Assembly: GCA_964035575.1 (NCBI GenBank)
Contig: OZ037835.1
Span: 992,001 to 1,056,000, forward strand
DNA: 64,000 nt
Origin: Rhynchopus sp. YZ270_cl-10
Taxonomy: Eukaryota
Direction of reading: 5' to 3'
Part shown: positions 1 through 64,000 of the stretch, piece by piece
Layout of the letters: the number at the start of each line of letters is the position of its first letter
Position numbering within the stretch: position 1 is the stretch's first letter
Notes under the pieces: generated by a model
What the model saw: the letters and a program-made list of their open reading frames with translations, nothing else
Told to the model about the DNA's origin: nothing
Databases searched by the model: none
Made by a program: the position numbers and the translations under genes

Positions 1-711
1 TTTGGATTCTTTGGGCCATTTTATGACCTACCACGCCCGATTTTGGGCGATAAAACAAAATTTTGTCAGGTCAAACTCCGTACTTGTGAAAAGAATTGCT
101 AAGGAAATGTGAAATATGCGTGTTTTTGTACACGAAATGTGGGCCCCTGTAGTAATGCATAAGGTGCATAATGCATATGGTTTACACCCAGCTCGTCAAA
201 ACACCCGATTTTTGCGTTTTTTTGCACTTTTTGGTGCCCAAAAACCCAACTCAGGGGTCGAAATTTTCCCGAAAAAAAAATTTTTTTTTTTGAGATTTTT
301 TGATTTTTTGACAAGGCGCTGGCCCATACAAAATGCACTGGTGGTGCAGAAAATGACTGGGGAATTAACTCTAGATGCTCAAAACAGCCCAATTCTTGCT
401 TTTTTTGACTTTTTGGTCCCAGAAGGGGACCTAGGGTGTAGTGAGCAGGCCTCAAAAACACTTGTGAAAAAAAAATTTTGGGATTTTTTTTTTTGAGATT
501 TTTTCAAAAATCGACTTGTTTTTGGTAAAAATCACGAAATTTTGGGTTCGCGGAACCGCGTTTTAGACCCCCCGAGATGCTCAAAAGTGCCAAATTTTGC
601 TTTTAATGGCCTCAAATCGTCGAAATTAGCCCAATATAGGGGCAAAAAAAAAAATTCGAGGGTCTAGGTATGGAGAGCGAGCACCTTAGAAGCGTCGTAG
701 GCAACCCGTGT

Positions 712-811
712 TTTTTGTGTATAAATAGTACCCGGTCAAAATGCCGGTCAAAATGGGGTGCCGGTCAAATTACATACCCTATTTTGACCGGGTACTATTT
801 GTACACAAAAA
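712..811. repeat. Inverted repeat/hairpin (31-bp arms) with internal CCGGTCAAA repeats, probable MITE remnant
   Basis: 712-742 TTTTTGTGTATAAATAGTACCCGGTCAAAAT is the reverse complement of 781-811 with one mismatch. Confidence 0.7.
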
Positions 812-889
812 TACCCGATTTTTTCGGGAATTTTTGACAACACACTGGTTTAGTTACCGGTCAGAACCGGTCAAATTACATACCCCCCA

Positions 890-1219
890 CCGTAAAAATA
901 TTTATTCTGGGCTGTAACTATTCTGAGACAGAAGTATACTGGACCGGAACAAAACTGGAACACTTGGGGTTTTTGGGGGTGTCCCAGTTTTGTTCCGGCC
1001 CAGAACAGTTCTGTTGGGGTAGAATTTTTATCCCCATTCCCACCCCACCCAGGTGCATAGTGCATCTTTGGGCAAAAAAAATTCGTCGCACTCCTCGTTT
1101 TTTTTGACAAGGCACGGATACCCCCCCAAAACAATGCTGGTACGGAACAAAACTGGAACAATCGACGATTTTTTGGGGTGTTCCAGTTTTGTTCCGGCCC
1201 AGAATAAATATTTTTACGG
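890..1219. mobile_element. MITE, Tc1/mariner-pogo-like
   Basis: Perfect 23-bp TIR CCGTAAAAATATTTATTCTGGGC (890-912 / 1197-1219); TA on the right flank (CA on the left); internal GGAACAAAACTGG inverted repeats. Confidence 0.7.
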
Positions 1220-1224
1220 TATAT

Positions 1225-1485
1225 AAAAATGCTCGAGAGACTCGTTCCTCTTTGCTTGTTGCTCAAAAGACTATAAACGGGGGGGGAAAAAGTAAAAGTT
1301 GTTTGTTGTTCGCTTCCTTTTTTTTTTCTTTCTTCTTCGACTTGATTTACGATATGGATGTGTTTGCCTGAAGTACAGAAAGTGTCGTGGAGCACAGGGG
1401 GGAAAAGAGGGGAAACAAGCGGGGAGCGGATACGCCGACGCGCGACTTTTCACGAGGGTCTCGAGCATTTTGTCAAATACTACGT
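1225..1485. repeat. Diverged duplicate of the sequence upstream of HSP70 (52040-52340)
   Basis: Colinear shared motifs, e.g. TTGCTCAAAAGACTATAAACGGGG, GTTGTTTGTTGTTCGCTT, TGTCGTGGAGCACAGGGG, CTCGAGCATTTTGTC. Confidence 0.75.
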
Positions 1486-1926
1486 GTTTACTTTAAAAAA
1501 AAAAACACAAACAACCCCCCACCACAACAGACGAGTCACTTCACCAATAATACCTCACAGCCTCATCTTGGGCAAATGCCCTGTGCAGGAACTAGACAAA
1601 AACTGATGTTCACACACATCACACATAACCCTTTCCCTCACAAAGCCCTGCACAGGAACTATGCAGAACGCATTTCCACATTCCTTTCTTCCTCATCTCC
1701 CTCAGCTCAACAAACAGCTCCAATCACCCGCAGGCCCATGCCGTAGAAGCACGACCCAACGAACCACTACTGCTGCTCTGCGGCAGGACACGTCAGGGAC
1801 AGCAACACATTCGCACCACGTCTGTTCACAAGCATGTCTCCGAGAGTCGACCCACCTGCCGAGCAGTGCTCCTTCGCCACCTGCATGAAGTAGCCTGCCT
1901 CCAGCACTGTCGCCACACCCTGGCCT

Positions 1927-3165
1927 TCACGAACACACACACCCACTGCAGCGTGACTGCGTTGCCACAACAGTTCCTTTAAAGGTAGAACGCAAGGGGA
2001 GCGGACGGGGACGAGGTTGCAGGGCGTCCTGCTCTGACACCTGCATGTTGATGGCAGCAAGGTCGAGCACCGAGATGACATGTATTTTTGAGACAACGAC
2101 CAGCCTGCACCCGTCTGTCGAGGCATGCACAGACCACGTGCCCTCTGCGTCGATGCGTCCCATGGGGGCTCCACTGCGTGCGTCCCACTGCTGCACACTC
2201 CTGGTAGAGGCCGTGAAGAGGTATCGCGAGCACGCACTGAAACAGGCGGCATATATAACGCCATTAATAACCTCTACACTACGCAGTGTGCAGAGCGTCT
2301 GCCCGGATACGATGCCAATGGTGCGGACAGTGCGCTTCTCGCTAGAGCTCAACACTGCGAGGCTTGCGTCAGGCGAAAATATCGGCCGCAACCAGGACGT
2401 CCCGTCGAACGTGTCCACACGGTGCACCTCACGCAGCTCAGGGGTGTCCAGACGGAACACTGCAGAAATTGAGGATCCGTTGCTCAATAACAGGGACTCG
2501 CAGGGTGACACTGCAAAGGAACACCCACATTGAGCAATGGCACGCATCTTCACCCCCTCGCAGGAGTACTGTACGATCTGCTCACTCGTCCCAACCAGCA
2601 CAGCCTCCGTTACCCTCATGGCCACAAGGCTCTGAACCATGCATGCCATACGTACCACAACCTCTGCACCGCTGTCCCGCGGTCTAAAGTGCACAGCAGT
2701 GCTCCGCTCATTCCCCAGTACACCACAGTAGACGATGTGGTGTGGCATGAGAACCACCTTGCACAGACTTCCACCTACGGGAGGGAGAGATGTGACCTCG
2801 GTGGTGACGAGGTTGATGGTGACGGCGTGTTCGCCACCCACTACGAGTGTGTCCTCGCATACGTCTGCGATGCAGCCTCCCACAGTATAGCGCTTCGGCA
2901 CCCACACACCACTGCTGTCCTGCTTCCGTCTGCTCACATGGACAGTCCCGCCTGCGCACAGTGCGGTGTGGGCAATCAGAACCTCCGGTGCCAGCACCTC
3001 ACCATCAGCACCATCCACACACAGCCCCACTGCCTCGGCCGACACCACGCTCTGTGGGTACAACACCGCAACAGCACGCTCCTGCAGATCTGCAGCACTG
3101 CAACCCTCCCCCACCTCTGCAGCACAGCGTTGTCCAGATGTTGTGCATTCAAACCATATCTCCAT
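1927..3165 (-). CDS. Ubl-like N-terminal domain + WD40/beta-propeller protein (412 aa)
   Basis: Long ATG-initiated ORF; propeller-like motifs (AVSPCE, FSPDAS, ACFSACSRYLFTAS..VQQWD, STDGCRL); N-terminal ~80 aa has a beta-grasp-like pattern. Confidence 0.7.
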   Translation of the reverse strand: MEIWFECTTSGQRCAAEVGEGCSAADLQERAVAVLYPQSVVSAEAVGLCVDGADGEVLAPEVLIAHTALCAGGTVHVSRRKQDSSGVWVPKRYTVGGCIADVCEDTLVVGGEHAVTINLVTTEVTSLPPVGGSLCKVVLMPHHIVYCGVLGNERSTAVHFRPRDSGAEVVVRMACMVQSLVAMRVTEAVLVGTSEQIVQYSCEGVKMRAIAQCGCSFAVSPCESLLLSNGSSISAVFRLDTPELREVHRVDTFDGTSWLRPIFSPDASLAVLSSSEKRTVRTIGIVSGQTLCTLRSVEVINGVIYAACFSACSRYLFTASTRSVQQWDARSGAPMGRIDAEGTWSVHASTDGCRLVVVSKIHVISVLDLAAINMQVSEQDALQPRPRPLPLRSTFKGTVVATQSRCSGCVCS

Positions 3166-3577
3166 TGTGTGGTCACTGTCTGAGAGGGGACGGTGGGAGA
3201 AGCAGGGTGTCGGTGTGCTGAGTGGATGGGGAATATAGGGCGAATATCATATTCGCTTTCTAGGTATGCCTAAGGGGGGGGGAGGGTCGGTATATAAAAA
3301 ACGTTGACCACAATGTTCGCTTGTGTCGCCCGACGCTCACCCTCGCTTAATTTAGCGGGCAGCCGACTGGGCAGGCAAAGAGTTGTTTGAAGCATGCTTC
3401 ATACTATGAGGGTAGAGGGAAAGTGGCTTTTTAATAAAGGTTCACATAATAGGGCCGCCTCAGGGTGACCCTGTGTTAAAAAGAAAGCATCCCAGTACAA
3501 CTGAAACACCACCTCCTCCAGTGCCGCTAATACACGCAGGTGGGGGTGGTCGAAGTCACGAGGTACGAGAGCATGCC

Positions 3578-4948
3578 TCAAACCCCAATGGCAACATACA
3601 GTGCATCAATCAACACCTGTGCAGCGTCTGTGTGCTTTTCCTCCACCGCATACTGCAACGCAGTGTAGTTCTTGACAGTGTCGCGGTGATTCAGTTCCAC
3701 CTCTGGCAAGCCCACAAGATAGCGCACAGTCTCGGTGTGTCCACGGCATGCCGCAATGGTAAGACACGTGCGTCCATCATTGTCTCTGACACGCACTCCC
3801 GCACCTGCTCTGACCAACATCTTCACAACCTCAAGTGCTCCTGATTCGCAAGCAGTGTGCAAAGGCGAACGTCCCACGTTGTTCTGTATATCGATGTCTG
3901 CACCTGCATCAATCAGTACCTGCACAACGTCTGTGCATGCTTGGACCACTGCTATGTGCAACGCAGTGAAGTTGCCAACATCTCGGTGATTCACATCCAC
4001 CTCTGGCAAGCCCAAAAGATCGCGAACAATCTCGGTGTGTCCAAATTCTGCCATAACGTGAAGACATGTCCATCCTTGGTCACGTGTGGCACACACTCCC
4101 GCACCTGCTCTGACCAACATCTTCACAACGTCAAGTTCTCCTGATTCACACGCAGAGTGCAGAGGCGACCATCCGTCGTTGTTCTGTGTGTCGATGTCAG
4201 CACCTGCATCAAGCAGCACCTGCACCATGTCTGTTGCCTCCTTCTCCACTGCTAAGTGCAACGCAGTCTCGCTGTGAAGATCTCGGTGGTTCAGTTCCAC
4301 CTCTGGCAAGCCCACAAGATAGCGCACAGTCTCGGTGCGTCTACAACATGCCGCAATGGTAAGACACGTGTGTCCTTGGTCGTCTGTGGCACGCACTCCC
4401 GGCGCTCCTGCTTCAACCAGCATCTTCACAGCGTCAAGTTCCCCTAAAGCACTAGCATGGTGCAGAGGTGTACATCCGTTCTCGTCTTTCGTATGTAAGT
4501 CTGCCCCTGCATCAATCAAGACGCGACACACTGCAGGGTCTTCCCACATGGCCGGACAGACACTCGTTGACTGAATTATGTAGTGCTTAGGCCCGTACCG
4601 GACAAACGCCGAAGTGTTGCAGATGAACTTCCAATGCTGCAAGAGGACCTCCGTGCACGCAACGTGGTCTGCGTGGACACACTCACTCAGCAGGATCCCA
4701 AAGCCCATCTGCGTTGTCTCAACATACGGAAGAAGCAGTGCGAGGCATTCATCGTGGTTCCCTCTGCATGCCTCGTGCGCAGCATCGAAGGCCACTTTTT
4801 CCCTGTCTGGGTTCAACTTCTCAAGGACCGCCCGCACGGCAGTCGTGTCGCCGTTCCTGGCAGCCTCCACCAAGACCTCGTCTGCAGAAAGCTGTCTTCT
4901 CTTTCGTGGGTTCTCGTCCTGCGTGCTGTCTGCGTGTCGCTTCGGCAT
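3578..4948 (-). CDS. Ankyrin-repeat protein with N-terminal bipartite NLS (456 aa), copy 1
   Basis: Repeated GxSPLH/GxTCL/TALH ankyrin motifs; family-conserved start MPKRHADS. Confidence 0.9.
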   Translation of the reverse strand: MPKRHADSTQDENPRKRRQLSADEVLVEAARNGDTTAVRAVLEKLNPDREKVAFDAAHEACRGNHDECLALLLPYVETTQMGFGILLSECVHADHVACTEVLLQHWKFICNTSAFVRYGPKHYIIQSTSVCPAMWEDPAVCRVLIDAGADLHTKDENGCTPLHHASALGELDAVKMLVEAGAPGVRATDDQGHTCLTIAACCRRTETVRYLVGLPEVELNHRDLHSETALHLAVEKEATDMVQVLLDAGADIDTQNNDGWSPLHSACESGELDVVKMLVRAGAGVCATRDQGWTCLHVMAEFGHTEIVRDLLGLPEVDVNHRDVGNFTALHIAVVQACTDVVQVLIDAGADIDIQNNVGRSPLHTACESGALEVVKMLVRAGAGVRVRDNDGRTCLTIAACRGHTETVRYLVGLPEVELNHRDTVKNYTALQYAVEEKHTDAAQVLIDALYVAIGV

Positions 4949-5449
4949 TGTGTCTTTTGTGTGTTGTTGCTGTGTCTTTTGTGTTGGTTTCTTCTGCACT
5001 GCTCAGACGACGAGGACAGGGGAGCACGTGAGACGTAGCAGGAGAAGGCACGCTTCTTGCAAAGGGATAAAGGGTTCCCTGCTATCAGTCTCACATGAAA
5101 CGCAACACGTACATCCGTTCTTTTGAAACGAGCGCCACAAGGCAGTGTTCCCCTGGCCCACTCTTCAACACTCGGCAAACCTGGAGTGCCTCAATACCTC
5201 TACGTAGGAACCATTCAACCAAGATAGCAGTCTGGCCCACGGTATGCTGCACCCTTCCACCCCCCGTACAGCCATGTGGCGCTGTGCTGCTCGCGTAGAG
5301 CAAGGTGCCTGTCTTGAGGTAAGTTGAGGTGCCCGTCTGAGACCGCAACCTGCTTCAGTGCACCACCTTGCCACCTGGAGAGGGTGGGTCAGTGTCAACA
5401 AAACCCGCAGACATCTGTGTCACGCACACTGCCCTGTGGTACCTCCCTC

Positions 5450-5609
5450 CACGACGGGACCCAGTGACAAGTGACAAGTGAAACACATGTCATTTCACTT
5501 GTCATAAATATGACAAATAAGCCACTTGTCATGACAAGTGACTTTCCACTGGGCTGAAGGTAAATCACTTGTCATTTTCACTTGTCACTTGTTACTGGGT
5601 CCCGTCGTG
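5450..5609. mobile_element. 160-bp palindromic MITE, CMC/EnSpm-like
   Basis: TIR CACGACGGGACCCAGT(G/A)ACAAGTGACAAGTGAAA; CAC...GTG termini; 2-bp TSD TC (5448-5449, 5610-5611); internal TGACAAGTG repeats. Confidence 0.8.
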
Positions 5610-6139
5610 TCAGGATGTTGTGCTCCGTCCCCACCAGATCCTCTGTTGCAAAGCCTGGATGTGGACGTCCACGCCTCGAACATCACACATAGTGCGATGT
5701 GAAGTCGGAGAGAGAGAGAGCCCCGCCACAAAACCACCCCATCCCATCCCACCAGCACGCAGACACAGTTATCAAAAACTGACTTTAAAAATACAAAGCC
5801 CTTTCATGACAGTGTACCTTACATGACCCCGTGTACCGGGGTGGACACCCTAACTATGCAGTCCTACGTCGATTTCGTGGTTTACATCTGATACGTTCTA
5901 CTCCGCTTCCTCTCAACAGTCAGATGAACGGGGATCTTGACAGGGACATGAGTACCGCGTCTGTCAAAAGCGAGCAACCCCTATGAAGGCTGTGCAGCCC
6001 ACACAAAGCGATAACGCCGTATCAAGCCCACCTCCACACGTGGCACCTCCCTGTCCAGGGTGCGTTGTGCAGTGCACCAACCAGGGTCGTTCTGTGGTTG
6101 GTACGTCATCCTCGCCTCGAACATTACATGGTGAGAAAC

Positions 6140-6400
6140 CCGCACAGCCTCCACGCTGTCTCCATTTCCCACGCAAGGAGGAATGCCAAAGGTGCTCTCG
6201 TGCTGCAACCACAGACAAGCTGAGGTGCCAGACAAATGCACGAAAGCACCCCAAGGCCGGACACAGCTTCCCCTCTCCCATCATTTCCACAAAACGATGC
6301 AGGGAAGCGCCACACCCAAACCCCCCCACACTCACAACCCTGTGCACCTCCACCACGCCCCTGCCTCCAGCACAGCCTCACTCACCAGAGTTCCTTCCAC
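6140..6400. repeat. Dispersed ~250-bp repeat, 7 copies (also ~20310, 35470, 38490, 48590, 56620, 57445)
   Basis: Near-identical core CACGCAAGGAAGAACGCCAAAGGTGCTCTCGTGCTGCAACCACAGACAAGCTGAGGTGCCAGACAAATGCACGAAAGC. Confidence 0.85.
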
Positions 6401-7142
6401 ACCCCAAGCACCCCAAGCTCAGCAAAGCGCGTCCTCCCCCCTGAGTCCCCCAAGTCACACCATGAAGTGAAAGCACGCAATCAGTGCATCAGAGCACACA
6501 ACGGAAGCCACTCGCCTCCGTCATCACACCTCACACCTCTTCGTGCAAGACAGTGAAAGACCACGTGGTGTCAACGAGTTCAGGAGTGATGAATTACAGA
6601 AAAAAAAGAGGGTTGGGTGGGGAAGTACGTTGTAATGAAAAGGGTGAGCGACAGGTGGGCCTACCGGACACCACAGACCACAACTACAACAAATAACCCA
6701 AAACCCCACAAACAATCAACAACCAACTGATCTCTTTATAAGTGTGACTTGAAACACAACAGCCCTCTCGTGAACAGTGCACCTTGGTACACTCTTACGT
6801 GACAGCTGCACCGGGGTGGACCCAACCATGCAGTCCTACATCCATTTCGTCATTTGCAGCCTGCCGGCACTTCTTCAGCTCGTCGCTCGTGCGCAAGCAT
6901 CCCCCCGCTGCGCTGCACGCATGCAAACGTTGCGGATGTGTGGAGAGAGTGATGAGCACAACAACGTTGACAACAGCAGCATGTGGCAAGCAGCTTGCAG
7001 CACGACACAATACGCACACGTTCATCATTCTTCGTTTGTGGCACACACTCCCGCACCTGCTGACCAACATCTTCACAATGTCATGTGTTCCTTAATTCCT
7101 AGCATCGTGGTGAACATTTTGTGTTGTTTTTCGTGTCCTGCG

Positions 7143-8480
7143 TCAATCAGCATCCATCAGCACCTCCACCACGTCTTCGTACTCTGAAAGCACCGCATAG
7201 TCCAATGCAGTGCAGTAGTGTACAGTGTCTTTGTGATCCAGTTCCACCTCTGGCAAGCTCACAAGATAGCGAACAGTCTCCGTGTGTTTAGAAAGTGCCG
7301 CAAGGATAAGACACGTTCGTCCATTGTTAGTTGTGGCACGCACTCCCGCACCTGCTCTGACCAACATCTTCACAATGTCAAGTGCTCCTGAAGCGCAAGC
7401 AGTGTGCAGAGGTGAACATCCGTAGTTGCTCCTTGTTTCGATGTCTGCACCTGCATCAATCAGCACCTGTACCACGTCTGCTGCCTTCTTCTCCACCGCT
7501 AAGTGCAACGCACTGAAGTTGCGTATAGTCTCTTGGTGGTTCAGTTCCACCTCTGGCAAGCTCACAAGATAGCGCACAGTCTCGGTGCGCCCACAACACG
7601 CCGCAAGCATAAGACACGTCCATCCGTGGTTACTTGTGGCACGCACTCCCGCACCTGCTCTAACCAACATCTTCACAACGTCAAGTTCTCCTGAAGCGCA
7701 AGCAGTCTGGAAAGGTGAACGTCCGTACTTGCGCTTTGCATCGATGTCTGCACCTGCATCAATCAGCACCCGCACCATGTCTGTTGCCTTCTTCTCCACT
7801 GCAGAGTGTAACGCAGTGTCGTTGTTACTGTGATGATTCACATCGACACCTGGCAAGCCCACAAGATAGCGCACAGTCTCCGTGTGTCCACGTTGTGACG
7901 CAAGGTAGAGACACGTCCATCCTTCATTATTTGTGGCACGCACTCTCGCACCTGCTTCAACCAACATCTTCACAACGCCAAGTGCTCCTAAAACGCAAGC
8001 AGTGTGCAGAGGCGAGCATCCGTTCTCGTCTTTCGTATGTAAGTCTGCCCCTGCATCAATCAAGACGCGACACACTGCAGGGTCTGACCACATGGCCGGA
8101 CAGAGACTCGCTGACTGCTTGGACCCATGCCGGACAAACGCCACGTTGTTGCAGACGCACTTCCAATGCTGCAAGAGGACCTCCGTGCACGCAACGTGGT
8201 CTGCGTGGACACACTCACTCAGCAGGATCCCAAAGCCCATCTGCGTTGTCTCAACATACGGAAGAAGCAGTGTGAGGCATTCATCGTGGTTCCCTCTGCA
8301 TGCCTCGTGCGCAGCATCGAAGGCCACTTTTTCCCTGTTTAGGTTTAACTTGTCAAGGACCGCCCGCACGGCAGTCGTGTCGCCGTTCCTGGCAGCCTCC
8401 ACCAAGACCTCGTCTGCAGAAAGCTGTCTTCTCTTTCGTGGGTTCTCGTCCTGCGTGCTGTCTGAGTGTCGCTTCGGCAT
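7143..8480 (-). CDS. Ankyrin-repeat protein, copy 2 (445 aa)
   Basis: Paralog of 3578-4948; intact ORF from MPKRHSDS. Confidence 0.9.
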   Translation of the reverse strand: MPKRHSDSTQDENPRKRRQLSADEVLVEAARNGDTTAVRAVLDKLNLNREKVAFDAAHEACRGNHDECLTLLLPYVETTQMGFGILLSECVHADHVACTEVLLQHWKCVCNNVAFVRHGSKQSASLCPAMWSDPAVCRVLIDAGADLHTKDENGCSPLHTACVLGALGVVKMLVEAGARVRATNNEGWTCLYLASQRGHTETVRYLVGLPGVDVNHHSNNDTALHSAVEKKATDMVRVLIDAGADIDAKRKYGRSPFQTACASGELDVVKMLVRAGAGVRATSNHGWTCLMLAACCGRTETVRYLVSLPEVELNHQETIRNFSALHLAVEKKAADVVQVLIDAGADIETRSNYGCSPLHTACASGALDIVKMLVRAGAGVRATTNNGRTCLILAALSKHTETVRYLVSLPEVELDHKDTVHYCTALDYAVLSEYEDVVEVLMDAD

Positions 8481-9300
8481 TGTGTGTTTGTGTATTGTGT
8501 CTTTTGTGCTGGTTGGCCCACGCTGTCTCCACCCAAGCACCCCAAGCACAGCAAAGTGCGTCCTCCCCCCTGAGTCCCCCCAGTCACACCATGAAGTGAA
8601 AGCACGCCATCAGTGCATCAGAGCACACAACGGAAGCCACTCTCCCGTCATCACACCTCACACCTCTTCGTGCAAGCTACCAAGAAGACAGTGAAAGACC
8701 ACGGTGTCAACGAGTTCAGAGTGATGAACTACAGAAAAAAGAGGGATTGGGTGGGGAGGTACGTTGTAATGAATAAGACATGGGTTTTTGTGGGGATTCT
8801 TTTGCAGCACAGCGTAACATTATTTTGTTTGATTACAGACTACTATCACTAGATAGCAGGCACACTTATATTTCTTCACAGGATCCTTAAAAGAGAGCAA
8901 ATAGAAGGAGTACGCTTTGCAGGAGGTGTCAGAATTCTTTGTACTCATCTTTTGTTCTACTTTATTTAGTTTCGGAGATTTGTTTGTATCTGTAAAAGGC
9001 CTATGTGATGTTGCACAAATATGCCCACAGTCAACCCATTTAGAGTCACCCACGTGAACTTCCTTCAGCAGTGCCTGCAGAAGCTCTCGTGTTGACCTTC
9101 GGGACAAAAGAGTAAACAACTTCATGCATATTGGAGTGGCCAATCCTCCTGTAGCATGGAAAAAGGCAAAATAGAAATAGAGTCATGGACTCTTCTTCTC
9201 CGAACCAGAGGACGCAGCAGACATACTGCCAGAGACCCTCCACCTAGGGGAGGTGCTGCCCTCCCACCAACACACCACATCGTCATTGTGCGTGTCTCCG

Positions 9301-10326
9301 TCACTTCTGGCTTTGCTCGGGGGATTCGTCTCTGCTTCGTTTCGGACGTGCTTCAACCACAAGGCTCCTGAAGCTCCTGTATCTCACTCTGTCCGACACA
9401 ACACTGCTGCAGCCGGAAAGGTAAATGCTCGTCAACGAAGTGCACTTCACAGCAAAATGCCAACCCAAATACGTAACCCTGCTGAGTGGAGATAAATCCA
9501 GGTTCTCTAAACTGCTGCATCCGGAAAGAAAGTAGTCATCAACATGCGTCACGCTGGTGAATGGTGTCAAGTCCAGGGTTGTTAAGCTGTTGCATCCGGA
9601 AAGAAAGCCGCTCTCAATCTCCATCACGTTGCTGAGCGGTGATAAATCGAGGGTCGTTAAGCTCCTGCATCCGGAAAGAAAGTGACTACCTATCTGTGTC
9701 ACGTTGCTACGTGCGTACCAAGCGATGGTGGTTAAGCTGCTGCAATTGTCAAGAAACCAGTTACCAACCTGCGTCACGTTGCTGAGTGGTGACAAATCGA
9801 GGGTCGTTAAGCTGGTGCAGCCCTGAAGGAAGTAATTACCAACCTGCGTAACATTGATCAACCCAGAGAGGTCGACACTTGTCAACGAGGTGCACTCTGC
9901 CAGGAACCTGTTTCCAACGTAAGTCACAATGGACTCAGCACTGAGATCAAGTCTCGTCAACGAAGTGCGTGCCAAGAAGCCATTCGGAATGAGAGTCGCA
10001 ACCTCCGCCTGCAGAAGCAAACACGCCACCTCAGGATCCTCCACACTCTTCAACCTCTCGGCGGTCAGGTCTGTCTCACCCAACGCATGAAGCTCTGCAA
10101 TGGCTTGGTTCTTCTGTGTCTTCGTGAGGATGATTGTGTCACCAGCACTCAGCTGCGTCATGTCCGCTCCTTCTCCCAGCGCTTCGTCTCCGAAACTCAT
10201 GCAAAAGCCGTCTTCAGGCAACCCCATTGCAGACGCCACCTTCCGCCGCAAGCCCTCCACTGTGTCATCTGCACCCACCTCGACTGTGTGCTGATTCGTG
10301 TCGAAACCCTTGATGTTCAGGTCCAT
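9301..10326 (-). CDS. Ubl + 25-aa LRR protein, copy 1 (341 aa, short TGA C-terminus)
   Basis: N-terminal Ubl (MDLNIKGFDTNQHTVEV...GDTIILTK, no di-Gly); LxxLDLSPLSNVTxVGxxFLxxC repeats. Confidence 0.9.
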   Translation of the reverse strand: MDLNIKGFDTNQHTVEVGADDTVEGLRRKVASAMGLPEDGFCMSFGDEALGEGADMTQLSAGDTIILTKTQKNQAIAELHALGETDLTAERLKSVEDPEVACLLLQAEVATLIPNGFLARTSLTRLDLSAESIVTYVGNRFLAECTSLTSVDLSGLINVTQVGNYFLQGCTSLTTLDLSPLSNVTQVGNWFLDNCSSLTTIAWYARSNVTQIGSHFLSGCRSLTTLDLSPLSNVMEIESGFLSGCNSLTTLDLTPFTSVTHVDDYFLSGCSSLENLDLSPLSRVTYLGWHFAVKCTSLTSIYLSGCSSVVSDRVRYRSFRSLVVEARPKRSRDESPEQSQK

Positions 10327-11010
10327 GTCTTTGCTGTGGTTTTGTGTTCTGATCTCTGTGTGTTGTGGTGGGGTGTCGAGGACAACAAGCCTGCAGTCCT
10401 TTTCAAGAACCTTGCCAACAAACTGTGGGAAGACGGGAGTTCATAAGAGCAATATCATCCTCAACACAACGCAACAACGGAACAAACAAGAATGCGATCT
10501 CGAAAGCATTGTATGAGCACACATCATACGCACAACGCCTTCGCTTTGCTGTCACTACATCGAAGGTGCAGGCTGTCCGCACCAGAGCAGTTGATGTGAA
10601 TCTGGGAAAGCTCAAAGGGGAGAGTGATGGGGCATTCACGTCGCACTTCGCAACACCAAGCCCCGAGTACGTCATGCCATCGTGCGGGCACACAAAGCAA
10701 TGTCAAAGTAGTGCCATGCCTCACCCACGGCTGCCCTTCCACAGAAACGACCCATCAGGGTCTTCTGCGGTCACTTAAACCCAACCCCCAAATGGGACAA
10801 TAGGGGAGGTGGGCGGGGAGGACGTTGTAATGAAAAGGGTGGCACTGTTTTCTTTGCGTAGTTCAAAAACTCTCTCTTTTTTAATTATTTAGCCTTTGGT
10901 TGAGACACACCAAAGGTGTCGGTTCTGTGGAATAACTGAACCACCCATATCCTGTATCACATCGTTGATTGTTCTTTCCCTGCGTTGACTGCAAGGAAAG
11001 TTCGCGCACA

Positions 11011-11967
11011 TGGTGTGGCCCGCCCATCGATTTAAACCACTTTTGGGCCATTCTTGGGCCATATATTTTTAGGTGTTTTTTTTTCAACTTTTTTGCCCTT
11101 TATTTGCATTTTTGGGATCCGCCCGTGCAGTGGTGGGGTCGATGTTGAAAATTGAACAATATTTTGACCGCTTAAATTTTGGAAAATATGAGCCCGGTCA
11201 CTAATACTGGTGGGGCCCATTTTCGGACAAAAAATCTCCCCAAAATCTGGATATTGACCTTTTGTGGGCGACAAGACGGTTCTGTGTGAGGTTAACTCCA
11301 TTTTTGGTGGTTGTTTTGCATCCCTCACACCTGATAGACCTCTTGTTGGATCGACGCACTGGTGAGTACTTGACGGTTACTTCGTCTCCTTTCCTCTTAT
11401 CCGCCCTTTTGGTGGGGGATTATTAAAGCAGTCGGCTAGGGAATTGTTCGTTCTCTCTCGGGGAGTGGTGGGTGTGGGCGGTGACGTTTCCGTTCTGATC
11501 GGTGGGGAGATTGTTCAGCGCCTTGGGCCGGGATTTCTGCTTATTTTTGGTTGCTTGTATCTTGTCAAATATCGGGAATAAAGTGACCAGTTGGACCAAC
11601 TGTGGCACAACAGTTAACGGGCTCAACCCGATTCTTCTGCCACGGCGCCTTATTCCCTCCGAGGTGAACTGTCTGGCTCCTTGAAGCCAAGGAGGCCTCA
11701 CGGTCAATCGGTTTCCCCCTTAAGGTATCCCTTCCCAGGAAAACCCGATTTTGGCCGCCGTGTAGTGAATTATTCCTAAACGAAAGGTTAGGACGACCCC
11801 AAATTTCCCCTCCAGTCACTATGCAGAGGTGCCTCAATGTCAGACCTAGCGTGAAAACCACCCCCAAAAAAACACCGGATAACAAATTAAAAAAGGGACC
11901 CCCCATCGATATAAACCACTTTTGGGCCATTTTTGGGACATCCAAAACCGCAAAACGGGCCACACCA
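11011..11967. mobile_element. Non-autonomous TIR DNA transposon (~957 bp)
   Basis: 12-bp TIR TGGTGTGGCCCG / CGGGCCACACCA; absent from the paralogous site at ~29340; subterminal direct repeat CCCATCGAT.TAAACCACTTTTGGGCCATT at ~11023 and ~11902; TSD degenerate. Confidence 0.8.
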
Positions 11968-12728
11968 AGTACATTGTGACATTGTTGTGTCTGTTTTGTT
12001 TGAAGTAAAAGTACCTCAAATCACCCCAGGAAAGAGAGAAACGTTTGTAAGATAAACCATAGCCTCTCGTACTGGGCCACCATCAGAAACAGGCAACCAC
12101 CGACTGCAAACACTCAGGGCAAGCCCCACCAGACACCACAGACCACAACTGCGAAAAATAACCCAAAACCCCCAAACAATCAACAACCAACTGATCTCTT
12201 CATAAGTGTGACTTGAAACACAACAGCCCTCTCGTGAACAGTGCACCTTGGTACACTCTTAGGTGACAGCTGCACCGGGTGGACCCAACCATGCAGTCCT
12301 ACATCCATTTCGCCATTTGCAGCCTGCCCCTCTCACACATCCCACGAGAGACACCAGCCATCTGTTGCGCTACTGCCGAACGGAAGTTGTGGTGGTTCCC
12401 TGCAGATGGTGATGGGTGCGCAGTGTGGAAGAGCTGTGTGGCGAGGATGCGACGTGCTCAACAATGGTTGGGTGGGTTTGCACTTCGGGAGGAGGTGTCG
12501 GAACTCTGCTCTGTTGTTGAGGTGGACTGCAGGCAGCAAGGGCGCAGGGGATGTCTCTTTGCACGCTGTCTGGGAGGTCTGTGGAGCTTCGTGTTCTGTG
12601 GCGGGTGTGTGGAGAGACTGATGAGCACAACAACGTTGACAACAGCAGCATGTGGCAAGCAGCTTGCAGCACGACACAATACGCGCAGGGGAAAGACACG
12701 TGCATCATTCTTCGGTTGTGGCACGTCG

Positions 12729-13796
12729 TCATTGTGCGTGTCTCCGTCGCTTCTGGCTTTGCTCGGGGGATTCGTCTCTGCTTCGTTTCGGACGTGCTTC
12801 AACCACAAGCTTCCTCAGCTTCTCGTCCTTCCTCACTTCGTCGGACACAACACTGCTGCAGCCGGAAAGGTAAATGCTCGTCAACGAAGTGCAGTTCGCA
12901 GCAAAATACGTCATTCCAAAAGAGTTAATATTACTAATATGTGTCACGTTGCTGAGGGCAGATAAATCCAGGGTTGTTAAGCTGCTGCAGTACCACAGGA
13001 AGCCCGCACCAACCTGCATCACGTTTCTGAGTGGTGATATATCCAGGGTTGTTAAGCTCTTGCATCCGCAAAGAAAGTAGCTCATAATCGACGTCACGTT
13101 GCTGAGTGGAGATAAATCGAGGGTGGTTAAGCTGGTGCAGTTCTGAAGGAAGCCCGCACCAACCAGCGTCACATTGCTGAGTGGAGATAAATCGAGGGTG
13201 GTTAAACCGCTGCAGTGCTGAAGGAAGCCCGCACCAACCTGCATCACGTTGCTGAGTGCAGATAAATCCAGGGTTGTTAAGTTGATGCAGTTGTAAAAGA
13301 AGCACGCACCAACCTGAGTAACATTGTTCAACCCAGAGAGGTCGACACTTGTCAACGAGGTGCACTCTGCCAGGAACCTGTCTCCAATGTGAGTCACAAT
13401 GGACTCAGCACTGAGATCAAGTCTCGTCAACGAAGTGCGTGACAAGAAGCCATTCGGAATGAGAGTCGTAACCTCCGCCTGCAGAAGCAAACACGCCACC
13501 TCAGGATCCTCCACACTCTTCAACCTCTCGGCGGTCAGGTCTGTCTCACCCAACGCATGAAGCTCTGCAATGGCTTGGTTCTTCTGTGTCTTCGTCAGGA
13601 TGATTGTGTCACCAGCACTCAGCTGCGTCATGTCCGCTCCTTCTCCCAGCGCTTCGTCTCCGAAACTCATGCAAAAGCCGTCTTCAGGCAACCCCATTGC
13701 AGACGCCACCTTCCGCCGCAAGCCCTCCACTGTGTCATCTTCACCCACCTCGACTGTATGCTGATTCGTGTCGAAACCCTTGATGTTCAGGTCCAT
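12729..13796 (-). CDS. Ubl-LRR protein, copy 2 (355 aa)
   Basis: Intact paralog ending RPKRSRDESPEQSQKRRRHAQ. Confidence 0.9.
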   Translation of the reverse strand: MDLNIKGFDTNQHTVEVGEDDTVEGLRRKVASAMGLPEDGFCMSFGDEALGEGADMTQLSAGDTIILTKTQKNQAIAELHALGETDLTAERLKSVEDPEVACLLLQAEVTTLIPNGFLSRTSLTRLDLSAESIVTHIGDRFLAECTSLTSVDLSGLNNVTQVGACFFYNCINLTTLDLSALSNVMQVGAGFLQHCSGLTTLDLSPLSNVTLVGAGFLQNCTSLTTLDLSPLSNVTSIMSYFLCGCKSLTTLDISPLRNVMQVGAGFLWYCSSLTTLDLSALSNVTHISNINSFGMTYFAANCTSLTSIYLSGCSSVVSDEVRKDEKLRKLVVEARPKRSRDESPEQSQKRRRHAQ

Positions 13797-14297
13797 GTCT
13801 TTGTTGTGGTTTTGTGTTCTGATCTCTGTGTGTGGTGGTGGGGTGTCGAGGACAACAAGCCTGCAGTCCTTTTCAACAACCTTGCTAACAAACTGTGGGA
13901 AGACGGGAGTTCATAAGAGCAATATCATCCTCAACACAACGCAACAACGGAACAAACAAGAATGCGATCTGGAAAGCCTTGTATGAGCACACATCATACG
14001 CACAACGCCTTCGCTTTGCTGTCACTACATCGAAGGTGCAGGCTGTCCGCACCAGAGCAGTTGCTGTGAATCTGGGAAAGCTCAAAGGGGAGAGTGATGG
14101 GGCATTCACGTCGCACTTCGCAACACCAAGCCCATGCCATCGTGCGGGCACACAAAGCAATGTCAAAGTAGTGCCATGCCTCACCCACGGCTGCCCTTCC
14201 ACAGAAACGACCCATCAGGGTCTTCTGCGGTCACTTAAACCCAACCCCCAAATGGGACAATAGGGGAGGTGGGCGGGGAGGACGTTGTAATGAAAAG

Positions 14298-14398
14298 GTC
14301 GCCGTTCTTGGCAGCCTCCACCAAGACCTCGTCTGCTGAAAGCTGTCTTCTCTTTCGTGGGTTCTCGTTTGCGTGCTGTCTGCGTGTCGCTTCGGCAT
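14298..14398 (-). pseudogene. 5' fragment of ankyrin-family gene
   Basis: MPKRHADSTQ start, then a frameshift and truncation after AAKNGD. Confidence 0.75.
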
Positions 14399-15015
14399 TG
14401 TGTGTTTGTGTATTGTTGCTGTGTCTTTTGCGTTGGTTTCTTTTTGTGCAGAGGTTGTGGGTGACCAGAGAGGACGAAGTACACACCCCTGCTCTGGGTC
14501 ACCCCTGGGACACCCAACAGAAGGGTGACCACGATACACAAAGCATCAGTAGGTGGTGGGGTCAATTCAGAAAAAATGGCAAAGATCGCTGTCATCAACT
14601 TTCACAAAACATTCGTCCATGCTCCAAACAGAACAATTCCCAAGGTCAAAAACACTGAAGCATTTTTACCCTTTGAGGAGAACCACCCGTCCTCCACCAA
14701 TAAAACCCCGACAGATTGTACTTTACAAAATAGGGCATGGACAGTGCTCTTCTGGTCTGTGCTTCACACCACGAGACAACATGCCACTTGCCTCCTCCAC
14801 AACGTGTATCGCAAATCGCAGTGCCAACAGCGCGCCGTTGTTGCCATGCCACCTGCACAGCTGACCACACTCCTTGTACAACCACCACCACCACCACCAC
14901 CACTGGGCGCTGCTTACTGTTGAGGCAACATGCACATTTCAGTGCAACACCGTCACTTTCGACTGCAGAAATCGAGACACGCCACGTACGCCCCTCTCCA
15001 GGACAACGTCACCCC

Positions 15016-16309
15016 TCACCCCAGCGCAGCCCTGACGTTCATCCGCACTGCCGCCCGCACTGCCCCGCACATCTCGATGTAGTCAAACAGCAGAATGTTG
15101 GCCACCTGCGTGGCACCCCTGCTGCACGCTTCCACCCACTCCAACAGCGCTGGCGTCACACCCAACGCAAGCCCATGCAGTGTGGCAGGACAGGGCGCGA
15201 AAGGGACCAACCCCTTTACGACCGTTGATGTCGTTGGTGTCAGCACTGCTTGCACCAACAGAGAGCACTCCTGGAGCACGCTGCGACAGCGGGTGTGCTT
15301 TCAACAGACTCTTCAGCGTTGTCACACATGTGGTGTTTGGCCAGAACGACTCAATACACTTCTGCCCCCAGAGCCGCCCCTGCAGATGAACGTCGCCAGC
15401 TGCGTACAGCACCACAACCTGCACACCTGCGTCCCAAAACTCTTGCATCGTTGACGTAGGGTGCAAGCCTACGGCAAGCCTTGCGCCAAAGGTAGACACG
15501 ATGCGCTCAATCAGCACATCATGCCCAGTCATGTTGTAGAGGTGGTTGAAGTCGAGCACCACTACCTCAAGGGGGTGCGACAGAACGAAGTGCAGCACCT
15601 CGCGCAGCACCACGCCAACAGGCACACTCAGCATTGTATGCACCAACAGGTGTTCTGCGTTGTGCTCGCTGATGCGGAGGTCCAGATACCGCACCCCTGC
15701 GGCGAGCTGTTCGGCAACAGTACCCCCCTGCGTCTTCGCCCACCCAGACACAATGCGGCCAACAAAAGGCACACCGTTCAGCCGGTCAGAGATATCCTGG
15801 TTCGGCGCAATACGCGACTCCTTTGTGATCGCATAGGTACCCGAATCATGTGTACCGGGCATGACCACATCACACAGAGAACGTGGCGAAAGTATCCCCT
15901 TGATGCCTTCCATCCAGTTGACACCCATTTGGTGCCCTATAAACAGATCAACACCGTCTGTGAACAGAGTCCATTCGATAGCAATGGGAGTGGGTCTGTG
16001 GTTGTGACAAAACTGTGCATCGTCTGTCCGTGAATGAGCAGCTGAAAGGGGGACGGACGAAGTGGCTGGTTCTGTGGTGCCATGCTGCTCGAGGGAAACG
16101 CAGCCATTGTGCTGTATGTCCTGAAGCGACAGTGCTGTGCACACCCCACCAATCTCAAGACGAATACCTTCAGCGGGAAAGGGAAATGCTTTCCCCCGCG
16201 AATGCGATGGGACACAACACTGCACGTCTGCTGCGTTTCGGGAGGACCCACTGTGCACGTGAACAGTGCTGGCGAATGTGTTGTAGATCGTTAACATGGA
16301 TTCCGTCAT
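15016..16309 (-). pseudogene. PI-PLC X-domain protein (PLCXD-like) with 1-nt frameshift near 15256
   Basis: MPGTHDSG, WAKTQ..VAEQLAAGVRYLDLR, EVVVLDFNH; expected C-terminus (VQAVLTP...NILLFDY) lies in another frame (ORF 15016-15279). Confidence 0.8.
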
Positions 16310-16972
16310 GTCTAATGGGAGGAGAGAAACAGGAAGAAGCTAGCGTTCTTGCCGTCTTTCTCCGTTTCGTGTAGCTCTGTTGAGGGGGTGGGGGGGGTGG
16401 TTGGTGTGGTAAATATGCCTGTTTATTTTGTTGTTGTTTGTGTTGACAATAGCGGGGCACAAAAGGGGGGTTTCTTAGAGCAATAGGCAAAATGAAATAC
16501 CCACCCTTCTTTGTTCGTTGCTTTATTGTTTGTTGAACGCATCCATCCGACGCACTGTACTATTACACAGACGCACGTCGTTAGAGCGGAGGGGAGGAAG
16601 GAGGGGAGGAAGCAAATGAAATGCCCCTTATGTATGTATTCGTTGTTTTGTTGTTGATCGCATCCATCCTCGTCCGTACTTAACTACTTCAGGTAAAGCA
16701 CACAGTTTTTTTTAGTGGTTTGAAAACCACTTCGGGAAGTCCGCACTAAAGTCAAATATCACCTCAGTGCATTCCTTCTTTTCCACAACCTTCCTTCACC
16801 CCCCTGTAAGGGTAACCGAAGGTGAAGTAAGGTATAGTATTGAAATCGATGTGGAGGGGGGAGCCTGGGGGGAGGGCAAAGGGTCAATTTAAGAACGGCG
16901 TGATTCATTTCCAGATGGAGTGCGGAAGTCAATATTGTAGGAGATGAACCGCCTCTCTTCCGGTGCTGTCGT

Positions 16973-18406
16973 TCATCTGAAACGCACCTCCTCCAGTGCA
17001 GCTATACGAGAGTTTGCAGTCTCAAGCTGCGAGTACAATACACTAACCAGCAACTGCACCACGTCTGTTTCCTTTCCCTCCACCGCATGCTGCAACGCAG
17101 TGTAGTTCTTTGCAGTGTCTCGGTGATTCACATCCACCTCTGGCAAGCCCACAAGATAGCGCACAGTCTCGGTCTGTCCATAACATGCCGCAAGCATAAG
17201 ACACGTGCGTCCATCGTCATTTGTGGCACGGACACCCGCACCTGCTTCAACCAACATCTCCACAACCTCAAGTTCCCCTAAAGCGCAAGCGTAGTGCAGA
17301 GGCGTGCCACCCTTGTGGTCCGTTGTTTCGATGTCTGCACCTGCATCAATCAGCAACTGCACCACGTCTGTATCATATTCCTCCACCGCATGCTGCAACG
17401 CAGTGAAGCTGTTAGTATCTTGCTGATTCAGTTCCACCTCTGGCAAGCTCATAAGATAGCACACAGTCTCGGTGTCTCCATAACGTGCCGCAAGCATAAG
17501 ACACGTTTCCCCGTCGTCAGTTGTGGCACGCATTCCCGCACCTGCTCTGGTCAACATCTTCACAATGTCGAGTAATTCGAATTTGCAAGCATAGTGCAGA
17601 GGCGACCATCCGTCATTGTCCTTTGCATCAATGTCTGCACCTGCATCAATCAGCACCTGCACCATGTCTGTGTGCTCGTTAGCTGTTGCCCTGTGCTGTG
17701 TCGCAAAGTGCAACACAGTGTAGTTATTTCTAGCATTTCGGTGATTCACATCGACACCTGGCAAGCTCACAAGATAGCGAACACTTTCGGTGTGCACACG
17801 CTGTGAAGCAAGCATAAGACACGTGCATCCTTCATCATTTGTGGCACGTACATCCGCACCTGCTTCAACCAACATCTTCACAACGTCAAGTGCTCCTGAA
17901 TCGCAAGCATAGTGCAGAGGCGACCATCCGATCTTGTCTTTCGTATGTAAGTCTGCCCCTGCATCAATCAAGACGCGACACACTGCAGGGTCTGCCCACA
18001 TGGCCGGACAGTCACCTGCGCTGTGCTTGGAATCACGCGTGCGATTGGATCTATGCCGGACAAACGCCACGTTGTTGCAGACTGACTTCCAATGCTGCAA
18101 GAGGACCTCCGTGCACGCAACGTGGTCTGCGTGGACACACTCACTCAGCAGCATCCCAAAGCCCATCTGCGTTGTCTCAACATACGGAAGAAGCAGTGTG
18201 AGGCATTCATCGTGGTTCCCTCTGCATGTCTCGTGCGCAGCATCGAAGGCCACTGCTTTTCTGTCTGGGTTCAACTTCTCAAGGACCGCCCGCACGGCAG
18301 TCGTGTCGCCGTTCTTGGCAGCCTCCATCAAGACCTCGTCTGCAGAAAGCTGTCTTCTCTTTCGTGGATTCTCGTCCTGCGTGCTGTCTGCGTGTCGCTT
18401 CGGCAT
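16973..18406 (-). CDS. Ankyrin-repeat protein, copy 3 (477 aa)
   Basis: Intact paralog; short coiled-coil-like tail (SQLETANSRIAALEE). Confidence 0.9.
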   Translation of the reverse strand: MPKRHADSTQDENPRKRRQLSADEVLMEAAKNGDTTAVRAVLEKLNPDRKAVAFDAAHETCRGNHDECLTLLLPYVETTQMGFGMLLSECVHADHVACTEVLLQHWKSVCNNVAFVRHRSNRTRDSKHSAGDCPAMWADPAVCRVLIDAGADLHTKDKIGWSPLHYACDSGALDVVKMLVEAGADVRATNDEGCTCLMLASQRVHTESVRYLVSLPGVDVNHRNARNNYTVLHFATQHRATANEHTDMVQVLIDAGADIDAKDNDGWSPLHYACKFELLDIVKMLTRAGAGMRATTDDGETCLMLAARYGDTETVCYLMSLPEVELNQQDTNSFTALQHAVEEYDTDVVQLLIDAGADIETTDHKGGTPLHYACALGELEVVEMLVEAGAGVRATNDDGRTCLMLAACYGQTETVRYLVGLPEVDVNHRDTAKNYTALQHAVEGKETDVVQLLVSVLYSQLETANSRIAALEEVRFR

Positions 18407-19009
18407 TGTGTGTTTGTGTATTGTTGCTGTGTCTTTTGTGGTGGTTTCTTTTTGTGCAGAGGTTGTGGGTGACAAGAGAGGACGAAGAACACACATGGTG
18501 AGCATCCTTTTTCGTGTGTGGAATGTTACAAAAGCAGGGCATGTTAAGATTACAGCCCTCTCGTGACAGTGTACTTTACATGCCCGTCTGTACCGGGGTG
18601 GACACCCAACCATGCAGTCCTACGTCGATTTTGTGGTTTGCATCTGATATGTGCTACTCCCGCTTCCACTCATCAGCCAGATGAACGGGGATCATTGTGA
18701 ATACAGGGACATGACTTCTATGATGTAGGGTGAGAGGCGGGTACAGATAGCAGCGGATTCCGACCTAAATCCTGAAAGCAGGTACAGGGTAGAGTAGTGG
18801 GACACATAGCTGCTGACAGAGTTTCTCCTGTCTAACTTAATACCTACTCGCAATTCCTGTTCCTCCTCGACTGGCGGGGCCGGCCGTGGCGCAAGCCGCG
18901 ACGAAGGAGTGCAACAGCATGGAGGGCACGCGACGCAGACTGGACATCACGTCCCATCACAGCCGACTAGCTGGACCACGCGAAGGACCTGGGCACCAGT
19001 ATCCGCATG

Positions 19010-20100
19010 CTTGAGGTCGTCACCTCCTCAGAAGCCTTCCCGCTGCACCGTGGCACGCCATGTGCAACACAAACGGGTTCCGCAGCTGCACAAGTCCCTC
19101 AACGTCCTCCTCACGCACGAAGACTGTGCACTCTCCCTTGTCTGAGGTCCCCTGCTACTCCACATCCTCTTTGTGTTCCTTCTCCCAGGCTGTGTTTGCA
19201 CGCTCGATGTACGTTCTCGCATCCACCTCTGTGAACGGCTGCATGTACACAGCACGCACACCAGCCCCACACACCAGACGGAGACGTGTCCACACCCTTC
19301 AGGTACTCACCACGCACAGTCACAACAACGCTGCAGTGTGCCTCCACCCACGGATGCCGGTACAGAAGGCCACCCTCAGCCACCACAGCACCCACATCCT
19401 CCTGTGTCAGCCCCACCTCGTCCAGCGAGTCCAGCACCAGCACCACCTCGTACGTCTCCGCAAGGTACGCACGGTCCGCCTCCCGCAGCGCAAACGACTC
19501 CAGCACAAACGTGTCCAGCCCTCCCTTCTCAAGCAGGTCCACGTACTTCGCAAGGTAGTCCTTGAAGAACGCGACTGTGTCACCCATCACCTCCTGCAGC
19601 GCACCCACCTGCTCAGCCCTCGTCTCCCCCACACCACCACCCTCACCCACACCCGCGTACACCTCCTGCATCACAATCACGTCAAAGCGCAGCCCCATCA
19701 TCCTCAGCAACGTCGGCGATAGCTTCCACTACACCACTCGATGTTCGCTGTGCACACAAAGAACGTGCCACCCTTCCCATACATGAGGCTCCGAGCCACA
19801 TCCCGCTTCAGTGGTGTCGACGTGAAGCAGTTCCACACAATGTGCGTCCCCACCGCGTACTGCTGAGTCCGCAGCTGCTTCTGACGGCTCCCAATCAGTC
19901 GGTCCAGACCACGGATCAGCGGCGCAAAGGTCGCAATCACTTGCAGCTGCGGGTGCGGGTGACAGCTCAAACACGTTCGGTGCTGTGTCCTCAGTCAGGA
20001 AACCGCACTGCCTCCACTTGCCCCGCAAGCACGGTGCTGTGCAGCACTATCCACTGCGTCCACGGGCCTCTCCTTCCCAGTAATGCCCTTTGCAATCATT
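19010..20100 (-). pseudogene. NACHT/STAND-like gene relic 1
   Basis: Walker-B-like VVLVLDSLDEV, sensor-1-like VVVTVR; frameshifted; homologous to 37000-38270 and 55420-57260. Confidence 0.55.
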
Positions 20101-21148
20101 TTCAGGCTTCCGCGTTCAGGATCTCATCTTTCTGATGTGTGTCCCTGTTCATATGTTGTGGCCAGGTTCTGCCCCACATTCCTTCCTCCCAACCCTGGCA
20201 GCGATACAGCCGCACTGCCAAGAGAGCCACGCCTTGTGGATAGGTGAGGAACCCCACACCACAAAGCACTGCTTCGCGAAGCCGCAGCACCACTGCCTCC
20301 ACCCACACACTCCGCTGTCTCCACCCACCCCACGCAAGGAAGAACGCCAAAGGTGCTCTCGTGCTGCAACCACAGACAAGCTGAGGTGCCAGACAAATGC
20401 ACGAAAGCACCCCACGGCCGGCCACAGCTTCCCCTCTCCCATCATTTCCACAAAACGATGCAGGGAAGCGCCACACCCAAACCCCCCCACACTCACAACA
20501 CTGTGCAACATCCACCACACCCCTGCCTCCAGCACAGCCTCCCTCACAAGAGTTCCCTCCACACCCCAAGAAGACAGTCAAAGACCACGTGGTGTCAACG
20601 AGTTCAGAGTGATGAATTACAGAAAAAAGAGGGTTGGGTGCGGAGGTACGTTGTAATGAATAAGACATGGGTTTTTGTGGGATTATTTTGCAGCACACCA
20701 TAAAATAACCTCGGGGAGGTGCTGCCCTCCCACCAACACACCACGTCGTCATTGTGCGTGTCTCCGTCACTTCTGGCTTTGCTCGGGGGATTCGTCTCTG
20801 CTTCGTTTTGGACGTGCTTCAACCACAAGCTTCCTCAGCTTCTCGTCCTTCCTCACTTCGTTGGACACAACACTGCTGCAGCCGGAAAGGTAAATGCTCG
20901 TCAACGAAGTGCAGTTCTCAGCAAAATGCGTACCTCCAAAACCGCTACTAATGTGCGTCACATTGCTGAGTGGTGACAAATCCAGGGTTGTTAAGCTGTT
21001 GCATCCGAAAAGAAAGCCGCTCTTAATCTGCGTCACGTTGCTGAGTGCAGATATATCCAGGGTCGTTAAGCTGCTGCAGCTCTGAAGGAACCACGCACCA
21101 ACCTGCGTCACGTTGCTCAACCCAGAGAGGTCGATACTTGTCAACGAG

Positions 21149-21752
21149 ATATTAAACTTGAAAAACGTGATCCACCCCCGCAAAAAGAAAAACCAGCAAA
21201 AGGGAAGGATGGCACCACGGTGTGCCAGAGAGTGGCTTGATCCCATTTGCTGACTTATACCCAACAAAGAAGCGACACCTAAGTGAACAGGGGCCGTATA
21301 CCACCGCTGGTGGCCTAGGTTAGTATATAAGCCAGTTCAAGGTCCGCACTCTGGCAGCGTCAAAAGAAATAAACAACAATAAAACCACCAGTCATTCCAA
21401 TGGGAGGAACGAATGACTGGCATCTCCTAATTCTCTAAACTGCGGTGAGTGGAACACCCAACTGATGCAAACCACTGCCGCAGGTTAGCACCTACAAAAA
21501 GCAAAGAAAAGAAAAGCAAAAGCTGTGCATGGTCGTAAAGTAGGTGCAGGGTCGCTTAAATCCCTGAGGGCACAAAAAGCCCAGCATACACCTCCTCCAG
21601 TTGCTTTGGACCCTCCAGTATCATGTGCCCGGGTTTGCAAAAGTGCAATGCAACCATCCCACGCGTGGCCTTCGTTCACTCAAAAAAGAGATTATATCCG
21701 GGGACGCCAGGGCAAAAATGCCGGGGGGCTGCCACCTCACGTTTTTGTCCCC
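21149..21752 (-). mobile_element. 604-bp non-coding SINE-like retroelement at Ubl-LRR site C
   Basis: 18-bp TSD TCGAYACTTGTCAACGAG (21131-21148 / 21753-21770, one mismatch); HDV-like fold at 5' end; no poly(A). Confidence 0.85.
21661..21752 (-). ncRNA. HDV-like ribozyme candidate with a hairpin inserted in L3
   Basis: P1 GGGGAC/GTCCCC, P2 GTGGC/GCCAC (extended by ACGT/GCGT), P3 GCC/GGC, P1.1 CC/GG, P4 CTC-T6-GAG, J4/2 C-GAA; G1 is the first base after the TSD. Confidence 0.65.
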
Positions 21753-22010
21753 TCGACACTTGTCAACGAGGTGCAGCATTCCAGGAACCTGTCTCCAATG
21801 TGAGTCACAATGGACTCAGCACTGAGATCAAGTCTCGTCAATGAAGTGCGTGCCAAGAACCCAAACGGAATGACAGTCGCAACCTCCGCCTGCAGAAGCA
21901 AACACGCCACCTCAGGATCCTCCACACTCTCCAACCTCTCGGCGGTCAGGTCTGTCTCACCCAACGCACGAAGCTCTGCAATGGCTTGGTACTTCTGCGT
22001 CTTCGTGAGG

Positions 22011-23836
22011 GTGGTAGTCCGTTTTAACGGTCTCTGGCAGGCCGGGCCTTTCTGTGGCCTTCCCAACCAAAAGACCCCCAAAAAACACAGGTACCTGCTG
22101 CGTTTAGTGGTACTTTACCCCAGTCCCTGGAACAGATCGGCAAGCCGACCAGCCCAGGTATGCATGCCAACACTACTGGGGGTGCACTGTTCGATAGCAT
22201 AAAAGAAAAGTCAAAAAGTCAAAAAGACAAGAAGGTCAAACAAAATAGGTACTTCGAACAGGGCTGACAGGAGGGGATTCTCACCCGAGGTTCGGTGCCT
22301 GTCAGGCTGCGATTAGTGGTTCTGGGTGATTCCCTTCTTCCTAGCCACCGTTACCGCGGTGCCCACACCGTAAGAGAATGGGGACGGTTCACGACCGTTC
22401 GTACGCGTCAGCAAAAGTAGGGGTCGGAGTCCAGGCCCGAACCGGAAACATTAACCTCCGTTTTTCGAAACATTAAAAAGTAAAAATGAAAATCAACAGC
22501 AAGAGCAGTGTTGCTGTAAAAGAAACAGCAGCACCGTCAGCTAACATGTCCACACAATATGGCAGACGGCCACACAAAATTCCCCTGATTTGTACAGAGA
22601 AAGTTGTAACTTCTTCCTTACAAGTAAGGGAGTACCGGTAGGGAAGGAGTTACAACAAACAGTGAACAAACTCAAGTACCAGCCTTTCCGCGTAGCACAG
22701 ACCCTACATTTGGTAGTTGGTCTGCCCTACTGCCTCTTCTGCACCGTAGCTGAATGCCACGGCGACAACTCCTTCATCTATCAACGTACCAAAGCACGTG
22801 AAAATAGAACAAAAACAAACACATTGGAAAACAACAGAGCATGTACCTGCAGAGTGCACACACCCTGAAAGTTTAACCTCTTCCTTCTAGCACAGACGCT
22901 GGTCTGCCCTACTGCCTCTTCTGCACCGTAGCTGGACGCCACGGCGACAACTCCTTCATCTCCAACGTACCAAAGCACGTGAAAATAGAACAAAAATAAA
23001 CACATTGGAAAAACAGCAGAGCATGTACCTGCAGATCCACAGTTGTTTCACGTACAGTGCATACACCCTGAAAGTTTAACCTCTTCCTTCTAGCACAGAC
23101 GTTGGTCTGCCCTACTGCCTCTTCTGCACCGTAGCTGAATGCCACGGCGACAACTTGTACCCACCTGCGAATGAATGTCCGCAGATCCCTTCTTCTACTA
23201 ACGTATAAAAACGTAAAAACAGACCAAAAACTACAACATGCCACACTGAATTAACGACAGAGCACGCACCTGCAGATCCACAGATGTTTCACTACGGTGT
23301 ACACAGCCTGAGGTTAAACACATAACACAAGAATTCTACTACGGCAAAAAGATGACAACTGAACTGAACTGAACAAAACTACAACACACCACACTGAATA
23401 CACAAGAGCACGTACCTGCTGATCCACAGTTGTTTCACATACAGTGTACGCACCAACAAAGCAACACAACGTTCCCATGCGGTCAAACGACAACACAGGA
23501 ACAGCAACAATATTCCGTCACCAGTAGAGACACCGGCAACGCTTCCTTCTTGTACCTGGGATCCCCTCATCGGCATCAACACACTCCCAGTCACCGCACA
23601 GGTAACAGATCCTTGAAACCCCTCCGAAGGGGTTTGCGTAGCCTACATAAGCTGGTGATCTGCCCGAAATTGACTGTGATGTTGTGTTAATAACCAGGGT
23701 TCCCACATCGGCTTGTTCCTCCTCCGGTCCCGAGCGAATCCATCATTGGAGAGGCGGCCGCCCACGCTGACTCAGTACCATGCGAACACGGCGTCCAGGG
23801 GCCCCACTTGGCGGTTGGTCAGACGTTAATTGCCCC
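22011..23836 (-). mobile_element. 1.83-kb non-coding composite retroelement with internal tandem repeats at Ubl-LRR site A
   Basis: 19-bp TSD CTTCTGCGTCTTCGTGAGG (21992-22010 / 23837-23855); HDV-like 5' end; ~180-200-bp repeats starting ~22718, 22900, 23103. Confidence 0.85.
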
Positions 23837-23837
23837 C
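23764..23837 (-). ncRNA. HDV-like ribozyme candidate (P3/L3 deviant)
   Basis: P1 GGGGGC/GCCCCT with G1.U wobble followed by GG; P2 ACG(T)CTGAC/GTCAGCGT; P4 GCCGTG-TTCG-CATGGT; J4/2 A-C-TGA. Confidence 0.6.
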
Positions 23838-24931
23838 TTCTGCGTCTTCGTGAGGATGATTGTGTCACCAGCACTCAGCTGCGTCATGTCCGCTCCTTCT
23901 CCCAGCGGTTCGTCTCCGAAACTCATGCAAAAGCCGTCTTCAGGCAACCCCATTGCAGACGCCACCTTCCGCCGCAAGCCCTCCACTGTGTCATCTGCAC
24001 CCACCTCGACTGTGTGCTGATTCGTGTCGAAACCCTTGATGTTCAGGTCCATGTCTTTGTTGTGGTTTTGTGTTCTGATCTCTGTGTGTGGTGGGTGTGG
24101 GGTTTATGATCGTACTCTTAGAGGTCAAAAGAAATCAAACAAAAGCAAAAAGGGGAGAATGAGGGAGGAATCTGTTATCAATTGGCACTGTTAGTGCGAA
24201 ATGTACGTGCGGGGAGGGAACGAAAAAACACGGAAAAAATAATTCTGAAGAATATTGACAACATTGACTGAGAAAACAGCTATAAAAAAGGCGTAAAAAG
24301 GCGTTCACACAGGATCCTTAAAAGACAGCAAATAGAAGGAGTACGCTTTGCAGGAGGTGTCAGAATCCTTGTTTGTAACTTATTACGCATCCACTTGACG
24401 TTTGGATAAAGAAAAACAGAGACAAAAGGGGGTTTGGGGGAAGAGTTTAATTCTTGAACACATCCCCACACTCAGTCACACAAGGCCTTTGCACAAATAT
24501 GTCCACAGTCAACTCATTTAGAGTCATCCACGTGAACTTCCTTCAGCAGTGCCTGCAGAAGCTCTCGTGTTGACCTTCGGGACAAAAGAGTAAACAACTT
24601 CATGCATATTGGAGTGGCCAATCCTCCTGTAGCATGGAAAAAGGCAAAATAGAAATAGAGTCATTGAGTGAGAAAACAGCAATAAAAAGGCGTAAAGCCA
24701 AAAAGGCAGAGGAGTGAAAAGAAAGCTTCACAATGGGGACACAGCGTAACATAACACAATGTGTGGAACGTCTTGCTCAGCACAGCTCTCCTCTCGCACC
24801 AAGTAGTAGTCTGTGCCACGGTGAGCAAGACTGTGCCCCTCTTCTTCTCCGAACCAGAGGACGCAGCAGACATACTGCCAGAGACCCTCCACCTCGGGGA
24901 GGTGCTGCCCTCCCACCAACACACCACGTCG

Positions 24932-25768
24932 TCATTGTGCGTGTCTCCGTCGCTTCTGGCTTTGCTCGGGGGATTCGTCTCTGCTTCGTTTCGGACGTGC
25001 TTCAACCACAAGCTTCCTCAGCTTCTCGTCCTTCCTTACTTCGTTGGACGCAACACTGCTGCAGCCAGAAAGATAAATGCTCGTCAACGAAGTGCAGCTC
25101 GCAGCAAAACTCGAACCTATAAAACCGCTACTAATGTGCGTCACGTTGCCGAGTGGAGACAAATCGAGGGTCGTTAAGCTCCTGCAGGTCTGAAGGAAGT
25201 ACGGACCAACGTGCGTCACGTTGCTGAGTGGAGACAAGTCCAGGGTCGTTAAACTGATGCAGTTCCGAAGGAAGCTTTCATCAACCTGCGTCACTTTGCT
25301 CAACCCAGAGAGGTTGATACTTGTCAACGAGGTGCAGTAGGCCAGGAAGCTGTCTCCAATGCGAGTCACAATGGACTCAGCACTGAGATCAAGTCTCGTC
25401 AACGAAGTGCCTGACAAGAATGCAAACGGAATGACAGTCGCAACCTCCGCCTGCAGAAGCAAACACGCCACCTCAGGATCCTCCACACTCTCCAACCTCT
25501 CGGCGGTCAGGTCTGTCTCACCCAACTTATGAAGCTCTGCAATGGCTTGGTACTTCTGCGTCTTCGTGAGGATGATTGTGTCACCAGCACTCAGCTGCGT
25601 CATGTCCGCTCCTTCTCCCAGCGGCTCGTCTCCGAAACTCATGCAAAAGCCGTCTTCAGGCAACCCCATTGCAGACGCCACCTTCCGCCGCAAGCCCTCC
25701 ACTGTGTCATCTGCACCCACCTCGACTGTGTGCTGATTCGTGTCGAAACCCTTGATGTTCAGGTCCAT
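24932..25768 (-). CDS. Ubl-LRR protein, copy 4 (278 aa)
   Basis: Intact ORF with all three target sites empty. Confidence 0.9.
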   Translation of the reverse strand: MDLNIKGFDTNQHTVEVGADDTVEGLRRKVASAMGLPEDGFCMSFGDEPLGEGADMTQLSAGDTIILTKTQKYQAIAELHKLGETDLTAERLESVEDPEVACLLLQAEVATVIPFAFLSGTSLTRLDLSAESIVTRIGDSFLAYCTSLTSINLSGLSKVTQVDESFLRNCISLTTLDLSPLSNVTHVGPYFLQTCRSLTTLDLSPLGNVTHISSGFIGSSFAASCTSLTSIYLSGCSSVASNEVRKDEKLRKLVVEARPKRSRDESPEQSQKRRRHAQ

Positions 25769-25882
25769 GTCTTTGTTGTGGTTTTGTGTTCTGATCTCTG
25801 TGTGTGGTGGGTGTGGGGTTTATGATCGTACTCTTAGAGGTCAAAAGAAATCAAACAAAAGCAAAAAGGGGAGAATGAGGGA

Positions 25883-26641
25883 GGGACAGCGGTGCAGAGG
25901 TTGTGGTACGTATGGCATGCATGGTTCAGAGCCTTGTGGCCATGAGGGTAACGGAGACTGTGCTGATTGGGACGAGTGAGCAGATCGTACAGTACTCCTG
26001 CGAGGGGGTGAAGATGCGTGCCATTGAGAAATGTGGGTGTTCCTTTGCAGTGTCACCCTGCGAGTCCCTGTTATTGAGCAACGGATCCTCAATTTCTGCA
26101 GTGTTCCGTCTGGACACCCCTGAGCTGTGTGAGGTGCACCGTGTGGACACGTTCGACGGGACGTCCTGGTTGCGGCCGATATTTTCGCCTGACGCAAGCT
26201 TCGCAGTGTTGAGCTCTAGCGAGAAGCGCACTGTCCGCACCATTGACATGGACTCCGGGCAGACGCTCTGCACACTGCGTAGTGTAGAGGTTATTAATGG
26301 CGTTATATATGCTGCCTGTTTCAGTGCGTGCTCGCGATACCTCTTCACAGCCTCTACCAGGAGTGTGCAGCAGTGGGATGCACGCAGTGGAGCCCTTATG
26401 GGACGCATCGACGCAGAGGGCACGTGGTCTGTGCATGCCTCGACAGACGGGTGCAGGCTGGTCGTTGTCGGAACAAGAGGTATCTCGGTGCTCGACCTTG
26501 CTGCCATGAACATACAGGTGTCAGAGCAGGACGCCCTGCAACATGGTCCCCCGCGTCCGCTCCCCTTGAAAGGAACTGTTGTGCAGTGGGTGTGTGTGTT
26601 CGTGAAGGGGAGGGTGTGGGGACAGTGCTGGAGGCAGGCTA
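25883..26641 (+). pseudogene. Inverted, 5'-truncated duplicate of the Ubl-WD40 gene (1927-3165)
   Basis: Near-identical translation from VVRMACMVQ onward; lacks N-terminus; indels near the C-terminus. Confidence 0.85.
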
Positions 26642-26865
26642 GAATAAGGGTGTATGAGGGGGTCAAACAGCCGTTTTTGACCAAAAAAAACAGCTATTTT
26701 GCGATTTTTTTTGACGCCAGGAGGACTCTGTTGGCCCAAATATCCCCAAAGATGAGCTGTGAGCGCATTCCGACCTGTTTTGGACACATTTGACACTTTT
26801 ATTTGTGTTTTCTTTGTGTTTTTGGGTCAAAAACGGCTATTTGACCCCCTCATACACCCTTATTC
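26642..26865. mobile_element. 224-bp MITE, Tc1/mariner-type
   Basis: ~41-bp TIR GAATAAGGGTGTATGAGGGGGTCAAA.AGCCGTTTTTGACC with one mismatch; TA on both flanks. Confidence 0.85.
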
Positions 26866-27772
26866 TATGTAAGGACCTTCACAAAGAACATTTGCGACAG
26901 GACCCAGCACCTCAAAGATCTTCATCAGAAAAGGGTCGGGGAGGGGTGAAATAGGTGAAGTGGGGCCAGAACAGCGAGCAATAAGCGTCGCAGCTACCGA
27001 GAAATAAACACACTGCCATGACCCTCTACATAAGACATGGGTTTTTGTGGGTATTATTTTGCAGCACAGCAGAACATAATTCTGTTTGATTACAGACTAC
27101 TATCACTAGATAGCAGGCACATTTTTTCTTCACAGGATCCTTAAAAGAGAGCAAATAGAAGGAGTACGCTTTGCAGGAGGTGTCAGAATCCTTTTTTGTA
27201 ACTTATTACGCATCCACTTGACGTTTGGATAAAGAAAAACAGAGACAAAAGGGGGTTTGGGGGAAGAGTTTAATTCTTGAACACATCCCCACACTCAGTC
27301 ACACAAGGCCTTTGCACAAATATGTCCACAGTCAACTCCTGTAGAGACATCCACGTGAACTTCCTTCAGCAGTGCCTGCAGAAGCTCTCGTGTTGACCTT
27401 CGGGACAAAAGAGTAAACAACTTCATGCATATTGGAGTGGCCAATCCTCCTGTAGCATGGAAAAAGGCAAAATAGAAATAGAGTCATTGAGTGAGAAAAC
27501 AGCAATAAAAAGGCGTAAAGCCAAAAAGGCAGAGGAGTGAAAAGAAAGCTTCACAATGGGGAGACAGCGTAACATAACACAATGTGTGGAACGTCTTGCT
27601 CAGCACAGCTCTCCTCTCGCACCAAGTAGCAGTCTGTGCCACGGTGAGCAAGACTGTGCCCCTCTTCTTCTCCGAACCAGAGGACGCAGCAGACATACTG
27701 CCAGAGACCCTCCACCTCGGGGAAGTGCTGCCCTCCCACCAACACACCACGTCGTCATTGTGCGTGTCTCCG

Positions 27773-28891
27773 TCACTTCTGGCTTTGCTCGGGGGATTCG
27801 TCTCTGCTTCGTTTTGGACGTGCTTCAACCACAAGCTTCCTCAGCATCTGGTTTTTCGACACTTCGTTGGACACAACACTGCTGCAGCCGGAAAGGTAAA
27901 TGCTCGTCAACGAAGTGCAGTTCTCAACAAAATGCGTACCTCCAAAACCGTTACCAATATGTGTCACTTTGCTGAGTGGTGACAAATCCAGGGTTGTTAA
28001 GCTCTTGCATCCGGAAAGAAAGTTCTTCATAATCGACGTCACGCTGCTGAGTGGAGATAAATCGAGTGCGGTTAAGCTCTTGCATCCGAAAAGAAATTTA
28101 TCATTAATCTGCGTTACGTTTCTGAGTGGAGATATATCCAGGGTCGTTAAGCCGCTGCAGTTCCACAGGAAGCGCGGACCAACCTGCGTTACGCTGCTGG
28201 GTGCAGATAAATCGATGGTCGTTAAACTGCTGCAGCTCTCAAGGAAGCCCGCACCAACCAGCGTCACATTGCTGAGTGCAGATAAATCGAGCGCGGTTAA
28301 GCTCATGCAGGCGAAAAGAAAGTCGGCATTAATCTGCGTCACGTTGCTGAGTGCAGATATATCCAGGGTCGTTAAGCTGCTGCAGTTCCAAAGGAAGCAC
28401 TCACCAACCTCCGTCACATTGCTCAACCCAGAGAGGTCGATACTTGTCAACGAGGTGCAGCTTTCCAGGAAGTCGTCTCCAATGTGAGTCACAATGGACT
28501 CAGCACTGAGATCAAGTCTCGTCAACGAAGTGCGTGACAAGAACCCACTCGGAATGACAGTCGCAACCTCCGCCTGCAGAAGCAAACACGCCACCTCAGG
28601 ATCCTCCACACTCTCCAACCTCTCGGCGGTCAGGTCTGTCTCACCCAACGCATGAAGCTCTGCAATGGCTTGGTACTTCTGCGTCTTCGTGAGGATGATT
28701 GTGTCACCAGCACTCAGCTGCGTCATGTCCGCTCCTTCTCCCAGCGCTTCGTCTCCGAAACTCATGCAAAAGCCGTCTTCAGGCAACCCCATTGCAGACG
28801 CCACCTTCCGCCGCAAGCCCTCCACTGTGTCATCTGCACCCACCTCGACTGTATGCTGATTCGTGTCGAAACCCTTGATGTTCAGGTCCAT
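27773..28891 (-). CDS. Ubl-LRR protein, copy 5 (372 aa, short TGA C-terminus)
   Basis: Intact paralog. Confidence 0.9.
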   Translation of the reverse strand: MDLNIKGFDTNQHTVEVGADDTVEGLRRKVASAMGLPEDGFCMSFGDEALGEGADMTQLSAGDTIILTKTQKYQAIAELHALGETDLTAERLESVEDPEVACLLLQAEVATVIPSGFLSRTSLTRLDLSAESIVTHIGDDFLESCTSLTSIDLSGLSNVTEVGECFLWNCSSLTTLDISALSNVTQINADFLFACMSLTALDLSALSNVTLVGAGFLESCSSLTTIDLSAPSSVTQVGPRFLWNCSGLTTLDISPLRNVTQINDKFLFGCKSLTALDLSPLSSVTSIMKNFLSGCKSLTTLDLSPLSKVTHIGNGFGGTHFVENCTSLTSIYLSGCSSVVSNEVSKNQMLRKLVVEARPKRSRDESPEQSQK

Positions 28892-30102
28892 GTCTTTGTT
28901 GTGGTTTGTGTTCTGATCTCTCTGTGTGGTGGTGGGGTATTACAGAAGACGACTACTGTGTGTGGAGGGGTGGAGCGCTGGCTCGCAACATGGAATTACA
29001 TGCTCGGCCACCACACAGCCCACCCCACACAAAGCAATGTCAAAGTAGTGCCATGCCTCACCCACGGCTGCCCTTCCACAGAAACGACCCATCAGGGTCT
29101 TCTGCGGTCACTTAAACCCAACCCCCAAATGGGACAATAGGGGAGGTGGGCGGGGAGGACGTTGTAATGAAAAGGGTGGCACTGTTTTCTTTGCGTAGTT
29201 CAAAAACTCTCTCTTTTTTAATTATTTAGCCTTTGGTTGAGACACACCAAAGGTGTCGGTTCTGTGGAATCACTGAACCACCCATATCCTGTATCACATC
29301 GTTGATTGTTCTTTCCCTGCGTTGACTGCAAAGGAAAGTTCGCGTACATCGTAGCATTGTTGTGTCTGTGTTTGAAGTAAAAGTACCTCAAATCACCCCA
29401 GGAAAGAGAGAAACGTTTGTAAGATAAACCATAGCCTCTCGTACTGGGCCACCATCAGAAACAGGCAACCACCGACTGCAAGCACACTCAGGGCAAGCCC
29501 CACCAGACACCACAGACCACAACTGCGAAAAATAACCCAAAACCCCCAAACAATCAACAACCAACTGATCTCTTCATAAGTTTTACTTGAAACACAACAG
29601 CCCTCTCGTGAACAGTGCACCTTGGTACACTCTTACGTGACAGCTGCACCGGGTGGACCCAACCATGCAGTCCTACATCCATTTCGCCATTTGCAGCCTG
29701 CCCCTCTCACACATCCCACGAGAGACACCAGCCATCTGTTGCGCTACTGCCGAACGGAAGTTGTGGTGGTTCCCTGCAGATGGTGATGGGTGCGCAGTGT
29801 GGAAGAGCTGTGTGGCGAGGATGCGACGTGCTCAACGATGGTTGGGTGGGTTTGCACTTCGGGAGGAGGTGTCGGAACTCTGCTCTGTTGTTGAGGTGGA
29901 CTGCAGGCAGCAAGGGCGCAGGGGATGTCTCTTTGCACGCTGTCTGGGAGGTCTGTGGAGCTTCGTGTTCCGTGGCGGGTGTGTGAAGAGAGTGATGAGC
30001 ACAACAACGTTGACAACAGCAGCATGTGGCAAGCAGCTTGCAACACGACACAATACGCGCAGGGGAAAGACACGTTCATCATTCTTCGGTTGTGGCACGT
30101 CG

Positions 30103-31164
30103 TCATTGTGCGTGTCTCTGTCGCTTCTGGCTTTGCTCGGGGGATTCGTCTCTGCTTCGTTTTGGACGTGTTTCAACCACAAGCTCACTCAGCATCTGGT
30201 TTTGCGATACTTCGTTGGACACAACACTGCTGCAGCCGGAAAGGTAAATACTCGTCAACAAAGTGCAGTTCGCAGCAAAATACGTCATTCCAAAAGCGTT
30301 ACTAATATGCGTCACGTTGCTGAGTGGAGATAAATCCAGGGTTGTTAAGCTGCTGCAGTACCATAGGAAGCCCGCACCAACCTGCGTCACGTTCCTGAGT
30401 GAAGATATATCCAGGGTCGTTAAGCTGCTGCATCCGGAAAGAAAGTAGCTCATAATCGACGTCACGTTGCTGAGTGGAGATAAATCTAAGGTTTTTAAGC
30501 TGCTGCATTCCTGAAGGAAGCACGCACCCAACTGCGTCACATTGCTGAGTGCAGATATATCCACGGTTGTTAAGCTCCTGCAGTGATGAAGGAAGCCTGT
30601 ACCAACCTGCATCACGTTGCTGAGTGGTGATATATCTAGGGTTGTTAAGTTGATGCAGTCACAACAGAAGTTCAAACCAACCTGAGTAACATTGTTCAAC
30701 CCAGAGAGGTCGACACTTGTCAACGAGGTGCACTCTGCCAGGAACCTGTCTCCAATGTGAGTCACAATAGACTCAGCACTGAGATCAAGTCTCGTCAACG
30801 AAGTGCCTGACAAGAACCCATTCGGAATGACAGTCGCAACCTCCGCCTGCAGAAGCAAACACGCCACCTCAGGATCCTCCACACTCTCCAACCTCTCGGC
30901 GGTCAGGTCTGTCTCACCCAACTTATGAAGCTCTGCAATGGCTTGGTACTTCTGCGTCTTCGTGAGGATGATTGTGTCACCAGCACTCAGCTGCGTCATG
31001 TCCGCTCCTTCTCCCAGCGGCTCGTCTCCGAAACTCATGCCAAAGCCGTCTTCAGGCAACCCCATTGCAGACGCCACCTTCCGCCGCAAGCCCTCCACTG
31101 TGTCATCTGCACCCACCTCGACTGTGTGCTGATTCGTGTCGAAACCCTTGATGTTCAGGTCCAT
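30103..31164 (-). CDS. Ubl-LRR protein, copy 6 (353 aa)
   Basis: Intact paralog. Confidence 0.9.
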   Translation of the reverse strand: MDLNIKGFDTNQHTVEVGADDTVEGLRRKVASAMGLPEDGFGMSFGDEPLGEGADMTQLSAGDTIILTKTQKYQAIAELHKLGETDLTAERLESVEDPEVACLLLQAEVATVIPNGFLSGTSLTRLDLSAESIVTHIGDRFLAECTSLTSVDLSGLNNVTQVGLNFCCDCINLTTLDISPLSNVMQVGTGFLHHCRSLTTVDISALSNVTQLGACFLQECSSLKTLDLSPLSNVTSIMSYFLSGCSSLTTLDISSLRNVTQVGAGFLWYCSSLTTLDLSPLSNVTHISNAFGMTYFAANCTLLTSIYLSGCSSVVSNEVSQNQMLSELVVETRPKRSRDESPEQSQKRQRHAQ

Positions 31165-32654
31165 GTCTTTGTTGTGGTTTGTGTTCTGATCTCTCTCTGT
31201 GTGGAGCGGTGTTGGTGGTGATCAGAGTGCGAAAACAATAAAGTAAGTGCAGAATTATCAGGGATCATTGGAGCCAAGACGAAAGTGGTCAACGAGTTCA
31301 GAGTGATGAACTACAGAAAAAAAGAGGGTTGGGTGGGGAGGTACGTTGTAATGAATAAGACATGGGTTTTTGTGGGGATTATTTTGCAGCACAGCGGAAC
31401 ATAATTTTGTTTCATTACAGACTACTATCACTAGATAGCAGGCACCTTTATATTTCTTCACAGGATCCTTAAAAGAGAGCAAATAGACGGAGTACGCTTT
31501 GCAGGAGGTGTCAGAATCCTTTTTTGTAACTTATTACGCATCCACTTGACGTTTGGATAAAGAAAAACAGAGACAAAAGGGGGTTTGGGGGAAGAGTTTA
31601 ATTCTTGAACACATCCCCACACTCAGTCACACAAGGCCTTTGCACAAATATGTCCACAGTCAACTGCTGTAGAGACATCCACGTGAACTTCCTTCAGCAG
31701 TGCCTGCAGAAGCTCTCGTGTTGACCTTCGGGACAAAAGAGTAAACAACTTCATGCATATTGGAGTGGCCAATCTCCTGTAGCATGGAAAAAGGCAAAAT
31801 AGAAATAGAGTCATTGAGTGAGAAAACAGCAATAAAAAGGCGTAAAGCCAAAAAGGCAGAGGAGTGAAAAGAAAGCTTCACAATGGGGACACAGCGGAAC
31901 ATAACACAATGTGTGGAACGTCTTGCTCAGCACAGCTCTCCTCTCGCACCAAGTAGTAGTCTGTGCCACGGTGAGCAAGACTGTGCCCCTCTTCTTCTCC
32001 GAACCAGAGGACGCAGCAGACATACTGCCAGAGACCCTACCTCGGGGAGGTGCTGCCCTCCCACCAACACACCACGTCGTCATTGTGCGTGTCTCCGTCA
32101 CTTCTGGCTTTGCTCAGGGGATTCGTCTCTGCTTCGTTTCGGACGTGCTTTAACCACAATCTCACTCAGCTTGCCCTTCCACACTTCGTTGGACACAACA
32201 CTGCTGCAGCCGGAAAGGTAAATACTCGTCAACGAAGTGCAGTTCTCAGCAAAAGTCGTACCTCCTCCAAAACCGCTACTAAGATGCGTCACTTTGCTGA
32301 GTGGTGACAAATCCAGGGTTGTTAAGCTCTTGCATCCGAAAAGAAAGCCGCTCTTAATCTGCGTCACATTGCTGAGTGGAGATAAATCCAGGGTCGTTAA
32401 ACTGATGCATCTTTGAAGGAACCACGAACCAACCTGCGTCACTTTGCTCAACCCAGAGAGGTCGACACTTGTCAACGAGGTGCACTCTGCCAGGAAGCTG
32501 ACTCCAATGTGAGTCACAATGGACTCAGCACTGAGATCAAGTCTCGTCAACGAAGTGCGTGACAAGAACCTACTCGGAATGACAGTCGCAACCTCCGCCT
32601 GCAGAAGCAAACACGCCACCTCAGGATCCTCCACACTCTTCAACCTCTCGGCGG

Positions 32655-33256
32655 ATAAACGTTTTTAAAAATAGGATGGAACACCCCGTTCCGAAGAGGA
32701 ATGCAGCCACCCCGAAAAAGTGGGGGTGTGTCGCCAGTCTGCGGTGAGAAACTCCTCCCTGAGTCAAAACTGCCGCTGGTTAGCGCTGGCTAAGGTTCCC
32801 TTTTCACCCGGTCACAATCGAGTCTCGCTCCGTCGGCGTTGACTGCACTGCAAAGCCCCTTGGTCCACCGTCGTAAAAAGACACCACAAAAAGCGTAGGT
32901 AGGTGGGGGACCGGCAGGTTACAGACAGAGGCAGTACGGAGCTAAGGTGTCGGCGGTCGCGGGTTTCCGTGGAGGCCTGCCCCCCGTGGAGGTCTTGGGA
33001 TCTGGGAGTTGTGGAAGTAATCGGCTCAGAGTACCCTGCATTCCATGCACGACTCGAGCTCCTTGTGGTAGGATATTGGGGTCCCGGGAAGCACCCTTCG
33101 CCCCGAGGTCCCACCACCCCAGACAGTTTGTAGGTCTAAAAGCACAACGTACTTGTCCAGGACCTGGCCGCTCTTGGGTTCTCTCGAAAAAAAGATACTA
33201 ATCCCGTACGCCCGTGCACCGCAAAAATGTGCTATGGGGGGCGGTCCGCCGTCGGG
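32655..33256 (-). mobile_element. 602-bp SINE-like partner of the 7.36-kb LINE, at Ubl-LRR site B
   Basis: 20-bp TSD ACTCTTCAACCTCTCGGCGG (32635-32654 / 33257-33276); 3'-terminal 59 nt match the LINE 3' end at 56/59. Confidence 0.9.
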
Positions 33257-33341
33257 ACTCTTCAACCTCTCGGCGGTCAGGTCTGTCTCACCCAACGCAT
33301 GAAGCTCTGCAATGGCTTGGTACTTCCTCATCTTCGTGAGG

Positions 33342-35132
33342 TAGGGGTCCGTTTTCGATGCATGCACCCCTATCCGAGATAGGTGATACAATACATCGTG
33401 GAGGTGATGTTACATAAGTCCATCACCGCCCCTGCTGTGTCCATCCTTCTGCTTCTTCTTGCTGAAGAGGCCTCCCAACGTCGTCTGTCGCCCCCCCGCA
33501 GTGTCGTGGTGGCGGCGGCAGCAGTGGTCCAGGGTTGTCTTGTCCCGCACGCAATTTCCGCATCTCGAGAGTCTGTGTCGTGTGCACGCCTCGTGTCGAA
33601 TGGCCAGCCCATCGCCGTCGGAGTGGTGCGCATAGCAGCAGTGCCTCAGGTCTGCCATCTGGTCCTTCGCACAGGCGTCACATCGGGCCTTCCGGTGCTG
33701 CACACAGATCGCAAATGGCCCAATCGAGATCGCTCCTGCAGGTGCCTTCACAGGCGCGTCTCCTGGCTTCACGTGCTCATCGTGCCTGTAACGTATGGGC
33801 ACGTTCTCCTCTTCTGCCTGCTCGAAAAAGCGCAGCGCCCTCCTTCCCCTCTCGTCTGCGGGGGGGTATGCCGTCTCAGCAGCGTACTCCCCCATCCACG
33901 TACCCCTCGCTCTACCGTTGCCCCTAATCTCCCCCTCCGTCATGCCTTCCGTCTTGCGCTGCTGTCGGTACGCCGTGCCAGCGTCGAAAAGTGCACGTAG
34001 AACACGTATGGTCTCTTCACCGCCGGCAAAAACAGGACGGCAGTCGATACCGGCGAGACCGTGTGCCCCGAACGACGTCAGTGTCATAGCTATCTTCGGC
34101 TTACCCGGATGCAGTGGCGTTGCAGCATGGGTTCGGAGAGTAGACAGCATGTGACCAAAAGTGGTCGCTTTCGCCATTTCGTTGTGGGGAAGAGCTTCTG
34201 GCATCACGTCGTCGCCGTCGCCGTCGTCGCTGCCACCCTCCCCACCCCCGTCATCCATTTCCCCGTCGCCACCCCCACCACCATTGACAACGCCCCCAGC
34301 CCCGTTCCCCGGTTGCTTCACTTTTGGCGGCTTTTTTCCAGTCTTATCTCCGGGGCGGATGTCCATCCCCGTGGAGACCTCGAAGTCAATGAGGAGTTCC
34401 ATGTGCGAGACTTCGCGTCCAGCCTCGTTGCTCCACCGCAGGCCTCCCAGCCAGTAGGCAATCGCCAGCAGCAACGCACGTCCATACGGCCATTTCTTCA
34501 CTGGGAGGGTGCAGCTTCCTAACACATTCGGATACTGCGTCGTCGTGTCCGCATCCGGTTCCCATGTCCACGGATAACGCTCTTGCTCCAGTTGCGGCTT
34601 CATCTCTTGTGTCCTGTTTTGCCGGTATCGCTCGATGAGGATCCTCACCATCATCATCTGCAGGTCTGCAACACGGGCGGTGGCCAAAGGTGTTTCCGGT
34701 GTGCACATTCCGCAGATAGACAGACAGTTCGGCCAGTTCGTTCTGTCAATGTTCAGGAGTAAGGGGTAGTCCGTGCGGATGCTTTCCCATGCGACACACT
34801 CCCACCACATATGCTTGGGATCCTCATCCACCCCTGCAGCACAATACGGGCAGGTGGCCGTTTCTCGTAACTTTGCCCTCGCAAGTCGCACCCCCGTGAG
34901 AGTACCGTCAGCCACGATGTGTCGTAACGTCCCCGCCTCGTAGTCCGACAAAACTTTGCTCTTGGTAAGCGCCAGTGTCTTCTCCTTGTCCACCCCTGCT
35001 CGGATCCCCCGCAGGTTAGCTCTGCCTCCGCCTTTTGCATTCACGTCTGTCTTCGTACTGGAGAGCCGTACGAAGAACATGCGCTCCCGCACAAGATGGC
35101 CGAGTTCCCCTAGCTCAATGGTCTTCACATCG
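33342..35132 (-). mobile_element. 5'-truncated non-LTR retrotransposon (second family) at Ubl-LRR site A
   Basis: 18-bp TSD TTCCTCATCTTCGTGAGG (33324-33341 / 35133-35150); encodes post-RT CPYC...EDPKHMWWEC finger and WPY...WL..LRW...VSHMELLIDFE, homologous to the long element. Confidence 0.9.
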
Positions 35133-35347
35133 TTCCTCATCTTCGTGAGGATGATTGTGTCACCAGCACTCAGCTGCGTCATGTCCGCTCCTTCTCCCAG
35201 CGCTTCGTCTCCGAAACTCATGCAAAAGCCGTCTTCAGGCAACCCCATTGCAGACGCCACCTTCCGCCGCAAGCCCTCCACTGTGTCATCTGCACCCACC
35301 TCGACTGTGTGCTGATTCGTGTCGAAACCCTTGATGTTCAGGTCCAT
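33410..35347 (-). CDS. Chimeric ORF: host Ubl fused in frame to retroelement C-terminal region (645 aa)
   Basis: Continuous frame from host ATG 35347 through ...IILTKMR|NDVKT... to stop at 33410. Confidence 0.5.
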   Translation of the reverse strand: MDLNIKGFDTNQHTVEVGADDTVEGLRRKVASAMGLPEDGFCMSFGDEALGEGADMTQLSAGDTIILTKMRNDVKTIELGELGHLVRERMFFVRLSSTKTDVNAKGGGRANLRGIRAGVDKEKTLALTKSKVLSDYEAGTLRHIVADGTLTGVRLARAKLRETATCPYCAAGVDEDPKHMWWECVAWESIRTDYPLLLNIDRTNWPNCLSICGMCTPETPLATARVADLQMMMVRILIERYRQNRTQEMKPQLEQERYPWTWEPDADTTTQYPNVLGSCTLPVKKWPYGRALLLAIAYWLGGLRWSNEAGREVSHMELLIDFEVSTGMDIRPGDKTGKKPPKVKQPGNGAGGVVNGGGGGDGEMDDGGGEGGSDDGDGDDVMPEALPHNEMAKATTFGHMLSTLRTHAATPLHPGKPKIAMTLTSFGAHGLAGIDCRPVFAGGEETIRVLRALFDAGTAYRQQRKTEGMTEGEIRGNGRARGTWMGEYAAETAYPPADERGRRALRFFEQAEEENVPIRYRHDEHVKPGDAPVKAPAGAISIGPFAICVQHRKARCDACAKDQMADLRHCCYAHHSDGDGLAIRHEACTRHRLSRCGNCVRDKTTLDHCCRRHHDTAGGRQTTLGGLFSKKKQKDGHSRGGDGLM

Positions 35348-35376
35348 GTCTTTGTTGTGGTTTTGTGTTCTGATCT

Positions 35377-35407
35377 CTGTGTGTGGTGGGGTGTTGGTGG
35401 TGATCAG
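35377..35407 (-). promoter_or_regulatory. Candidate trans-splice acceptor of Ubl-LRR genes
   Basis: Sense strand CTGAT (branch-point-like), C/A-rich tract, then ACAG about 30 nt before ATG; similar upstream of other copies. Confidence 0.35.
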
Positions 35408-36489
35408 AGTGCGAAAACAATAAAGTAAGTGCATGATTATCGACCTCCCCCTGCCCCTGTCAAGCACCGCACAGCCTCCACGCTGTCTCCACCCACCCCA
35501 CGCAAGGAAGAACGCCACAGGTGCTCTCGTACTGCAACCACAGACAAGCTGAGGTGCCAGACAAATTGCACGAAAGCACCTCACGGCCGGCCACAGCTTC
35601 CCCTCTCCCATCATTTCCACAAAACGATGCAGGGAAGCGCCACACCCAAACCCACACTCACAACACACCTCCCTGCCCCCACAGACCTTCACCGCAACAG
35701 GGAGAACACCCAAACCCCACATCAACCTGCAACATCAGCACACCCCCATTCGCACTGCCCGGACACAACACATGACCACCCCAGATCACACACAGCACAA
35801 CTAATGCATGCGCACCTCGTCTCAACAGCAGGCACCTTGACTGGCGAGAGCCCCACCACACTCGGTAATACGGACACTTCAGTCCACATGGTGCAAGCAA
35901 CGGGTGGTACCAGGGAGCATCCTCCACGGGAGACTTTTTACGCCGTCCCAAGGCAAAAGAGAATTGGGAAACAATACTTTTGCAGCATCAAAGAAGTGGT
36001 GACTGGGGACATTTCCTCCTTTTTAGTCTTTGGCTAAAAGCACAAAATACAAACTCACTTCTGGTACAGGGTCGTGGGAGGATGCGTCCAATGGAAATCA
36101 CGTCGGTAGAATAGTTCGAGAATGTAGGTTTTTACTATTTTTGAAAACTTGGTTGTATTAGTGTAGCCACCCTAGAGTGTGCTTCACTATACTATTTTTA
36201 GTTTATGTGGATTGGGCCTTGGAGAGGGCACCACCGCACGAGGCAGTGTCAGCACCATTCGTGCTCGTCACTCAGACTGCAATCAGTCTTGGAAAAGAGG
36301 CAAACACAAAGAGCAAGTACGAACAGTGTGCGCACTCCTTGCTATTCAAAAGAATCCGTCTCGCAAGTTCAGGTTCCACAGCATCAGCATTGCGACAGCC
36401 TAATGCACGAGGAACTGTTGGAGGGACACCGATCACTCTCTTCAGCCGCAACCCATCAATCGTCCCGTCTTCCCCAGTGCAGATGCTCC

Positions 36490-38270
36490 ACAGGCACGGT
36501 CTTGTCATCGCAACCACACATCACTTCGCGTCCATCGGGCTCACAGCAAAACTGGATACACGGACAGTGAAGTTACAAGCGCCCGAAACCACATGACTTC
36601 ATCAGGTGTCACTGCCACTCCCAATACACTATCAGAACGCTGCAAGGTAAGGACCTGCTTCCGCTGCCAACCTCTCACACGCACAGTCTGGTCACGGTAT
36701 CCGTGAACAACAGAAGTGTGTACTTTGAACAGCAGTCTCTTCTCCAGTGCGAAGTTTCCACATACGTACGGTGTAATCAGCAGAGCACGAGGCACTCCAT
36801 CAGGAGTCACTGCCACTCCATGAAAGACGTCTGTGTGCCCTGTAAATACTGCCACCTCCTTCCCAGCCAGCATGTTCTACACACGGACGGTGCGATCTTC
36901 CTCTGAGCACGCGTGAGATGTATCGGGAGACACTGCCACACCTACCAGTATGAAGACTTCTTTCAAGAACACCGCAAACTCACCGGAAGCTGTGCAAAGT
37001 AAAGTCACTTCTTTCCCCGTCGCAGCGTCCCACAGTGTGCTCCAGCCAGCAGTTCGAGAAGGAAGCGCCCGTCAGCGCCGTCTCCACAAACAGAGACCCG
37101 CGCAGGTCTCAGTTCGACACACGGATCCCGCTCAGGTCCTCCCCACTCACAGGGATGCGTGCACGTGCCAGCAGTGCTGCTGCATTCGACCCTGCTGTCA
37201 CAGCAGCCTCCCCACAAACACCAGCAGCTACACTTACACTTGAAGCTGTATCTGCACATGTCGCCTTCACAGCCGCAAGCAGCTCTGTGCAGGCACGTTC
37301 GTACAGCACGCCGTTTGCACACACCAGCGCCGCAAAGAACCCAAGCATACACTGCGAGTCCTTGCTGAAGCTCTTCTGCACCAACGTCCCCAGTGTACCT
37401 GCTGGGTCACGTGCAAGTCGCCGTGCTGCAAGGTGCTCCCCAAGCAATTTGTGCGGAACGTGAACGCACTCCGCTCCTCCCCAAAGTCCTCAATCCGGAA
37501 CGGCAGGCAGCGGAAGCAAGCATCCCGCACAGCCTCACACACACCCACAGTCCCCTGCCACTCGTTTGTCTCCAGCATCCTGCATGCAACAAGCTCCCCT
37601 GCACGCACCACATCCTCCAAAGACACATCCGAAACAGCAACAGCAACAGCAACTCCACCAGACGCCATCTCCTTCTTCGTCCACGTCTCCAGGTAGGCCT
37701 CGTAGATCACCTCCTCAGAAGCCTTCCCGCTGCACTGTGCGTGGCACGCCATGTGCAGCACAAACGGGTTCCGCAGCTGTACAAGTCCCCAACGTCCTCC
37801 TCACGCACGAAGACTGTACATTCTCCCTTGTCTCAGGTCCCCGCTTCTCCACATCCTCTTTGTGTTCCTTCTCCCAGGCTGTGTTTGCACGCTCGATGTA
37901 CGTTCTCGCATCCACCTCTGTGAACGGCTGCATGTACACAGCACGCACACCAGCCCCACACACACCAGACGGAGACGTGTCCACACCCTCCAGGTACTCA
38001 CCACGCACAGTCACAACAACGCTGCAGTGTGCCTTCACCCACGGATGCCGGCACAGAAGGCCACCCTCAGCCACCACAGCACCCGCCGCGTCCCTGTGCT
38101 GCAGCGCGCACCACAGCGGCACCTTCCCGTTCCTGTCACGTACGTTCCCCGTTATCCACACTGCCTCCGCAAGCACGGCGCTGTGCAGCATTGTTCTCCC
38201 GTCCACGCCGTCCACTGCATCCACGGGACTCTCCTTCCCAGTAATTCCCTTTGCAATCTCGTCTTCTTCA
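36490..38270 (-). pseudogene. Ank-NACHT-WD40 (NLR-like) relic 2
   Basis: Ankyrin fragment DGRTMLHSAV; NACHT-associated motifs IYEAYLETW and LGEHLAARRL; WD40 pieces FTGHTDVFHGVAVTPDG; multiple frameshifts. Confidence 0.6.
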
Positions 38271-40665
38271 GGCTTCGACGCTCAGGGCCATCTTCCTGAT
38301 GTGTTTGTTTGCAGAAGCTGGTGTGTTGTCGCTGTTCGTGTACTGCTGTGATATGTTCTGGGCAGTCTTGCTGTACCCAAGCAGAGAGTCCTCCCTACCC
38401 ACACACAGCTCTGCACACTGTTCCCACTCACCCCACCCCACTGGCAGAGGCGACACAGTGCTGCTATAAGATGCAGTACCACCCATAGACACTCCGCTGT
38501 CTCCACCCACCCCACGCAAGGAAGAACGCCAAAGGTGCTCTCGTGCTGCAACCACAGACAAGCTGAGGTGCCAGACAAATGCACGAAAGCATCCCACGGC
38601 CGGCCACAGCTTCCCCTCTCCCATCATTTTCACAAAACGATGCAGGGAAGCGCCACACCCAAACACCCCCCACACTCACAACACTGTGCACCTCCACCTC
38701 CCTGTCCCCACCCAACCCAACCCACAGACCTTCACCGCAACAGGGAGAACACCCAAACCCCACATCAACCTGCCACTCCCTTGGGTACTCTTCCTCCAGG
38801 CAAAAGCCATCAAGAGAAACGGTTACCACCCCCGGGGTTGCCTCCTCCTCCTTTGTGCAGCGCTGCTGCACTTCCCACACCCACCCCGCCCCACGATGTC
38901 TCCCACCTCGCAGAAATGAAAGTCAAATATAATAAAAACCCCTTTCATCTTTTGTTTAGTTGGTACGCTACCCACGTCATACGCAAAGTATTTGTCCTAA
39001 TAAAACAAATACATCCGTTCACTCGATTAATGTTGAAGACTCATGGCAACCGAAGAACGCGTCTTTCATTTCCAGACGTATTGCATAAAGGCGTTGATTC
39101 AAAAGGGGGCAACAATCACGAGAATGGGAATAGTGGTGGAGAGATTGAGAAGGTGAACGCTTCCCTCCCCTCCATGTCACACTTTGTGTATCAGTATTGA
39201 TAAGGTTGACACAGCCTGGCACAATACTGTCCGATCCGGTGACGTTGGTCCTGCTTCTACTCATTTTGCACCCTTTAAGGAAGCCAAAACCAACTATAGT
39301 GAAGTTTGAGGGGCGGTTCACGCTAAAGGGAGTCCCAGAAGCATAGTTTCATTTCATAGTTTCATTTACCCATATGAGCAATTGGTGGCAATGACCAAAT
39401 TTGTATCAATCAAGAACTTGCTAATTTTTCCGAAATGACCCCACTACAGTGGGGGTAGAGCTCGGAAAATCCGAAAAAGGCCAAAAACCTCTCCAAAAAC
39501 GGGGAAAAAACGATACAACATTTCCAGAATTTTGCTGTTTCCCCAGTAGTTTTTTCTTGTGTGCGTGCGTACAGATTGTTTGGGGAGGTTGGGACCCAGA
39601 ACAAGAAAAAAACTTGTGCTTCCCTAAATAATGAAACCCCCGTTCATCTTTTGTTTAGTTGGTACGCTACCCACGTCATACGCCCCAAGCACCCCAAGAC
39701 GACAGTGAAAGACCACGTGGTGTCAACGAGTTCAGGAGTGATGAATTGCAGATAAAAAGGGGGTTGGGTGGGGAGGTACGTTGTAATGAATAAGACATGG
39801 GTTTTTGTGGGGATTCTTTTGCAGCACAGTTGAACATAACACAATGTGTGGAACGTCTTGCTCAGCACAGCTCTCCTCTCGCACCAAGTAGCAGTCTGTG
39901 CCACGGTGAGCAAGACTGTGCCCCTCTTCTTCTCCGAACCAGAGGACGCAGCAGACATACTGCCAGAGACACTCCACCTCGGGGAGGTGCTGCCCTCCCA
40001 CCAACACACCACGTCGTCATTGTGCGTGTCTCCGTCGCTTCTGGCTTTGCTCGGGGGACTCGTCTCTGCTTCGTTTCGGACGTGCTTCAACCACAAGCTT
40101 CCTCAGCTTCTCGCCCTTCCTCACTTCGTTGGACACAACACTGCTGCAGCCGGAAAGGTAAATGCTCGCCAACGAAGTGCAGCCCGCAACAATATTTGTA
40201 CCGAATAAACCGCTACTAATGTGCGTCACGTTGCTGAGTGGAGATAAATCGAGGGTCGTTAAGCTGATGCATTCCTGAAGGAAGTGCGCACCAACGTGCG
40301 TCAGGTTGCTGAGTGGAGATAAATGGACGTTGGTTAAGCTCTTGCATCCGTAAAGAAAGCCGCCGTCAATCAGCGTCACGTTGCTGAGTGCAGATATATC
40401 CAGGGTCGTTAAGCTGCTGCAGTGCTGAAGGAACCACGCACCAACCTGCATCACATTGCTCAACCCAGAGAGGTCGACACTTGTCAACGAGGTGCAGTTG
40501 GCCAGGAAGCAGTCTCCAATGTGAGTCACAATGGACTCAGCACTGAGATCAAGTCTCGTCAACGAAGTGCGTGACAAGAACCCATTCGGAATGACAGTCG
40601 CAACCTCCGCCTGCAGAAGCAAACACGCCACCTCAGGATCCTCCACACTCTCCAACCTCTCGGCG

Positions 40666-43600
40666 ATAAACGTTTTTAAAAATAGGATGGAGCACCCCGG
40701 TCCGAAAAGGAATGCAGCCACCCCTGGCTTCAGGCTCGCGAACCCAGCGTTGATGTAACACAGGGTTTCACGGGCCAAAACCAGAAAAAAATGAAAAATT
40801 GAGGGTTCAACGACTGCGCCAACTGGTCTCATGCGACGTTGAACCAACTTAAAATCTAGAATCTTGTGTCAACTTGTAAAGAAAAGCAATGAATATTAAA
40901 ATTACCGGTTTCAGGCGTGGCGTACACGTCTGCTGCCATCTACGCTGGGATAGCCGTCCGGTTTGAACTTGGGGTTCAACAACAGTGCCAAATGGACTTA
41001 TGCGTCGCTGTGTCAACTGAAAAACAATGAAAAACAAGAATGTCGTTGAGGAAGATTGAAATGCATGAAAAACAAGAAGAACAAGGTAAAATATCTACAG
41101 AGGGTGCTGTCCTAGCTTGTCCTCTTTCGTTGTCTCGCCCACACTAAGCTTCTCAACGGCCGTGCAGGCGAGCTTTGTGGCGTTCACGTTGTTACTGCTG
41201 TCGATGTGCACCAACGTGATGCTTCGGGTCGCTCTCAGCTTGTCAAGCTCACCCCGCGCCTCTTTCTGGAGGTGGGCGACTGCCGCGTATGGTCTGCAGT
41301 GCTCGTTCACCTGGTCAACCACGGTTCTACTGGATCCGTAGATGTTCAGTGGTGTGGTGTCTGTGTCGCTCTTCAGGTATTCGAGGCACATCAGCAGTCC
41401 TTCATACTCCGCGACGTTCAGGGTTGTGTCCGCCAGGCGACTGCTGGCTGTCCACCGCACCTCGCCATCTATCTCGAGGCGTGCACCTGCGCCCGATCCC
41501 TGGCAAGTGTTTTTCTTCACCCTCGCCCCCGGCTGCCTCACGTTGCAGTATCCGCCGAAGAAGATGCGAGTGTGTCCGGTGGGTTTCTTTGGTTTTCGTC
41601 GAGCCTGCTTCTGCTGCTTCTGCTCAGCAGCCAAGCGGATGTGCTTCGCAATTCTGTCTGCTCTCTCCTGTTTGCAGTCCTCGTCTAGGGGTGGGAGCTC
41701 TGTGTTCGTCCAGGATTTGTTCCCTTTGCAGAGGGTTGGCAGGGACCGGATCGTCTTGAGCACCTCAGCAGGTTCGGTGAGGATGGGTCGTCTCGTGATC
41801 GCTAGGGTTCCCCACTTGATGCCTAGGTCTAATGGGGCGAACACTTTGCTCTTGGGGTAGATGGTGCCCGAGAAGAGGTACGCGTTTGCTGCCACTATCT
41901 TTGCCTTAGCCATCCAGTTGCTGAACCAGGTGATTTTGTCGGTGATCATGGAGCTCTCTCGGGAATTGGGTTCCTCTGTGGTGAGCTTTGCTCCTGTGTG
42001 CGCTTCGAAGTCCAGCGCCAGCTCCAGGTGCGAGACGTGCTGTGATTTCCCATTGGACACCGTCGGCCACTTTAGGCTTTCCAGCCACTCCTTGAGTGCG
42101 AGGTATCCTTCCGCTTTGTACGGCCACGCGTCTGGCACCTCGTCAGGAAGTACTCCTATGTAGGTCTCGTATGGGCCTTCTGGTTCCCATGTCCAGGGAA
42201 AATTGTCCATTTGGCTCGTCTTCGTTGTAGTGGTACCGCGTTTTCTCTTGTCCTCCCTCTCTAGGGCGATGTCTGAGTACATGAGAAGCAGCAGCTCTAG
42301 GGCTTCTCTGTTCGGCACTTCCGGAATCATCTGGAAGCCGGCGGGGAGAATGGCGTTGAGGCGCAGGCATTTCGGCCAGCTTTCTCTTACTGCTGGATCG
42401 GACACTCCTGCGTATTTGTGCTGTTCGCGTATGTGTGCGGTGTGGCTGCATTGTTCCCACATGTGTTCAAAGTCCTCCACACCTGTGCCGCAGTGCTCGC
42501 ACGTGTCACTGGTGCTCATCTTCATTCTTTTGCGCCTGTCCTGTGTGAGCTCCGCTCCTGCAAGAATGTTCCTCATGTACCCTGCACGCAGTGGATCTGT
42601 GTTCTTGTAGCTGTTCCACACGGCGTTGATCGTGCGATAATCGATGCCATCTTTAACCCCTTGCATGTCCTCCCTCCTTGTCTCGAGTCTACGGCAGAAA
42701 TCGTCCCTGATACCGTCTCGGAGTTGGTGTCGAAGAAGGTCACCCTCGGGTTCGTCGAGGTTCATCTGTGTTGTGTGCGGGGGCAATAGGGTGTTGTTCT
42801 CCCAGCGCCAGTTCATGGATTGGGTGGTGCGGAGGAGGATGTCTACCGGTCCACAGTATTTTACTCTCGACGTCCGCTTCAGGATACGGATCTCGTCTAT
42901 TAGGGTTCTAATCTCCTGGTTCTTCCCCATGGTGTAGAGCGCGAGCAGGCGTTGGTACTTGAGGTAAGATGTTGGGTCTGTCCGGTGTAGCGGGTTCAGC
43001 ACTCCCCTCACTATTTCACTGCATCTGCTAGGTAGGCCCCTCCAAATCGCCGCCGTCACTGCTTTGGTGAGCCTTCCAGCGGTGGTGGACAGCGGCTCGT
43101 ACGTCTCGCAGCCGTAGAGTGCCATGGGCATTATTTTTGTCGCCACCAGTTCGGCTCTGCCTTCAAAGGGGACGTTGAGGTGAGGGATACGTCGCGCACA
43201 TGTCTCAGCTTTGCGCACTCGCTTGTCCAGCTTTGTCGCTGCTTCCTTTTTCTTGGCTACGGCCAGTCTGATCACTGCGCCGAGATTGTCCAGTTCCTTC
43301 TTCTCCTGTCTCAGCTGGGTGTCTCCGAGCATGAGCTCCAGCTTTTCGGTCTTGGCTGTCGAGAAGGAGAAACTACTTCCGTACGTGAGGTCGGTCTTGG
43401 TGGCGAAGTCGTGGGACACTGTGAGGCCTTTCCTCAATTGTGCGGTGTTGTTCGAGGTCATGGTGGTGTCGTCCGCGTACAGGCTTGTCCGACATCTGGT
43501 TTCCGTCCGAACCGCCGCCTCCCACACTGCTAGGAGGGCGTTCAGCAGGATAATGCTCAGCGCACATCCCTGCAGAATGCCATTGTTCGCTTTGAACTCC

Positions 43601-46600
43601 TCACCGACCGTACCGTATAGTTTGAACCGCCTCTTCAGGTCCCTGTACATGCTCTTGAGGGGCCGCGTGATCTTCATGTCGATCCCCATTTTCTCCACAA
43701 GACTGAAGGTTATGTCCCACGGTATGGTGTCGAAGCATTTCTTAATGTCCAGAAATACTCCTCGCAGCGTGTTCCCCGACACCATTGCTTTTTCGACCAG
43801 GAGTGCGGTGAGGTAAAAAGCGTCACGTGTTCCGTGCCCAGTCCTGAAGCCGTGCATGGATTCCGGTGCCCATGTCTCTTGCCACACCATTAGGCTCGTC
43901 AACCTTGTCTTTGCCCATAGCCGATATACCGCCGACATCACGGAAATTGGTCGGTGGTCGAGTGGTTGTGGGTCCTCCACCTTGGCGATCATGCTCACGG
44001 TCGCGTGGAGGAGAGCTTCTGGCCATACGCCCGTCTCTTCTACTTGGTTGAGGATTGATGCCAGCCTGTCGAAGATCCCCGTTGGGAGAAGCGCAAGTTC
44101 TTCTGGGTGCCATCCGTCTGTGCTGGGGGCCTTCCCCTTCGGCATGCTCTCGGCCACGGCTTTCAGCATCCTTCCGGTTAGGGGTTCTACGTGCATCGGC
44201 CGTTGAGGTATGTGTGTGCCAAACCTTTCCTCGAACGCTTCCCACGTGGGTGTGTCACTCAGGGTGTTGTGCTTTTGAAGTATGGGAAGCCATGCCTCAC
44301 GCAACCACGTGTCCATGTCCTCCACATTCGCGGTCTCTTCCGTCCCGCGCTTCATCGTGTTGCACCGCATTTTGGCTCCGTTGAGGCGCTTGTAGATGAG
44401 CCCTGGTGTGGTGTGCCATTGCGTGCGTATCATGCGGTACCTTTGCGTGGCCCTGTCCCTCTCCAGGTTCTTTCTGGCAGTTTCGAGTCTCTGGTGCAGG
44501 CGCTGTATCAGCTCCAGTGTCGTGCTGGCCTGCGGCTCCTCCTCTGGGGTAGCGTCGAGAATGCTCACCAGCCCTGCCTTCGCTTTGTCCCACGCCTTGC
44601 GTGCGCTGGGTGTGAGGGCTCCTTTGGTGCGTAGAGTGTTGCCGACCTCAGTTAGTCTGCGGATCGTCTTCCGGATGCGCGTCATCTTGAGGGTCTCTCC
44701 TGCGTCGCCTTCGCGAGACTGTCTGCTGCACAGCCAGGTGCGTCGCAGTTTGGGTGGTCGGCCTTTGCGAAAACATGCTGCTGAGTTGTCGTCTCCCTGC
44801 CGTGCCCAGAAGTTGGTCGCATCCTCATTCCATGCTTTCCACTTGTCCTCTACCAATGTGCTTGCGTGCCATTGTGCTTTGGAACCATCGCAGATCTCTT
44901 CAGCCTCCTTTTCAAGGTCTGCCTTCGTTTTCTTCCTGCTCAGTTCATCCTGTTGTAGCATAGGGGGCCTTTCCTGCTTGAGCACACGCTGCCGGTACGT
45001 CATATTTTTAAATGTCGCGTCCAGGGGGATGTGTGAAGGTATTCCGGCCGTCCCCGTTTTGCACCCTGCCAGCGCAAGCACCGCGATTTGGTTGGCCAGT
45101 ATGATGTCAATTCGTGAGCACACACTTTTGGCTTCAGACTTTGTGCTCTTACCGATGTGGGTGTGCTCTGGCTCTTGGTTGGCCCAGCCCGCGGCTCGTT
45201 CGGCACAGTCCGTCCATCGTTCTGAGCTGATGGCTAGGGATATTGCTTCGCTTGAGCTGGGTTCTGGGTGGCTGTTGCAATCCCCGAGGATAATCGCTGG
45301 TACGTCCCCTATCTCTGCTTCTGCAAATACATCCGATAGGAAGCTCTCGCGCTCTTGCTTTGCTTGCGGGGAGTTGCCGACTTTGGCGTATATCACGAAT
45401 AGGTGTAGAAAATGGTTCCCTGCCCCATGTGCCACCTTTGCGTGCAGGTAACGCTTTGAGTCCCAGAGTCTCTTTGCTCGTTCAGTATCTCTCCTGACCA
45501 CACTTGCTGGTATGCCTCGTTTCACCATTAGGCCCACCCCCTTGTGCTCTCCGTAGCTCTGTTGTATTGCATTTGGAAGTAACTTTACTGGGCACCCCCA
45601 GAGACCTGTCCAGCCTTGTTCATACAGCGTTCGGGAAGCTTGGGCCTGTTTCTTCTGTGTGAGCCGAGTCTCCTGCAGTGCGACTATGTCGTTGTCCCAA
45701 CTCCACACCTCCTCCTGGTGAGCATTCATTGAGGTGATGTTGGCAGTACGTATGGACAGGTTTGGAGTGGCCCGGGCAGCGCGGCGTCGCTTTCTCTCCG
45801 TCTTGGTACGTTTCCGTGAGCGAGACACTGCGATATTCGTGTCCAGGTTCTCCAGCGTGACACAGCGGTTGCCTTCTGCCTGCGTCGTTGCAATCAGCGA
45901 CAGCAGCCCCTCGGTTGCTTTGAGGCGGTCGAAGTGCTCGGGCCTGTACGTGAGCACAACTGGGTTCGATGTAGGTGGTCCGCCGACGTGGCTAAACCGT
46001 TTCGCTCTGGCATCCAGTACCCAGATGGCCCTGTCGAGTATGCTTGCCGCAGTCTGTAGCTCACGTTCTCCACCGTACGTTCCTTGCATTCTCATTTTGG
46101 CTAGGTGTTGCGTGTAGGTGGGAGGTTCGTTTGCCTCAGGAGAGTAGCTGTCAGCATAGAGGTCACTGTCGTCGTTTTGCAGTACGTCCACCACCCGTTG
46201 TCGCAGTGAGTTCGTTGTCCACCCCTCGCTCTGCTCAGCTATGGCAGTGAATAGGCAGTCCCCGTCTGGCGCTACTGCTATCCTTGTAGAGTTGATACTG
46301 CGGGCTGTTGCGTCCAACCACTCCTTGTGGTCGGTGATGGCCCTCAGTGGGTTCACGGGATTGTCGTTGTTTTTGGGGTAGGCGCTCCTACCTATCCCCG
46401 GTTCTATGTGCGATTCTAAGTACGTATCTAATCTAGTGGGGTCTGCCTTTGCGTCCAGCCAGTTTCTAGTTTGTTCTAATTCTAAGAGGGGGTCGGGAGT
46501 TGATTTACAGGGGATAGGGGAAGGAGAGTTCAGAGATCGAGGTTGAAGTCGAGCAGGTTCGCTTGTCCTTGGCTTTTCCCTGGGTCGTCTTTTCCCTTTC

Positions 46601-48027
46601 CCTTTCCCTTCTTCCCCGCCAGCGGCGACGCGGAGAAGATGTCGTCGAGGGAGGCGGCCGCGGATGGCGGGGCGGTGGTTCCCCCTTTCCCCTTTCCCCT
46701 TTCCCGCCTTCCCCTTTGCAAGTGGGGTCTTTGCCCCCTTGTTTGTCTCCGCGGGAGACGGCGTGGGTGCCTGCGGCGGAGTCTTCAGCGACTCTGCGTC
46801 AGGGAGTGGTGATGGGGGTCGTGGGGAGCTGGGCTGTGAGGCGGTGGTGGCGTTGGCGTTGGTGTTGGTGCTGGTGTTGGCGGATACCACCCTCAGGATG
46901 TGCTGCAGGCACTCCTCCGTCGAGATCTGCCGAGCCTCGATGCTCTGCAGACGCCCATCCATGCCGTGTAGCACGGCCGTCGTTTCGGCGTGCTGCGACG
47001 CCTGTCGTTCCAGCAGGGCTTCGATGCCCTTGCCCATCCCTTCCACCCCGATGCTCATGGCCTCGAGTCCCCTGCCCATGTGCAGAAGGGCAGCCGTGGT
47101 CTCCTGGCCTGTGCGTGATAGCTGTGTCAGCGCGGCCGCGTTCTGCTGCACCACCGAGAGCAGCGGGTCGAGGTTCTGAGGTGTGGTGAAGGTCTGTTGG
47201 TGATGGGATCTTTGCTCCTTGCGCTGCAGCCATGCCAGCTCCAGCTGTGTGCCTTCCTCGAAGAGAAGTTTGCCTCTGGCTGCCCCGTACTCCTGCCTGA
47301 ACTCTGCAATGGTATACTTATCCTTGCGGTTCCTCACCGTGGGGTCGGGGACTCTCTTGGGGGCGTGGTTGTGGTTGGTGGTGGTGGTGGTACTAGTATC
47401 CTTTGCTTCTGCGGGGAAGATTGACACCACAACGTTTTGCCACTTGATGCTGCGGTGTGGGGGCTGGGACTCCGCACGCACCACGAGGGTCTTCTCCCCC
47501 GTTCTGCCCTTGTTGAGCAGCGTCACCACCCGCGCCCCCTCCCACTGCATCGCCTTCAATGCGGTGACGCAGTCCGCTCTGGTTGCCTGGGGTGGGACAG
47601 GTCTGAGGTCGTATACCCGGGCGGCGGAGTTCGTTGCCTTGCTGTCGGGTATCTCGAGTGTGAATGGGGGGGTGTCGTCCATAGCCTCCGGGGTGTCGCC
47701 GCTGCTTCCTCCCCTTAGCCTACCCAGCTCCCACACGTTGCAGTGCGTCCTGCACATCCGGAGCGACTCCTTGTCGCTCATGTCCCTTCCGTTGATGGTA
47801 AGGCGTTGCACGTCTCTGCGTCCACCTGTCTTCGCTCGCACTGCCGCCTTCAGGTCAGCCACCGAGTCCGCGTCGCTGACGTCCACTGTCACTGTCTTTC
47901 CAGTAAGCGTTCGCACAAAAATCTGTCTTTTTTCTTCGTCGTTTTCTTCTTCTTCTTCTTCCGAGTCTTTGCCGCAGTCCACTGCGTTGCCCGGGGTCAC
48001 CTCGTGGAGGTGCTCGGTAAAAACCCC
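40666..48027 (-). mobile_element. Full-length APE-type non-LTR retrotransposon (7.36 kb) at Ubl-LRR site B
   Basis: 19-bp TSD ACTCTCCAACCTCTCGGCG (40647-40665 / 48028-48046); 5' HDV-like ribozyme; one long ORF; ~430-nt 3' UTR; no poly(A) tail. Confidence 0.95.
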
Positions 48028-48309
48028 ACTCTCCAACCTCTCGGCGGTCAGGTCTGTCTCACCCAACGCATGAAGCTCTGCAATGGCTTGGTACTTCTGC
48101 GTCTTCGTGAGGATGATTGTGTCACCAGCACTCAGCTGCGTCATGTCCGCTCCTTCTCCCATCGCTTCGTCTCCGAAACTCATGCCAAAGCCGTCTTCAG
48201 GCAACCCCATTGCAGACGCCACCTTCCGACGCAAGCCCTCCACTGTGTCATCTGCACCCACCTCGACTGTGTGCTGATTCGTGTCGAAACCCTTGATGTT
48301 CAGGTCCAT
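41095..48309 (-). CDS. Host Ubl (94 aa) fused to retrotransposon polyprotein: Ub-RLRGG, coiled-coil ORF1-like region, OTU protease, APE endonuclease, RT, CCHC finger, RNase H-like (2404 aa)
   Basis: Ub QIFVRTLTGKT...RLRGG (47707-47928); OTU DGDCLF...YGGERE...EHFD (~45920-46290); APE TANI, LQET, GDCN, SRID (~45020-45760); RT LDIKKCFD, LQGCALS, YADD; CEHC..EDFEHMWEQC; RNase H NVAEYEGL (~41170-41570). Confidence 0.9.
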   Translation of the reverse strand: MDLNIKGFDTNQHTVEVGADDTVEGLRRKVASAMGLPEDGFGMSFGDEAMGEGADMTQLSAGDTIILTKTQKYQAIAELHALGETDLTAERLESGVFTEHLHEVTPGNAVDCGKDSEEEEEENDEEKRQIFVRTLTGKTVTVDVSDADSVADLKAAVRAKTGGRRDVQRLTINGRDMSDKESLRMCRTHCNVWELGRLRGGSSGDTPEAMDDTPPFTLEIPDSKATNSAARVYDLRPVPPQATRADCVTALKAMQWEGARVVTLLNKGRTGEKTLVVRAESQPPHRSIKWQNVVVSIFPAEAKDTSTTTTTNHNHAPKRVPDPTVRNRKDKYTIAEFRQEYGAARGKLLFEEGTQLELAWLQRKEQRSHHQQTFTTPQNLDPLLSVVQQNAAALTQLSRTGQETTAALLHMGRGLEAMSIGVEGMGKGIEALLERQASQHAETTAVLHGMDGRLQSIEARQISTEECLQHILRVVSANTSTNTNANATTASQPSSPRPPSPLPDAESLKTPPQAPTPSPAETNKGAKTPLAKGKAGKGKGERGNHRPAIRGRLPRRHLLRVAAGGEEGKGKGKRRPREKPRTSEPARLQPRSLNSPSPIPCKSTPDPLLELEQTRNWLDAKADPTRLDTYLESHIEPGIGRSAYPKNNDNPVNPLRAITDHKEWLDATARSINSTRIAVAPDGDCLFTAIAEQSEGWTTNSLRQRVVDVLQNDDSDLYADSYSPEANEPPTYTQHLAKMRMQGTYGGERELQTAASILDRAIWVLDARAKRFSHVGGPPTSNPVVLTYRPEHFDRLKATEGLLSLIATTQAEGNRCVTLENLDTNIAVSRSRKRTKTERKRRRAARATPNLSIRTANITSMNAHQEEVWSWDNDIVALQETRLTQKKQAQASRTLYEQGWTGLWGCPVKLLPNAIQQSYGEHKGVGLMVKRGIPASVVRRDTERAKRLWDSKRYLHAKVAHGAGNHFLHLFVIYAKVGNSPQAKQERESFLSDVFAEAEIGDVPAIILGDCNSHPEPSSSEAISLAISSERWTDCAERAAGWANQEPEHTHIGKSTKSEAKSVCSRIDIILANQIAVLALAGCKTGTAGIPSHIPLDATFKNMTYRQRVLKQERPPMLQQDELSRKKTKADLEKEAEEICDGSKAQWHASTLVEDKWKAWNEDATNFWARQGDDNSAACFRKGRPPKLRRTWLCSRQSREGDAGETLKMTRIRKTIRRLTEVGNTLRTKGALTPSARKAWDKAKAGLVSILDATPEEEPQASTTLELIQRLHQRLETARKNLERDRATQRYRMIRTQWHTTPGLIYKRLNGAKMRCNTMKRGTEETANVEDMDTWLREAWLPILQKHNTLSDTPTWEAFEERFGTHIPQRPMHVEPLTGRMLKAVAESMPKGKAPSTDGWHPEELALLPTGIFDRLASILNQVEETGVWPEALLHATVSMIAKVEDPQPLDHRPISVMSAVYRLWAKTRLTSLMVWQETWAPESMHGFRTGHGTRDAFYLTALLVEKAMVSGNTLRGVFLDIKKCFDTIPWDITFSLVEKMGIDMKITRPLKSMYRDLKRRFKLYGTVGEEFKANNGILQGCALSIILLNALLAVWEAAVRTETRCRTSLYADDTTMTSNNTAQLRKGLTVSHDFATKTDLTYGSSFSFSTAKTEKLELMLGDTQLRQEKKELDNLGAVIRLAVAKKKEAATKLDKRVRKAETCARRIPHLNVPFEGRAELVATKIMPMALYGCETYEPLSTTAGRLTKAVTAAIWRGLPSRCSEIVRGVLNPLHRTDPTSYLKYQRLLALYTMGKNQEIRTLIDEIRILKRTSRVKYCGPVDILLRTTQSMNWRWENNTLLPPHTTQMNLDEPEGDLLRHQLRDGIRDDFCRRLETRREDMQGVKDGIDYRTINAVWNSYKNTDPLRAGYMRNILAGAELTQDRRKRMKMSTSDTCEHCGTGVEDFEHMWEQCSHTAHIREQHKYAGVSDPAVRESWPKCLRLNAILPAGFQMIPEVPNREALELLLLMYSDIALEREDKRKRGTTTTKTSQMDNFPWTWEPEGPYETYIGVLPDEVPDAWPYKAEGYLALKEWLESLKWPTVSNGKSQHVSHLELALDFEAHTGAKLTTEEPNSRESSMITDKITWFSNWMAKAKIVAANAYLFSGTIYPKSKVFAPLDLGIKWGTLAITRRPILTEPAEVLKTIRSLPTLCKGNKSWTNTELPPLDEDCKQERADRIAKHIRLAAEQKQQKQARRKPKKPTGHTRIFFGGYCNVRQPGARVKKNTCQGSGAGARLEIDGEVRWTASSRLADTTLNVAEYEGLLMCLEYLKSDTDTTPLNIYGSSRTVVDQVNEHCRPYAAVAHLQKEARGELDKLRATRSITLVHIDSSNNVNATKLACTAVEKLSVGETTKEDKLGQHPL
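47961..48027 (-). ncRNA. HDV-like self-cleaving ribozyme
   Basis: GGGGTT TTTA CCGAGC ACC TCCACGA GGT GACCCC GG GCAA CGCAGT GG ACTGCG G C AAA GACTCGG parses as P1, P2, P3, canonical L3, P1', P1.1, GCAA, P4, catalytic C, P2'. Confidence 0.88.
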
Positions 48310-49982
48310 GTCTTTGCTGTGGTTTTGTGTTCTGATCTCTGTGTGTGGTGGTGGGGTGTGGAGGACAACAAGCCTGCAGTAGTTTTCAACACCCCTGCCA
48401 AAAAATAAAACTATGGGAAAAGGGCCCCTCTCCCCGACCCACAACCCCCGACTTCAGATCTCTCACCTCTCCACCCCCTCTCCCTGAACCAGCGCCCTTC
48501 ACAGACGTTCCCTCCTCACGAAAGCAAACCCACCTTCCCCTGCCCCTCTCACGCACCGTTACCTGCCCCGTTCTGCACAAGAAACCCACGCAGCCTCCAC
48601 GCTGTCTCCACCCCACGCAAGAAAAACGAACGCCAAGGATGCTCTCGTGCTGCAACCACAGACAAGCTGAGGTGCCAGACAAATGCACGAAAGCACCCCC
48701 ACGGCCGGCCACAGCTTCCCCTCTCCCATCATTTCCACAAAACGATGCAGGGAAGCGCCACACCCAAACCCCCCCACACTCACAACACTGTGCACCTCCA
48801 CCTCCCTGCCCCCCACCCAACCCAACCCACAGACCTTCACCGCAACAGGGAGAACACCCAAACCCCACATCAACCTGCCACTCCCTTGGGTACTCTTCCT
48901 CCGGCAAAAGCCGTAAGAGAAACGGTTACCACCCCCGGGGTTGCCTCCTCCTCCTCCTCCAGAGACTGCAGCATTGCAGACACAGACCACGTCTGCGTTA
49001 GCGTGGCAAAAGGCCTGCAGAGCCCACCGTGGCTGAAGTGCTTAGAGGTGCAGGTAAAAGTTAGGGCGCAGTCCCTGATGGCTGCGTATTACCAGCACTT
49101 CCTTCCCCGTCGAGAGATCCCCTACAGAGATGGGAACATGAAACAACTTTAGAACTGTCGGGAGTGACTGCCACCTCGGTCACTTCCCCTTTGTGGCCCA
49201 ATGCGAACAACTGCCTCCTCAGTTTGCCTCCGGATCCCATCTTCCTGTGTTTTGTGTATTGTCCCCTGTTCGTGTGTTGTGGTGTTGTGTTCTGTGCAGT
49301 CTTGCTGCTCAGGTGTAGGGGAGGGAGGGTATGCCCACACAGCGCTGCTGCGACAGGAAGGATCCCTTGCGCGCAAAGAAGCATTTGCCCGCAGAGGAGC
49401 AGAAGACCACCTTCACCTGACAATACTTCATCCCTATACCCCACCACCGCCGTCACCGCCGCACGCTCTATACTGAATGCAAAGATAACAATGGTACCCC
49501 CCAGTTTGTTTTTTTTTGTGATTTTGCTATTATTTTTTTTCGTTTCTTTCCCTGCTTCTGTTCGCACTAAAAACGAATGGTACCACAAAACGTGAATAGC
49601 CAGTGTTTTGTTGTGCGCTGTGGATACTGGATACCTCGAGTGAGGTAAAAAACACCACTGTTGCAATGTTCCGTATTTGGATTCACCGCGCGAGGTTGGT
49701 TGTATGAACGTCTTGTGGACGTGAAGCACTGTCATCTGATCGGAATAATAAGCAGGATATGATAAAAAGGAATAGTTATTGATGCACGCACCTCCGACTG
49801 ACACACGTACGATGCCAGTCATCCTGGTGAATGCACAAAAAAATAAAATAAAAAAAACCCCCCTTGTTGGTACGCTTCCCACGTCGTACGCATCACTCAG
49901 GGGTAAAAGATTTAAAAACAATGATTTGAACAACAACAAAAACAAAAACAAAAAACAACAATGAGGACACTGCTGTAGCCTT

Positions 49983-51123
49983 CTATGCAGCCTGGTCGTA
50001 CATCTTCCTCATGACCGGGTGGCAGGTCCTCTCCAGCTTCCTCTGGGAGGACTGGAACTCCTCCTTGGTGGCCTCAGTGCCGCAGAGCTCGAGGGCACCG
50101 TTGCAGGCGTCCATGACCTTCTTCTTGTCGTCGTCGCCAACAAGCCCGCCGGTTCTGTCGTCCATGAGGGTGGTGACCATCTGGTAGGCGTAGGTCTCGA
50201 GCTCGTGTCTGGCGTCGACACGCTCGCGTGCCTGCTTGTCGGCCTCAGCGAACTTCTCTGCGTCGTTGCACATGTCGTCAATCTCCTTCTGGGACAGACG
50301 GCCCTTGTCGTTGGTGATGGTGACCTGCGACTTCTTCCCGGTCGACTTGTCCTCGGCAGACACGTCCATGATACCGTTGGCGTCAACGTCAAAGGTGACC
50401 TCAATCTGGGGCACTCCACGTGGGGCCGGCGGGATGCCGGTGAGGTCGAAGGTTCCGAGCTGGTGGCAGTCCTTGGTCATCGCGCGCTCCCCCTCGAACA
50501 CACAGATGTTCACCACAGGCTGGTTGTCCGCGCACGTCGAGAACTCCTGGCTCTTCTTCGTCGGGATCGTCGTGTTCCTCTTGATCAGCGGTGTCATCAC
50601 ACCCCCGTCCGTCTCAATCCCGACAGTCAGGGGGGTCACGTCCAGCAGCAGGATCTGCTCCGTCTGCGTGCTCTTTCCTCCGGTCAGCACGAAGGCCTGC
50701 ACGGCAGCGCCAAAGGCAACAGCCTCGTCGGGGTTGATCGACTTGTTCAGGTCCTTTCCGCCGAAGAAGTCCGACACCATCGCCTGGATCTTCGGGATAC
50801 GGGTCGATCCTCCGACCAGCACAACCTCCGTGATGGCGCGCTTGTCAATCTTCGAGTCGTTCAGGACAGACTCCACAGGGCGCAGGCACGACTTGAACAG
50901 GTCCGCGCACAGCTCCTCGAACTTGGCACGTGTGATCGAGGAGTAGAAGTCCGTACCCTCGAACAGCGAGTCGATCTCAATGCTGGTCTGTGCCGCCGAC
51001 GACAGGGCACGCTTGGCACGCTCACAGGCAGTGCGCAGACGGCGCAGCGCACGCTGGTTCGTGGTCAGGTCCTTCTTGTGCTTCTTCTTGAACTCCTCCA
51101 CGAAGTGGTTCACCATGCGGTTG

Positions 51124-51155
<32 letters not shown>

Positions 51156-51827
51156 GGCAGTCGCCTTCACCTCGAAGATTCCTCCGTCAATCGCCAGAAG
51201 CGTCACATCGAAGGTACCACCACCCAGGTCGAAGATCAGGATGTTCTTCTGGCTCTGGCTCGCGTTGTCGAGTCCGTAGGCGATGGCGGCCGCAGTCGGC
51301 TCGTTGATGATACGCAGCACGTCCATACCAGAGATCGCTCCTGCGTCCTTGGTGGCCTGACGCTGCGAGTCGTTGAAGTACGCAGGCACAGTCACAACGC
51401 TCTTCTTCACCTCCTTTCCAAGGAACTGCTCGGCGGTCTCCTTCATCTTCACAAGGATCATCGCAGAGATCTCTTCAGGCCTGAACGTCTTCGTCGTCCC
51501 CATGAACGACACCTCAATCAGCGGCTTCCCGTCCTCCTTCGCCACAACCTTGAAGGGCCAGTGCTTCATGTCGCTCTGCACAGACGAGTCCTCCAGCTTG
51601 CGGCCGATCAAACGCTTGGCGTCGAACACGGTGTTGGTGGGGTTCATCGCGACCTGGTTCTTTGCGGCATCTCCGATCAGACGCTCGCTGTCTGCGAACG
51701 CCACGTACGACGGGGTGGTACGGTTACCCTGGTTGTTCGCGATGATCTCCACACGCTCGTTCTGCCACACTCCCACGCAGGAGTAGGTCGTTCCCAGGTC
51801 GATACCGATGGCGCCGTCGTAGGACAT
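49983..51827 (-). CDS. HSP70: Cytosolic-type heat shock protein 70 (614 aa), lacking the EEVD tail
   Basis: [32 protein letters not shown] signatures; start MSYDGAIG. Confidence 0.95.
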
Positions 51828-52559
51828 TGTTGTAGGTGTTTTGGTTGTTGATAAAAAAGGTAAAAGTGATGAGCTGTTGTGTAGTGAGGTGTCCGTGTGT
51901 AGGTGGGGTTGTGACACGATGGAGCATCTTTGCGCTGTGTGCGCGGTACGCTGAACAGATCGAGAATACGTGAGCGTTGCCTGGGGAAGGAGACAAAGAA
52001 GAAGGCAGACGTGTCAGACAGCCTCGCGGGTGTCAAGGAAAAAAGCTCTGAGAGGCTCGTTCCGCTTTGCTTATTGCTCAAAAGACTATAAACGGGGAGG
52101 GGGGGGATAAGGTTGTTTGTTGTTCGCTTTCACTTTTTTTTTTCTTTCGATTTGATAACGGTGAATATGCAAAGTTACGCTATGCATATGTTCGCCTGAA
52201 GTACATAAAATGTCGTGGAGCACAGGGGAGAAGAGAGGGGTTTTTTCGAATAAGTAAAAGAAGGGGAAAACAAGCGGGGAGGTGGATGCGCAGAACGCAC
52301 GACTTTCCACGAGAATCTCGAGCATTTTGTCGAATACGATGTGTAAACTAAAAGGGGAAAAAAGGAGGCTAAGAACACATGGTGGTTTGTCAAAGAAGTG
52401 TGTTTGCTGCGCATATTTCATTTTTTCCTCTTCGCCAAAACTAATGAAACTAACACAAAACGAAGATAACACATGTGTAATCGAAACACATCTCGGAAAA
52501 GATGTGAATATGAACAGACAGCACACTTAGTACACTGGCAGTGTAACACCGCGACAAGC

Positions 52560-53180
52560 CGCTCTTCTGTGCTCGCACAACGCACCCGCAGTGGCATGAG
52601 GGCACCACAGCACGAGGCAGTGTCACTGCCACTCCCGACACGTTACTACTATGCTGCAAGGCAAAGACTTCCTTCCGCTGCCCACATCCCACACACGCAG
52701 AGGTTGGTCATCAAAGAACAACACAACATCCAGCGGGAGTCAACAGCCACACCTTCGACGTCAGAGTTGTGTCCTTCGAACACCATCGTCTCTTCCCCAG
52801 TGTGAAGTTTCCACATATGTACGGTGTAATCAGCAGAGCACGAAACCACATGCACTCCATAGGAGTCACTGCCACTCCATTCATGACGTCATTATGATGC
52901 CTGTGTGTCCTGTAAATACTGTCACCTCTTGCTCAGTCATCACTGCAGCACCTGCCAGTATTGAAGACTTCTTCAAGAACACCGCAAACTCACGGCAATA
53001 CGATTCTTTGTGTCTGGTGCAAACACCTGTGTCTGCCTCCCGGTGGATGCGTTCCACATGTGTATCCTCTTCCCACTGCGCGAAATAGATCCATCAGGGG
53101 TCACTCCCACAGAACGCACTGAGGCTGGGTGTGCTTCGAAACCTGGTGTCTCCTTCCCGGTCGTGATGTTCCACACTCGA
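52560..53180 (-). pseudogene. WD40-repeat relic homologous to 36490-37050
   Basis: VVSCSADYTVHMWK..TGE...FEGHNSDVEGVAV; HPASVRSVGVTPDGS; frameshifted. Confidence 0.65.
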
Positions 53181-53599
53181 ACAGTTAAAACTCATAAAAA
53201 CCCACAATGGGGTGATCAGGGGTACCTTGCTGCCACTCTGGTCACAGAAGCATTGGTGTGGTATGGTGGCCATGGGCGTAAGTGCACTGTGTGGATACAG
53301 AGCCTCTAAGTAATATAGTAGTGCCGACTATTAGCTGGCACCACTTTGCGGGCTGGTCCTGATCCAGGGTCTCGGCAAAAAAACCCCCAAGACCTCATAA
53401 AAACCCATAATATTATAAACCCATTTTAACAGAGGGTAAACATCCACACAGGTCTTACACTACATAAAAGGACAGAAAAAACGAATGCCGAAGACAGAAA
53501 AGGGGCAAGACATGGAGGAGGCGTCCTCAAAGGAACGTATGGCATGACGCTGGGTTATGGGGCTCTAGATCTATCGCACTCTATAGAGACGAACCGACG

Positions 53600-54194
53600 C
53601 AGTCCAAGGTCCTTAAGAACCCGATGAGTGCATACAGAGAACGGAACTACCTCGGTATGACGTTGCGCAGCGTATGTTGCTATCATGTATTTGGGAGTAC
53701 TGCGGTGCACAGAAGCATGGAGTCTTGAGACAGGTAGTGTGGAAAAGGGGAGGCGTGGCTACATGACGCACAAGCCAAATATCAGTGCAAAGGCGCACAG
53801 CGGATTGGAACCTTTTTCTGATTCCAGAAGGGGTGTTGCGAGGCTGTGCATGAGCACAATGCCGAGGCACACCGGGGAAAGCAAAGAACCAGCCCATGGG
53901 TGTTCAGATGAAGTGCCGCAGTCCTACCCAGGTGGCGAGGATCCTAGAGAGGCAGGACCCAAGCAGCTACACAGGGAGACTCGCTTCGCCGCAGGTCTGG
54001 TGCAGAAGCGGATCTCAACAACGGGTGTCACGACGTGTGTAGCTGGTCGTCTGCAGAGATGCCTCTCCGCTACTGTGCAGCGTCGGATGCTTCAGCCACA
54101 TAGATGGCTGCACGACTGGCTTAGAGAGGTTCACGAGGGGCGCCAGCCAGAAACCTGTCAACATCAATCTGAACGTATATGGGTGAGTCTTTCA
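53600..54194 (+). mobile_element. Possible decayed 3' end of an RLE-type (CRE/SLACS-like) non-LTR element
   Basis: Weak motifs across frames: LLSC...KHGVLRQVV, RRTAD, LQRCLSATVQR; directly followed by a simple-repeat tract. Confidence 0.3.
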
Positions 54195-54458
54195 GTTGTT
54201 GTTATTGTTGTTATTGTTGTTATTGTTGTTATTGTTGTTATTGTTGTTATTGTTGTTATTGTTGTTATTGTTGTTATTGTTGTTATTGTTGTTATTGTTG
54301 TTATTGTTGTTATTGTTGTTATTGTTGTTATTGTTGTTATTGTTGTTATTGTTGTTATTGTTGTTATTGTTGTTATTGTTGTTATTGTTGTCATTGTTGT
54401 TATTGTTGTTATTGTTGGTATTGTTGTTATTGTTGTTATTGTTGTTATTGTTATTGTT
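54195..54458. repeat. (GTTGTTATT)n tandem repeat, about 29 units
   Basis: Directly visible. Confidence 0.97.
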
Positions 54459-55419
54459 CACGGTGGCCAGTTTGATGTGGGAGAGCGTCAAAAGCGGACG
54501 AAAATACAGGTTGAGAATTGCTATCCCGCGGGGAGCGTGCGCTCTCCCAAAAAACGTCAATTTTTTGACGCTCTCCCGCTCACACTGGCCACCGTGTTGC
54601 TGCATATTTTTCACACTTTTCACATGCCCCTTCACAGACACCTCTTTTCCATCGTAGCGGGGGTATCCAGTCTTTCTAAAGCTGGCTCATACCAACGACA
54701 GCAGAAGCTGAAGCAGGAGGTATCAGGGGTACCTTTCTGCCACTCTGGTCACAGAAACATAGGGGTGGTTGTGAAACCATATTCTGGGTTTTGGGGGCTT
54801 TTGGGCAAAAAATACACTTTTTTTTGACCCATTTTTGGGTATTTTAGGGTGGTTTAAGAGGGACAAGGCCACCACATGACGTTGGTGACCAACAAGCTGC
54901 AGGACAGCGTGGATCGGTACGCCGTCGCACGAGGATGGGTGACTAGTGTCCGCAACCCTGAGACTGTTTTTGAAGAGGTCGCTTGTTCCGTCTGCAGGGA
55001 CGTAAAGAAGATGGCCACAGGCATCATAGGGACAGAACATGGTGCCCAGTTCGTGGCGTCGGTCATGGAACACATGAGAGTGCGAATGGGAAGAGGACAG
55101 CGGTAGTGTTCTGGCAAAGACGAGGAATGTTGGAAGAGGGTATGGCAAAGGATGTTGAGGGCCAGGGGGCTAAGTCGCTTTGCCAACTCGGGATTGAGGT
55201 GACTGCCGCCATGGGCTCCACAGCGGTCAAGTGGGCATTGACATGAGATACGATCATCGTCCTTCACCCACATAAACATGGGGAAGGTCGTCCAAGCATG
55301 AATCATGCTAGTGGGGTGCTTTTTCCGGTAGCCGGCTGCCTTCTGCTTTTCGAGCAGGACACCTAGAGTATGTGGTGTGGAATCAGACTTGAAGTTACTA
55401 GTTGAATTTGTACAGGGGA

Positions 55420-57260
55420 GCCGACGTGCAAGCCGACATGCTGCAAGGTGCTCCCCAAGCAATTTGTGCCGGAACGGAACGCACTCCGCTCCTCCCCAAA
55501 GTCCTCAATCCGGAACGGCAGGCAGCGGAAGATCCCGCACAGCCTCACACACACACCCACAGTCCCCTGCCACTCGTTTGTCTCCAGCATCCTGCATGCA
55601 ACAAGCTCCCCTGCACGCACCACATCCTCCAAAGACACATCCGAAACAGCAACAGCAACTCCACCAGATGCCATTTCCTTCTTCGTCCACGTCTCCAGGT
55701 AGGCCTTGTAGATCACCTCCTCAGAAGCCTTCCCGCTGCGCTGTGCGTGGCACGCCATGTGCAGCACAAACGGGTCCCGCAGAAGCACACATCCTTTGTT
55801 TTCCCCATCAGGATTGCGCTCTGTGCCCGCTGCTGCCTGTGCACACTGCAGACATCTGCTTCCCACGTGCACGAAGACACCTCCGCACCTCCTTCATCAG
55901 CGGACGTGTCTCCGACTCATCCACACGTGTGTCGTCCCCCACACGCCCCTCCACGGACTGCGCAAGGTAGTCCTTGAAGAACGCGACTGTGTGACCCATC
56001 ACCTCCTGCAGTGCACCCACCTGCTCAGCCGCACTCGTCTCGCACACCACCATCACCCTTACCCACACTAGCACCCGAACACACACCTCCTGCATCACAA
56101 TCACATCAAAGCGCAGCCCCATCATCCGCAGCAACGTCGGCGAAAGCTTCCACTACACCACTCAATGTTCGCTGTGCACACAAAGAACGTGCCACCCTTC
56201 CCATACATGAAGCTCCGAGCCACATCCCGCTTCAGTGTTGTCGACGTGAAGCAGTTCCACACAATGTGCGTCCCCAGCGCGTACTTCGCAGACACGTTCA
56301 CATTGATCCCGCGGAACACAGTCCGCAGCTGCTTCCGCCGGCTCCCAATCAGCCGGTCCGGACTTTTCAGGCTTCTACGCTCAGTGTCCCATCTTCCTGA
56401 TGTATCTTGTGTGGGGTGTGTCTGTTCACAGAGGTTGGTGTGTTGTCCCTGTTCGCATGTTGTGGCCAGGTTCTGCCCCACATTCCTCCCTCCCAACCCT
56501 GGCAGCGATACAGCCGCACTGCCAAGAGAGCCACGCCTTGTGGATAGGTGAGGAACCCCACACCACAAAGCACTGCTTCGCGAAGCCGCAGCACCACTGC
56601 CTCCACCCACACACTCCGCTGTCTCCACCCACCCCACGCAAGGAAGAACGCCAAAGGTGCTCTCGTGCTGCAACCACAGACAAGCTGAGGTGCCAGACAA
56701 ATGCACGAAAGCACCCCACGGCCGGCCACAGCTTCCACTCTCCCATTATTTCCATAAAACGATGCAGGGAAGCGCCACACCCAAACTCCCCCACACTCAC
56801 AACAGTGCACCTCCACCTCCCCGCAGCCTCCCTCCGTCCTCTCATGTCCTCCAGCAGACGCTTGCACACCACACGGAACCCCGCCTCCATGTGCCGCACG
56901 AGTTCGTCTGTGCAGCCCAACGGCTGATCCTCCTTTGGCAGACCACGCAGCCAGCACAGCAGGTCTTTACCTCCACTGCTGATGTTGCAGTTTTTATCCT
57001 CCTTTTTCAGCCACCCACCTTCCATCCGTCTGTGTGCCGCAGCGTACACCCGCGTCCCTGTGCTGCAGTGCGCACCACAGCGGCACCTTCCCGTCCCTGT
57101 CACACACATTCCCTGCCCGTTCTTCACAAAAAACCTCACTGCCTCCACGTCCCCCGCAAGTACGGCGCTGTGCAGCATTGTCCTCCCGTCCACGCTGTCC
57201 ACTGCGTCTACAGGCCTCTGATTCCCAGTAAGTCCCTTTGCAATCTCGTCATTTCCAGGC
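55420..57260 (-). pseudogene. Ank-NACHT-like relic 3
   Basis: DGRTMLHSAVLAGDVEAVRFFVKNG ankyrin; DPFVLHMA, IYKAYLETW, LGEHLAACRL; split by the dispersed repeat. Confidence 0.6.
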
Positions 57261-57772
57261 TTCCACACTCAGCAGCCCATGTTCCCGATATGTGCGTGTA
57301 GTGTGAGTGTTCGCAGAGTCTGGTGTGTTGTGTCGTTCAGGGCAGTCTTGCTGACCCAAGCAGAGAGTCCTCCCTACCCACACACAGCTCTGCACACTGT
57401 AAACCCGCGGGTTTGCCCACTCACACAGTGCCGCCACACACTGCGCTGTCTCCACCCACCCCACGCAAGGAAGAACGCCAAAGGTGCTCTCGTGCTGCAA
57501 CCACAGACAAGCTGAGGTGCCAGACAAATTGCACGAAAGCACCCCACAGTCGGCCACAGCTTCCCCTCTCCCATCATTTCCACAAAACGATGCAGGGAAG
57601 CGCCACACCCAAACCCCCCCACACTCACAACAGTGTGCAACCTCCACCACACCCCTGCCTCCAGCACAGCCTCACTCACAAGAGTTCCCTCCACACCCCA
57701 AGCACCCCAAGCACCCCAAGAAGACAGTGAAAGACCACGTGGTGTCAACGAGTTCAGGAGTGATGAATTACA

Positions 57773-58455
57773 TTTTATTTTTCCTTGCTTCAAAACTTCA
57801 CACACAACGCTTTTGGTTTTTGGGAGACACACAAGGTGCCAGGTTCTATGATAAGCACGGAACCACCCTGCACCTGTTTGTCATATTGTTTCCCGTGCAA
57901 TACATGGAGAAACGTTTCGCTGTCGAAACTAGGAGAAGAAAGTGAAGTTATTAATGCAGGCACCTCCGACTGACCCACGTACGATGCCAGCCATCCGGAT
58001 GAAAGCACAACTACCCTGCGGCCAACAACAGAAGATGTAAAAAGGAAACCTAATGACTGGCCCGTACCGTAAGAGAACGAGGGCGGTTCACAACCGCTCG
58101 ACAGCCGGCGGCCCACCTTCCGTTGAAGAGTTGTGAGCTTACAGGTACTGCAGTTCGCTGCACCCAACGCTTGATGCACGATAGTCTACACAAGAGAGCA
58201 GAAACCCAAAAACACAAAAAGGGGTGGGCGGGGGGGTCACAACATCTCTCTCTTGGCGCCCCATGCTCTACCGACAATTTGGCCTCACCCTTTCTCTTAC
58301 CGATATACATGGACGTCCTTACAGGCAGCACACCAAGAAGAAAAAAGGAGAGGAATATTTTTCTTCTGATTCAAAGTGGTTCTTACGTTTTGGGTACGGG
58401 GCGAGAAGAATATCTGTTCCATAAAAGAAACGCGGGCTTATTGCTTTATCTTGTT
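57773..58455 (-). mobile_element. ~680-bp non-coding insertion
   Basis: Interrupts the conserved ...GATGAATTACA|GAAAAAAAGAGGG motif; shares motifs with 49787-49838 and 22361-22401. Confidence 0.55.
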
Positions 58456-58723
58456 CAGAAAAAAAGAGGGTTGGGTGGGGAGGTACGTTGTTATGAATAA
58501 GACATGGGTTTTTGTGGGGATTCTTTTGCAGCACAGCGGAACATAACACAATGTGTGGAACGTCTTGCTCAGCACAGCTCTCCTCTCGCACCAAGTAGTA
58601 GTCTGTGCCACGGTGAGCAAGACTGTGCCCCTCTTCTTCTCCGAACCAGAGCACGAAGCAGACATACTGCCAGAGACCCTCCACCTCGGGGAGGTGCTGC
58701 CCTCCCACCAACACACCACGTCG

Positions 58724-59860
58724 TCATTGTGCGTGTCTCCGTCGCTTCTGGCTCTGCTCGGGGGATTCGTCTCTGCTTCGTTTTGGACGTGCTTCAACCA
58801 CAATCTTCCTCAGGTCCTCGTGCTTCCTCACTTCGTTGGACACAACACTGCTGCAGCCGGAAAGGTAAATGCTCGTCAACGAAGTGCAGTTCACAACAAA
58901 ATTTGTACCTAACACACCGTTACTAATGTGCGTCAGGTTGCTGAGTGGTGCCAAATCGAGGGTTGTTAAGCTGCTGCATTTAGCAAGGAAGTACGGACCA
59001 ACCAGCCTCACGTTGCTGAGTGGTGATAAATACAGGGTCGTTAAGCTGTTGCATCCGAAAAGAAAGTAGCTCATAATCGACGTCACGTTGCTGAGTGGAG
59101 ATAAATCTAAGGTTTTTAAGCTGCTGCATTCCTGAAGGAAGCACGCACCCACCTGCGTCACATTGCTGAGTGCAGATATATCCAGGGTCGTTAAGCTGTT
59201 GCATGCGGAAAGAAAGTAGCTCATAATCGACGTCACGTTGCTGAGTGCAGATAAATCGAGGGTCGTTAAGCCGCTGCAGTGCTGAAGGAAGCCCCCACCA
59301 ACCTGCGTCACGTTGCTGAGTGCAGATATATCCAGGGTTGTTAAGTTGATGCAGTTGAAAAAGAGGTTCGCACCAACCTGAGTAACATGGATCAACCCAG
59401 AAAGGTCGACACTTGTCAACGAGGTGCACTCTGCCAGGAAGCTGTCTCCAATGTGTGTCACAATGGACTCAACACTGAGATCAAGTCTCGTCAACGAAGT
59501 GCGTGCCAAGAACCTATTCGGAATTACAGTCGCAACCTCCGCCTGCAGAAGCAAACACGCCACCTCAGGATCCCTCACACTCTCCAGCCTCTCGGCGGTC
59601 AGGTCTGTCTCACCCAACGCATGAAGCTCTGCAATGGCTTCGTACTTCTGCGTCTTCGTGAGGATGATTGTGTCACCAGCACTCAGCTGCGTCATGTCCG
59701 CTCCTTCTCCCAGCGCTTCGTCTCCGAAACTCATGCAAAAGCCGTCTTCAAGCAACCCCATTGCAGACGCCACCTTCCGCCGCAAGCCCTCCACTGTGTC
59801 ATCTGCACCCACCTCGACTGTGTGCTGATTCGTGTCGAAACCCTTGATGTTCAGGTCCAT
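58724..59860 (-). CDS. Ubl-LRR protein, copy 9 (378 aa)
   Basis: Intact paralog from MDLNIKG. Confidence 0.9.
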   Translation of the reverse strand: MDLNIKGFDTNQHTVEVGADDTVEGLRRKVASAMGLLEDGFCMSFGDEALGEGADMTQLSAGDTIILTKTQKYEAIAELHALGETDLTAERLESVRDPEVACLLLQAEVATVIPNRFLARTSLTRLDLSVESIVTHIGDSFLAECTSLTSVDLSGLIHVTQVGANLFFNCINLTTLDISALSNVTQVGGGFLQHCSGLTTLDLSALSNVTSIMSYFLSACNSLTTLDISALSNVTQVGACFLQECSSLKTLDLSPLSNVTSIMSYFLFGCNSLTTLYLSPLSNVRLVGPYFLAKCSSLTTLDLAPLSNLTHISNGVLGTNFVVNCTSLTSIYLSGCSSVVSNEVRKHEDLRKIVVEARPKRSRDESPEQSQKRRRHAQ

Positions 59861-60357
59861 GTCTTTGTTGTGGTTTGTGTTCTGATCTCTGTGTTGTGGT
59901 GGGGTGTTGGTGGTGATCAGAGTGCGAAAACAATAAAGTAAGTGCATAATTATCGGGGATCATTGGAGCCAAGATACCGGGAGAAAAAAACAAAAAAAAA
60001 TTGAAAAAAGGTGTCGTTGCTAAAAAGCAAACAACGGACGCGCAAAAAACGAGTGTTTCTCTGCGCGTGATATTTTGTGGGGAAGAATAAAACATTATGA
60101 AAAAAGCTCGCTGCGTTCCCACTCCATTCGGTTTTCTCTTACTTTAAAAAAGAATGCACCACCAAAAATCTCCAAAAATCCCGGGCCAAGGGCCAAAAAT
60201 TAGCGCAAAGCCTGCTAGACAGCACGCACATTTTCTTTCTTCACAGGATCCTTAAAAGAGAGCAAATAGAAGGAGTACGCTTTGCAGGAGGTGTCAGAAT
60301 CCTTTTTTTAAGGATCATTATGTTTTTAGGATAATGGATAGATTGGGGGAAATATTT

Positions 60358-61740
60358 TTAGTTTTTAACCCTCGCGACCTCCTCTGCACCTGCGTCAATC
60401 AGCACCTGCACCACGTCTATGTCCCCCCTACGCACCGCATACTGCAACGCAGTGTGGTTATTTGTAGCATTTTGGTGATTCACATCCACCTCTGGCAAGC
60501 CCACAAGATAGCGCACAGTCTCGGTGCATCCATAATATGCCGCAAGCATAAGATACGTGCGTCCTTCGTCGTCTGTGGCACGCACATCCGCACCTGCTTC
60601 AATCAACATCTTCACAACGCCAGGTGCTTCTAAAGCGCAAGCATCGTGCAGAGGCGAACATCCATCGTTGTTCTGTGTGTCGATGTCTGCACCTGCATCA
60701 ATCAGCACCTGCACCATGTCTGTTTCCCCCTCATCCAGCGCATGATGCAACGCAGTGTAGCTATTTCTAAGATTTAGGTAATTTACTTCCACCTCTGGCA
60801 AGCACAAAAGATAGCGCACAGTCTCGGTGTGTCCAGAACACGCCGCAAGCATAAGACACGTGCGCCCTTGGTCGTCTACGGCACGCACTCCCGTACCTGC
60901 TCTGACCAACATCTTCACAATGTCAAGTGCTCCTGAATCGCAAGCAGCGTGCAAAAGAGACTCGTCCTCGTTGTTCTGTATGTCGATGTCTGCACCTGCA
61001 TCAATCAGCACCTGCACCACGTCTGTTGCCTTCTTCTGTACCGCTACGTGCAACGCAGTCTCGTTATCTTCAATGTCTTGCTGATTCAGTTCCACCTCTG
61101 GCAAGCTCACAAGATAGCGCACAGTCTCGGTGTGTCCAGAACACGCCGCAAGCATAAGACACGTGCGCCCTTCGTCGTCTGTGGCGCGCACTCTCGCACC
61201 TGCTTCAACCAACATCTTCACAACCTCAAGTGCTCCTGAATCGCAAGCATAGTGCAGAGGCGAACGTCCCGCGTTGTTATTTGTGTCGATGTCTGCGCCT
61301 GCATCAATCAAGACACGACACACTGCAGGGTCTGACCACATGGCCGGACAGTCATCCTCCTCACCTGCGCTGTGCTTGGACCCATGCCGGACAAACGCCA
61401 CGTTGTTGCAGACGCACTTCCAATGCTGCAAGAGGACCTCCGTGCACGCAACGTGGTCTGCGTGGACACACTCACTCAGCAGGATCCCAAAGCCCATCTG
61501 CGTTGTCTCAACATACGGAAGAAGCAGTGTGAGGCATTCATCGTGGTTCCCTCTGCATGCCTCGTGCGCAGCATCGAGGGCCACTTTTTTCCTTACTAGG
61601 TTCAACTTCTCAAGGACCGCCCGCACGGCAGTCGTGTCGCCGTTCCTGGCAGCCTCCACCAAGACTTCGTCTGCAGAAAGCTTTCTTCTCTTTCGTGGCT
61701 TCTTGTCCTGCATGCTGTCTGCGTGTCGCTTCTTCGGCAT
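60358..61740 (-). CDS. Ankyrin-repeat protein, copy 4 (460 aa)
   Basis: Intact paralog from MPKKRHADS. Confidence 0.9.
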   Translation of the reverse strand: MPKKRHADSMQDKKPRKRRKLSADEVLVEAARNGDTTAVRAVLEKLNLVRKKVALDAAHEACRGNHDECLTLLLPYVETTQMGFGILLSECVHADHVACTEVLLQHWKCVCNNVAFVRHGSKHSAGEEDDCPAMWSDPAVCRVLIDAGADIDTNNNAGRSPLHYACDSGALEVVKMLVEAGARVRATDDEGRTCLMLAACSGHTETVRYLVSLPEVELNQQDIEDNETALHVAVQKKATDVVQVLIDAGADIDIQNNEDESLLHAACDSGALDIVKMLVRAGTGVRAVDDQGRTCLMLAACSGHTETVRYLLCLPEVEVNYLNLRNSYTALHHALDEGETDMVQVLIDAGADIDTQNNDGCSPLHDACALEAPGVVKMLIEAGADVRATDDEGRTYLMLAAYYGCTETVRYLVGLPEVDVNHQNATNNHTALQYAVRRGDIDVVQVLIDAGAEEVARVKN

Positions 61741-62576
61741 TGTGTGTTTGTGTATTGGTGCTGTTGAGGAGGGGTGGGTGGGAAGGAAGCTATACAAACA
61801 CTGAAATACCCCACGCCTTGTGTCTTTATTCGTCGTTTGCTGTTTTGTTGATCGCATCTGATACACAACTTCCCATTCAGCAGTGAAGACCGCCTCAGCG
61901 TGCCTTTCCTACAAGCATGCCCTCTGCTTGGTGTGTGGCAGTGGCGATTGCGCGAAAGAGCAAAAAACCTCTTGCGACTGAGTCTGCTTCATACAACCTT
62001 GCATCCATTGACTCTGTGGTACCTCTCCTTCTTGCACCTTCCCACTCATAAACACAGCAAGCCACGTGATCGCTCTCCATTAGCTCTCCGTAAACCACCA
62101 GGAGAAACGTGTCCCTGTTCGCGAGCAACAACCCCAGCTGCGGCGTGTTGGTTTTGAACTCACAGTGCAAAACCAGCCCGTCAGCGACCACACACCACCT
62201 TCTGCTCCTCCTCACAATCCCGGCACACTCTTCGGGTGACTTGTGTGGATAAAATTCCTACCGGTACAGGACCACCTGAACTATGGTGTACTAAAATTGA
62301 AAAACCTAAAAATAGGAGAAGTTTACTAAACCTGTCTTAAACAACCTGTACTAAACCGTGACAATACTGCAGGCTTCTGCAAAGAAAATATGGATCTTAA
62401 GCGTAGCTAGGTACACTGCTTCTTTCCGATAAAAGAGGTACAAACGCAGTGAACGAAAGCACGTCGTCCACATGAAGAAAGAAGAATCCTTTGTAAGATG
62501 AAAGCCTCTCGTCCTGTGCCACCTTGCAACTGAAACACCCCACCACCTCCGACGCAGCTAACACACAGCTGGGAGG

Positions 62577-63965
62577 TCACATTCGCGAGGCACGAGAGTT
62601 TGCAGCCTCAAGCTCCAAGTACAATACATCAATCAGCAACTGCACCACGTCTGTGTGCTTCTTAACAGCCGCTAAGTGCAACGCAGTGCGGTTTTCAGTG
62701 TCTCGGTGATGCACATCCACCTCTGGCAAGCCCACAAGATAGTGCACAGTCTCGGTGTGCCCAAAATATGCCGCAGAGATAAGACACGTGCGGCCTTCGT
62801 CGTCTGTGGCACGCACTCCCGCACCTGCTCTGACCAACATCTTCACAACGTCAAGTTCTCCTAAAGCGCTAGCATAGTGCAGAATCGAACGACCGTCGTT
62901 GATTTTTGTTTCGATGTCTGCACCTGCATCAATCAGCACCTGCACCATGTCTGTTTCCTCCTCATCCAGCGCATACTCCACCGCATACTGCAACGCAGTG
63001 CGGCTGTCAGTGTCTCGGTGGTTCACATCCACCTCTGGCACGCCCACAAGATAGCGCACAGTCTCCGTGTGTCCAAAACATGCAGCAAGGATAAGACATG
63101 TGTCCCCTTGGTCGTCTGTGGCACGCACTCCCGCACCTGCTCTGACCAACATCTTCACAACGTCAAGTGCTCCTGAAGCGCAAGCAGTGTGCAAAAGCGA
63201 ACATCCGTGGTTGTCCTTTGCATCGATGTCTGCACCTGCATCAATCAGCACCTGCACCACGTCTGTTGCCTCCTTGTCCACTGCTAAGCGCAACGCAGTG
63301 CAGTTGTTACTGTGATGATTCACATCGACACCTGGCAAGCTCACAAGATAGCGCACAGTCTCGGTGTGTCCACGTTGTGCCGCAACGTACAGACACGTGC
63401 GCCCTTCATCGTCTGTGGCACGCACTCCCGCACCTGCTTCAACCAACATCTTCACAACCTCAAGTGCTCCTGAAGCGCAAGCATTGTGCAGAGGCGACCA
63501 TCCGATCTCGTCTTTCGTATGTAAGTCTGCCCCTGCATCAATCAAGACACGACACACTGCAGGGTCTGACCACATGGCCGGACAGGCACCTGCGCTGTAC
63601 TTGGAATCATGCGGGACAAACGCTACCTTGTTGCAGACGAACTTCCAATGCTGCAAGAGGACCTCCGTGCACGCAACGTGGTCTGCGTGGACACACTCAC
63701 TCAGCAGCATCCCAAAGCCCATCTGCGTTGTCTCAACATACGGAAGAAGCAGTGTGAGGCATTCATCGTGGTTCCCTCTGCATGCCTCGTGCGCAGCATC
63801 GAAGGCCACTTTCTTTCTGTGTGGGTTCAACTTCTCAAGGACCGCACGCACGGCAGTCGTGTCGCCGTTCCTGGCAGCCTCCATCAAGACCTCGTCTGCA
63901 GAAAGCTGTCTTCTCTTTCGTGGGTTCTTGTCCTGCGTGCTGTCTGCATGTCGCTTCTTCGGCAT
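62577..63965 (-). CDS. Ankyrin-repeat protein, copy 5 (462 aa)
   Basis: Intact paralog. Confidence 0.9.
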   Translation of the reverse strand: MPKKRHADSTQDKNPRKRRQLSADEVLMEAARNGDTTAVRAVLEKLNPHRKKVAFDAAHEACRGNHDECLTLLLPYVETTQMGFGMLLSECVHADHVACTEVLLQHWKFVCNKVAFVPHDSKYSAGACPAMWSDPAVCRVLIDAGADLHTKDEIGWSPLHNACASGALEVVKMLVEAGAGVRATDDEGRTCLYVAAQRGHTETVRYLVSLPGVDVNHHSNNCTALRLAVDKEATDVVQVLIDAGADIDAKDNHGCSLLHTACASGALDVVKMLVRAGAGVRATDDQGDTCLILAACFGHTETVRYLVGVPEVDVNHRDTDSRTALQYAVEYALDEEETDMVQVLIDAGADIETKINDGRSILHYASALGELDVVKMLVRAGAGVRATDDEGRTCLISAAYFGHTETVHYLVGLPEVDVHHRDTENRTALHLAAVKKHTDVVQLLIDVLYLELEAANSRASRM

Positions 63966-64000
63966 TGTGTGTTTGTGTGTTGTTGCTGTGTCTTTTGTGT

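Follow-up and report, generated by a model that had tools for sequence, protein, structure and literature searches.

What are the interruptions in a tandem family of protein-coding genes, and why do they fall at so few positions? The window, i.e., the whole 64-kb stretch of DNA analysed here, carries nine Ubl-LRR genes on its minus strand, with a ubiquitin-like domain and LRR_5 repeats according to Pfam; the family is tandem and recombining, and it is not RHS. The sequence-only reading had described five insertions with target-site duplications (TSDs) of 18–20 bp in three of these nine genes, and both the coordinates and the TSDs were confirmed (Table 1). All five elements lie in sense orientation relative to the host gene and none carries a poly(A) tail. 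The three proposed sites held as well, with 5′ junctions 215/216 nt (site A), 282/282 nt (site B) and 455 nt (site C) from the ATG, so that they span 240 bp of one coding region; the probability of five insertions all falling within the first 500 nt of nine genes by chance is ~5e-6. Once element and one TSD copy were removed in silico, the three interrupted genes regained open reading frames (272, 272 and 303 aa). On either side of each element, the TSD carries the variant of the gene concerned: between the two TSDs at site B one base differs, in step with their genes, and the TSD of the element at 33342 has a variant present in none of the other eight Ubl-LRR copies. These are therefore true duplications rather than target sequence brought by RNA, which excludes that the target sequence was carried in via upstream ribozyme cleavage, as in some R2s. 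The ankyrin genes had been read as insertion-free, which stands for four complete, uninterrupted ORFs, while the fifth gene runs past the window end. No rRNA, SL or tRNA genes were found in the 64-kb window. Probably, distinct APE-type LINE families and their non-coding partners hold three fixed sites in the conserved 5′ coding part of the Ubl-LRR genes, each endonuclease likely nicking its own target there.

Table 1. Features of the window; the higher coordinate of each Ubl-LRR gene marks its ATG.
Feature	Coordinates	Strand	Details
Ubl-LRR gene, empty	9301..10326	(-)	
Ubl-LRR gene, empty	12729..13796	(-)	PF00240 + PF13306 LRR_5
Ubl-LRR gene with insertions at sites A and C	20767..24052	(-)	
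604-bp non-autonomous element	21149..21752	(-)	site C, 18-bp TSD, 1 mismatch
HDV-like fold from nt 1 of 604-bp element, L3 hairpin	21665..21752	(-)	extended descriptor
1.8-kb non-coding partner, internal repeats	22011..23836	(-)	site A, 19-bp TSD
HDV-like fold, 5′ end of 1.8-kb element, 9-nt L3	23767..23837	(-)	strict descriptor
Ubl-LRR gene, empty	24932..25768	(-)	
Ubl-LRR gene, empty	27773..28891	(-)	
Ubl-LRR gene, empty	30103..31164	(-)	
Ubl-LRR gene with insertions at sites A and B	32098..35347	(-)	
602-bp partner of LINE B	32655..33256	(-)	site B, 20-bp TSD
HDV-like fold, 2 nt inside 602-bp element; L3 hairpin, bulged P1	33168..33254	(-)	relaxed descriptor
LINE A1, 5′-truncated 3′ part, 1,791 bp	33342..35132	(-)	site A, 18-bp TSD
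Ubl-LRR gene with LINE B at site B, in frame after codon 94	40017..48309	(-)	
LINE B, full length, 7,362 bp	40666..48027	(-)	site B, 19-bp TSD, no poly(A) tail
LINE B APE endonuclease and RT, catalytic motifs intact	43288..45696	(-)	PF03372, PF00078
OTU protease domain, start of LINE B ORF2, Cys and His present	46006..46269	(-)	PF02338, E 2.2e-7
Ubiquitin-like domain, LINE B ORF1, ends RLRGG	47707..47922	(-)	PF00240, E 9.6e-9
HDV-like fold from nt 1 of LINE B	47959..48027	(-)	Rfam RF02682, 37.8 bits (gathering score 44), E 0.002; strict descriptor
Ubl-LRR gene, empty	58724..59860	(-)	

The expectation of at least two LINE families and several non-autonomous partners was borne out: LINEs A and B, with ~31% identity over APE-RT, occupy separate branches of the RT tree (a quick IQ-TREE result that includes only diplonemid-type and distant LINEs), there are three partners, and the evidence extends to ~10 contigs. 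Both LINEs fit APE-type non-LTR elements in their TSDs, varied 5′ truncation, constant 3′ end and intact RT and APE motifs; searches of PDB and the ESM Atlas gave generic RT/APE matches only and no clade placement. R2 uses a restriction-like endonuclease; the elements here carry an N-terminal APE and not the C-terminal restriction-like endonuclease of R2/CRE/SLACS. Full-length relatives of LINE A1 (P0132/P0133; 1,666 aa) comprise an N-terminal 2A-like peptide (DxExNPGP), of which A2 has an H variant, followed by APE and RT; PF00078 and PF03372 are present in A1 and A2, and a Pfam search of both matched no RNase H. At site C, the LINE fragment P0218 probably represents a third LINE family. LINE B has no 2A-like peptide of the DxExNPGP type; its ORF1 has an N-terminal ubiquitin-like domain that is not preceded by an AUG, and its ORF2 runs OTU-APE-RT-zf-RVT, with an RNase H-like domain devoid of the catalytic aspartates. 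The single LINE B frame of 2,452 codons is peculiar to the window copy: P0032 and P0036 stop ORF1 near 46530, and a G/A tract near 46.7 kb contains an indel in the window copy that is not in other copies.

The partners resemble the LINEs to different degrees. In the 602-bp element (~60 copies, judged by contig depth), the last 59 nt are 95% identical to LINE B, with no 5′ sequence in common. The 1.8-kb partner has a 9-nt motif, 5–6 nt from the 3′ end, in common with LINE A1, and its tail gave no significant local alignment to LINE A (322/2,000 shuffles). Head and one internal motif of the 604-bp element are related to the 602-bp element, and since its tail resembles that of LINE B only weakly (55/2,000 shuffles), the third LINE is its likelier driver. 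HDV-like folds occur at all four intact 5′ ends, namely those of LINE B and the three partners, and begin at the junction or at most 2 nt from it. The predicted structure is a nested double pseudoknot of P1, P1.1, P2, P3 and P4 with the catalytic C in J4/2; two of the carriers have a non-canonical L3 hairpin and one a 9-nt L3. The LINE B score for RF02682 falls under the family's gathering score, and Rfam scans of the three partners matched no ribozyme family. Our descriptors, composed after the candidates were seen, replaced an earlier, looser one that had matched 82/300 random windows: the strict descriptor gave 3 matches in 128,000 positions, all at two 5′ junctions, the extended one 7 matches, 6 of them at three junctions, and the relaxed one has a background of 1/24,169 random positions. 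The LINE B ribozyme sequence is not common to the partners, which argues against these being simple internal deletions.

Proteins on other contigs repeat the same site map, and fixed-site use within the Ubl-LRR family is seen across ~10 contigs. The best 150 of 588 matches to the host N-terminus include 84 family members, of which 42 were truncated before residue 170; 26 of the 42 break at residues 70–74, 92–94 or 152, corresponding to sites A, B and C (11 of 110 positions, binomial p 3e-16). Element family and site agreed in 21/21 junctions with a recognisable element, an assignment made partly by eye, in paralogues down to ~52% identity. Among the 15 listed of 19 LINE B cluster members, host flank is visible in four, in each case that of site B. 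They are the window copy, P0036, P0035 (its paralogue being 53% identical) and P0030, which follows another B tail in tandem. Two of the 22 listed of 41 LINE A cluster members show flank (P0126 in a 60% paralogue, and P0139 of subfamily A2), both at site A. Such protein fusions show only flanks with an open upstream frame, and in-frame cases are thereby favoured. Logan contigs add junction contigs from three studies, the best of those listed having 30 letters on both sides and none reaching 31. At the 3′ junction of the 602-bp element they contain synonymous paralogue variants within the TSD (8 and 6 contigs at 32650 in run X1, which may be the assembly's source), and no loose end was present there among the 18 listed of 186.

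It is somewhat unlikely, if still worth serious weight, that specificity is merely relative, as in ingi/L1Tc, with a short degenerate motif recognised genome-wide, the Ubl-LRR genes as a hot spot and many copies elsewhere. L1Tc and NARTc show relative site specificity only, according to the available portions of the source (PMC5814959). Several A-type 3′ ends run into sequence unlike the host gene at 85% (X1, X4 and X5; five records), as does one diverged 602-bp-type copy (X4), and these flanks may be distant paralogues or off-target copies. P0082, of a B subfamily, sits off site B at ~codon 46–50 of a distant paralogue, where the translation fits a site-B-like motif, and the B members P0031, P0033 and P0038 start with a common extension of 32 aa that has no counterpart in the window. 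However, 6/6 visible flanks among the 37 listed cluster members belong to the Ubl-LRR family, and no unrelated-flank loose end occurs at the 602-bp element's ends among those listed. In run X5, moreover, the consensus contig of this element is unbranched beyond the 3′ end (depth 29.6), and the contig over its site-B 5′ junction reaches a depth of 12.6 versus 27.8 in the element body (~45%).

Less probable still, and in our view unlikely, is that LINE B needs the capped mRNA and AUG of its host, such that host-Ubl/LINE fusions are made from uncut transcripts and released through Ubl-RLRGG/OTU. The missing AUG ahead of the ORF1 Ubl domain would fit such a dependence, as would the reading frame of three copies (the window copy, P0036 and P0082), in which no stop interrupts ORF1 between nt 1 and the end of the ribozyme and the host ATG lies in the same frame. 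Yet four B-type 5′ ends at site B (P0177, P0208, P0235 and P0282) have the ribozyme in the +1 frame and meet a stop within 10 codons, the in-frame cases are favoured by fusion detection, and D. papillatum relatives (P0016) have OTU too.

Very improbable is a scenario in which targeting is no longer active and unequal crossing-over and gene conversion multiplied a few ancient insertions along with the genes that hold them. Tandem arrangement and recombination of the host family would allow it, and P0030 and P0035 have one truncation point in common, so that some copies must have been duplicated after insertion. In contrast, elements that are 98–100% identical sit in paralogues of 52–60% identity with many different 5′ truncations, which argues for independent insertions, and their TSDs are paralogue-specific. 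The data already suggest that trees of elements and of host flanks would disagree. Chimeric joins at repeats during assembly are hardly credible: although the window LINE B has its private indel, the TSDs are gene-specific, the ORFs are exactly restored, and the same junctions recur on ~10 other contigs as well as in the junction contigs of three studies.

How might targeted insertion by distinct LINE families work? The elements likely spread by cutting themselves out of the host transcript. Euglenozoan gene groups are co-transcribed, and read-through transcription of the host cluster would include a co-oriented element; the HDV-like ribozyme would then cut the co-transcript at nt 1, as R2 is cut from pre-rRNA. 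The AUG-less ORFs might begin by non-AUG initiation, with the N-terminal leader removed by a 2A skip in LINE A and, in LINE B, by cleavage after Ubl-RLRGG, for which the element's OTU or a host deubiquitinase could be responsible. APE/RT would bind the family-specific 3′ tail and prime reverse transcription at its own site, the second cut being staggered by 18–20 nt. In the partners, a ribozyme head plus a tail of LINE type would be all that is kept, and the many copies of the host family could buffer the cost of insertion. More tentatively, and with rather more doubt than confidence, we propose that an entire diplonemid LINE lineage has adopted families of protein-coding repeat genes as its 'rDNA' and is promoterless, with strict per-family sites, escape by HDV-like ribozymes (the L3-hairpin variant included) and an AUG-less protein matured by Ubl/OTU.

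To our knowledge, LINEs with sequence specificity have RNA genes or simple repeats as targets in almost all cases. The exception of note among protein-coding genes is RHS, which offers a single site and is targeted with loose specificity. A tandem protein-coding family had been read as the target, and this holds, but ingi/RIME in RHS and TcTREZO in MASP pseudogenes, as the available parts of those reports describe them, are the closest precedent, which that reading missed, and LINE targeting of a protein-coding family is a known concept. In trypanosomes, ingi/RIME sit within the 5′ coding part of RHS genes (PMC7563717, available text). On the same partial record, both systems involve a euglenozoan multigene family that codes for proteins with a conserved N-terminus, a 5′ coding site, a LINE with its partner, and tandem insertions, and the RHS-like use of a fixed 5′ coding site by LINE and partner is found here at three sites. 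The disrupted share is also alike (>50% predicted for RHS in that text; here 3/9 genes and 42/84 representatives truncated). L1Tc, as far as the available descriptions go, combines a 5′ HDV-like ribozyme with an N-terminal 2A-like peptide; here the ribozyme fold is present in LINE B and the three partners, and the 2A in LINE A. Again in the parts available, RHS offers one site to one LINE clade, in contrast to three sites each with its own family. The host here is Ubl-LRR rather than RHS, the TSDs are 18–20 bp, and the elements show no intact RNase H after RT and no 3′ poly(A), unlike L1Tc/ingi. Unlike ingi/L1Tc, LINE B has a Ubl ORF1, an OTU and a degenerate RNase H-like domain, and two partners carry an L3 hairpin.

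R1/R2 and their SIDEs in 28S rDNA are alike in that several families use neighbouring fixed sites of a tandem array; there an HDV-like ribozyme frees the element from the co-transcript and partners consist of ribozyme plus 3′ end, as would also be the case here (PMC3414825, PMC3774820; both in their available portions); their target, on the same text, is an RNA gene and not a protein-coding one. TcTREZO of T. cruzi is likewise a site-specific element in a euglenozoan protein-coding multigene family, mostly in MASP pseudogenes; unlike the system here, it is composite and a single family, with no matching LINE described in the available text (PMC5814959). The LINEs of D. papillatum and Rhynchopus humris belong to the same radiation (38–44% identity to LINE B in the RT region) and have APE-RT, several with OTU and an RVT_3 RNase H. 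The D. papillatum genome paper goes no further than a count of ~2,500 gene models of this kind, leaving their analysis for later; its main text, in the portions available, contains no LINE targets or ribozymes (PMC10161547). Full-text literature searches, subscription papers aside, returned no paper that deals with the targets of diplonemid LINEs or with LINE-encoded Ubl/OTU; Ginger1 and Helitrons are reported to have OTU (PMC2836005, in part).

What is new, then, is the split of three sites among distinct families, the partners headed by HDV-like folds with an L3 hairpin, the Ubl/OTU layout and a sister LINE that uses a different protein-coding family. Three related APE endonucleases sharing out three sites in 240 bp represent a natural series on APE specificity change, a question that bears on RNA-templated gene insertion tools. 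With half of the sampled family representatives truncated, and 26 at these very sites, the elements emerge as one of the chief generators of pseudogenes in this rapidly evolving LRR family. If true, the Ubl-RLRGG/OTU pair would be a new route of LINE protein processing, and the HDV-like ribozyme with an L3 hairpin, if active, would widen the known fold.

The sister family of LINE B, 11/14 members of which lie on one 3.49-Mb contig, appears to show the same habit in another gene, one with Ubl-like and DUF4116 domains (P0048).

Are these insertions genuine, and are they tied to their host genes? The window is an array of intronless genes on one strand (Ubl-LRR, ankyrin, beta-propeller, PI-PLC X-like and Hsp70), nine of which are Ubl-LRR genes with PF00240 and PF13306 domains. 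The sequence-only reading had placed five insertions with 18–20-bp target-site duplications (TSDs) in three of the nine, and a TSD and ORF check recovered them all, with TSDs of 18 (one mismatch), 19, 20, 18 and 19 bp. Their 5′ junctions fall at the three proposed sites, 215/216 (A), 282/282 (B) and 455 nt (C) from the ATG, and all five elements lie in sense with the host gene, as had been read; none of the five carries a poly(A) tail. In silico deletion of element plus one TSD restores host ORFs of 272, 272 and 303 aa. Flanking each element, both TSD copies carry the variant of the gene they lie in, so the TSDs are staggered-cut duplications. We regard the insertion system in Ubl-LRR genes as real. 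The site-B TSD contains AG|GT, so that splicing from its first copy to its second would take out precisely the insertion; no such motif is present at sites A or C.

Does the pattern extend beyond the window? The host N-terminus returned 588 matches, of which the best 150 were counted. Of these, 84 belonged to the family (alignment beginning at the start, identity at least 45%), 42 running on and 42 truncated. The truncated members break at residues 70–74 (13), 92–94 (9) or 152 (4) in 26 of 42 cases, where 10% would be expected (p 3e-16). The 26 probably include the window's own gene, and in two of them the tail does not look like an element. The claim that the family serves as a target array was supported at 21 junctions outside the window where an element was recognised by tblastn or by eye: element family matched site in 21/21 (ten A-type junctions, all at site A; nine B-type, all at B; two C-type, both at C), and the paralogues concerned ranged down to 52% identity. 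Host flank was present in four of 15 listed LINE B members, always at site B (eight others begin inside the element, and three share an unexplained 32-aa extension), and in two of 22 listed LINE A members, both at site A, the other 20 beginning inside the element. The site-B TSD shows paralogue variants in the junction contigs. For the 602-bp element, ~45% of depth in sequencing run X5 spans a site-B 5′ junction, and among the 18 loose ends listed of 186 none is at its 3′ end. Against strict targeting, several A-type elements at their 3′ ends, and a single diverged copy of the 602-bp type, run into unlike sequence, and a B subfamily sits at ~codon 46–50 of a distant B-box-Ubl-LRR paralogue (P0082). 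No contig among those listed bridges a junction by the 31-letter rule. In a tandem insertion (P0030, 146,500-bp contig), the 3′ tail of one LINE B is followed by the site-B TSD and then by a truncated LINE B.

At least two LINE families had been proposed, and LINE A and LINE B are indeed ~31% identical; a quick RT tree of 30 rows puts them on different branches within the diplonemid LINE radiation. LINE B codes for a ubiquitin-like domain with RLRGG at its end, an OTU domain that keeps both Cys and His, APE, RT, zf-RVT and an RNase H-like domain whose aspartates have been lost. Its single frame in the window is due to an indel, other copies having an ORF1 stop near 46530, and in neither ORF does an AUG precede the first domain. 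Named homologues come from Diplonema papillatum and Rhynchopus humris (30–34% identity), which suggests that the window belongs to a further diplonemid. LINE A is a 3′ fragment; the full ORF of its family (1,666 aa) encodes a 2A-like peptide, APE and RT, and its subfamilies A1 (n=7) and A2 (n=34) are 77% identical. The 2A-like peptide (P0132/P0133 residues 73–88) is probably very similar to viral T2A; 2A-like motifs occur also in two unrelated homologues, P0013 and P0020. A 5′-truncated copy of LINE B's sister family (P0048, 3,491,368-bp contig) follows a Ubl-like, DUF4116-repeat host gene as an in-frame fusion. This single flank hints at a lineage-wide habit; 11 of 14 members of the cluster (P0002) lie on that contig.

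The suggestion of several non-autonomous partners also held. The last 59 nt of the 602-bp element are 95% identical to LINE B, and its head and one internal motif recur in the 604-bp element (each 0/2,000 shuffles). That ~55-nt motif forms a long stem in one element (z -2.6) and none in the other. The 1.8-kb element has only a 9-nt subterminal motif in common with LINE A, and their alignment is not significant. The 604-bp element is likely driven by a LINE whose C-terminal piece lies at site C (P0218; 41% identical to A1/A2, E 0.002). In run X1, contig depth scaled to ~100 for unique pieces roughly suggests ~10 copies of LINE B, ~40 of LINE A and ~60 of the 602-bp element, although depth is not copy number; the LINE A estimate of 40 tallies with 41 cluster members.

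HDV-like ribozymes, which the sequence-only reading had missed, are predicted at the 5′ ends from sequence folds, with descriptors tuned after the candidates were inspected. The Rfam model RF02682 matches LINE B at precisely nt 1–69 (37.8 bits, E 0.002, below gathering). The strict descriptor gave three matches in 128,000 positions, two at the LINE B junction and one at that of the 1.8-kb element. Allowing an L3 hairpin added the 604-bp element (fold at nt 1) and one stray match; once a bulged P1 was permitted as well, the 602-bp element joined them, its fold lying 2 nt inside the end (background 1/24,169). These searches found no such fold at the 5′-truncated LINE A.

How might the elements move? 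Quite probably, the APE of each LINE family nicks the coding site particular to that family. The element would be transcribed by read-through from the host gene cluster (in D. papillatum, groups of genes are likely transcribed together; PMC10161547), and its RNA freed by the predicted ribozyme. The ORF would be translated without an AUG and the protein trimmed by 2A (LINE A) or Ubl/OTU cleavage (LINE B), while partners may use the LINE machinery via their own tails. The sites, the TSDs, the match of family to site and the folds are observed, whereas all biochemical steps are inferred from R2 and L1Tc (PMC3774820, PMC4035085, PMC5814959). That LINE B obligately uses the host AUG is weakened, as four B-type heads are out of frame with the host.

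Published precedents, taken from excerpts, include the ingi/RIME hot spot in the 5′ coding region of trypanosome RHS genes, with predicted disruption of over half the family (PMC7563717); TcTREZO, inserted mostly in MASP pseudogenes, and L1Tc, with ribozyme and 2A but only relative site specificity (PMC5814959); and the multi-site R1/R2 and SIDE community in rDNA (PMC3414825). The Ubl-LRR elements work like the RHS system crossed with the rDNA community, yet belong to neither: they lie in a host gene other than RHS, use an APE endonuclease, and show neither a poly(A) tail nor an intact RNase H. Our literature search turned up no study of the targets of diplonemid LINEs or of LINEs with Ubl/OTU; the D. 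papillatum supplements may bear on both.

Elements and other features of the window
Feature	Position	Strand	Remark
604-bp element	21149-21752	minus	site C
1.8-kb element	22011-23836	minus	site A
602-bp element	32655-33256	minus	site B
LINE A	33342-35132	minus	site A
LINE B	40666-48027	minus	site B
Site-B TSD	32635-32654, 40647-40665		
~55-nt motif	21435-21495, 32735-32790	minus	604-bp and 602-bp elements
Hsp70 gene	49983-52013	minus	ORF ends without C-terminal EEVD
Dispersed T-rich repeat	36138-36190		many unrelated flanks in each of four runs; X1 has 80 contigs
9-bp tandem repeat	54196-54452		28.6 copies
Degenerate recurrent repeats	19000-20600, 35470-39800, 48580-48950, 55400-58000		upstream of Ubl-LRR genes
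Beta-propeller gene and inverted partial copy	1927-3165 and 25883-26641		92% identical

A C-terminal EEVD is the usual motif of cytosolic Hsp70. Neither the beta-propeller gene nor its inverted partial copy contains an insertion; the N-terminus of the gene looks Ubl-like. Some of the degenerate repeats hold ankyrin-like pseudogene frames.

Follow-up and report, generated by a model that had tools for sequence, protein, structure and literature searches.

The window (the whole stretch of 64,000 nucleotides that was analysed) comes from a genome taken as diplonemid-like and holds nine starts of a ubiquitin-like/LRR gene. All five inserts recognised in it lie in this gene family, in three of the nine copies and at three sites (A, B and C), in the gene's sense and flanked by duplications of 18-22 bp. 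One host copy (32098..35347, minus strand) is split by a short element at site B and by insert A1 at site A, and another (40017..48309, minus strand) by a LINE at site B. The family comprises 313 protein clusters among 468 candidates, and the 120 clusters listed are spread over many contigs. No other copies of the five inserts were found in the window, save one 41-nt match to insert A2 and short low-complexity matches.

The LINE is full-length (40666..48026, minus strand) and lies between two copies of a target-site duplication with an exact 20-bp core (40646..40665 and 48027..48046). A single open frame (41095..48309, minus strand) runs from the host ATG through the entire element. It begins with the host ubiquitin-like domain, followed by a ubiquitin-like domain of the LINE that ends in LRGG (47922-47707) and by OTU (46269-46006), APE (45696-45082), RT (43959-43291) and zf-RVT (42603-42433) domains, all on the minus strand. 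ORF1 continues the frame opened by the host ATG (47707-48309), and ORF2 bears the OTU domain, which carries Cys and His and is also found in the relatives P0122 and P0151. In two other proteins, P0127 and P0131, ORF1 is followed by a stop, so the single frame seen here likely results from the gain of a 7-nt repeat or from an assembly slip near 46690. The RT resembles L1 ORF2p and R2. The C-terminal RNase H-like region (41095-41500) is without the aspartates present in P0122 and looks catalytically dead, likewise in P0121 and P0128. An HDV-like ribozyme fold (47959..48027, minus strand) is predicted at the 5' junction by a strict descriptor and by Rfam RF02682 (E 8e-6; 37.8 bits, below the gathering score of 44), and it begins with a target-derived base, the one that ends the target duplication.

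With regard to the RT clade, relatives at E<=1e-20 were only three, of which the two foreign ones stood at 35%. Matches in the protein atlas were APE-RT-RNase H clusters, and one LINE relative came from D. japonicum. A related LINE was present in another genome (P0122 and P0138-P0150), where 11 of the 14 members list one and the same longest contig. One of these relatives, P0143, carries a fusion to another family of repeat genes, DUF4116, which hints at gene-family targeting in that genome too. A search of metagenome contigs with the 59-nt tail pattern described below gave 0 matches, and the search with a LINE protein pattern gave 67 matches, of which 0 were confirmed.

The short element (32655..33256, minus strand) is 602 bp long and non-coding, with no long open frame found in it. 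It is flanked by an exact 20-bp target-site duplication (32635..32654 and 33257..33276). ARAGORN reported 0 tRNA genes in it, and the Rfam search of 32500-33500 returned one chance match (E 1.3), with no head family and no ribozyme; a tRNA-type SINE with a tRNA, 5S or 7SL head was thus ruled out. The element is not a LINE fragment either, as it has no match to the LINE beyond the tail.

Borrowing of a LINE 3' tail by a SINE is textbook knowledge, and a sequence-only reading of this locus had proposed such a pair. The tail match it reported was confirmed: 56 of 59 nt are identical between the short element (32655..32713, minus strand) and the LINE (40666..40724, minus strand), with E 3e-21 within the 64-kb window and a score reached by 0 of 1000 shuffles. 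No third copy of the 59-nt tail was found in the window. Poly(A) is absent from both elements, again as claimed, and each tail directly adjoins the target duplication. The similarity was also said to stop beyond the tail, which holds on the insert side (27 of 58 aligned nt identical) but not on the host side, where 191 of 199 nt are identical and a 429-nt match stands at 91%, because both inserts lie in paralogues of one gene. The 59 nt are the length that the two elements have in common, and hence an upper bound for a recognition signal.

The small GGAAC/GTTCC stem put forward as part of the tails did not survive as a common fold, since two of the three differences strike one pair, which in the LINE becomes a C-C mismatch. 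The RNA fold that both tails do have in common on the minus strand is a predicted 14-pair hairpin made of the first 41 nt (32713-32673 in the short element and 40724-40684 in the LINE), followed by 18 unpaired nt. Its z scores are -2.6 and -2.5, with equally good folds in 2/200 and 5/200 shuffles, for these two sequences alone. In the same two sequences, two of the three differences fall in the loop region and one turns a G-U pair into G-C. The first base of the hairpin is also precisely where the homology of the tails sets in.

At its other end the short element resembles a different insert. Over its first 130 nt it has homology with the head of insert C (21149..21752, minus strand), a 604-bp non-coding element with an 18-bp duplication at site C, and none with the LINE head. 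Among six head pairs compared, only the short element and insert C beat all 1000 shuffles (690 of 1000 were as good for the short element and the LINE), and among ten tail pairs only the short element and the LINE did so. An HDV-like fold was predicted by the strict descriptor for insert C (21752-21665, minus strand), and the homologous head of the short element (33166..33256, minus strand; 0/1000 shuffles) has an imperfect version with a bulged P1, found with the relaxed descriptor only. The HDV descriptor was written after the folds had been seen and gives 2.4 chance matches per 64 kb (30 shuffles) against three seen, so that the count is uninformative and only the position of a match counts; two of the three matches start at insert junctions. 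The third, on the plus strand of insert A2, was treated as chance. No autonomous parent of the insert-C-type head was found. Between the body of the short element and that of insert C there was also a 50-nt likeness (E 0.002), which was discarded, as 214 of 500 shuffles were as good.

Joining a head like that of insert C to the tail of the LINE, the short element is built as a hybrid in the manner of the Drosophila R2/R1 SIDEs. It is independently mobile, and hybrid SIDE is a better name for it than SINE. The proposed pair stands as an autonomous and a non-autonomous element linked by a 3' tail of predicted structure, the latter element without a tRNA or Rfam head.

Two further inserts occupy site A. 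Insert A1 (33342..35132, minus strand) is a LINE that belongs to a second family and is truncated at its 5' end. It lies in the host's reading frame and is flanked by an 18-bp duplication; its protein is 33% identical to that of the site-B LINE over 236 aa. Insert A2 (22014..23836, minus strand) is a 1.8-kb non-coding element with a duplication of ~20 bp. No Rfam ribozyme was found in insert C or A2. The likeness between the A1 and A2 tails is just a 9-nt word, with 634 of 1000 shuffles as good, so that A2 as a partner of A1 rests on the common site and on P0131. Site-A tails recur at site A in P0181 and P0131. In P0181, from another contig, a 20-codon piece of the A1 tail stands between two LTKTK repeats as a tiny in-frame site-A insertion. 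The tail of insert C (21149-21218) has a predicted hairpin followed by 18 unpaired nt and a weak likeness to the site-B tail (27/1000 shuffles).

The two elements had been placed at the same site, and they do occupy the same place in the host gene, but their duplications are offset by 1 nt. Each duplication is exact over 20 bp and carries its own paralogue allele on both sides. The distinct alleles and the offset indicate two independent insertions of the TPRT type and not one duplicated event. The register of the tail junction varies by 1-3 nt. An AG/GT was seen on the sense strand in the site-B duplications (32635-32654, 33257-33276, 40646-40665 and 48027-48046), so that splicing between both copies would restore the host frame; none was seen by eye in the duplications at sites A and C.

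Four of the 13 listed sequencing runs were examined (X3, X4, X6 and X10), and the short element was found nearly unchanged in all of them. In X6 it lies in one 558-nt contig with a depth of 27.8, against 2-3 for the flank variants, where depth is a rough guide. In X10 it lies at site B of a diverged paralogue, with six of the seven differences in the flank. These sequences show independent insertion of several copies of the short element. Copy numbers from summed depth were discarded, being inflated by overlapping contigs. Part of the head (33052-33231) has about twice the depth of the body in X4 and more in X3, perhaps reflecting a family with the same head and another body.

The LINE also recurs at site B in other paralogues. 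Its protein cluster has 19 members; among the 15 listed, eight start inside the element and seven have a foreign N-terminal segment. A site-B peptide stands at the junction in four of these 15 (P0134, P0131, P0130 and P0125), a count that covers in-frame cases only and in which P0125 and P0130 carry one common truncation. P0134 is the LINE copy of the window, P0130 sits in a ~50%-identical paralogue, and in P0125 the LINE tail at site B is followed by a second LINE in tandem. Three others (P0126, P0128 and P0133) have a common, unplaced 32-aa N-terminus. Separately, P0226 has a few extra residues at site B of an otherwise intact paralogue, perhaps the footprint of a short insertion.

Targeting of site B, as the sequence-only reading had proposed, is nevertheless not strict. 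Of the 118 contigs of run X3 aligned to the tail, 30 fit only partly, and in at least 22 the tail adjoins a flank without alignment to the window paralogue (rows of 6, 13 and 3 contigs; 6 of 18 loose-end rows). These flanks may be distant paralogues or unrelated loci, and several of the contigs are diverged and of single-copy depth. One LINE tail flank in X10 has no clear motif (5-7/14). A strictly sequence-specific LINE was rejected in view of the 1-nt offset and these other flanks.

Random insertion, which would have spoken against targeting, is not what the flanks suggest. By hand count, their consensus agrees with the 14-nt site-B motif, in the register of the LINE, at 11/14 positions in the row of 6 contigs and at 10/14 in the row of 13, for which the null is 1e-4 to 1e-3 with a motif chosen after seeing the data; in the row of 3, 6 of 11 positions fit. 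The conserved off-target bases, also counted by hand, lie 5-18 nt from the junction, and the nearest 4 are not conserved. Since the motif is kept in register beside other flanks, targeting is a preference, neither strict nor random, and a strong though degenerate one. With up to three mismatches the motif occurs 22 times in the window, 11 of them in the ubiquitin-like/LRR family, against 7.6 expected.

In our view the 602-bp element is a hybrid with the 3'-terminal 59 nt of the LINE, and it is probably copied in trans by the LINE protein, whose endonuclease probably picks the degenerate site-B motif, mainly in the ubiquitin-like/LRR family. In this account the hairpin and HDV-like folds are predictions, and the steps are drawn from the anatomy of the elements and from known systems. 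Both elements, lying in the host's sense, would be co-transcribed with the host gene, and the putative HDV-like ribozyme would cut the element RNA free at its 5' end, as in the ribozyme release described in the available part of PMC4035085. The ORF2 protein would bind the tail hairpin, much as stringent LINEs are described as binding tail stem-loops (PMC4176376, in part), and the APE would nick the target at the site-B motif. Reverse transcription (TPRT) would then start at the end of the tail, and a second nick 20 bp away would yield the 20-bp duplication. The tail would choose which LINE's enzyme is used, and thereby set the site only indirectly. According to the accessible portions of two papers, hybrid SIDEs use the site of the tail donor (PMC3414825) and the endonuclease dictates the relative site specificity of L1Tc/NARTc (PMC5814959). 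The gene family, with hundreds of copies, would serve as a tolerated multicopy target common to at least two LINE families at three sites.

The inserts of the window contain a head/tail swap, in that the short element has the head of the site-C insert and the tail of the site-B LINE, and its site tracks with the tail and not with the head. This swap cannot separate the tail from the recruited enzyme as the chooser of the site. That the tail itself holds the targeting information, with 59 nt as the minimal signal, would agree with the co-variation of tail and site across families A, B and C, and with eight X3 contigs that drop out of the alignment, with mixed sequence, at one common 59-nt edge. 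Enzyme choice explains the co-variation equally well, no complementarity of the tail to site B was seen by eye, and a length in common gives an upper bound and not a minimum. In addition, endonuclease swaps in R1-clade elements reportedly moved the specificity. We regard an address in the tail as very improbable, and the recruited endonuclease as the likelier chooser of the site.

RNA-DNA pairing offers another route to the same site, in which read-through past the tail into site-B host sequence would pair with the nicked target and the endonuclease would be loosely specific. The lack of poly(A), the tails that abut host sequence and the junction register that shifts by 1-3 nt are all consistent with it, and short downstream homology helps TPRT in some R2 systems, according to the accessible part of PMC13708176. 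The off-target flanks point the other way, since bases conserved 5-18 nt out, and not in the nearest 4, fit protein read-out better than primer pairing, and we consider this route unlikely. Least probable is that the match arose once, through recombination or gene conversion between paralogues or through one template switch, without any mobile short element. The host flank (191/199) is indeed as similar as the tail (56/59), but the separate exact duplications in different alleles and register, together with the recurrence of the short element, almost without change, in four runs and also within a diverged paralogue, have largely refuted this reading already. Trans copying by the LINE protein remains the preferred explanation.

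The closest known counterparts are the Drosophila R2/R1 hybrid SIDEs, which, in the part of PMC3414825 available, likewise join the ribozyme head of one family to the 3' end of another, insert where the tail donor inserts and with the same duplication, form tandem inserts there, and occur among several site-specific families in one multicopy gene. The short element shows these features in its head from another family and in sharing the position of its tail donor, the two 20-bp duplications being offset by 1 nt. A SIDE-type HDV-like ribozyme is predicted with the relaxed descriptor for the short element and with the strict one for insert C and the LINE. Unlike the 28S rDNA of the Drosophila elements, the target here is a diverging protein-coding family; the tail is one 59-nt block at 95%, the specificity is looser, and the autonomous parent of the head donor was not found.

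The ingi/RIME and L1Tc/NARTc pairs of trypanosome RHS genes (excerpts of PMC7563717, PMC5814959, PMC4035085 and PMC12278014) are also a euglenozoan APE LINE with a short partner. In common with the present elements, ingi/L1Tc have a hot spot in a protein-coding multigene family and relative site specificity, and they have a 5' HDV-like ribozyme, which is predicted here. The APE, RT and RNase H set of ingi/L1Tc is present in the LINE, whose RNase H-like region is without the aspartates of P0122. In contrast, the ingi/L1Tc clade has a poly(A) tail (PMC12278014, in part), whereas none is present here, and L1Tc and NARTc have the first 77 nt (Pr77) in common, whereas the present partners have the tail and not the head in common. 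A Pr77-type head common to the LINE and the short element is absent, the two heads being unrelated when compared with each other. Further differences from ingi/L1Tc are the OTU and ubiquitin-like domains, the three sites instead of one and the 18-20-bp duplications.

Stringent LINE/SINE pairs (PMC4176376 and PMC3747384, in the parts available) likewise have a common 3' tail, with a stem-loop of the kind predicted for the present tails; the present pair differs from them in having a head not derived from tRNA, 5S or 7SL and a site-preferring insertion. In the Tx1 and R1 clades, as covered by the available text of PMC4640811, target-specific APE elements have a similar site preference for a multicopy target. 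NeSL/Utopia carry a Ulp1 protease according to the same text, where the present LINE carries an OTU, both being ubiquitin-family protease domains in a retrotransposon.

The targets listed for Tx1/R1 in that text are RNA genes, transposons, microsatellites and telomeres, and known site-preferring retrotransposons use mainly RNA genes and repeats (PMC4640811, in part), whereas here the targets are protein-coding genes. RHS genes, described as a retrotransposon hot spot in the accessible part of PMC7563717, are the protein-coding precedent, and the present gene family, protein-coding, with 313 clusters and with its inserts at fixed sites, is an RHS-like hot spot by analogy only. Tail-sharing itself is known; what is unusual is the partitioned protein-coding target, the hybrid heads and the in-frame ubiquitin/OTU layout. 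No prior description of such a system was found in the openly accessible literature. The D. papillatum genome paper states, in its available part, that its elements await rigorous study (PMC10161547), and its repeat supplement may bear on novelty.

We tentatively raise the possibility that, much as in rDNA, one protein-coding family is divided up among three site-preferring retrotransposon lineages whose ribozyme heads are interchangeable and whose tails bear the address. The site-B LINE would insert in frame, so that its ORF1 is translated from the host start codon, and cleavage behind the LRGG of the LINE's ubiquitin-like domain, possibly carried out by the OTU of the LINE, would release ORF1 from the host piece. 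The host-LINE junction is in frame in P0134 and P0131, which are both of the full-length junctions seen, in a biased sample. Ribozyme cleavage would compete with translation from the host start codon.

A single gene family with three sites, two LINE families and head/tail hybrids amounts to a natural swap experiment on what determines the choice of RNA as against that of the DNA site. The candidate tail is very short. With its 14-nt preference on the DNA side and a handle of 59 nt, the APE enzyme is a candidate for RNA-templated insertion, a use limited by the loose site preference.

Other features of the window lie around these inserts. An ankyrin-repeat gene family (3578-8609, 16973-18619 and 60358-63600) is interleaved with the LRR genes. 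A WD40-like gene piece occurs twice as an inverted duplication at 97% (1891-2678 and 25879-26867) and adjoins a 53-nt inverted repeat at 26640-26867. A 9-bp tandem repeat array lies at 54133-54519, and an HSP70 gene at 49983-51815, with its nearest named euglenozoan match in Diplonema papillatum (77%).

Follow-up and report, generated by a model that had tools for sequence, protein, structure and literature searches.

A full-length LINE that lies in sense orientation within a gene of a ubiquitin-like/leucine-rich-repeat (LRR) family begins with 67 nt that are likely a self-cleaving ribozyme, freeing the element RNA from the host transcript with an exact 5′ end. The mode of release proposed here is patterned on L1TcRz (PMC3185411) and R2 (PMC3774820) as those sources describe them. 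By that analogy, a host transcript would enter the element in sense, the ribozyme would cut before the first nucleotide (G1), and the freed RNA would be copied into the same site of another paralog; we put the probability of this reading at about 0.8. "The window" below denotes the whole stretch of DNA that was analysed (64,000 nt), and ribozyme nucleotides are numbered from G1 = 48027 on the minus strand.

The element and its target site

The junctions of the element are defined by the following features, all on the minus strand:

40666..48027, minus strand: full-length non-LTR retrotransposon, 7,362 nt, in host-gene sense, without a poly(A) tail
48028..48046, minus strand: 5′ TSD copy, 19 nt
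40647..40665, minus strand: 3′ TSD copy, 19 nt, identical to the 5′ copy
48028..48309, minus strand: 5′ part of the interrupted host gene, with its ATG at 48309, 94 codons and a ubiquitin-like domain, in frame with the element
40017..40646, minus strand: 3′ part of the interrupted host gene, leucine-rich repeats
40666..40724, minus strand: 3′ tail of the LINE, 59 nt, predicted to form a hairpin and sharing 95% identity with the second insertion's tail
32655..33256, minus strand: second insertion, in the same site of a paralogous host gene, 602 nt, with a 20-nt TSD, the same 3′ tail and a different 5′ end

Because G1 is identical to the next host base, the LINE copy alone is compatible with a TSD of either 19 or 20 nt. 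The second insertion starts with C, which places the junction immediately before G1 of the LINE and makes the predicted cut site the 5′ end of the element. The initial annotation had stated that G1 at 48027 adjoins the TSD and had inferred that the element is full length. Both points stand, the former because the two 19-nt copies are identical and the second insertion fixes the junction, the latter because the 5′ end is common to six other copies at the protein level.

Nine paralogous target sites were found in the window, seven of them empty and two filled at the same base. Protein records add five further insertions at the target site. Three of these have the full 5′ end (P0020, P0048, and P0057) and are joined at the same host codon, and two that are 5′-truncated (P0014 and P0019) are joined at the same host site. 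P0048 and P0014 directly follow the tail of another element. The 602-nt insertion, which is either a SINE partner or a truncated copy of a sister family, gave no HDV-family match at E ≤ 10 and no match to the structural descriptor described below; its presence at the same site indicates that landing there needs no detectable ribozyme. Its tail differs from that of the LINE at three positions, one of which converts a G-C pair of the predicted hairpin to G.U.

All host genes annotated in the window are on the minus strand, an arrangement in keeping with the co-transcribed clusters of Diplonema papillatum (PMC10161547). Between 9300 and 60000, ubiquitin-like/LRR paralogs with a 75-nt repeat unit are arrayed on this strand, interspersed with ankyrin-repeat genes and an HSP70. 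A 5′-truncated LINE of another family (35150-33324, minus strand; 33% identity to the C-terminal part of the main element) also occupies the paralog with the 602-nt insertion, at a point some 75 nt upstream of the main site. An 18-nt TSD flanks it, and its reading frame continues that of the host N-terminus (ORF 33410-35734). P0020 appears behind a tail of the same kind as that of this LINE. The ubiquitin-like/LRR gene family thus has at least two insertion hot spots. Elsewhere in the window are a 594-nt inverted repeat pair 23 kb apart (2007-2678 and 25883-26641), a MITE-like 53-nt inverted repeat around 122 nt (26640-26867), a short inverted repeat cluster (700-1220), and a 9-nt tandem array (54133-54519); no tRNA was found in the window.

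A compact HDV-like fold at base 1

The candidate ribozyme and its parts are as follows:

47961..48027, minus strand: HDV-like ribozyme candidate (from fold, Rfam, and descriptor), nt 1-67 of the LINE and also ORF1 codons 1-22; predicted cleavage between 48028 and 48027, predicted catalytic C57 at 47971
P1: G1-C35, G2-C34, G3-C33, G4-C32, U5-A31, U6.G30 (6 bp, terminal U.G)
P2: C11-G67 to G15-C63 plus C16-G61 (6 bp, A62 bulged)
P3: A17-U29, C18-G28, C19-G27 (3 bp)
L3: U20-A26 (7 nt, U20 and G25 in place)
P1.1: C21-G37, C22-G36 (2 bp)
Linker and P4: G-C-A-A linker, then P4 of 5 bp with a 4-nt loop
J4/2: G56-C57-A-A-A (predicted catalytic C57, then an A-rich stretch)

The nested double pseudoknot that the initial annotation had drawn from these 67 nt is borne out: the five helices P1, P1.1, P2, P3, and P4 all parse, and 22 of 22 pairs are standard. 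The conserved HDV-like core is complete, with U20 and G25 of L3, a C-C/G-G P1.1, and the J4/2 C followed by an A-rich run; the consensus used for this comparison was checked against Rfam and eight natural matches. In a 12-kb search, the whole of Rfam model RF02682 (HDV-F-prausnitzii) aligns from 48027 with 37.8 bits (E 0.00038), which is below its gathering score of 44. In the whole 64-kb window the candidate is the sole Rfam match at E ≤ 0.1 (E 0.002). A structural descriptor, designed after the candidate had been seen, matches once in the window, with G1 at 48027, and in none of 300 dinucleotide-shuffled windows. The covariance-model and descriptor searches proposed in the initial annotation as a check were favorable as to uniqueness, but not as to the gathering score.

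In nested folding the active fold is not the preferred one. With a program that does not model pseudoknots, the folding energy is ordinary (z -0.29), and the nested-fold probabilities are at least 0.96 for P4, at most 0.31 for P1, and at most 0.13 for P2, pseudoknots being outside the model. When at least 40 nt of host flank are added, the nested model takes the probability of P1 to 0.00, as the flank pairs with the P1 5′ strand. The placement of the predicted cut at the TSD junction speaks for a ribozyme; against it stand the 6-bp P1 with its terminal U.G, the Rfam score, and a nested fold that disfavors P1 and P2.

A structural reference class was assembled from metagenome contigs by a degenerate scan for the ribozyme core, which returned 122 stretches, of which 121 loci were examined further. 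None of the 121 matches the element protein by tblastn, and the descriptor matches 19 of these loci, all picked for the core motif. Segment parsing of eight hand-picked natural HDV-like RNAs showed the same core as in the candidate, with different P1, P2, and P4 sequences. P1 is 7 bp long in all eight, vs. 6 bp in the candidate, and a 6-bp P1 occurs in 5 of the 19 descriptor matches. Like RF02682 and the metagenomic HDV-like RNAs, the candidate has the P3/L3/P1.1/GCAA core, J4/2, and a bulged P2 base; unlike RF02682, it has a score below the gathering threshold and a 6-bp P1. The Pr77 hallmark has a similar P3/L3 core. A 23-nt exact ribozyme pattern had no match in viral contigs, and no relative was found there. 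Among the metagenome loci, L004, L005, L025, L030, L031, L042, L050, L057, L058, L061, L066, L068, L069, and L097 form an HDV-like ribozyme family, of which several contigs carry at least two; the printed flanks have a U-rich run before the ribozyme and an ATG shortly downstream. Additional HDV-like candidates with the same core (L002, L017, L028, L046, L047, L048, L052, L056, L075, and L105) lie on unrelated metagenome contigs.

Coding layout and sequence conservation among copies

The coding features of the element, all on the minus strand, are:

46530..48027, minus strand: ORF1 in its sibling-copy form, Ala/Pro/Lys-rich, with TGA at 46532-46530 in the sibling frame
47926..47960, minus strand: acidic, GAA-rich linker between ribozyme and ubiquitin, diverging faster than both neighbors
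47707..47925, minus strand: ubiquitin domain of ORF1, without initiator Met and with RLRGG at its end; it contains the element's first ATG (nt 247)
46682..46688, minus strand: extra 7-nt repeat unit that joins ORF1 and ORF2 into one frame in the window copy
46590..46596, minus strand: X XXY YYZ heptamer in the ORF1 frame within the ORF1/ORF2 overlap, a candidate -1 frameshift site
45928..46269, minus strand: OTU cysteine-protease domain, whose D-G-D-C and H-F-D motifs align with OTU1/OTUD3
45082..45747, minus strand: AP-endonuclease domain
43291..43959, minus strand: reverse transcriptase (RT)
42433..42603, minus strand: zinc-binding domain after RT, below the Pfam cut-off
41130..41570, minus strand: RNase H-like domain (approximate ends), 3 of 4 catalytic acidic residues replaced

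An AP endonuclease and an RT within TSD-flanked ends identify the element as an APE-type non-LTR retrotransposon. Its nearest named relatives are from Rhynchopus and Diplonema (31-38% identity), which makes a diplonemid the likely host, and the RNase H catalytic acidic residues, three of four of which are lost in the element, are kept in four relatives. Sequence alignment shows the catalytic Cys and His motifs of the OTU domain in ORF2 to be intact. No Pfam family besides ubiquitin was found in ORF1, and no ORF1 relatives were found outside the element family, atlas matches all being <0.8. Among 156 relatives examined, 48 have a readable endonuclease start and 34 of these have enough upstream sequence. 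The region before the endonuclease carries a 2A-like motif in 9 of the 34, an OTU domain in 11, both in none, and neither in 14; the mutual exclusion has a Fisher P of 0.017, a value that ignores relatedness and is drawn from a set including the query and two isoforms of one gene. One related LINE family (P0032, 36% identity) is represented by a truncated copy fused in frame to a DUF4116 gene, the N-terminus of which looks ubiquitin-like by eye.

The window copy reads as a single ORF of 2,310 codons. As a family trait this was rejected, the arrangement being peculiar to the window copy; sibling copies carry two ORFs. P0016 and P0020 exit the window frame near 46,720-46,740 and stop at 46532, and the 7 nt at 46682 are missing from most contig depth in three of four sequencing runs, the fourth having no cover there. 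The extra unit may be real or may be an assembly slip. Since both the sibling copies and the contig depth lack it, the family layout is ORF1 plus an overlapping ORF2 in the -1 frame. The overlap (46740-46530, minus strand) is about 60 codons long, and no strong stimulator or structure was found downstream of the heptamer ending at 46596. A second subfamily has another ORF1 end, the same -1 overlap, and an ORF2 that is 99% identical, which suggests exchange of ORF1 between subfamilies.

Other copies were examined as proteins (15 of the 19 proteins in the element's own cluster, together with two other clusters, one of 3 and one of 1). The ribozyme codons are present in six other records (P0016, P0020, P0048, P0049, P0056, and P0057). 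Across these six, three amino-acid changes fall in the ribozyme codons, all in J1/2 or the P4 loop. The probability of such loop-only placement by chance is between 0.0025 (8 nt free to change) and 0.052 (all unpaired nt free), silent changes being invisible at this level. The confinement of changes to loops is conservation, not covariation. In diverged copies, 20-21 of 22 ribozyme codons and 70-71 of 73 ubiquitin residues are identical; the intervening linker retains 4-8 of 12, and the segment just downstream of ubiquitin 108-112 of 153. The read-contig tables, which are without haplotypes, list no changes within the ribozyme, six changes in the 12-codon linker, and four silent and two replacement changes in ubiquitin. 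Runs X2 and X3 each have one contig in which the junction appears to carry just three G; that would disrupt G1 as well as the reading frame, and it is a counter-example to a perfect end and frame.

P0049 joins a different gene subfamily at the same spacing, with an 8-codon linker deletion that keeps the frame. Its 932-aa frame runs from a host N-terminus through ribozyme, ubiquitin, partial ORF1, and a Cys/His-rich host-like segment to a complete ubiquitin-like/LRR gene; it is possibly a chimeric host gene with an embedded ribozyme. Contig depth is higher over the ribozyme than over ubiquitin, which hints at more ribozyme-bearing elements but is not a copy number. In run X1 a contig leaves the element at 47944, just past the ribozyme, and enters a different sequence, a hint of another element that shares the ribozyme.

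Proposed RNA release and the start of ORF1

The comparison with 5′ ribozymes of L1Tc/ingi and R2, made in the initial annotation, is supported, as is the HDV-like fold at base 1 of a TSD-bounded LINE. L1TcRz is described as cleaving at +1 and leaving a 5′-OH (PMC3185411), and R2 retrotransposons as carrying 5′ HDV-like ribozymes (PMC3774820). Like L1TcRz/Pr77, the element has its HDV-like fold in the first 67-77 nt with a cut predicted at +1 (PMC3185411, PMC4035085). According to these and further sources (PMC5814959, PMC1874656, PMC12278014), L1Tc/ingi share with it a euglenozoan host, co-transcription of host genes (presumed for the element), the APE-RT-RNase H order (RNase H being degenerate here), insertion into a multigene family, and short partners with shared ends. 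Unlike L1Tc as so described, the element has two ORFs in sibling copies and an N-terminal ubiquitin plus OTU where L1Tc has a 2A peptide; unlike L1Tc/ingi, it has a 19-20-nt TSD, a degenerate RNase H, a 2-bp P1.1, and a frame that is open already at base 1 and lacks an ATG ahead of the first domain. The single ORF with 2A before the endonuclease and the poly(A) tail of L1Tc/ingi are thus both lacking: no [NH]PGP (2A) motif was found in the element, which ends in its conserved 59-nt tail, and no named ingi or L1Tc protein was among its protein-search matches. Like ingi/RIME and L1Tc/NARTc in RHS genes (PMC7563717), it occupies a fixed position near the 5′ end of the coding sequence in a multigene family, and this position is used by long and short elements and by stacked insertions. 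The RHS insertions are described there as nonsense or frameshifted pseudogenes, whereas here the host N-terminus runs in frame into ORF1 and the target is a ubiquitin-like/LRR family.

R2 targets the non-coding 28S rRNA and uses a restriction-like endonuclease. Unlike R2, the present element has an AP endonuclease and a protein-coding target. It resembles R2 in its site specificity within a multicopy gene, in its release from a co-transcript (inferred here), and in an ORF that can lack an initiating Met (PMC3774820, PMC13188248). A 2A peptide ahead of the endonuclease has been described in APE-type LINEs (PMC3708506, PMC3894237), and OTU/Ulp1 proteases in DNA transposons (PMC2836005). The element is like the former in having a processing device before the endonuclease (PMC3708506) and like the latter in being mobile with a ubiquitin-type protease; unlike both, it combines ubiquitin with an intact GG tail and an OTU domain in one LINE, the OTU carriers described in PMC2836005 being DNA transposons.

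In the proposed mechanism, the host gene cluster would be co-transcribed, as described for Diplonema papillatum (PMC10161547). The predicted ribozyme would cut before G1 by means of C57, leaving a 5′-OH that the fold would protect, and target-primed reverse transcription would copy the freed RNA into the corresponding site of a further paralog. ORF1 would start either at a non-AUG codon on cut RNA, as in R2, or at the host ATG on uncut RNA. With either start, the N-terminus that precedes the ubiquitin would be stripped by a cut after RLRGG, made by a deubiquitinase that may be the OTU of the element itself. ORF2 in sibling copies would likely be reached by a -1 frameshift.

Two readings deny the 67 nt a releasing role. 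Chance resemblance inside coding sequence would accord with the Rfam score below the gathering threshold and the ordinary nested folding energy, but it is hardly credible, as none of 300 shuffled windows contains a match and the lone match begins exactly at the insertion junction. A real fold might instead be inactive, or function chiefly as a Pr77-like DNA promoter or protein-binding hallmark, with its sequence kept for the peptide or by recent exchange of a 5′ module. In L1Tc, Pr77 doubles as an internal promoter (PMC1874656), and inactivity has been described for some of the trypanosomatid hallmarks (PMC4035085). Recombination could in addition give low divergence of ribozyme and ubiquitin, since the subfamilies share ORF2 at 99% and differ in ORF1. 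However, the catalytic-core nucleotides are all intact, and the linker has six listed changes in 12 codons with few in both neighbors; a single recent block exchange does not predict a fast linker between conserved neighbors. We therefore regard this alternative as improbable and retain release by a ribozyme as the preferred reading.

For the translation of ORF1 there are two rival accounts. The 22-codon reading of the ribozyme is in frame with the host ATG at 48309. The initial annotation had stressed this open reading, and the reading and its phase are as it claimed, but a stop-free frame is unremarkable: 66% of 20,000 shuffled 67-mers have one, a second frame of the ribozyme is open too, and among the 19 natural HDV-like matches 10, 11, and 15 are open in the three frames. 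Expected by chance about two times in three, the open frame was discounted as evidence on its own and gains weight only in combination with the fixed in-frame target site, the lack of an ATG before the conserved ubiquitin, and the OTU protease. Upstream of the first ATG there are only two in-frame GTG codons, one of which is altered in other copies, while the codon-10 GTG is present in every copy seen. With a conserved ubiquitin that lacks Met and a first ATG at nt 247, translation of ORF1 likely begins upstream of that ATG, judging from the sequence. Inserted in frame in a host gene and with no start codon ahead of ubiquitin, the element may borrow the start codon of the host.

A cap-independent start of the R2 kind, with initiation on cut RNA at a non-AUG codon within the ribozyme or directly downstream of it, would make the open frame and the host phase incidental, and we give it somewhat less than an even chance. 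R2 ORFs can do without an initiating methionine (PMC13188248), a part in non-canonical initiation has been proposed for R2 5′ regions (PMC11331408), and an IRES-like mechanism has been proposed for L1Tc (PMC3185411). The tandem copies without a host ATG (P0048 and P0014) and the retained codon-10 GTG are consistent with such a start, which by itself leaves the N-terminal cleavable ubiquitin and the targeting of coding sequence unexplained. These features would be accounted for by an extension of the release model that is compatible with it: the ribozyme would be leaky in the host context, and ribosomes starting at the host ATG of an uncut host mRNA with a spliced-leader cap would read through the ribozyme into ORF1. 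ORF1p would be freed by a cut at the ubiquitin tail, the cut RNA would be the transposition template, and the in-frame target and open ribozyme would be selected. This extension is possible but on balance unlikely. In its favor are the absence of an ATG before nt 247, with one of the two GTG codons changed elsewhere, and fusions of the host ATG to ORF1 in the window copy, P0057, and P0049; that of P0049 involves a second gene subfamily, has equal spacing, and stays in frame despite the linker deletion. The ubiquitin ending in RLRGG, the intact OTU motifs, and the 2A-like and OTU devices that never occur together in the 34 relatives also fit, as would the predicted competition of the host flank with P1, which would damp cleavage. 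However, a fixed target site sets the phase once, so that being in frame is a single 1-in-3 event, and the copies were found by a protein search biased to in-frame ones. Of the 7 copies with a ribozyme, no more than 3 have an intact host-ATG fusion: another element's tail precedes P0048 and P0020, and the calls for P0016 and P0056 begin at an internal GTG. The open frame arises in most shuffles, and the table of 2A and OTU ignores relatedness. The fullest form of this extension is likewise doubtful: the LINE would target one in-frame codon boundary of a host gene family to borrow its cap and start codon, the ribozyme would be a coding switch (uncut RNA translated as a fusion, cut RNA used as template), and the ubiquitin, cut by its own OTU or a host enzyme, would free the protein, in the role that 2A has in related LINEs.

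Neither a diplonemid LINE ribozyme nor a LINE with ubiquitin plus OTU was found described in the literature covered, and an earlier description in Repbase, in subscription papers or in supplements is possible; the word ribozyme does not occur in the main text of PMC10161547. The HDV-like ribozyme candidate is of a known kind, in a new lineage, and in an element with an unusual expression design. It extends the 5′ release ribozymes of LINEs to a likely diplonemid. The LINE that carries it has an AP endonuclease and is targeted to a protein-coding site with base precision, and the compact 67-nt candidate tolerates being coding sequence. How translation starts on uncapped, ribozyme-cut retrotransposon RNAs is at issue for R2 and L1Tc as well. 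Here, a start from the host ATG on uncut RNA and one from a non-AUG codon on cut RNA lead to simple predictions that are opposed to each other, with the ubiquitin tail marking a defined end of the protein. If the coding-switch reading is true, release would happen twice, once at the RNA and once at the protein level.
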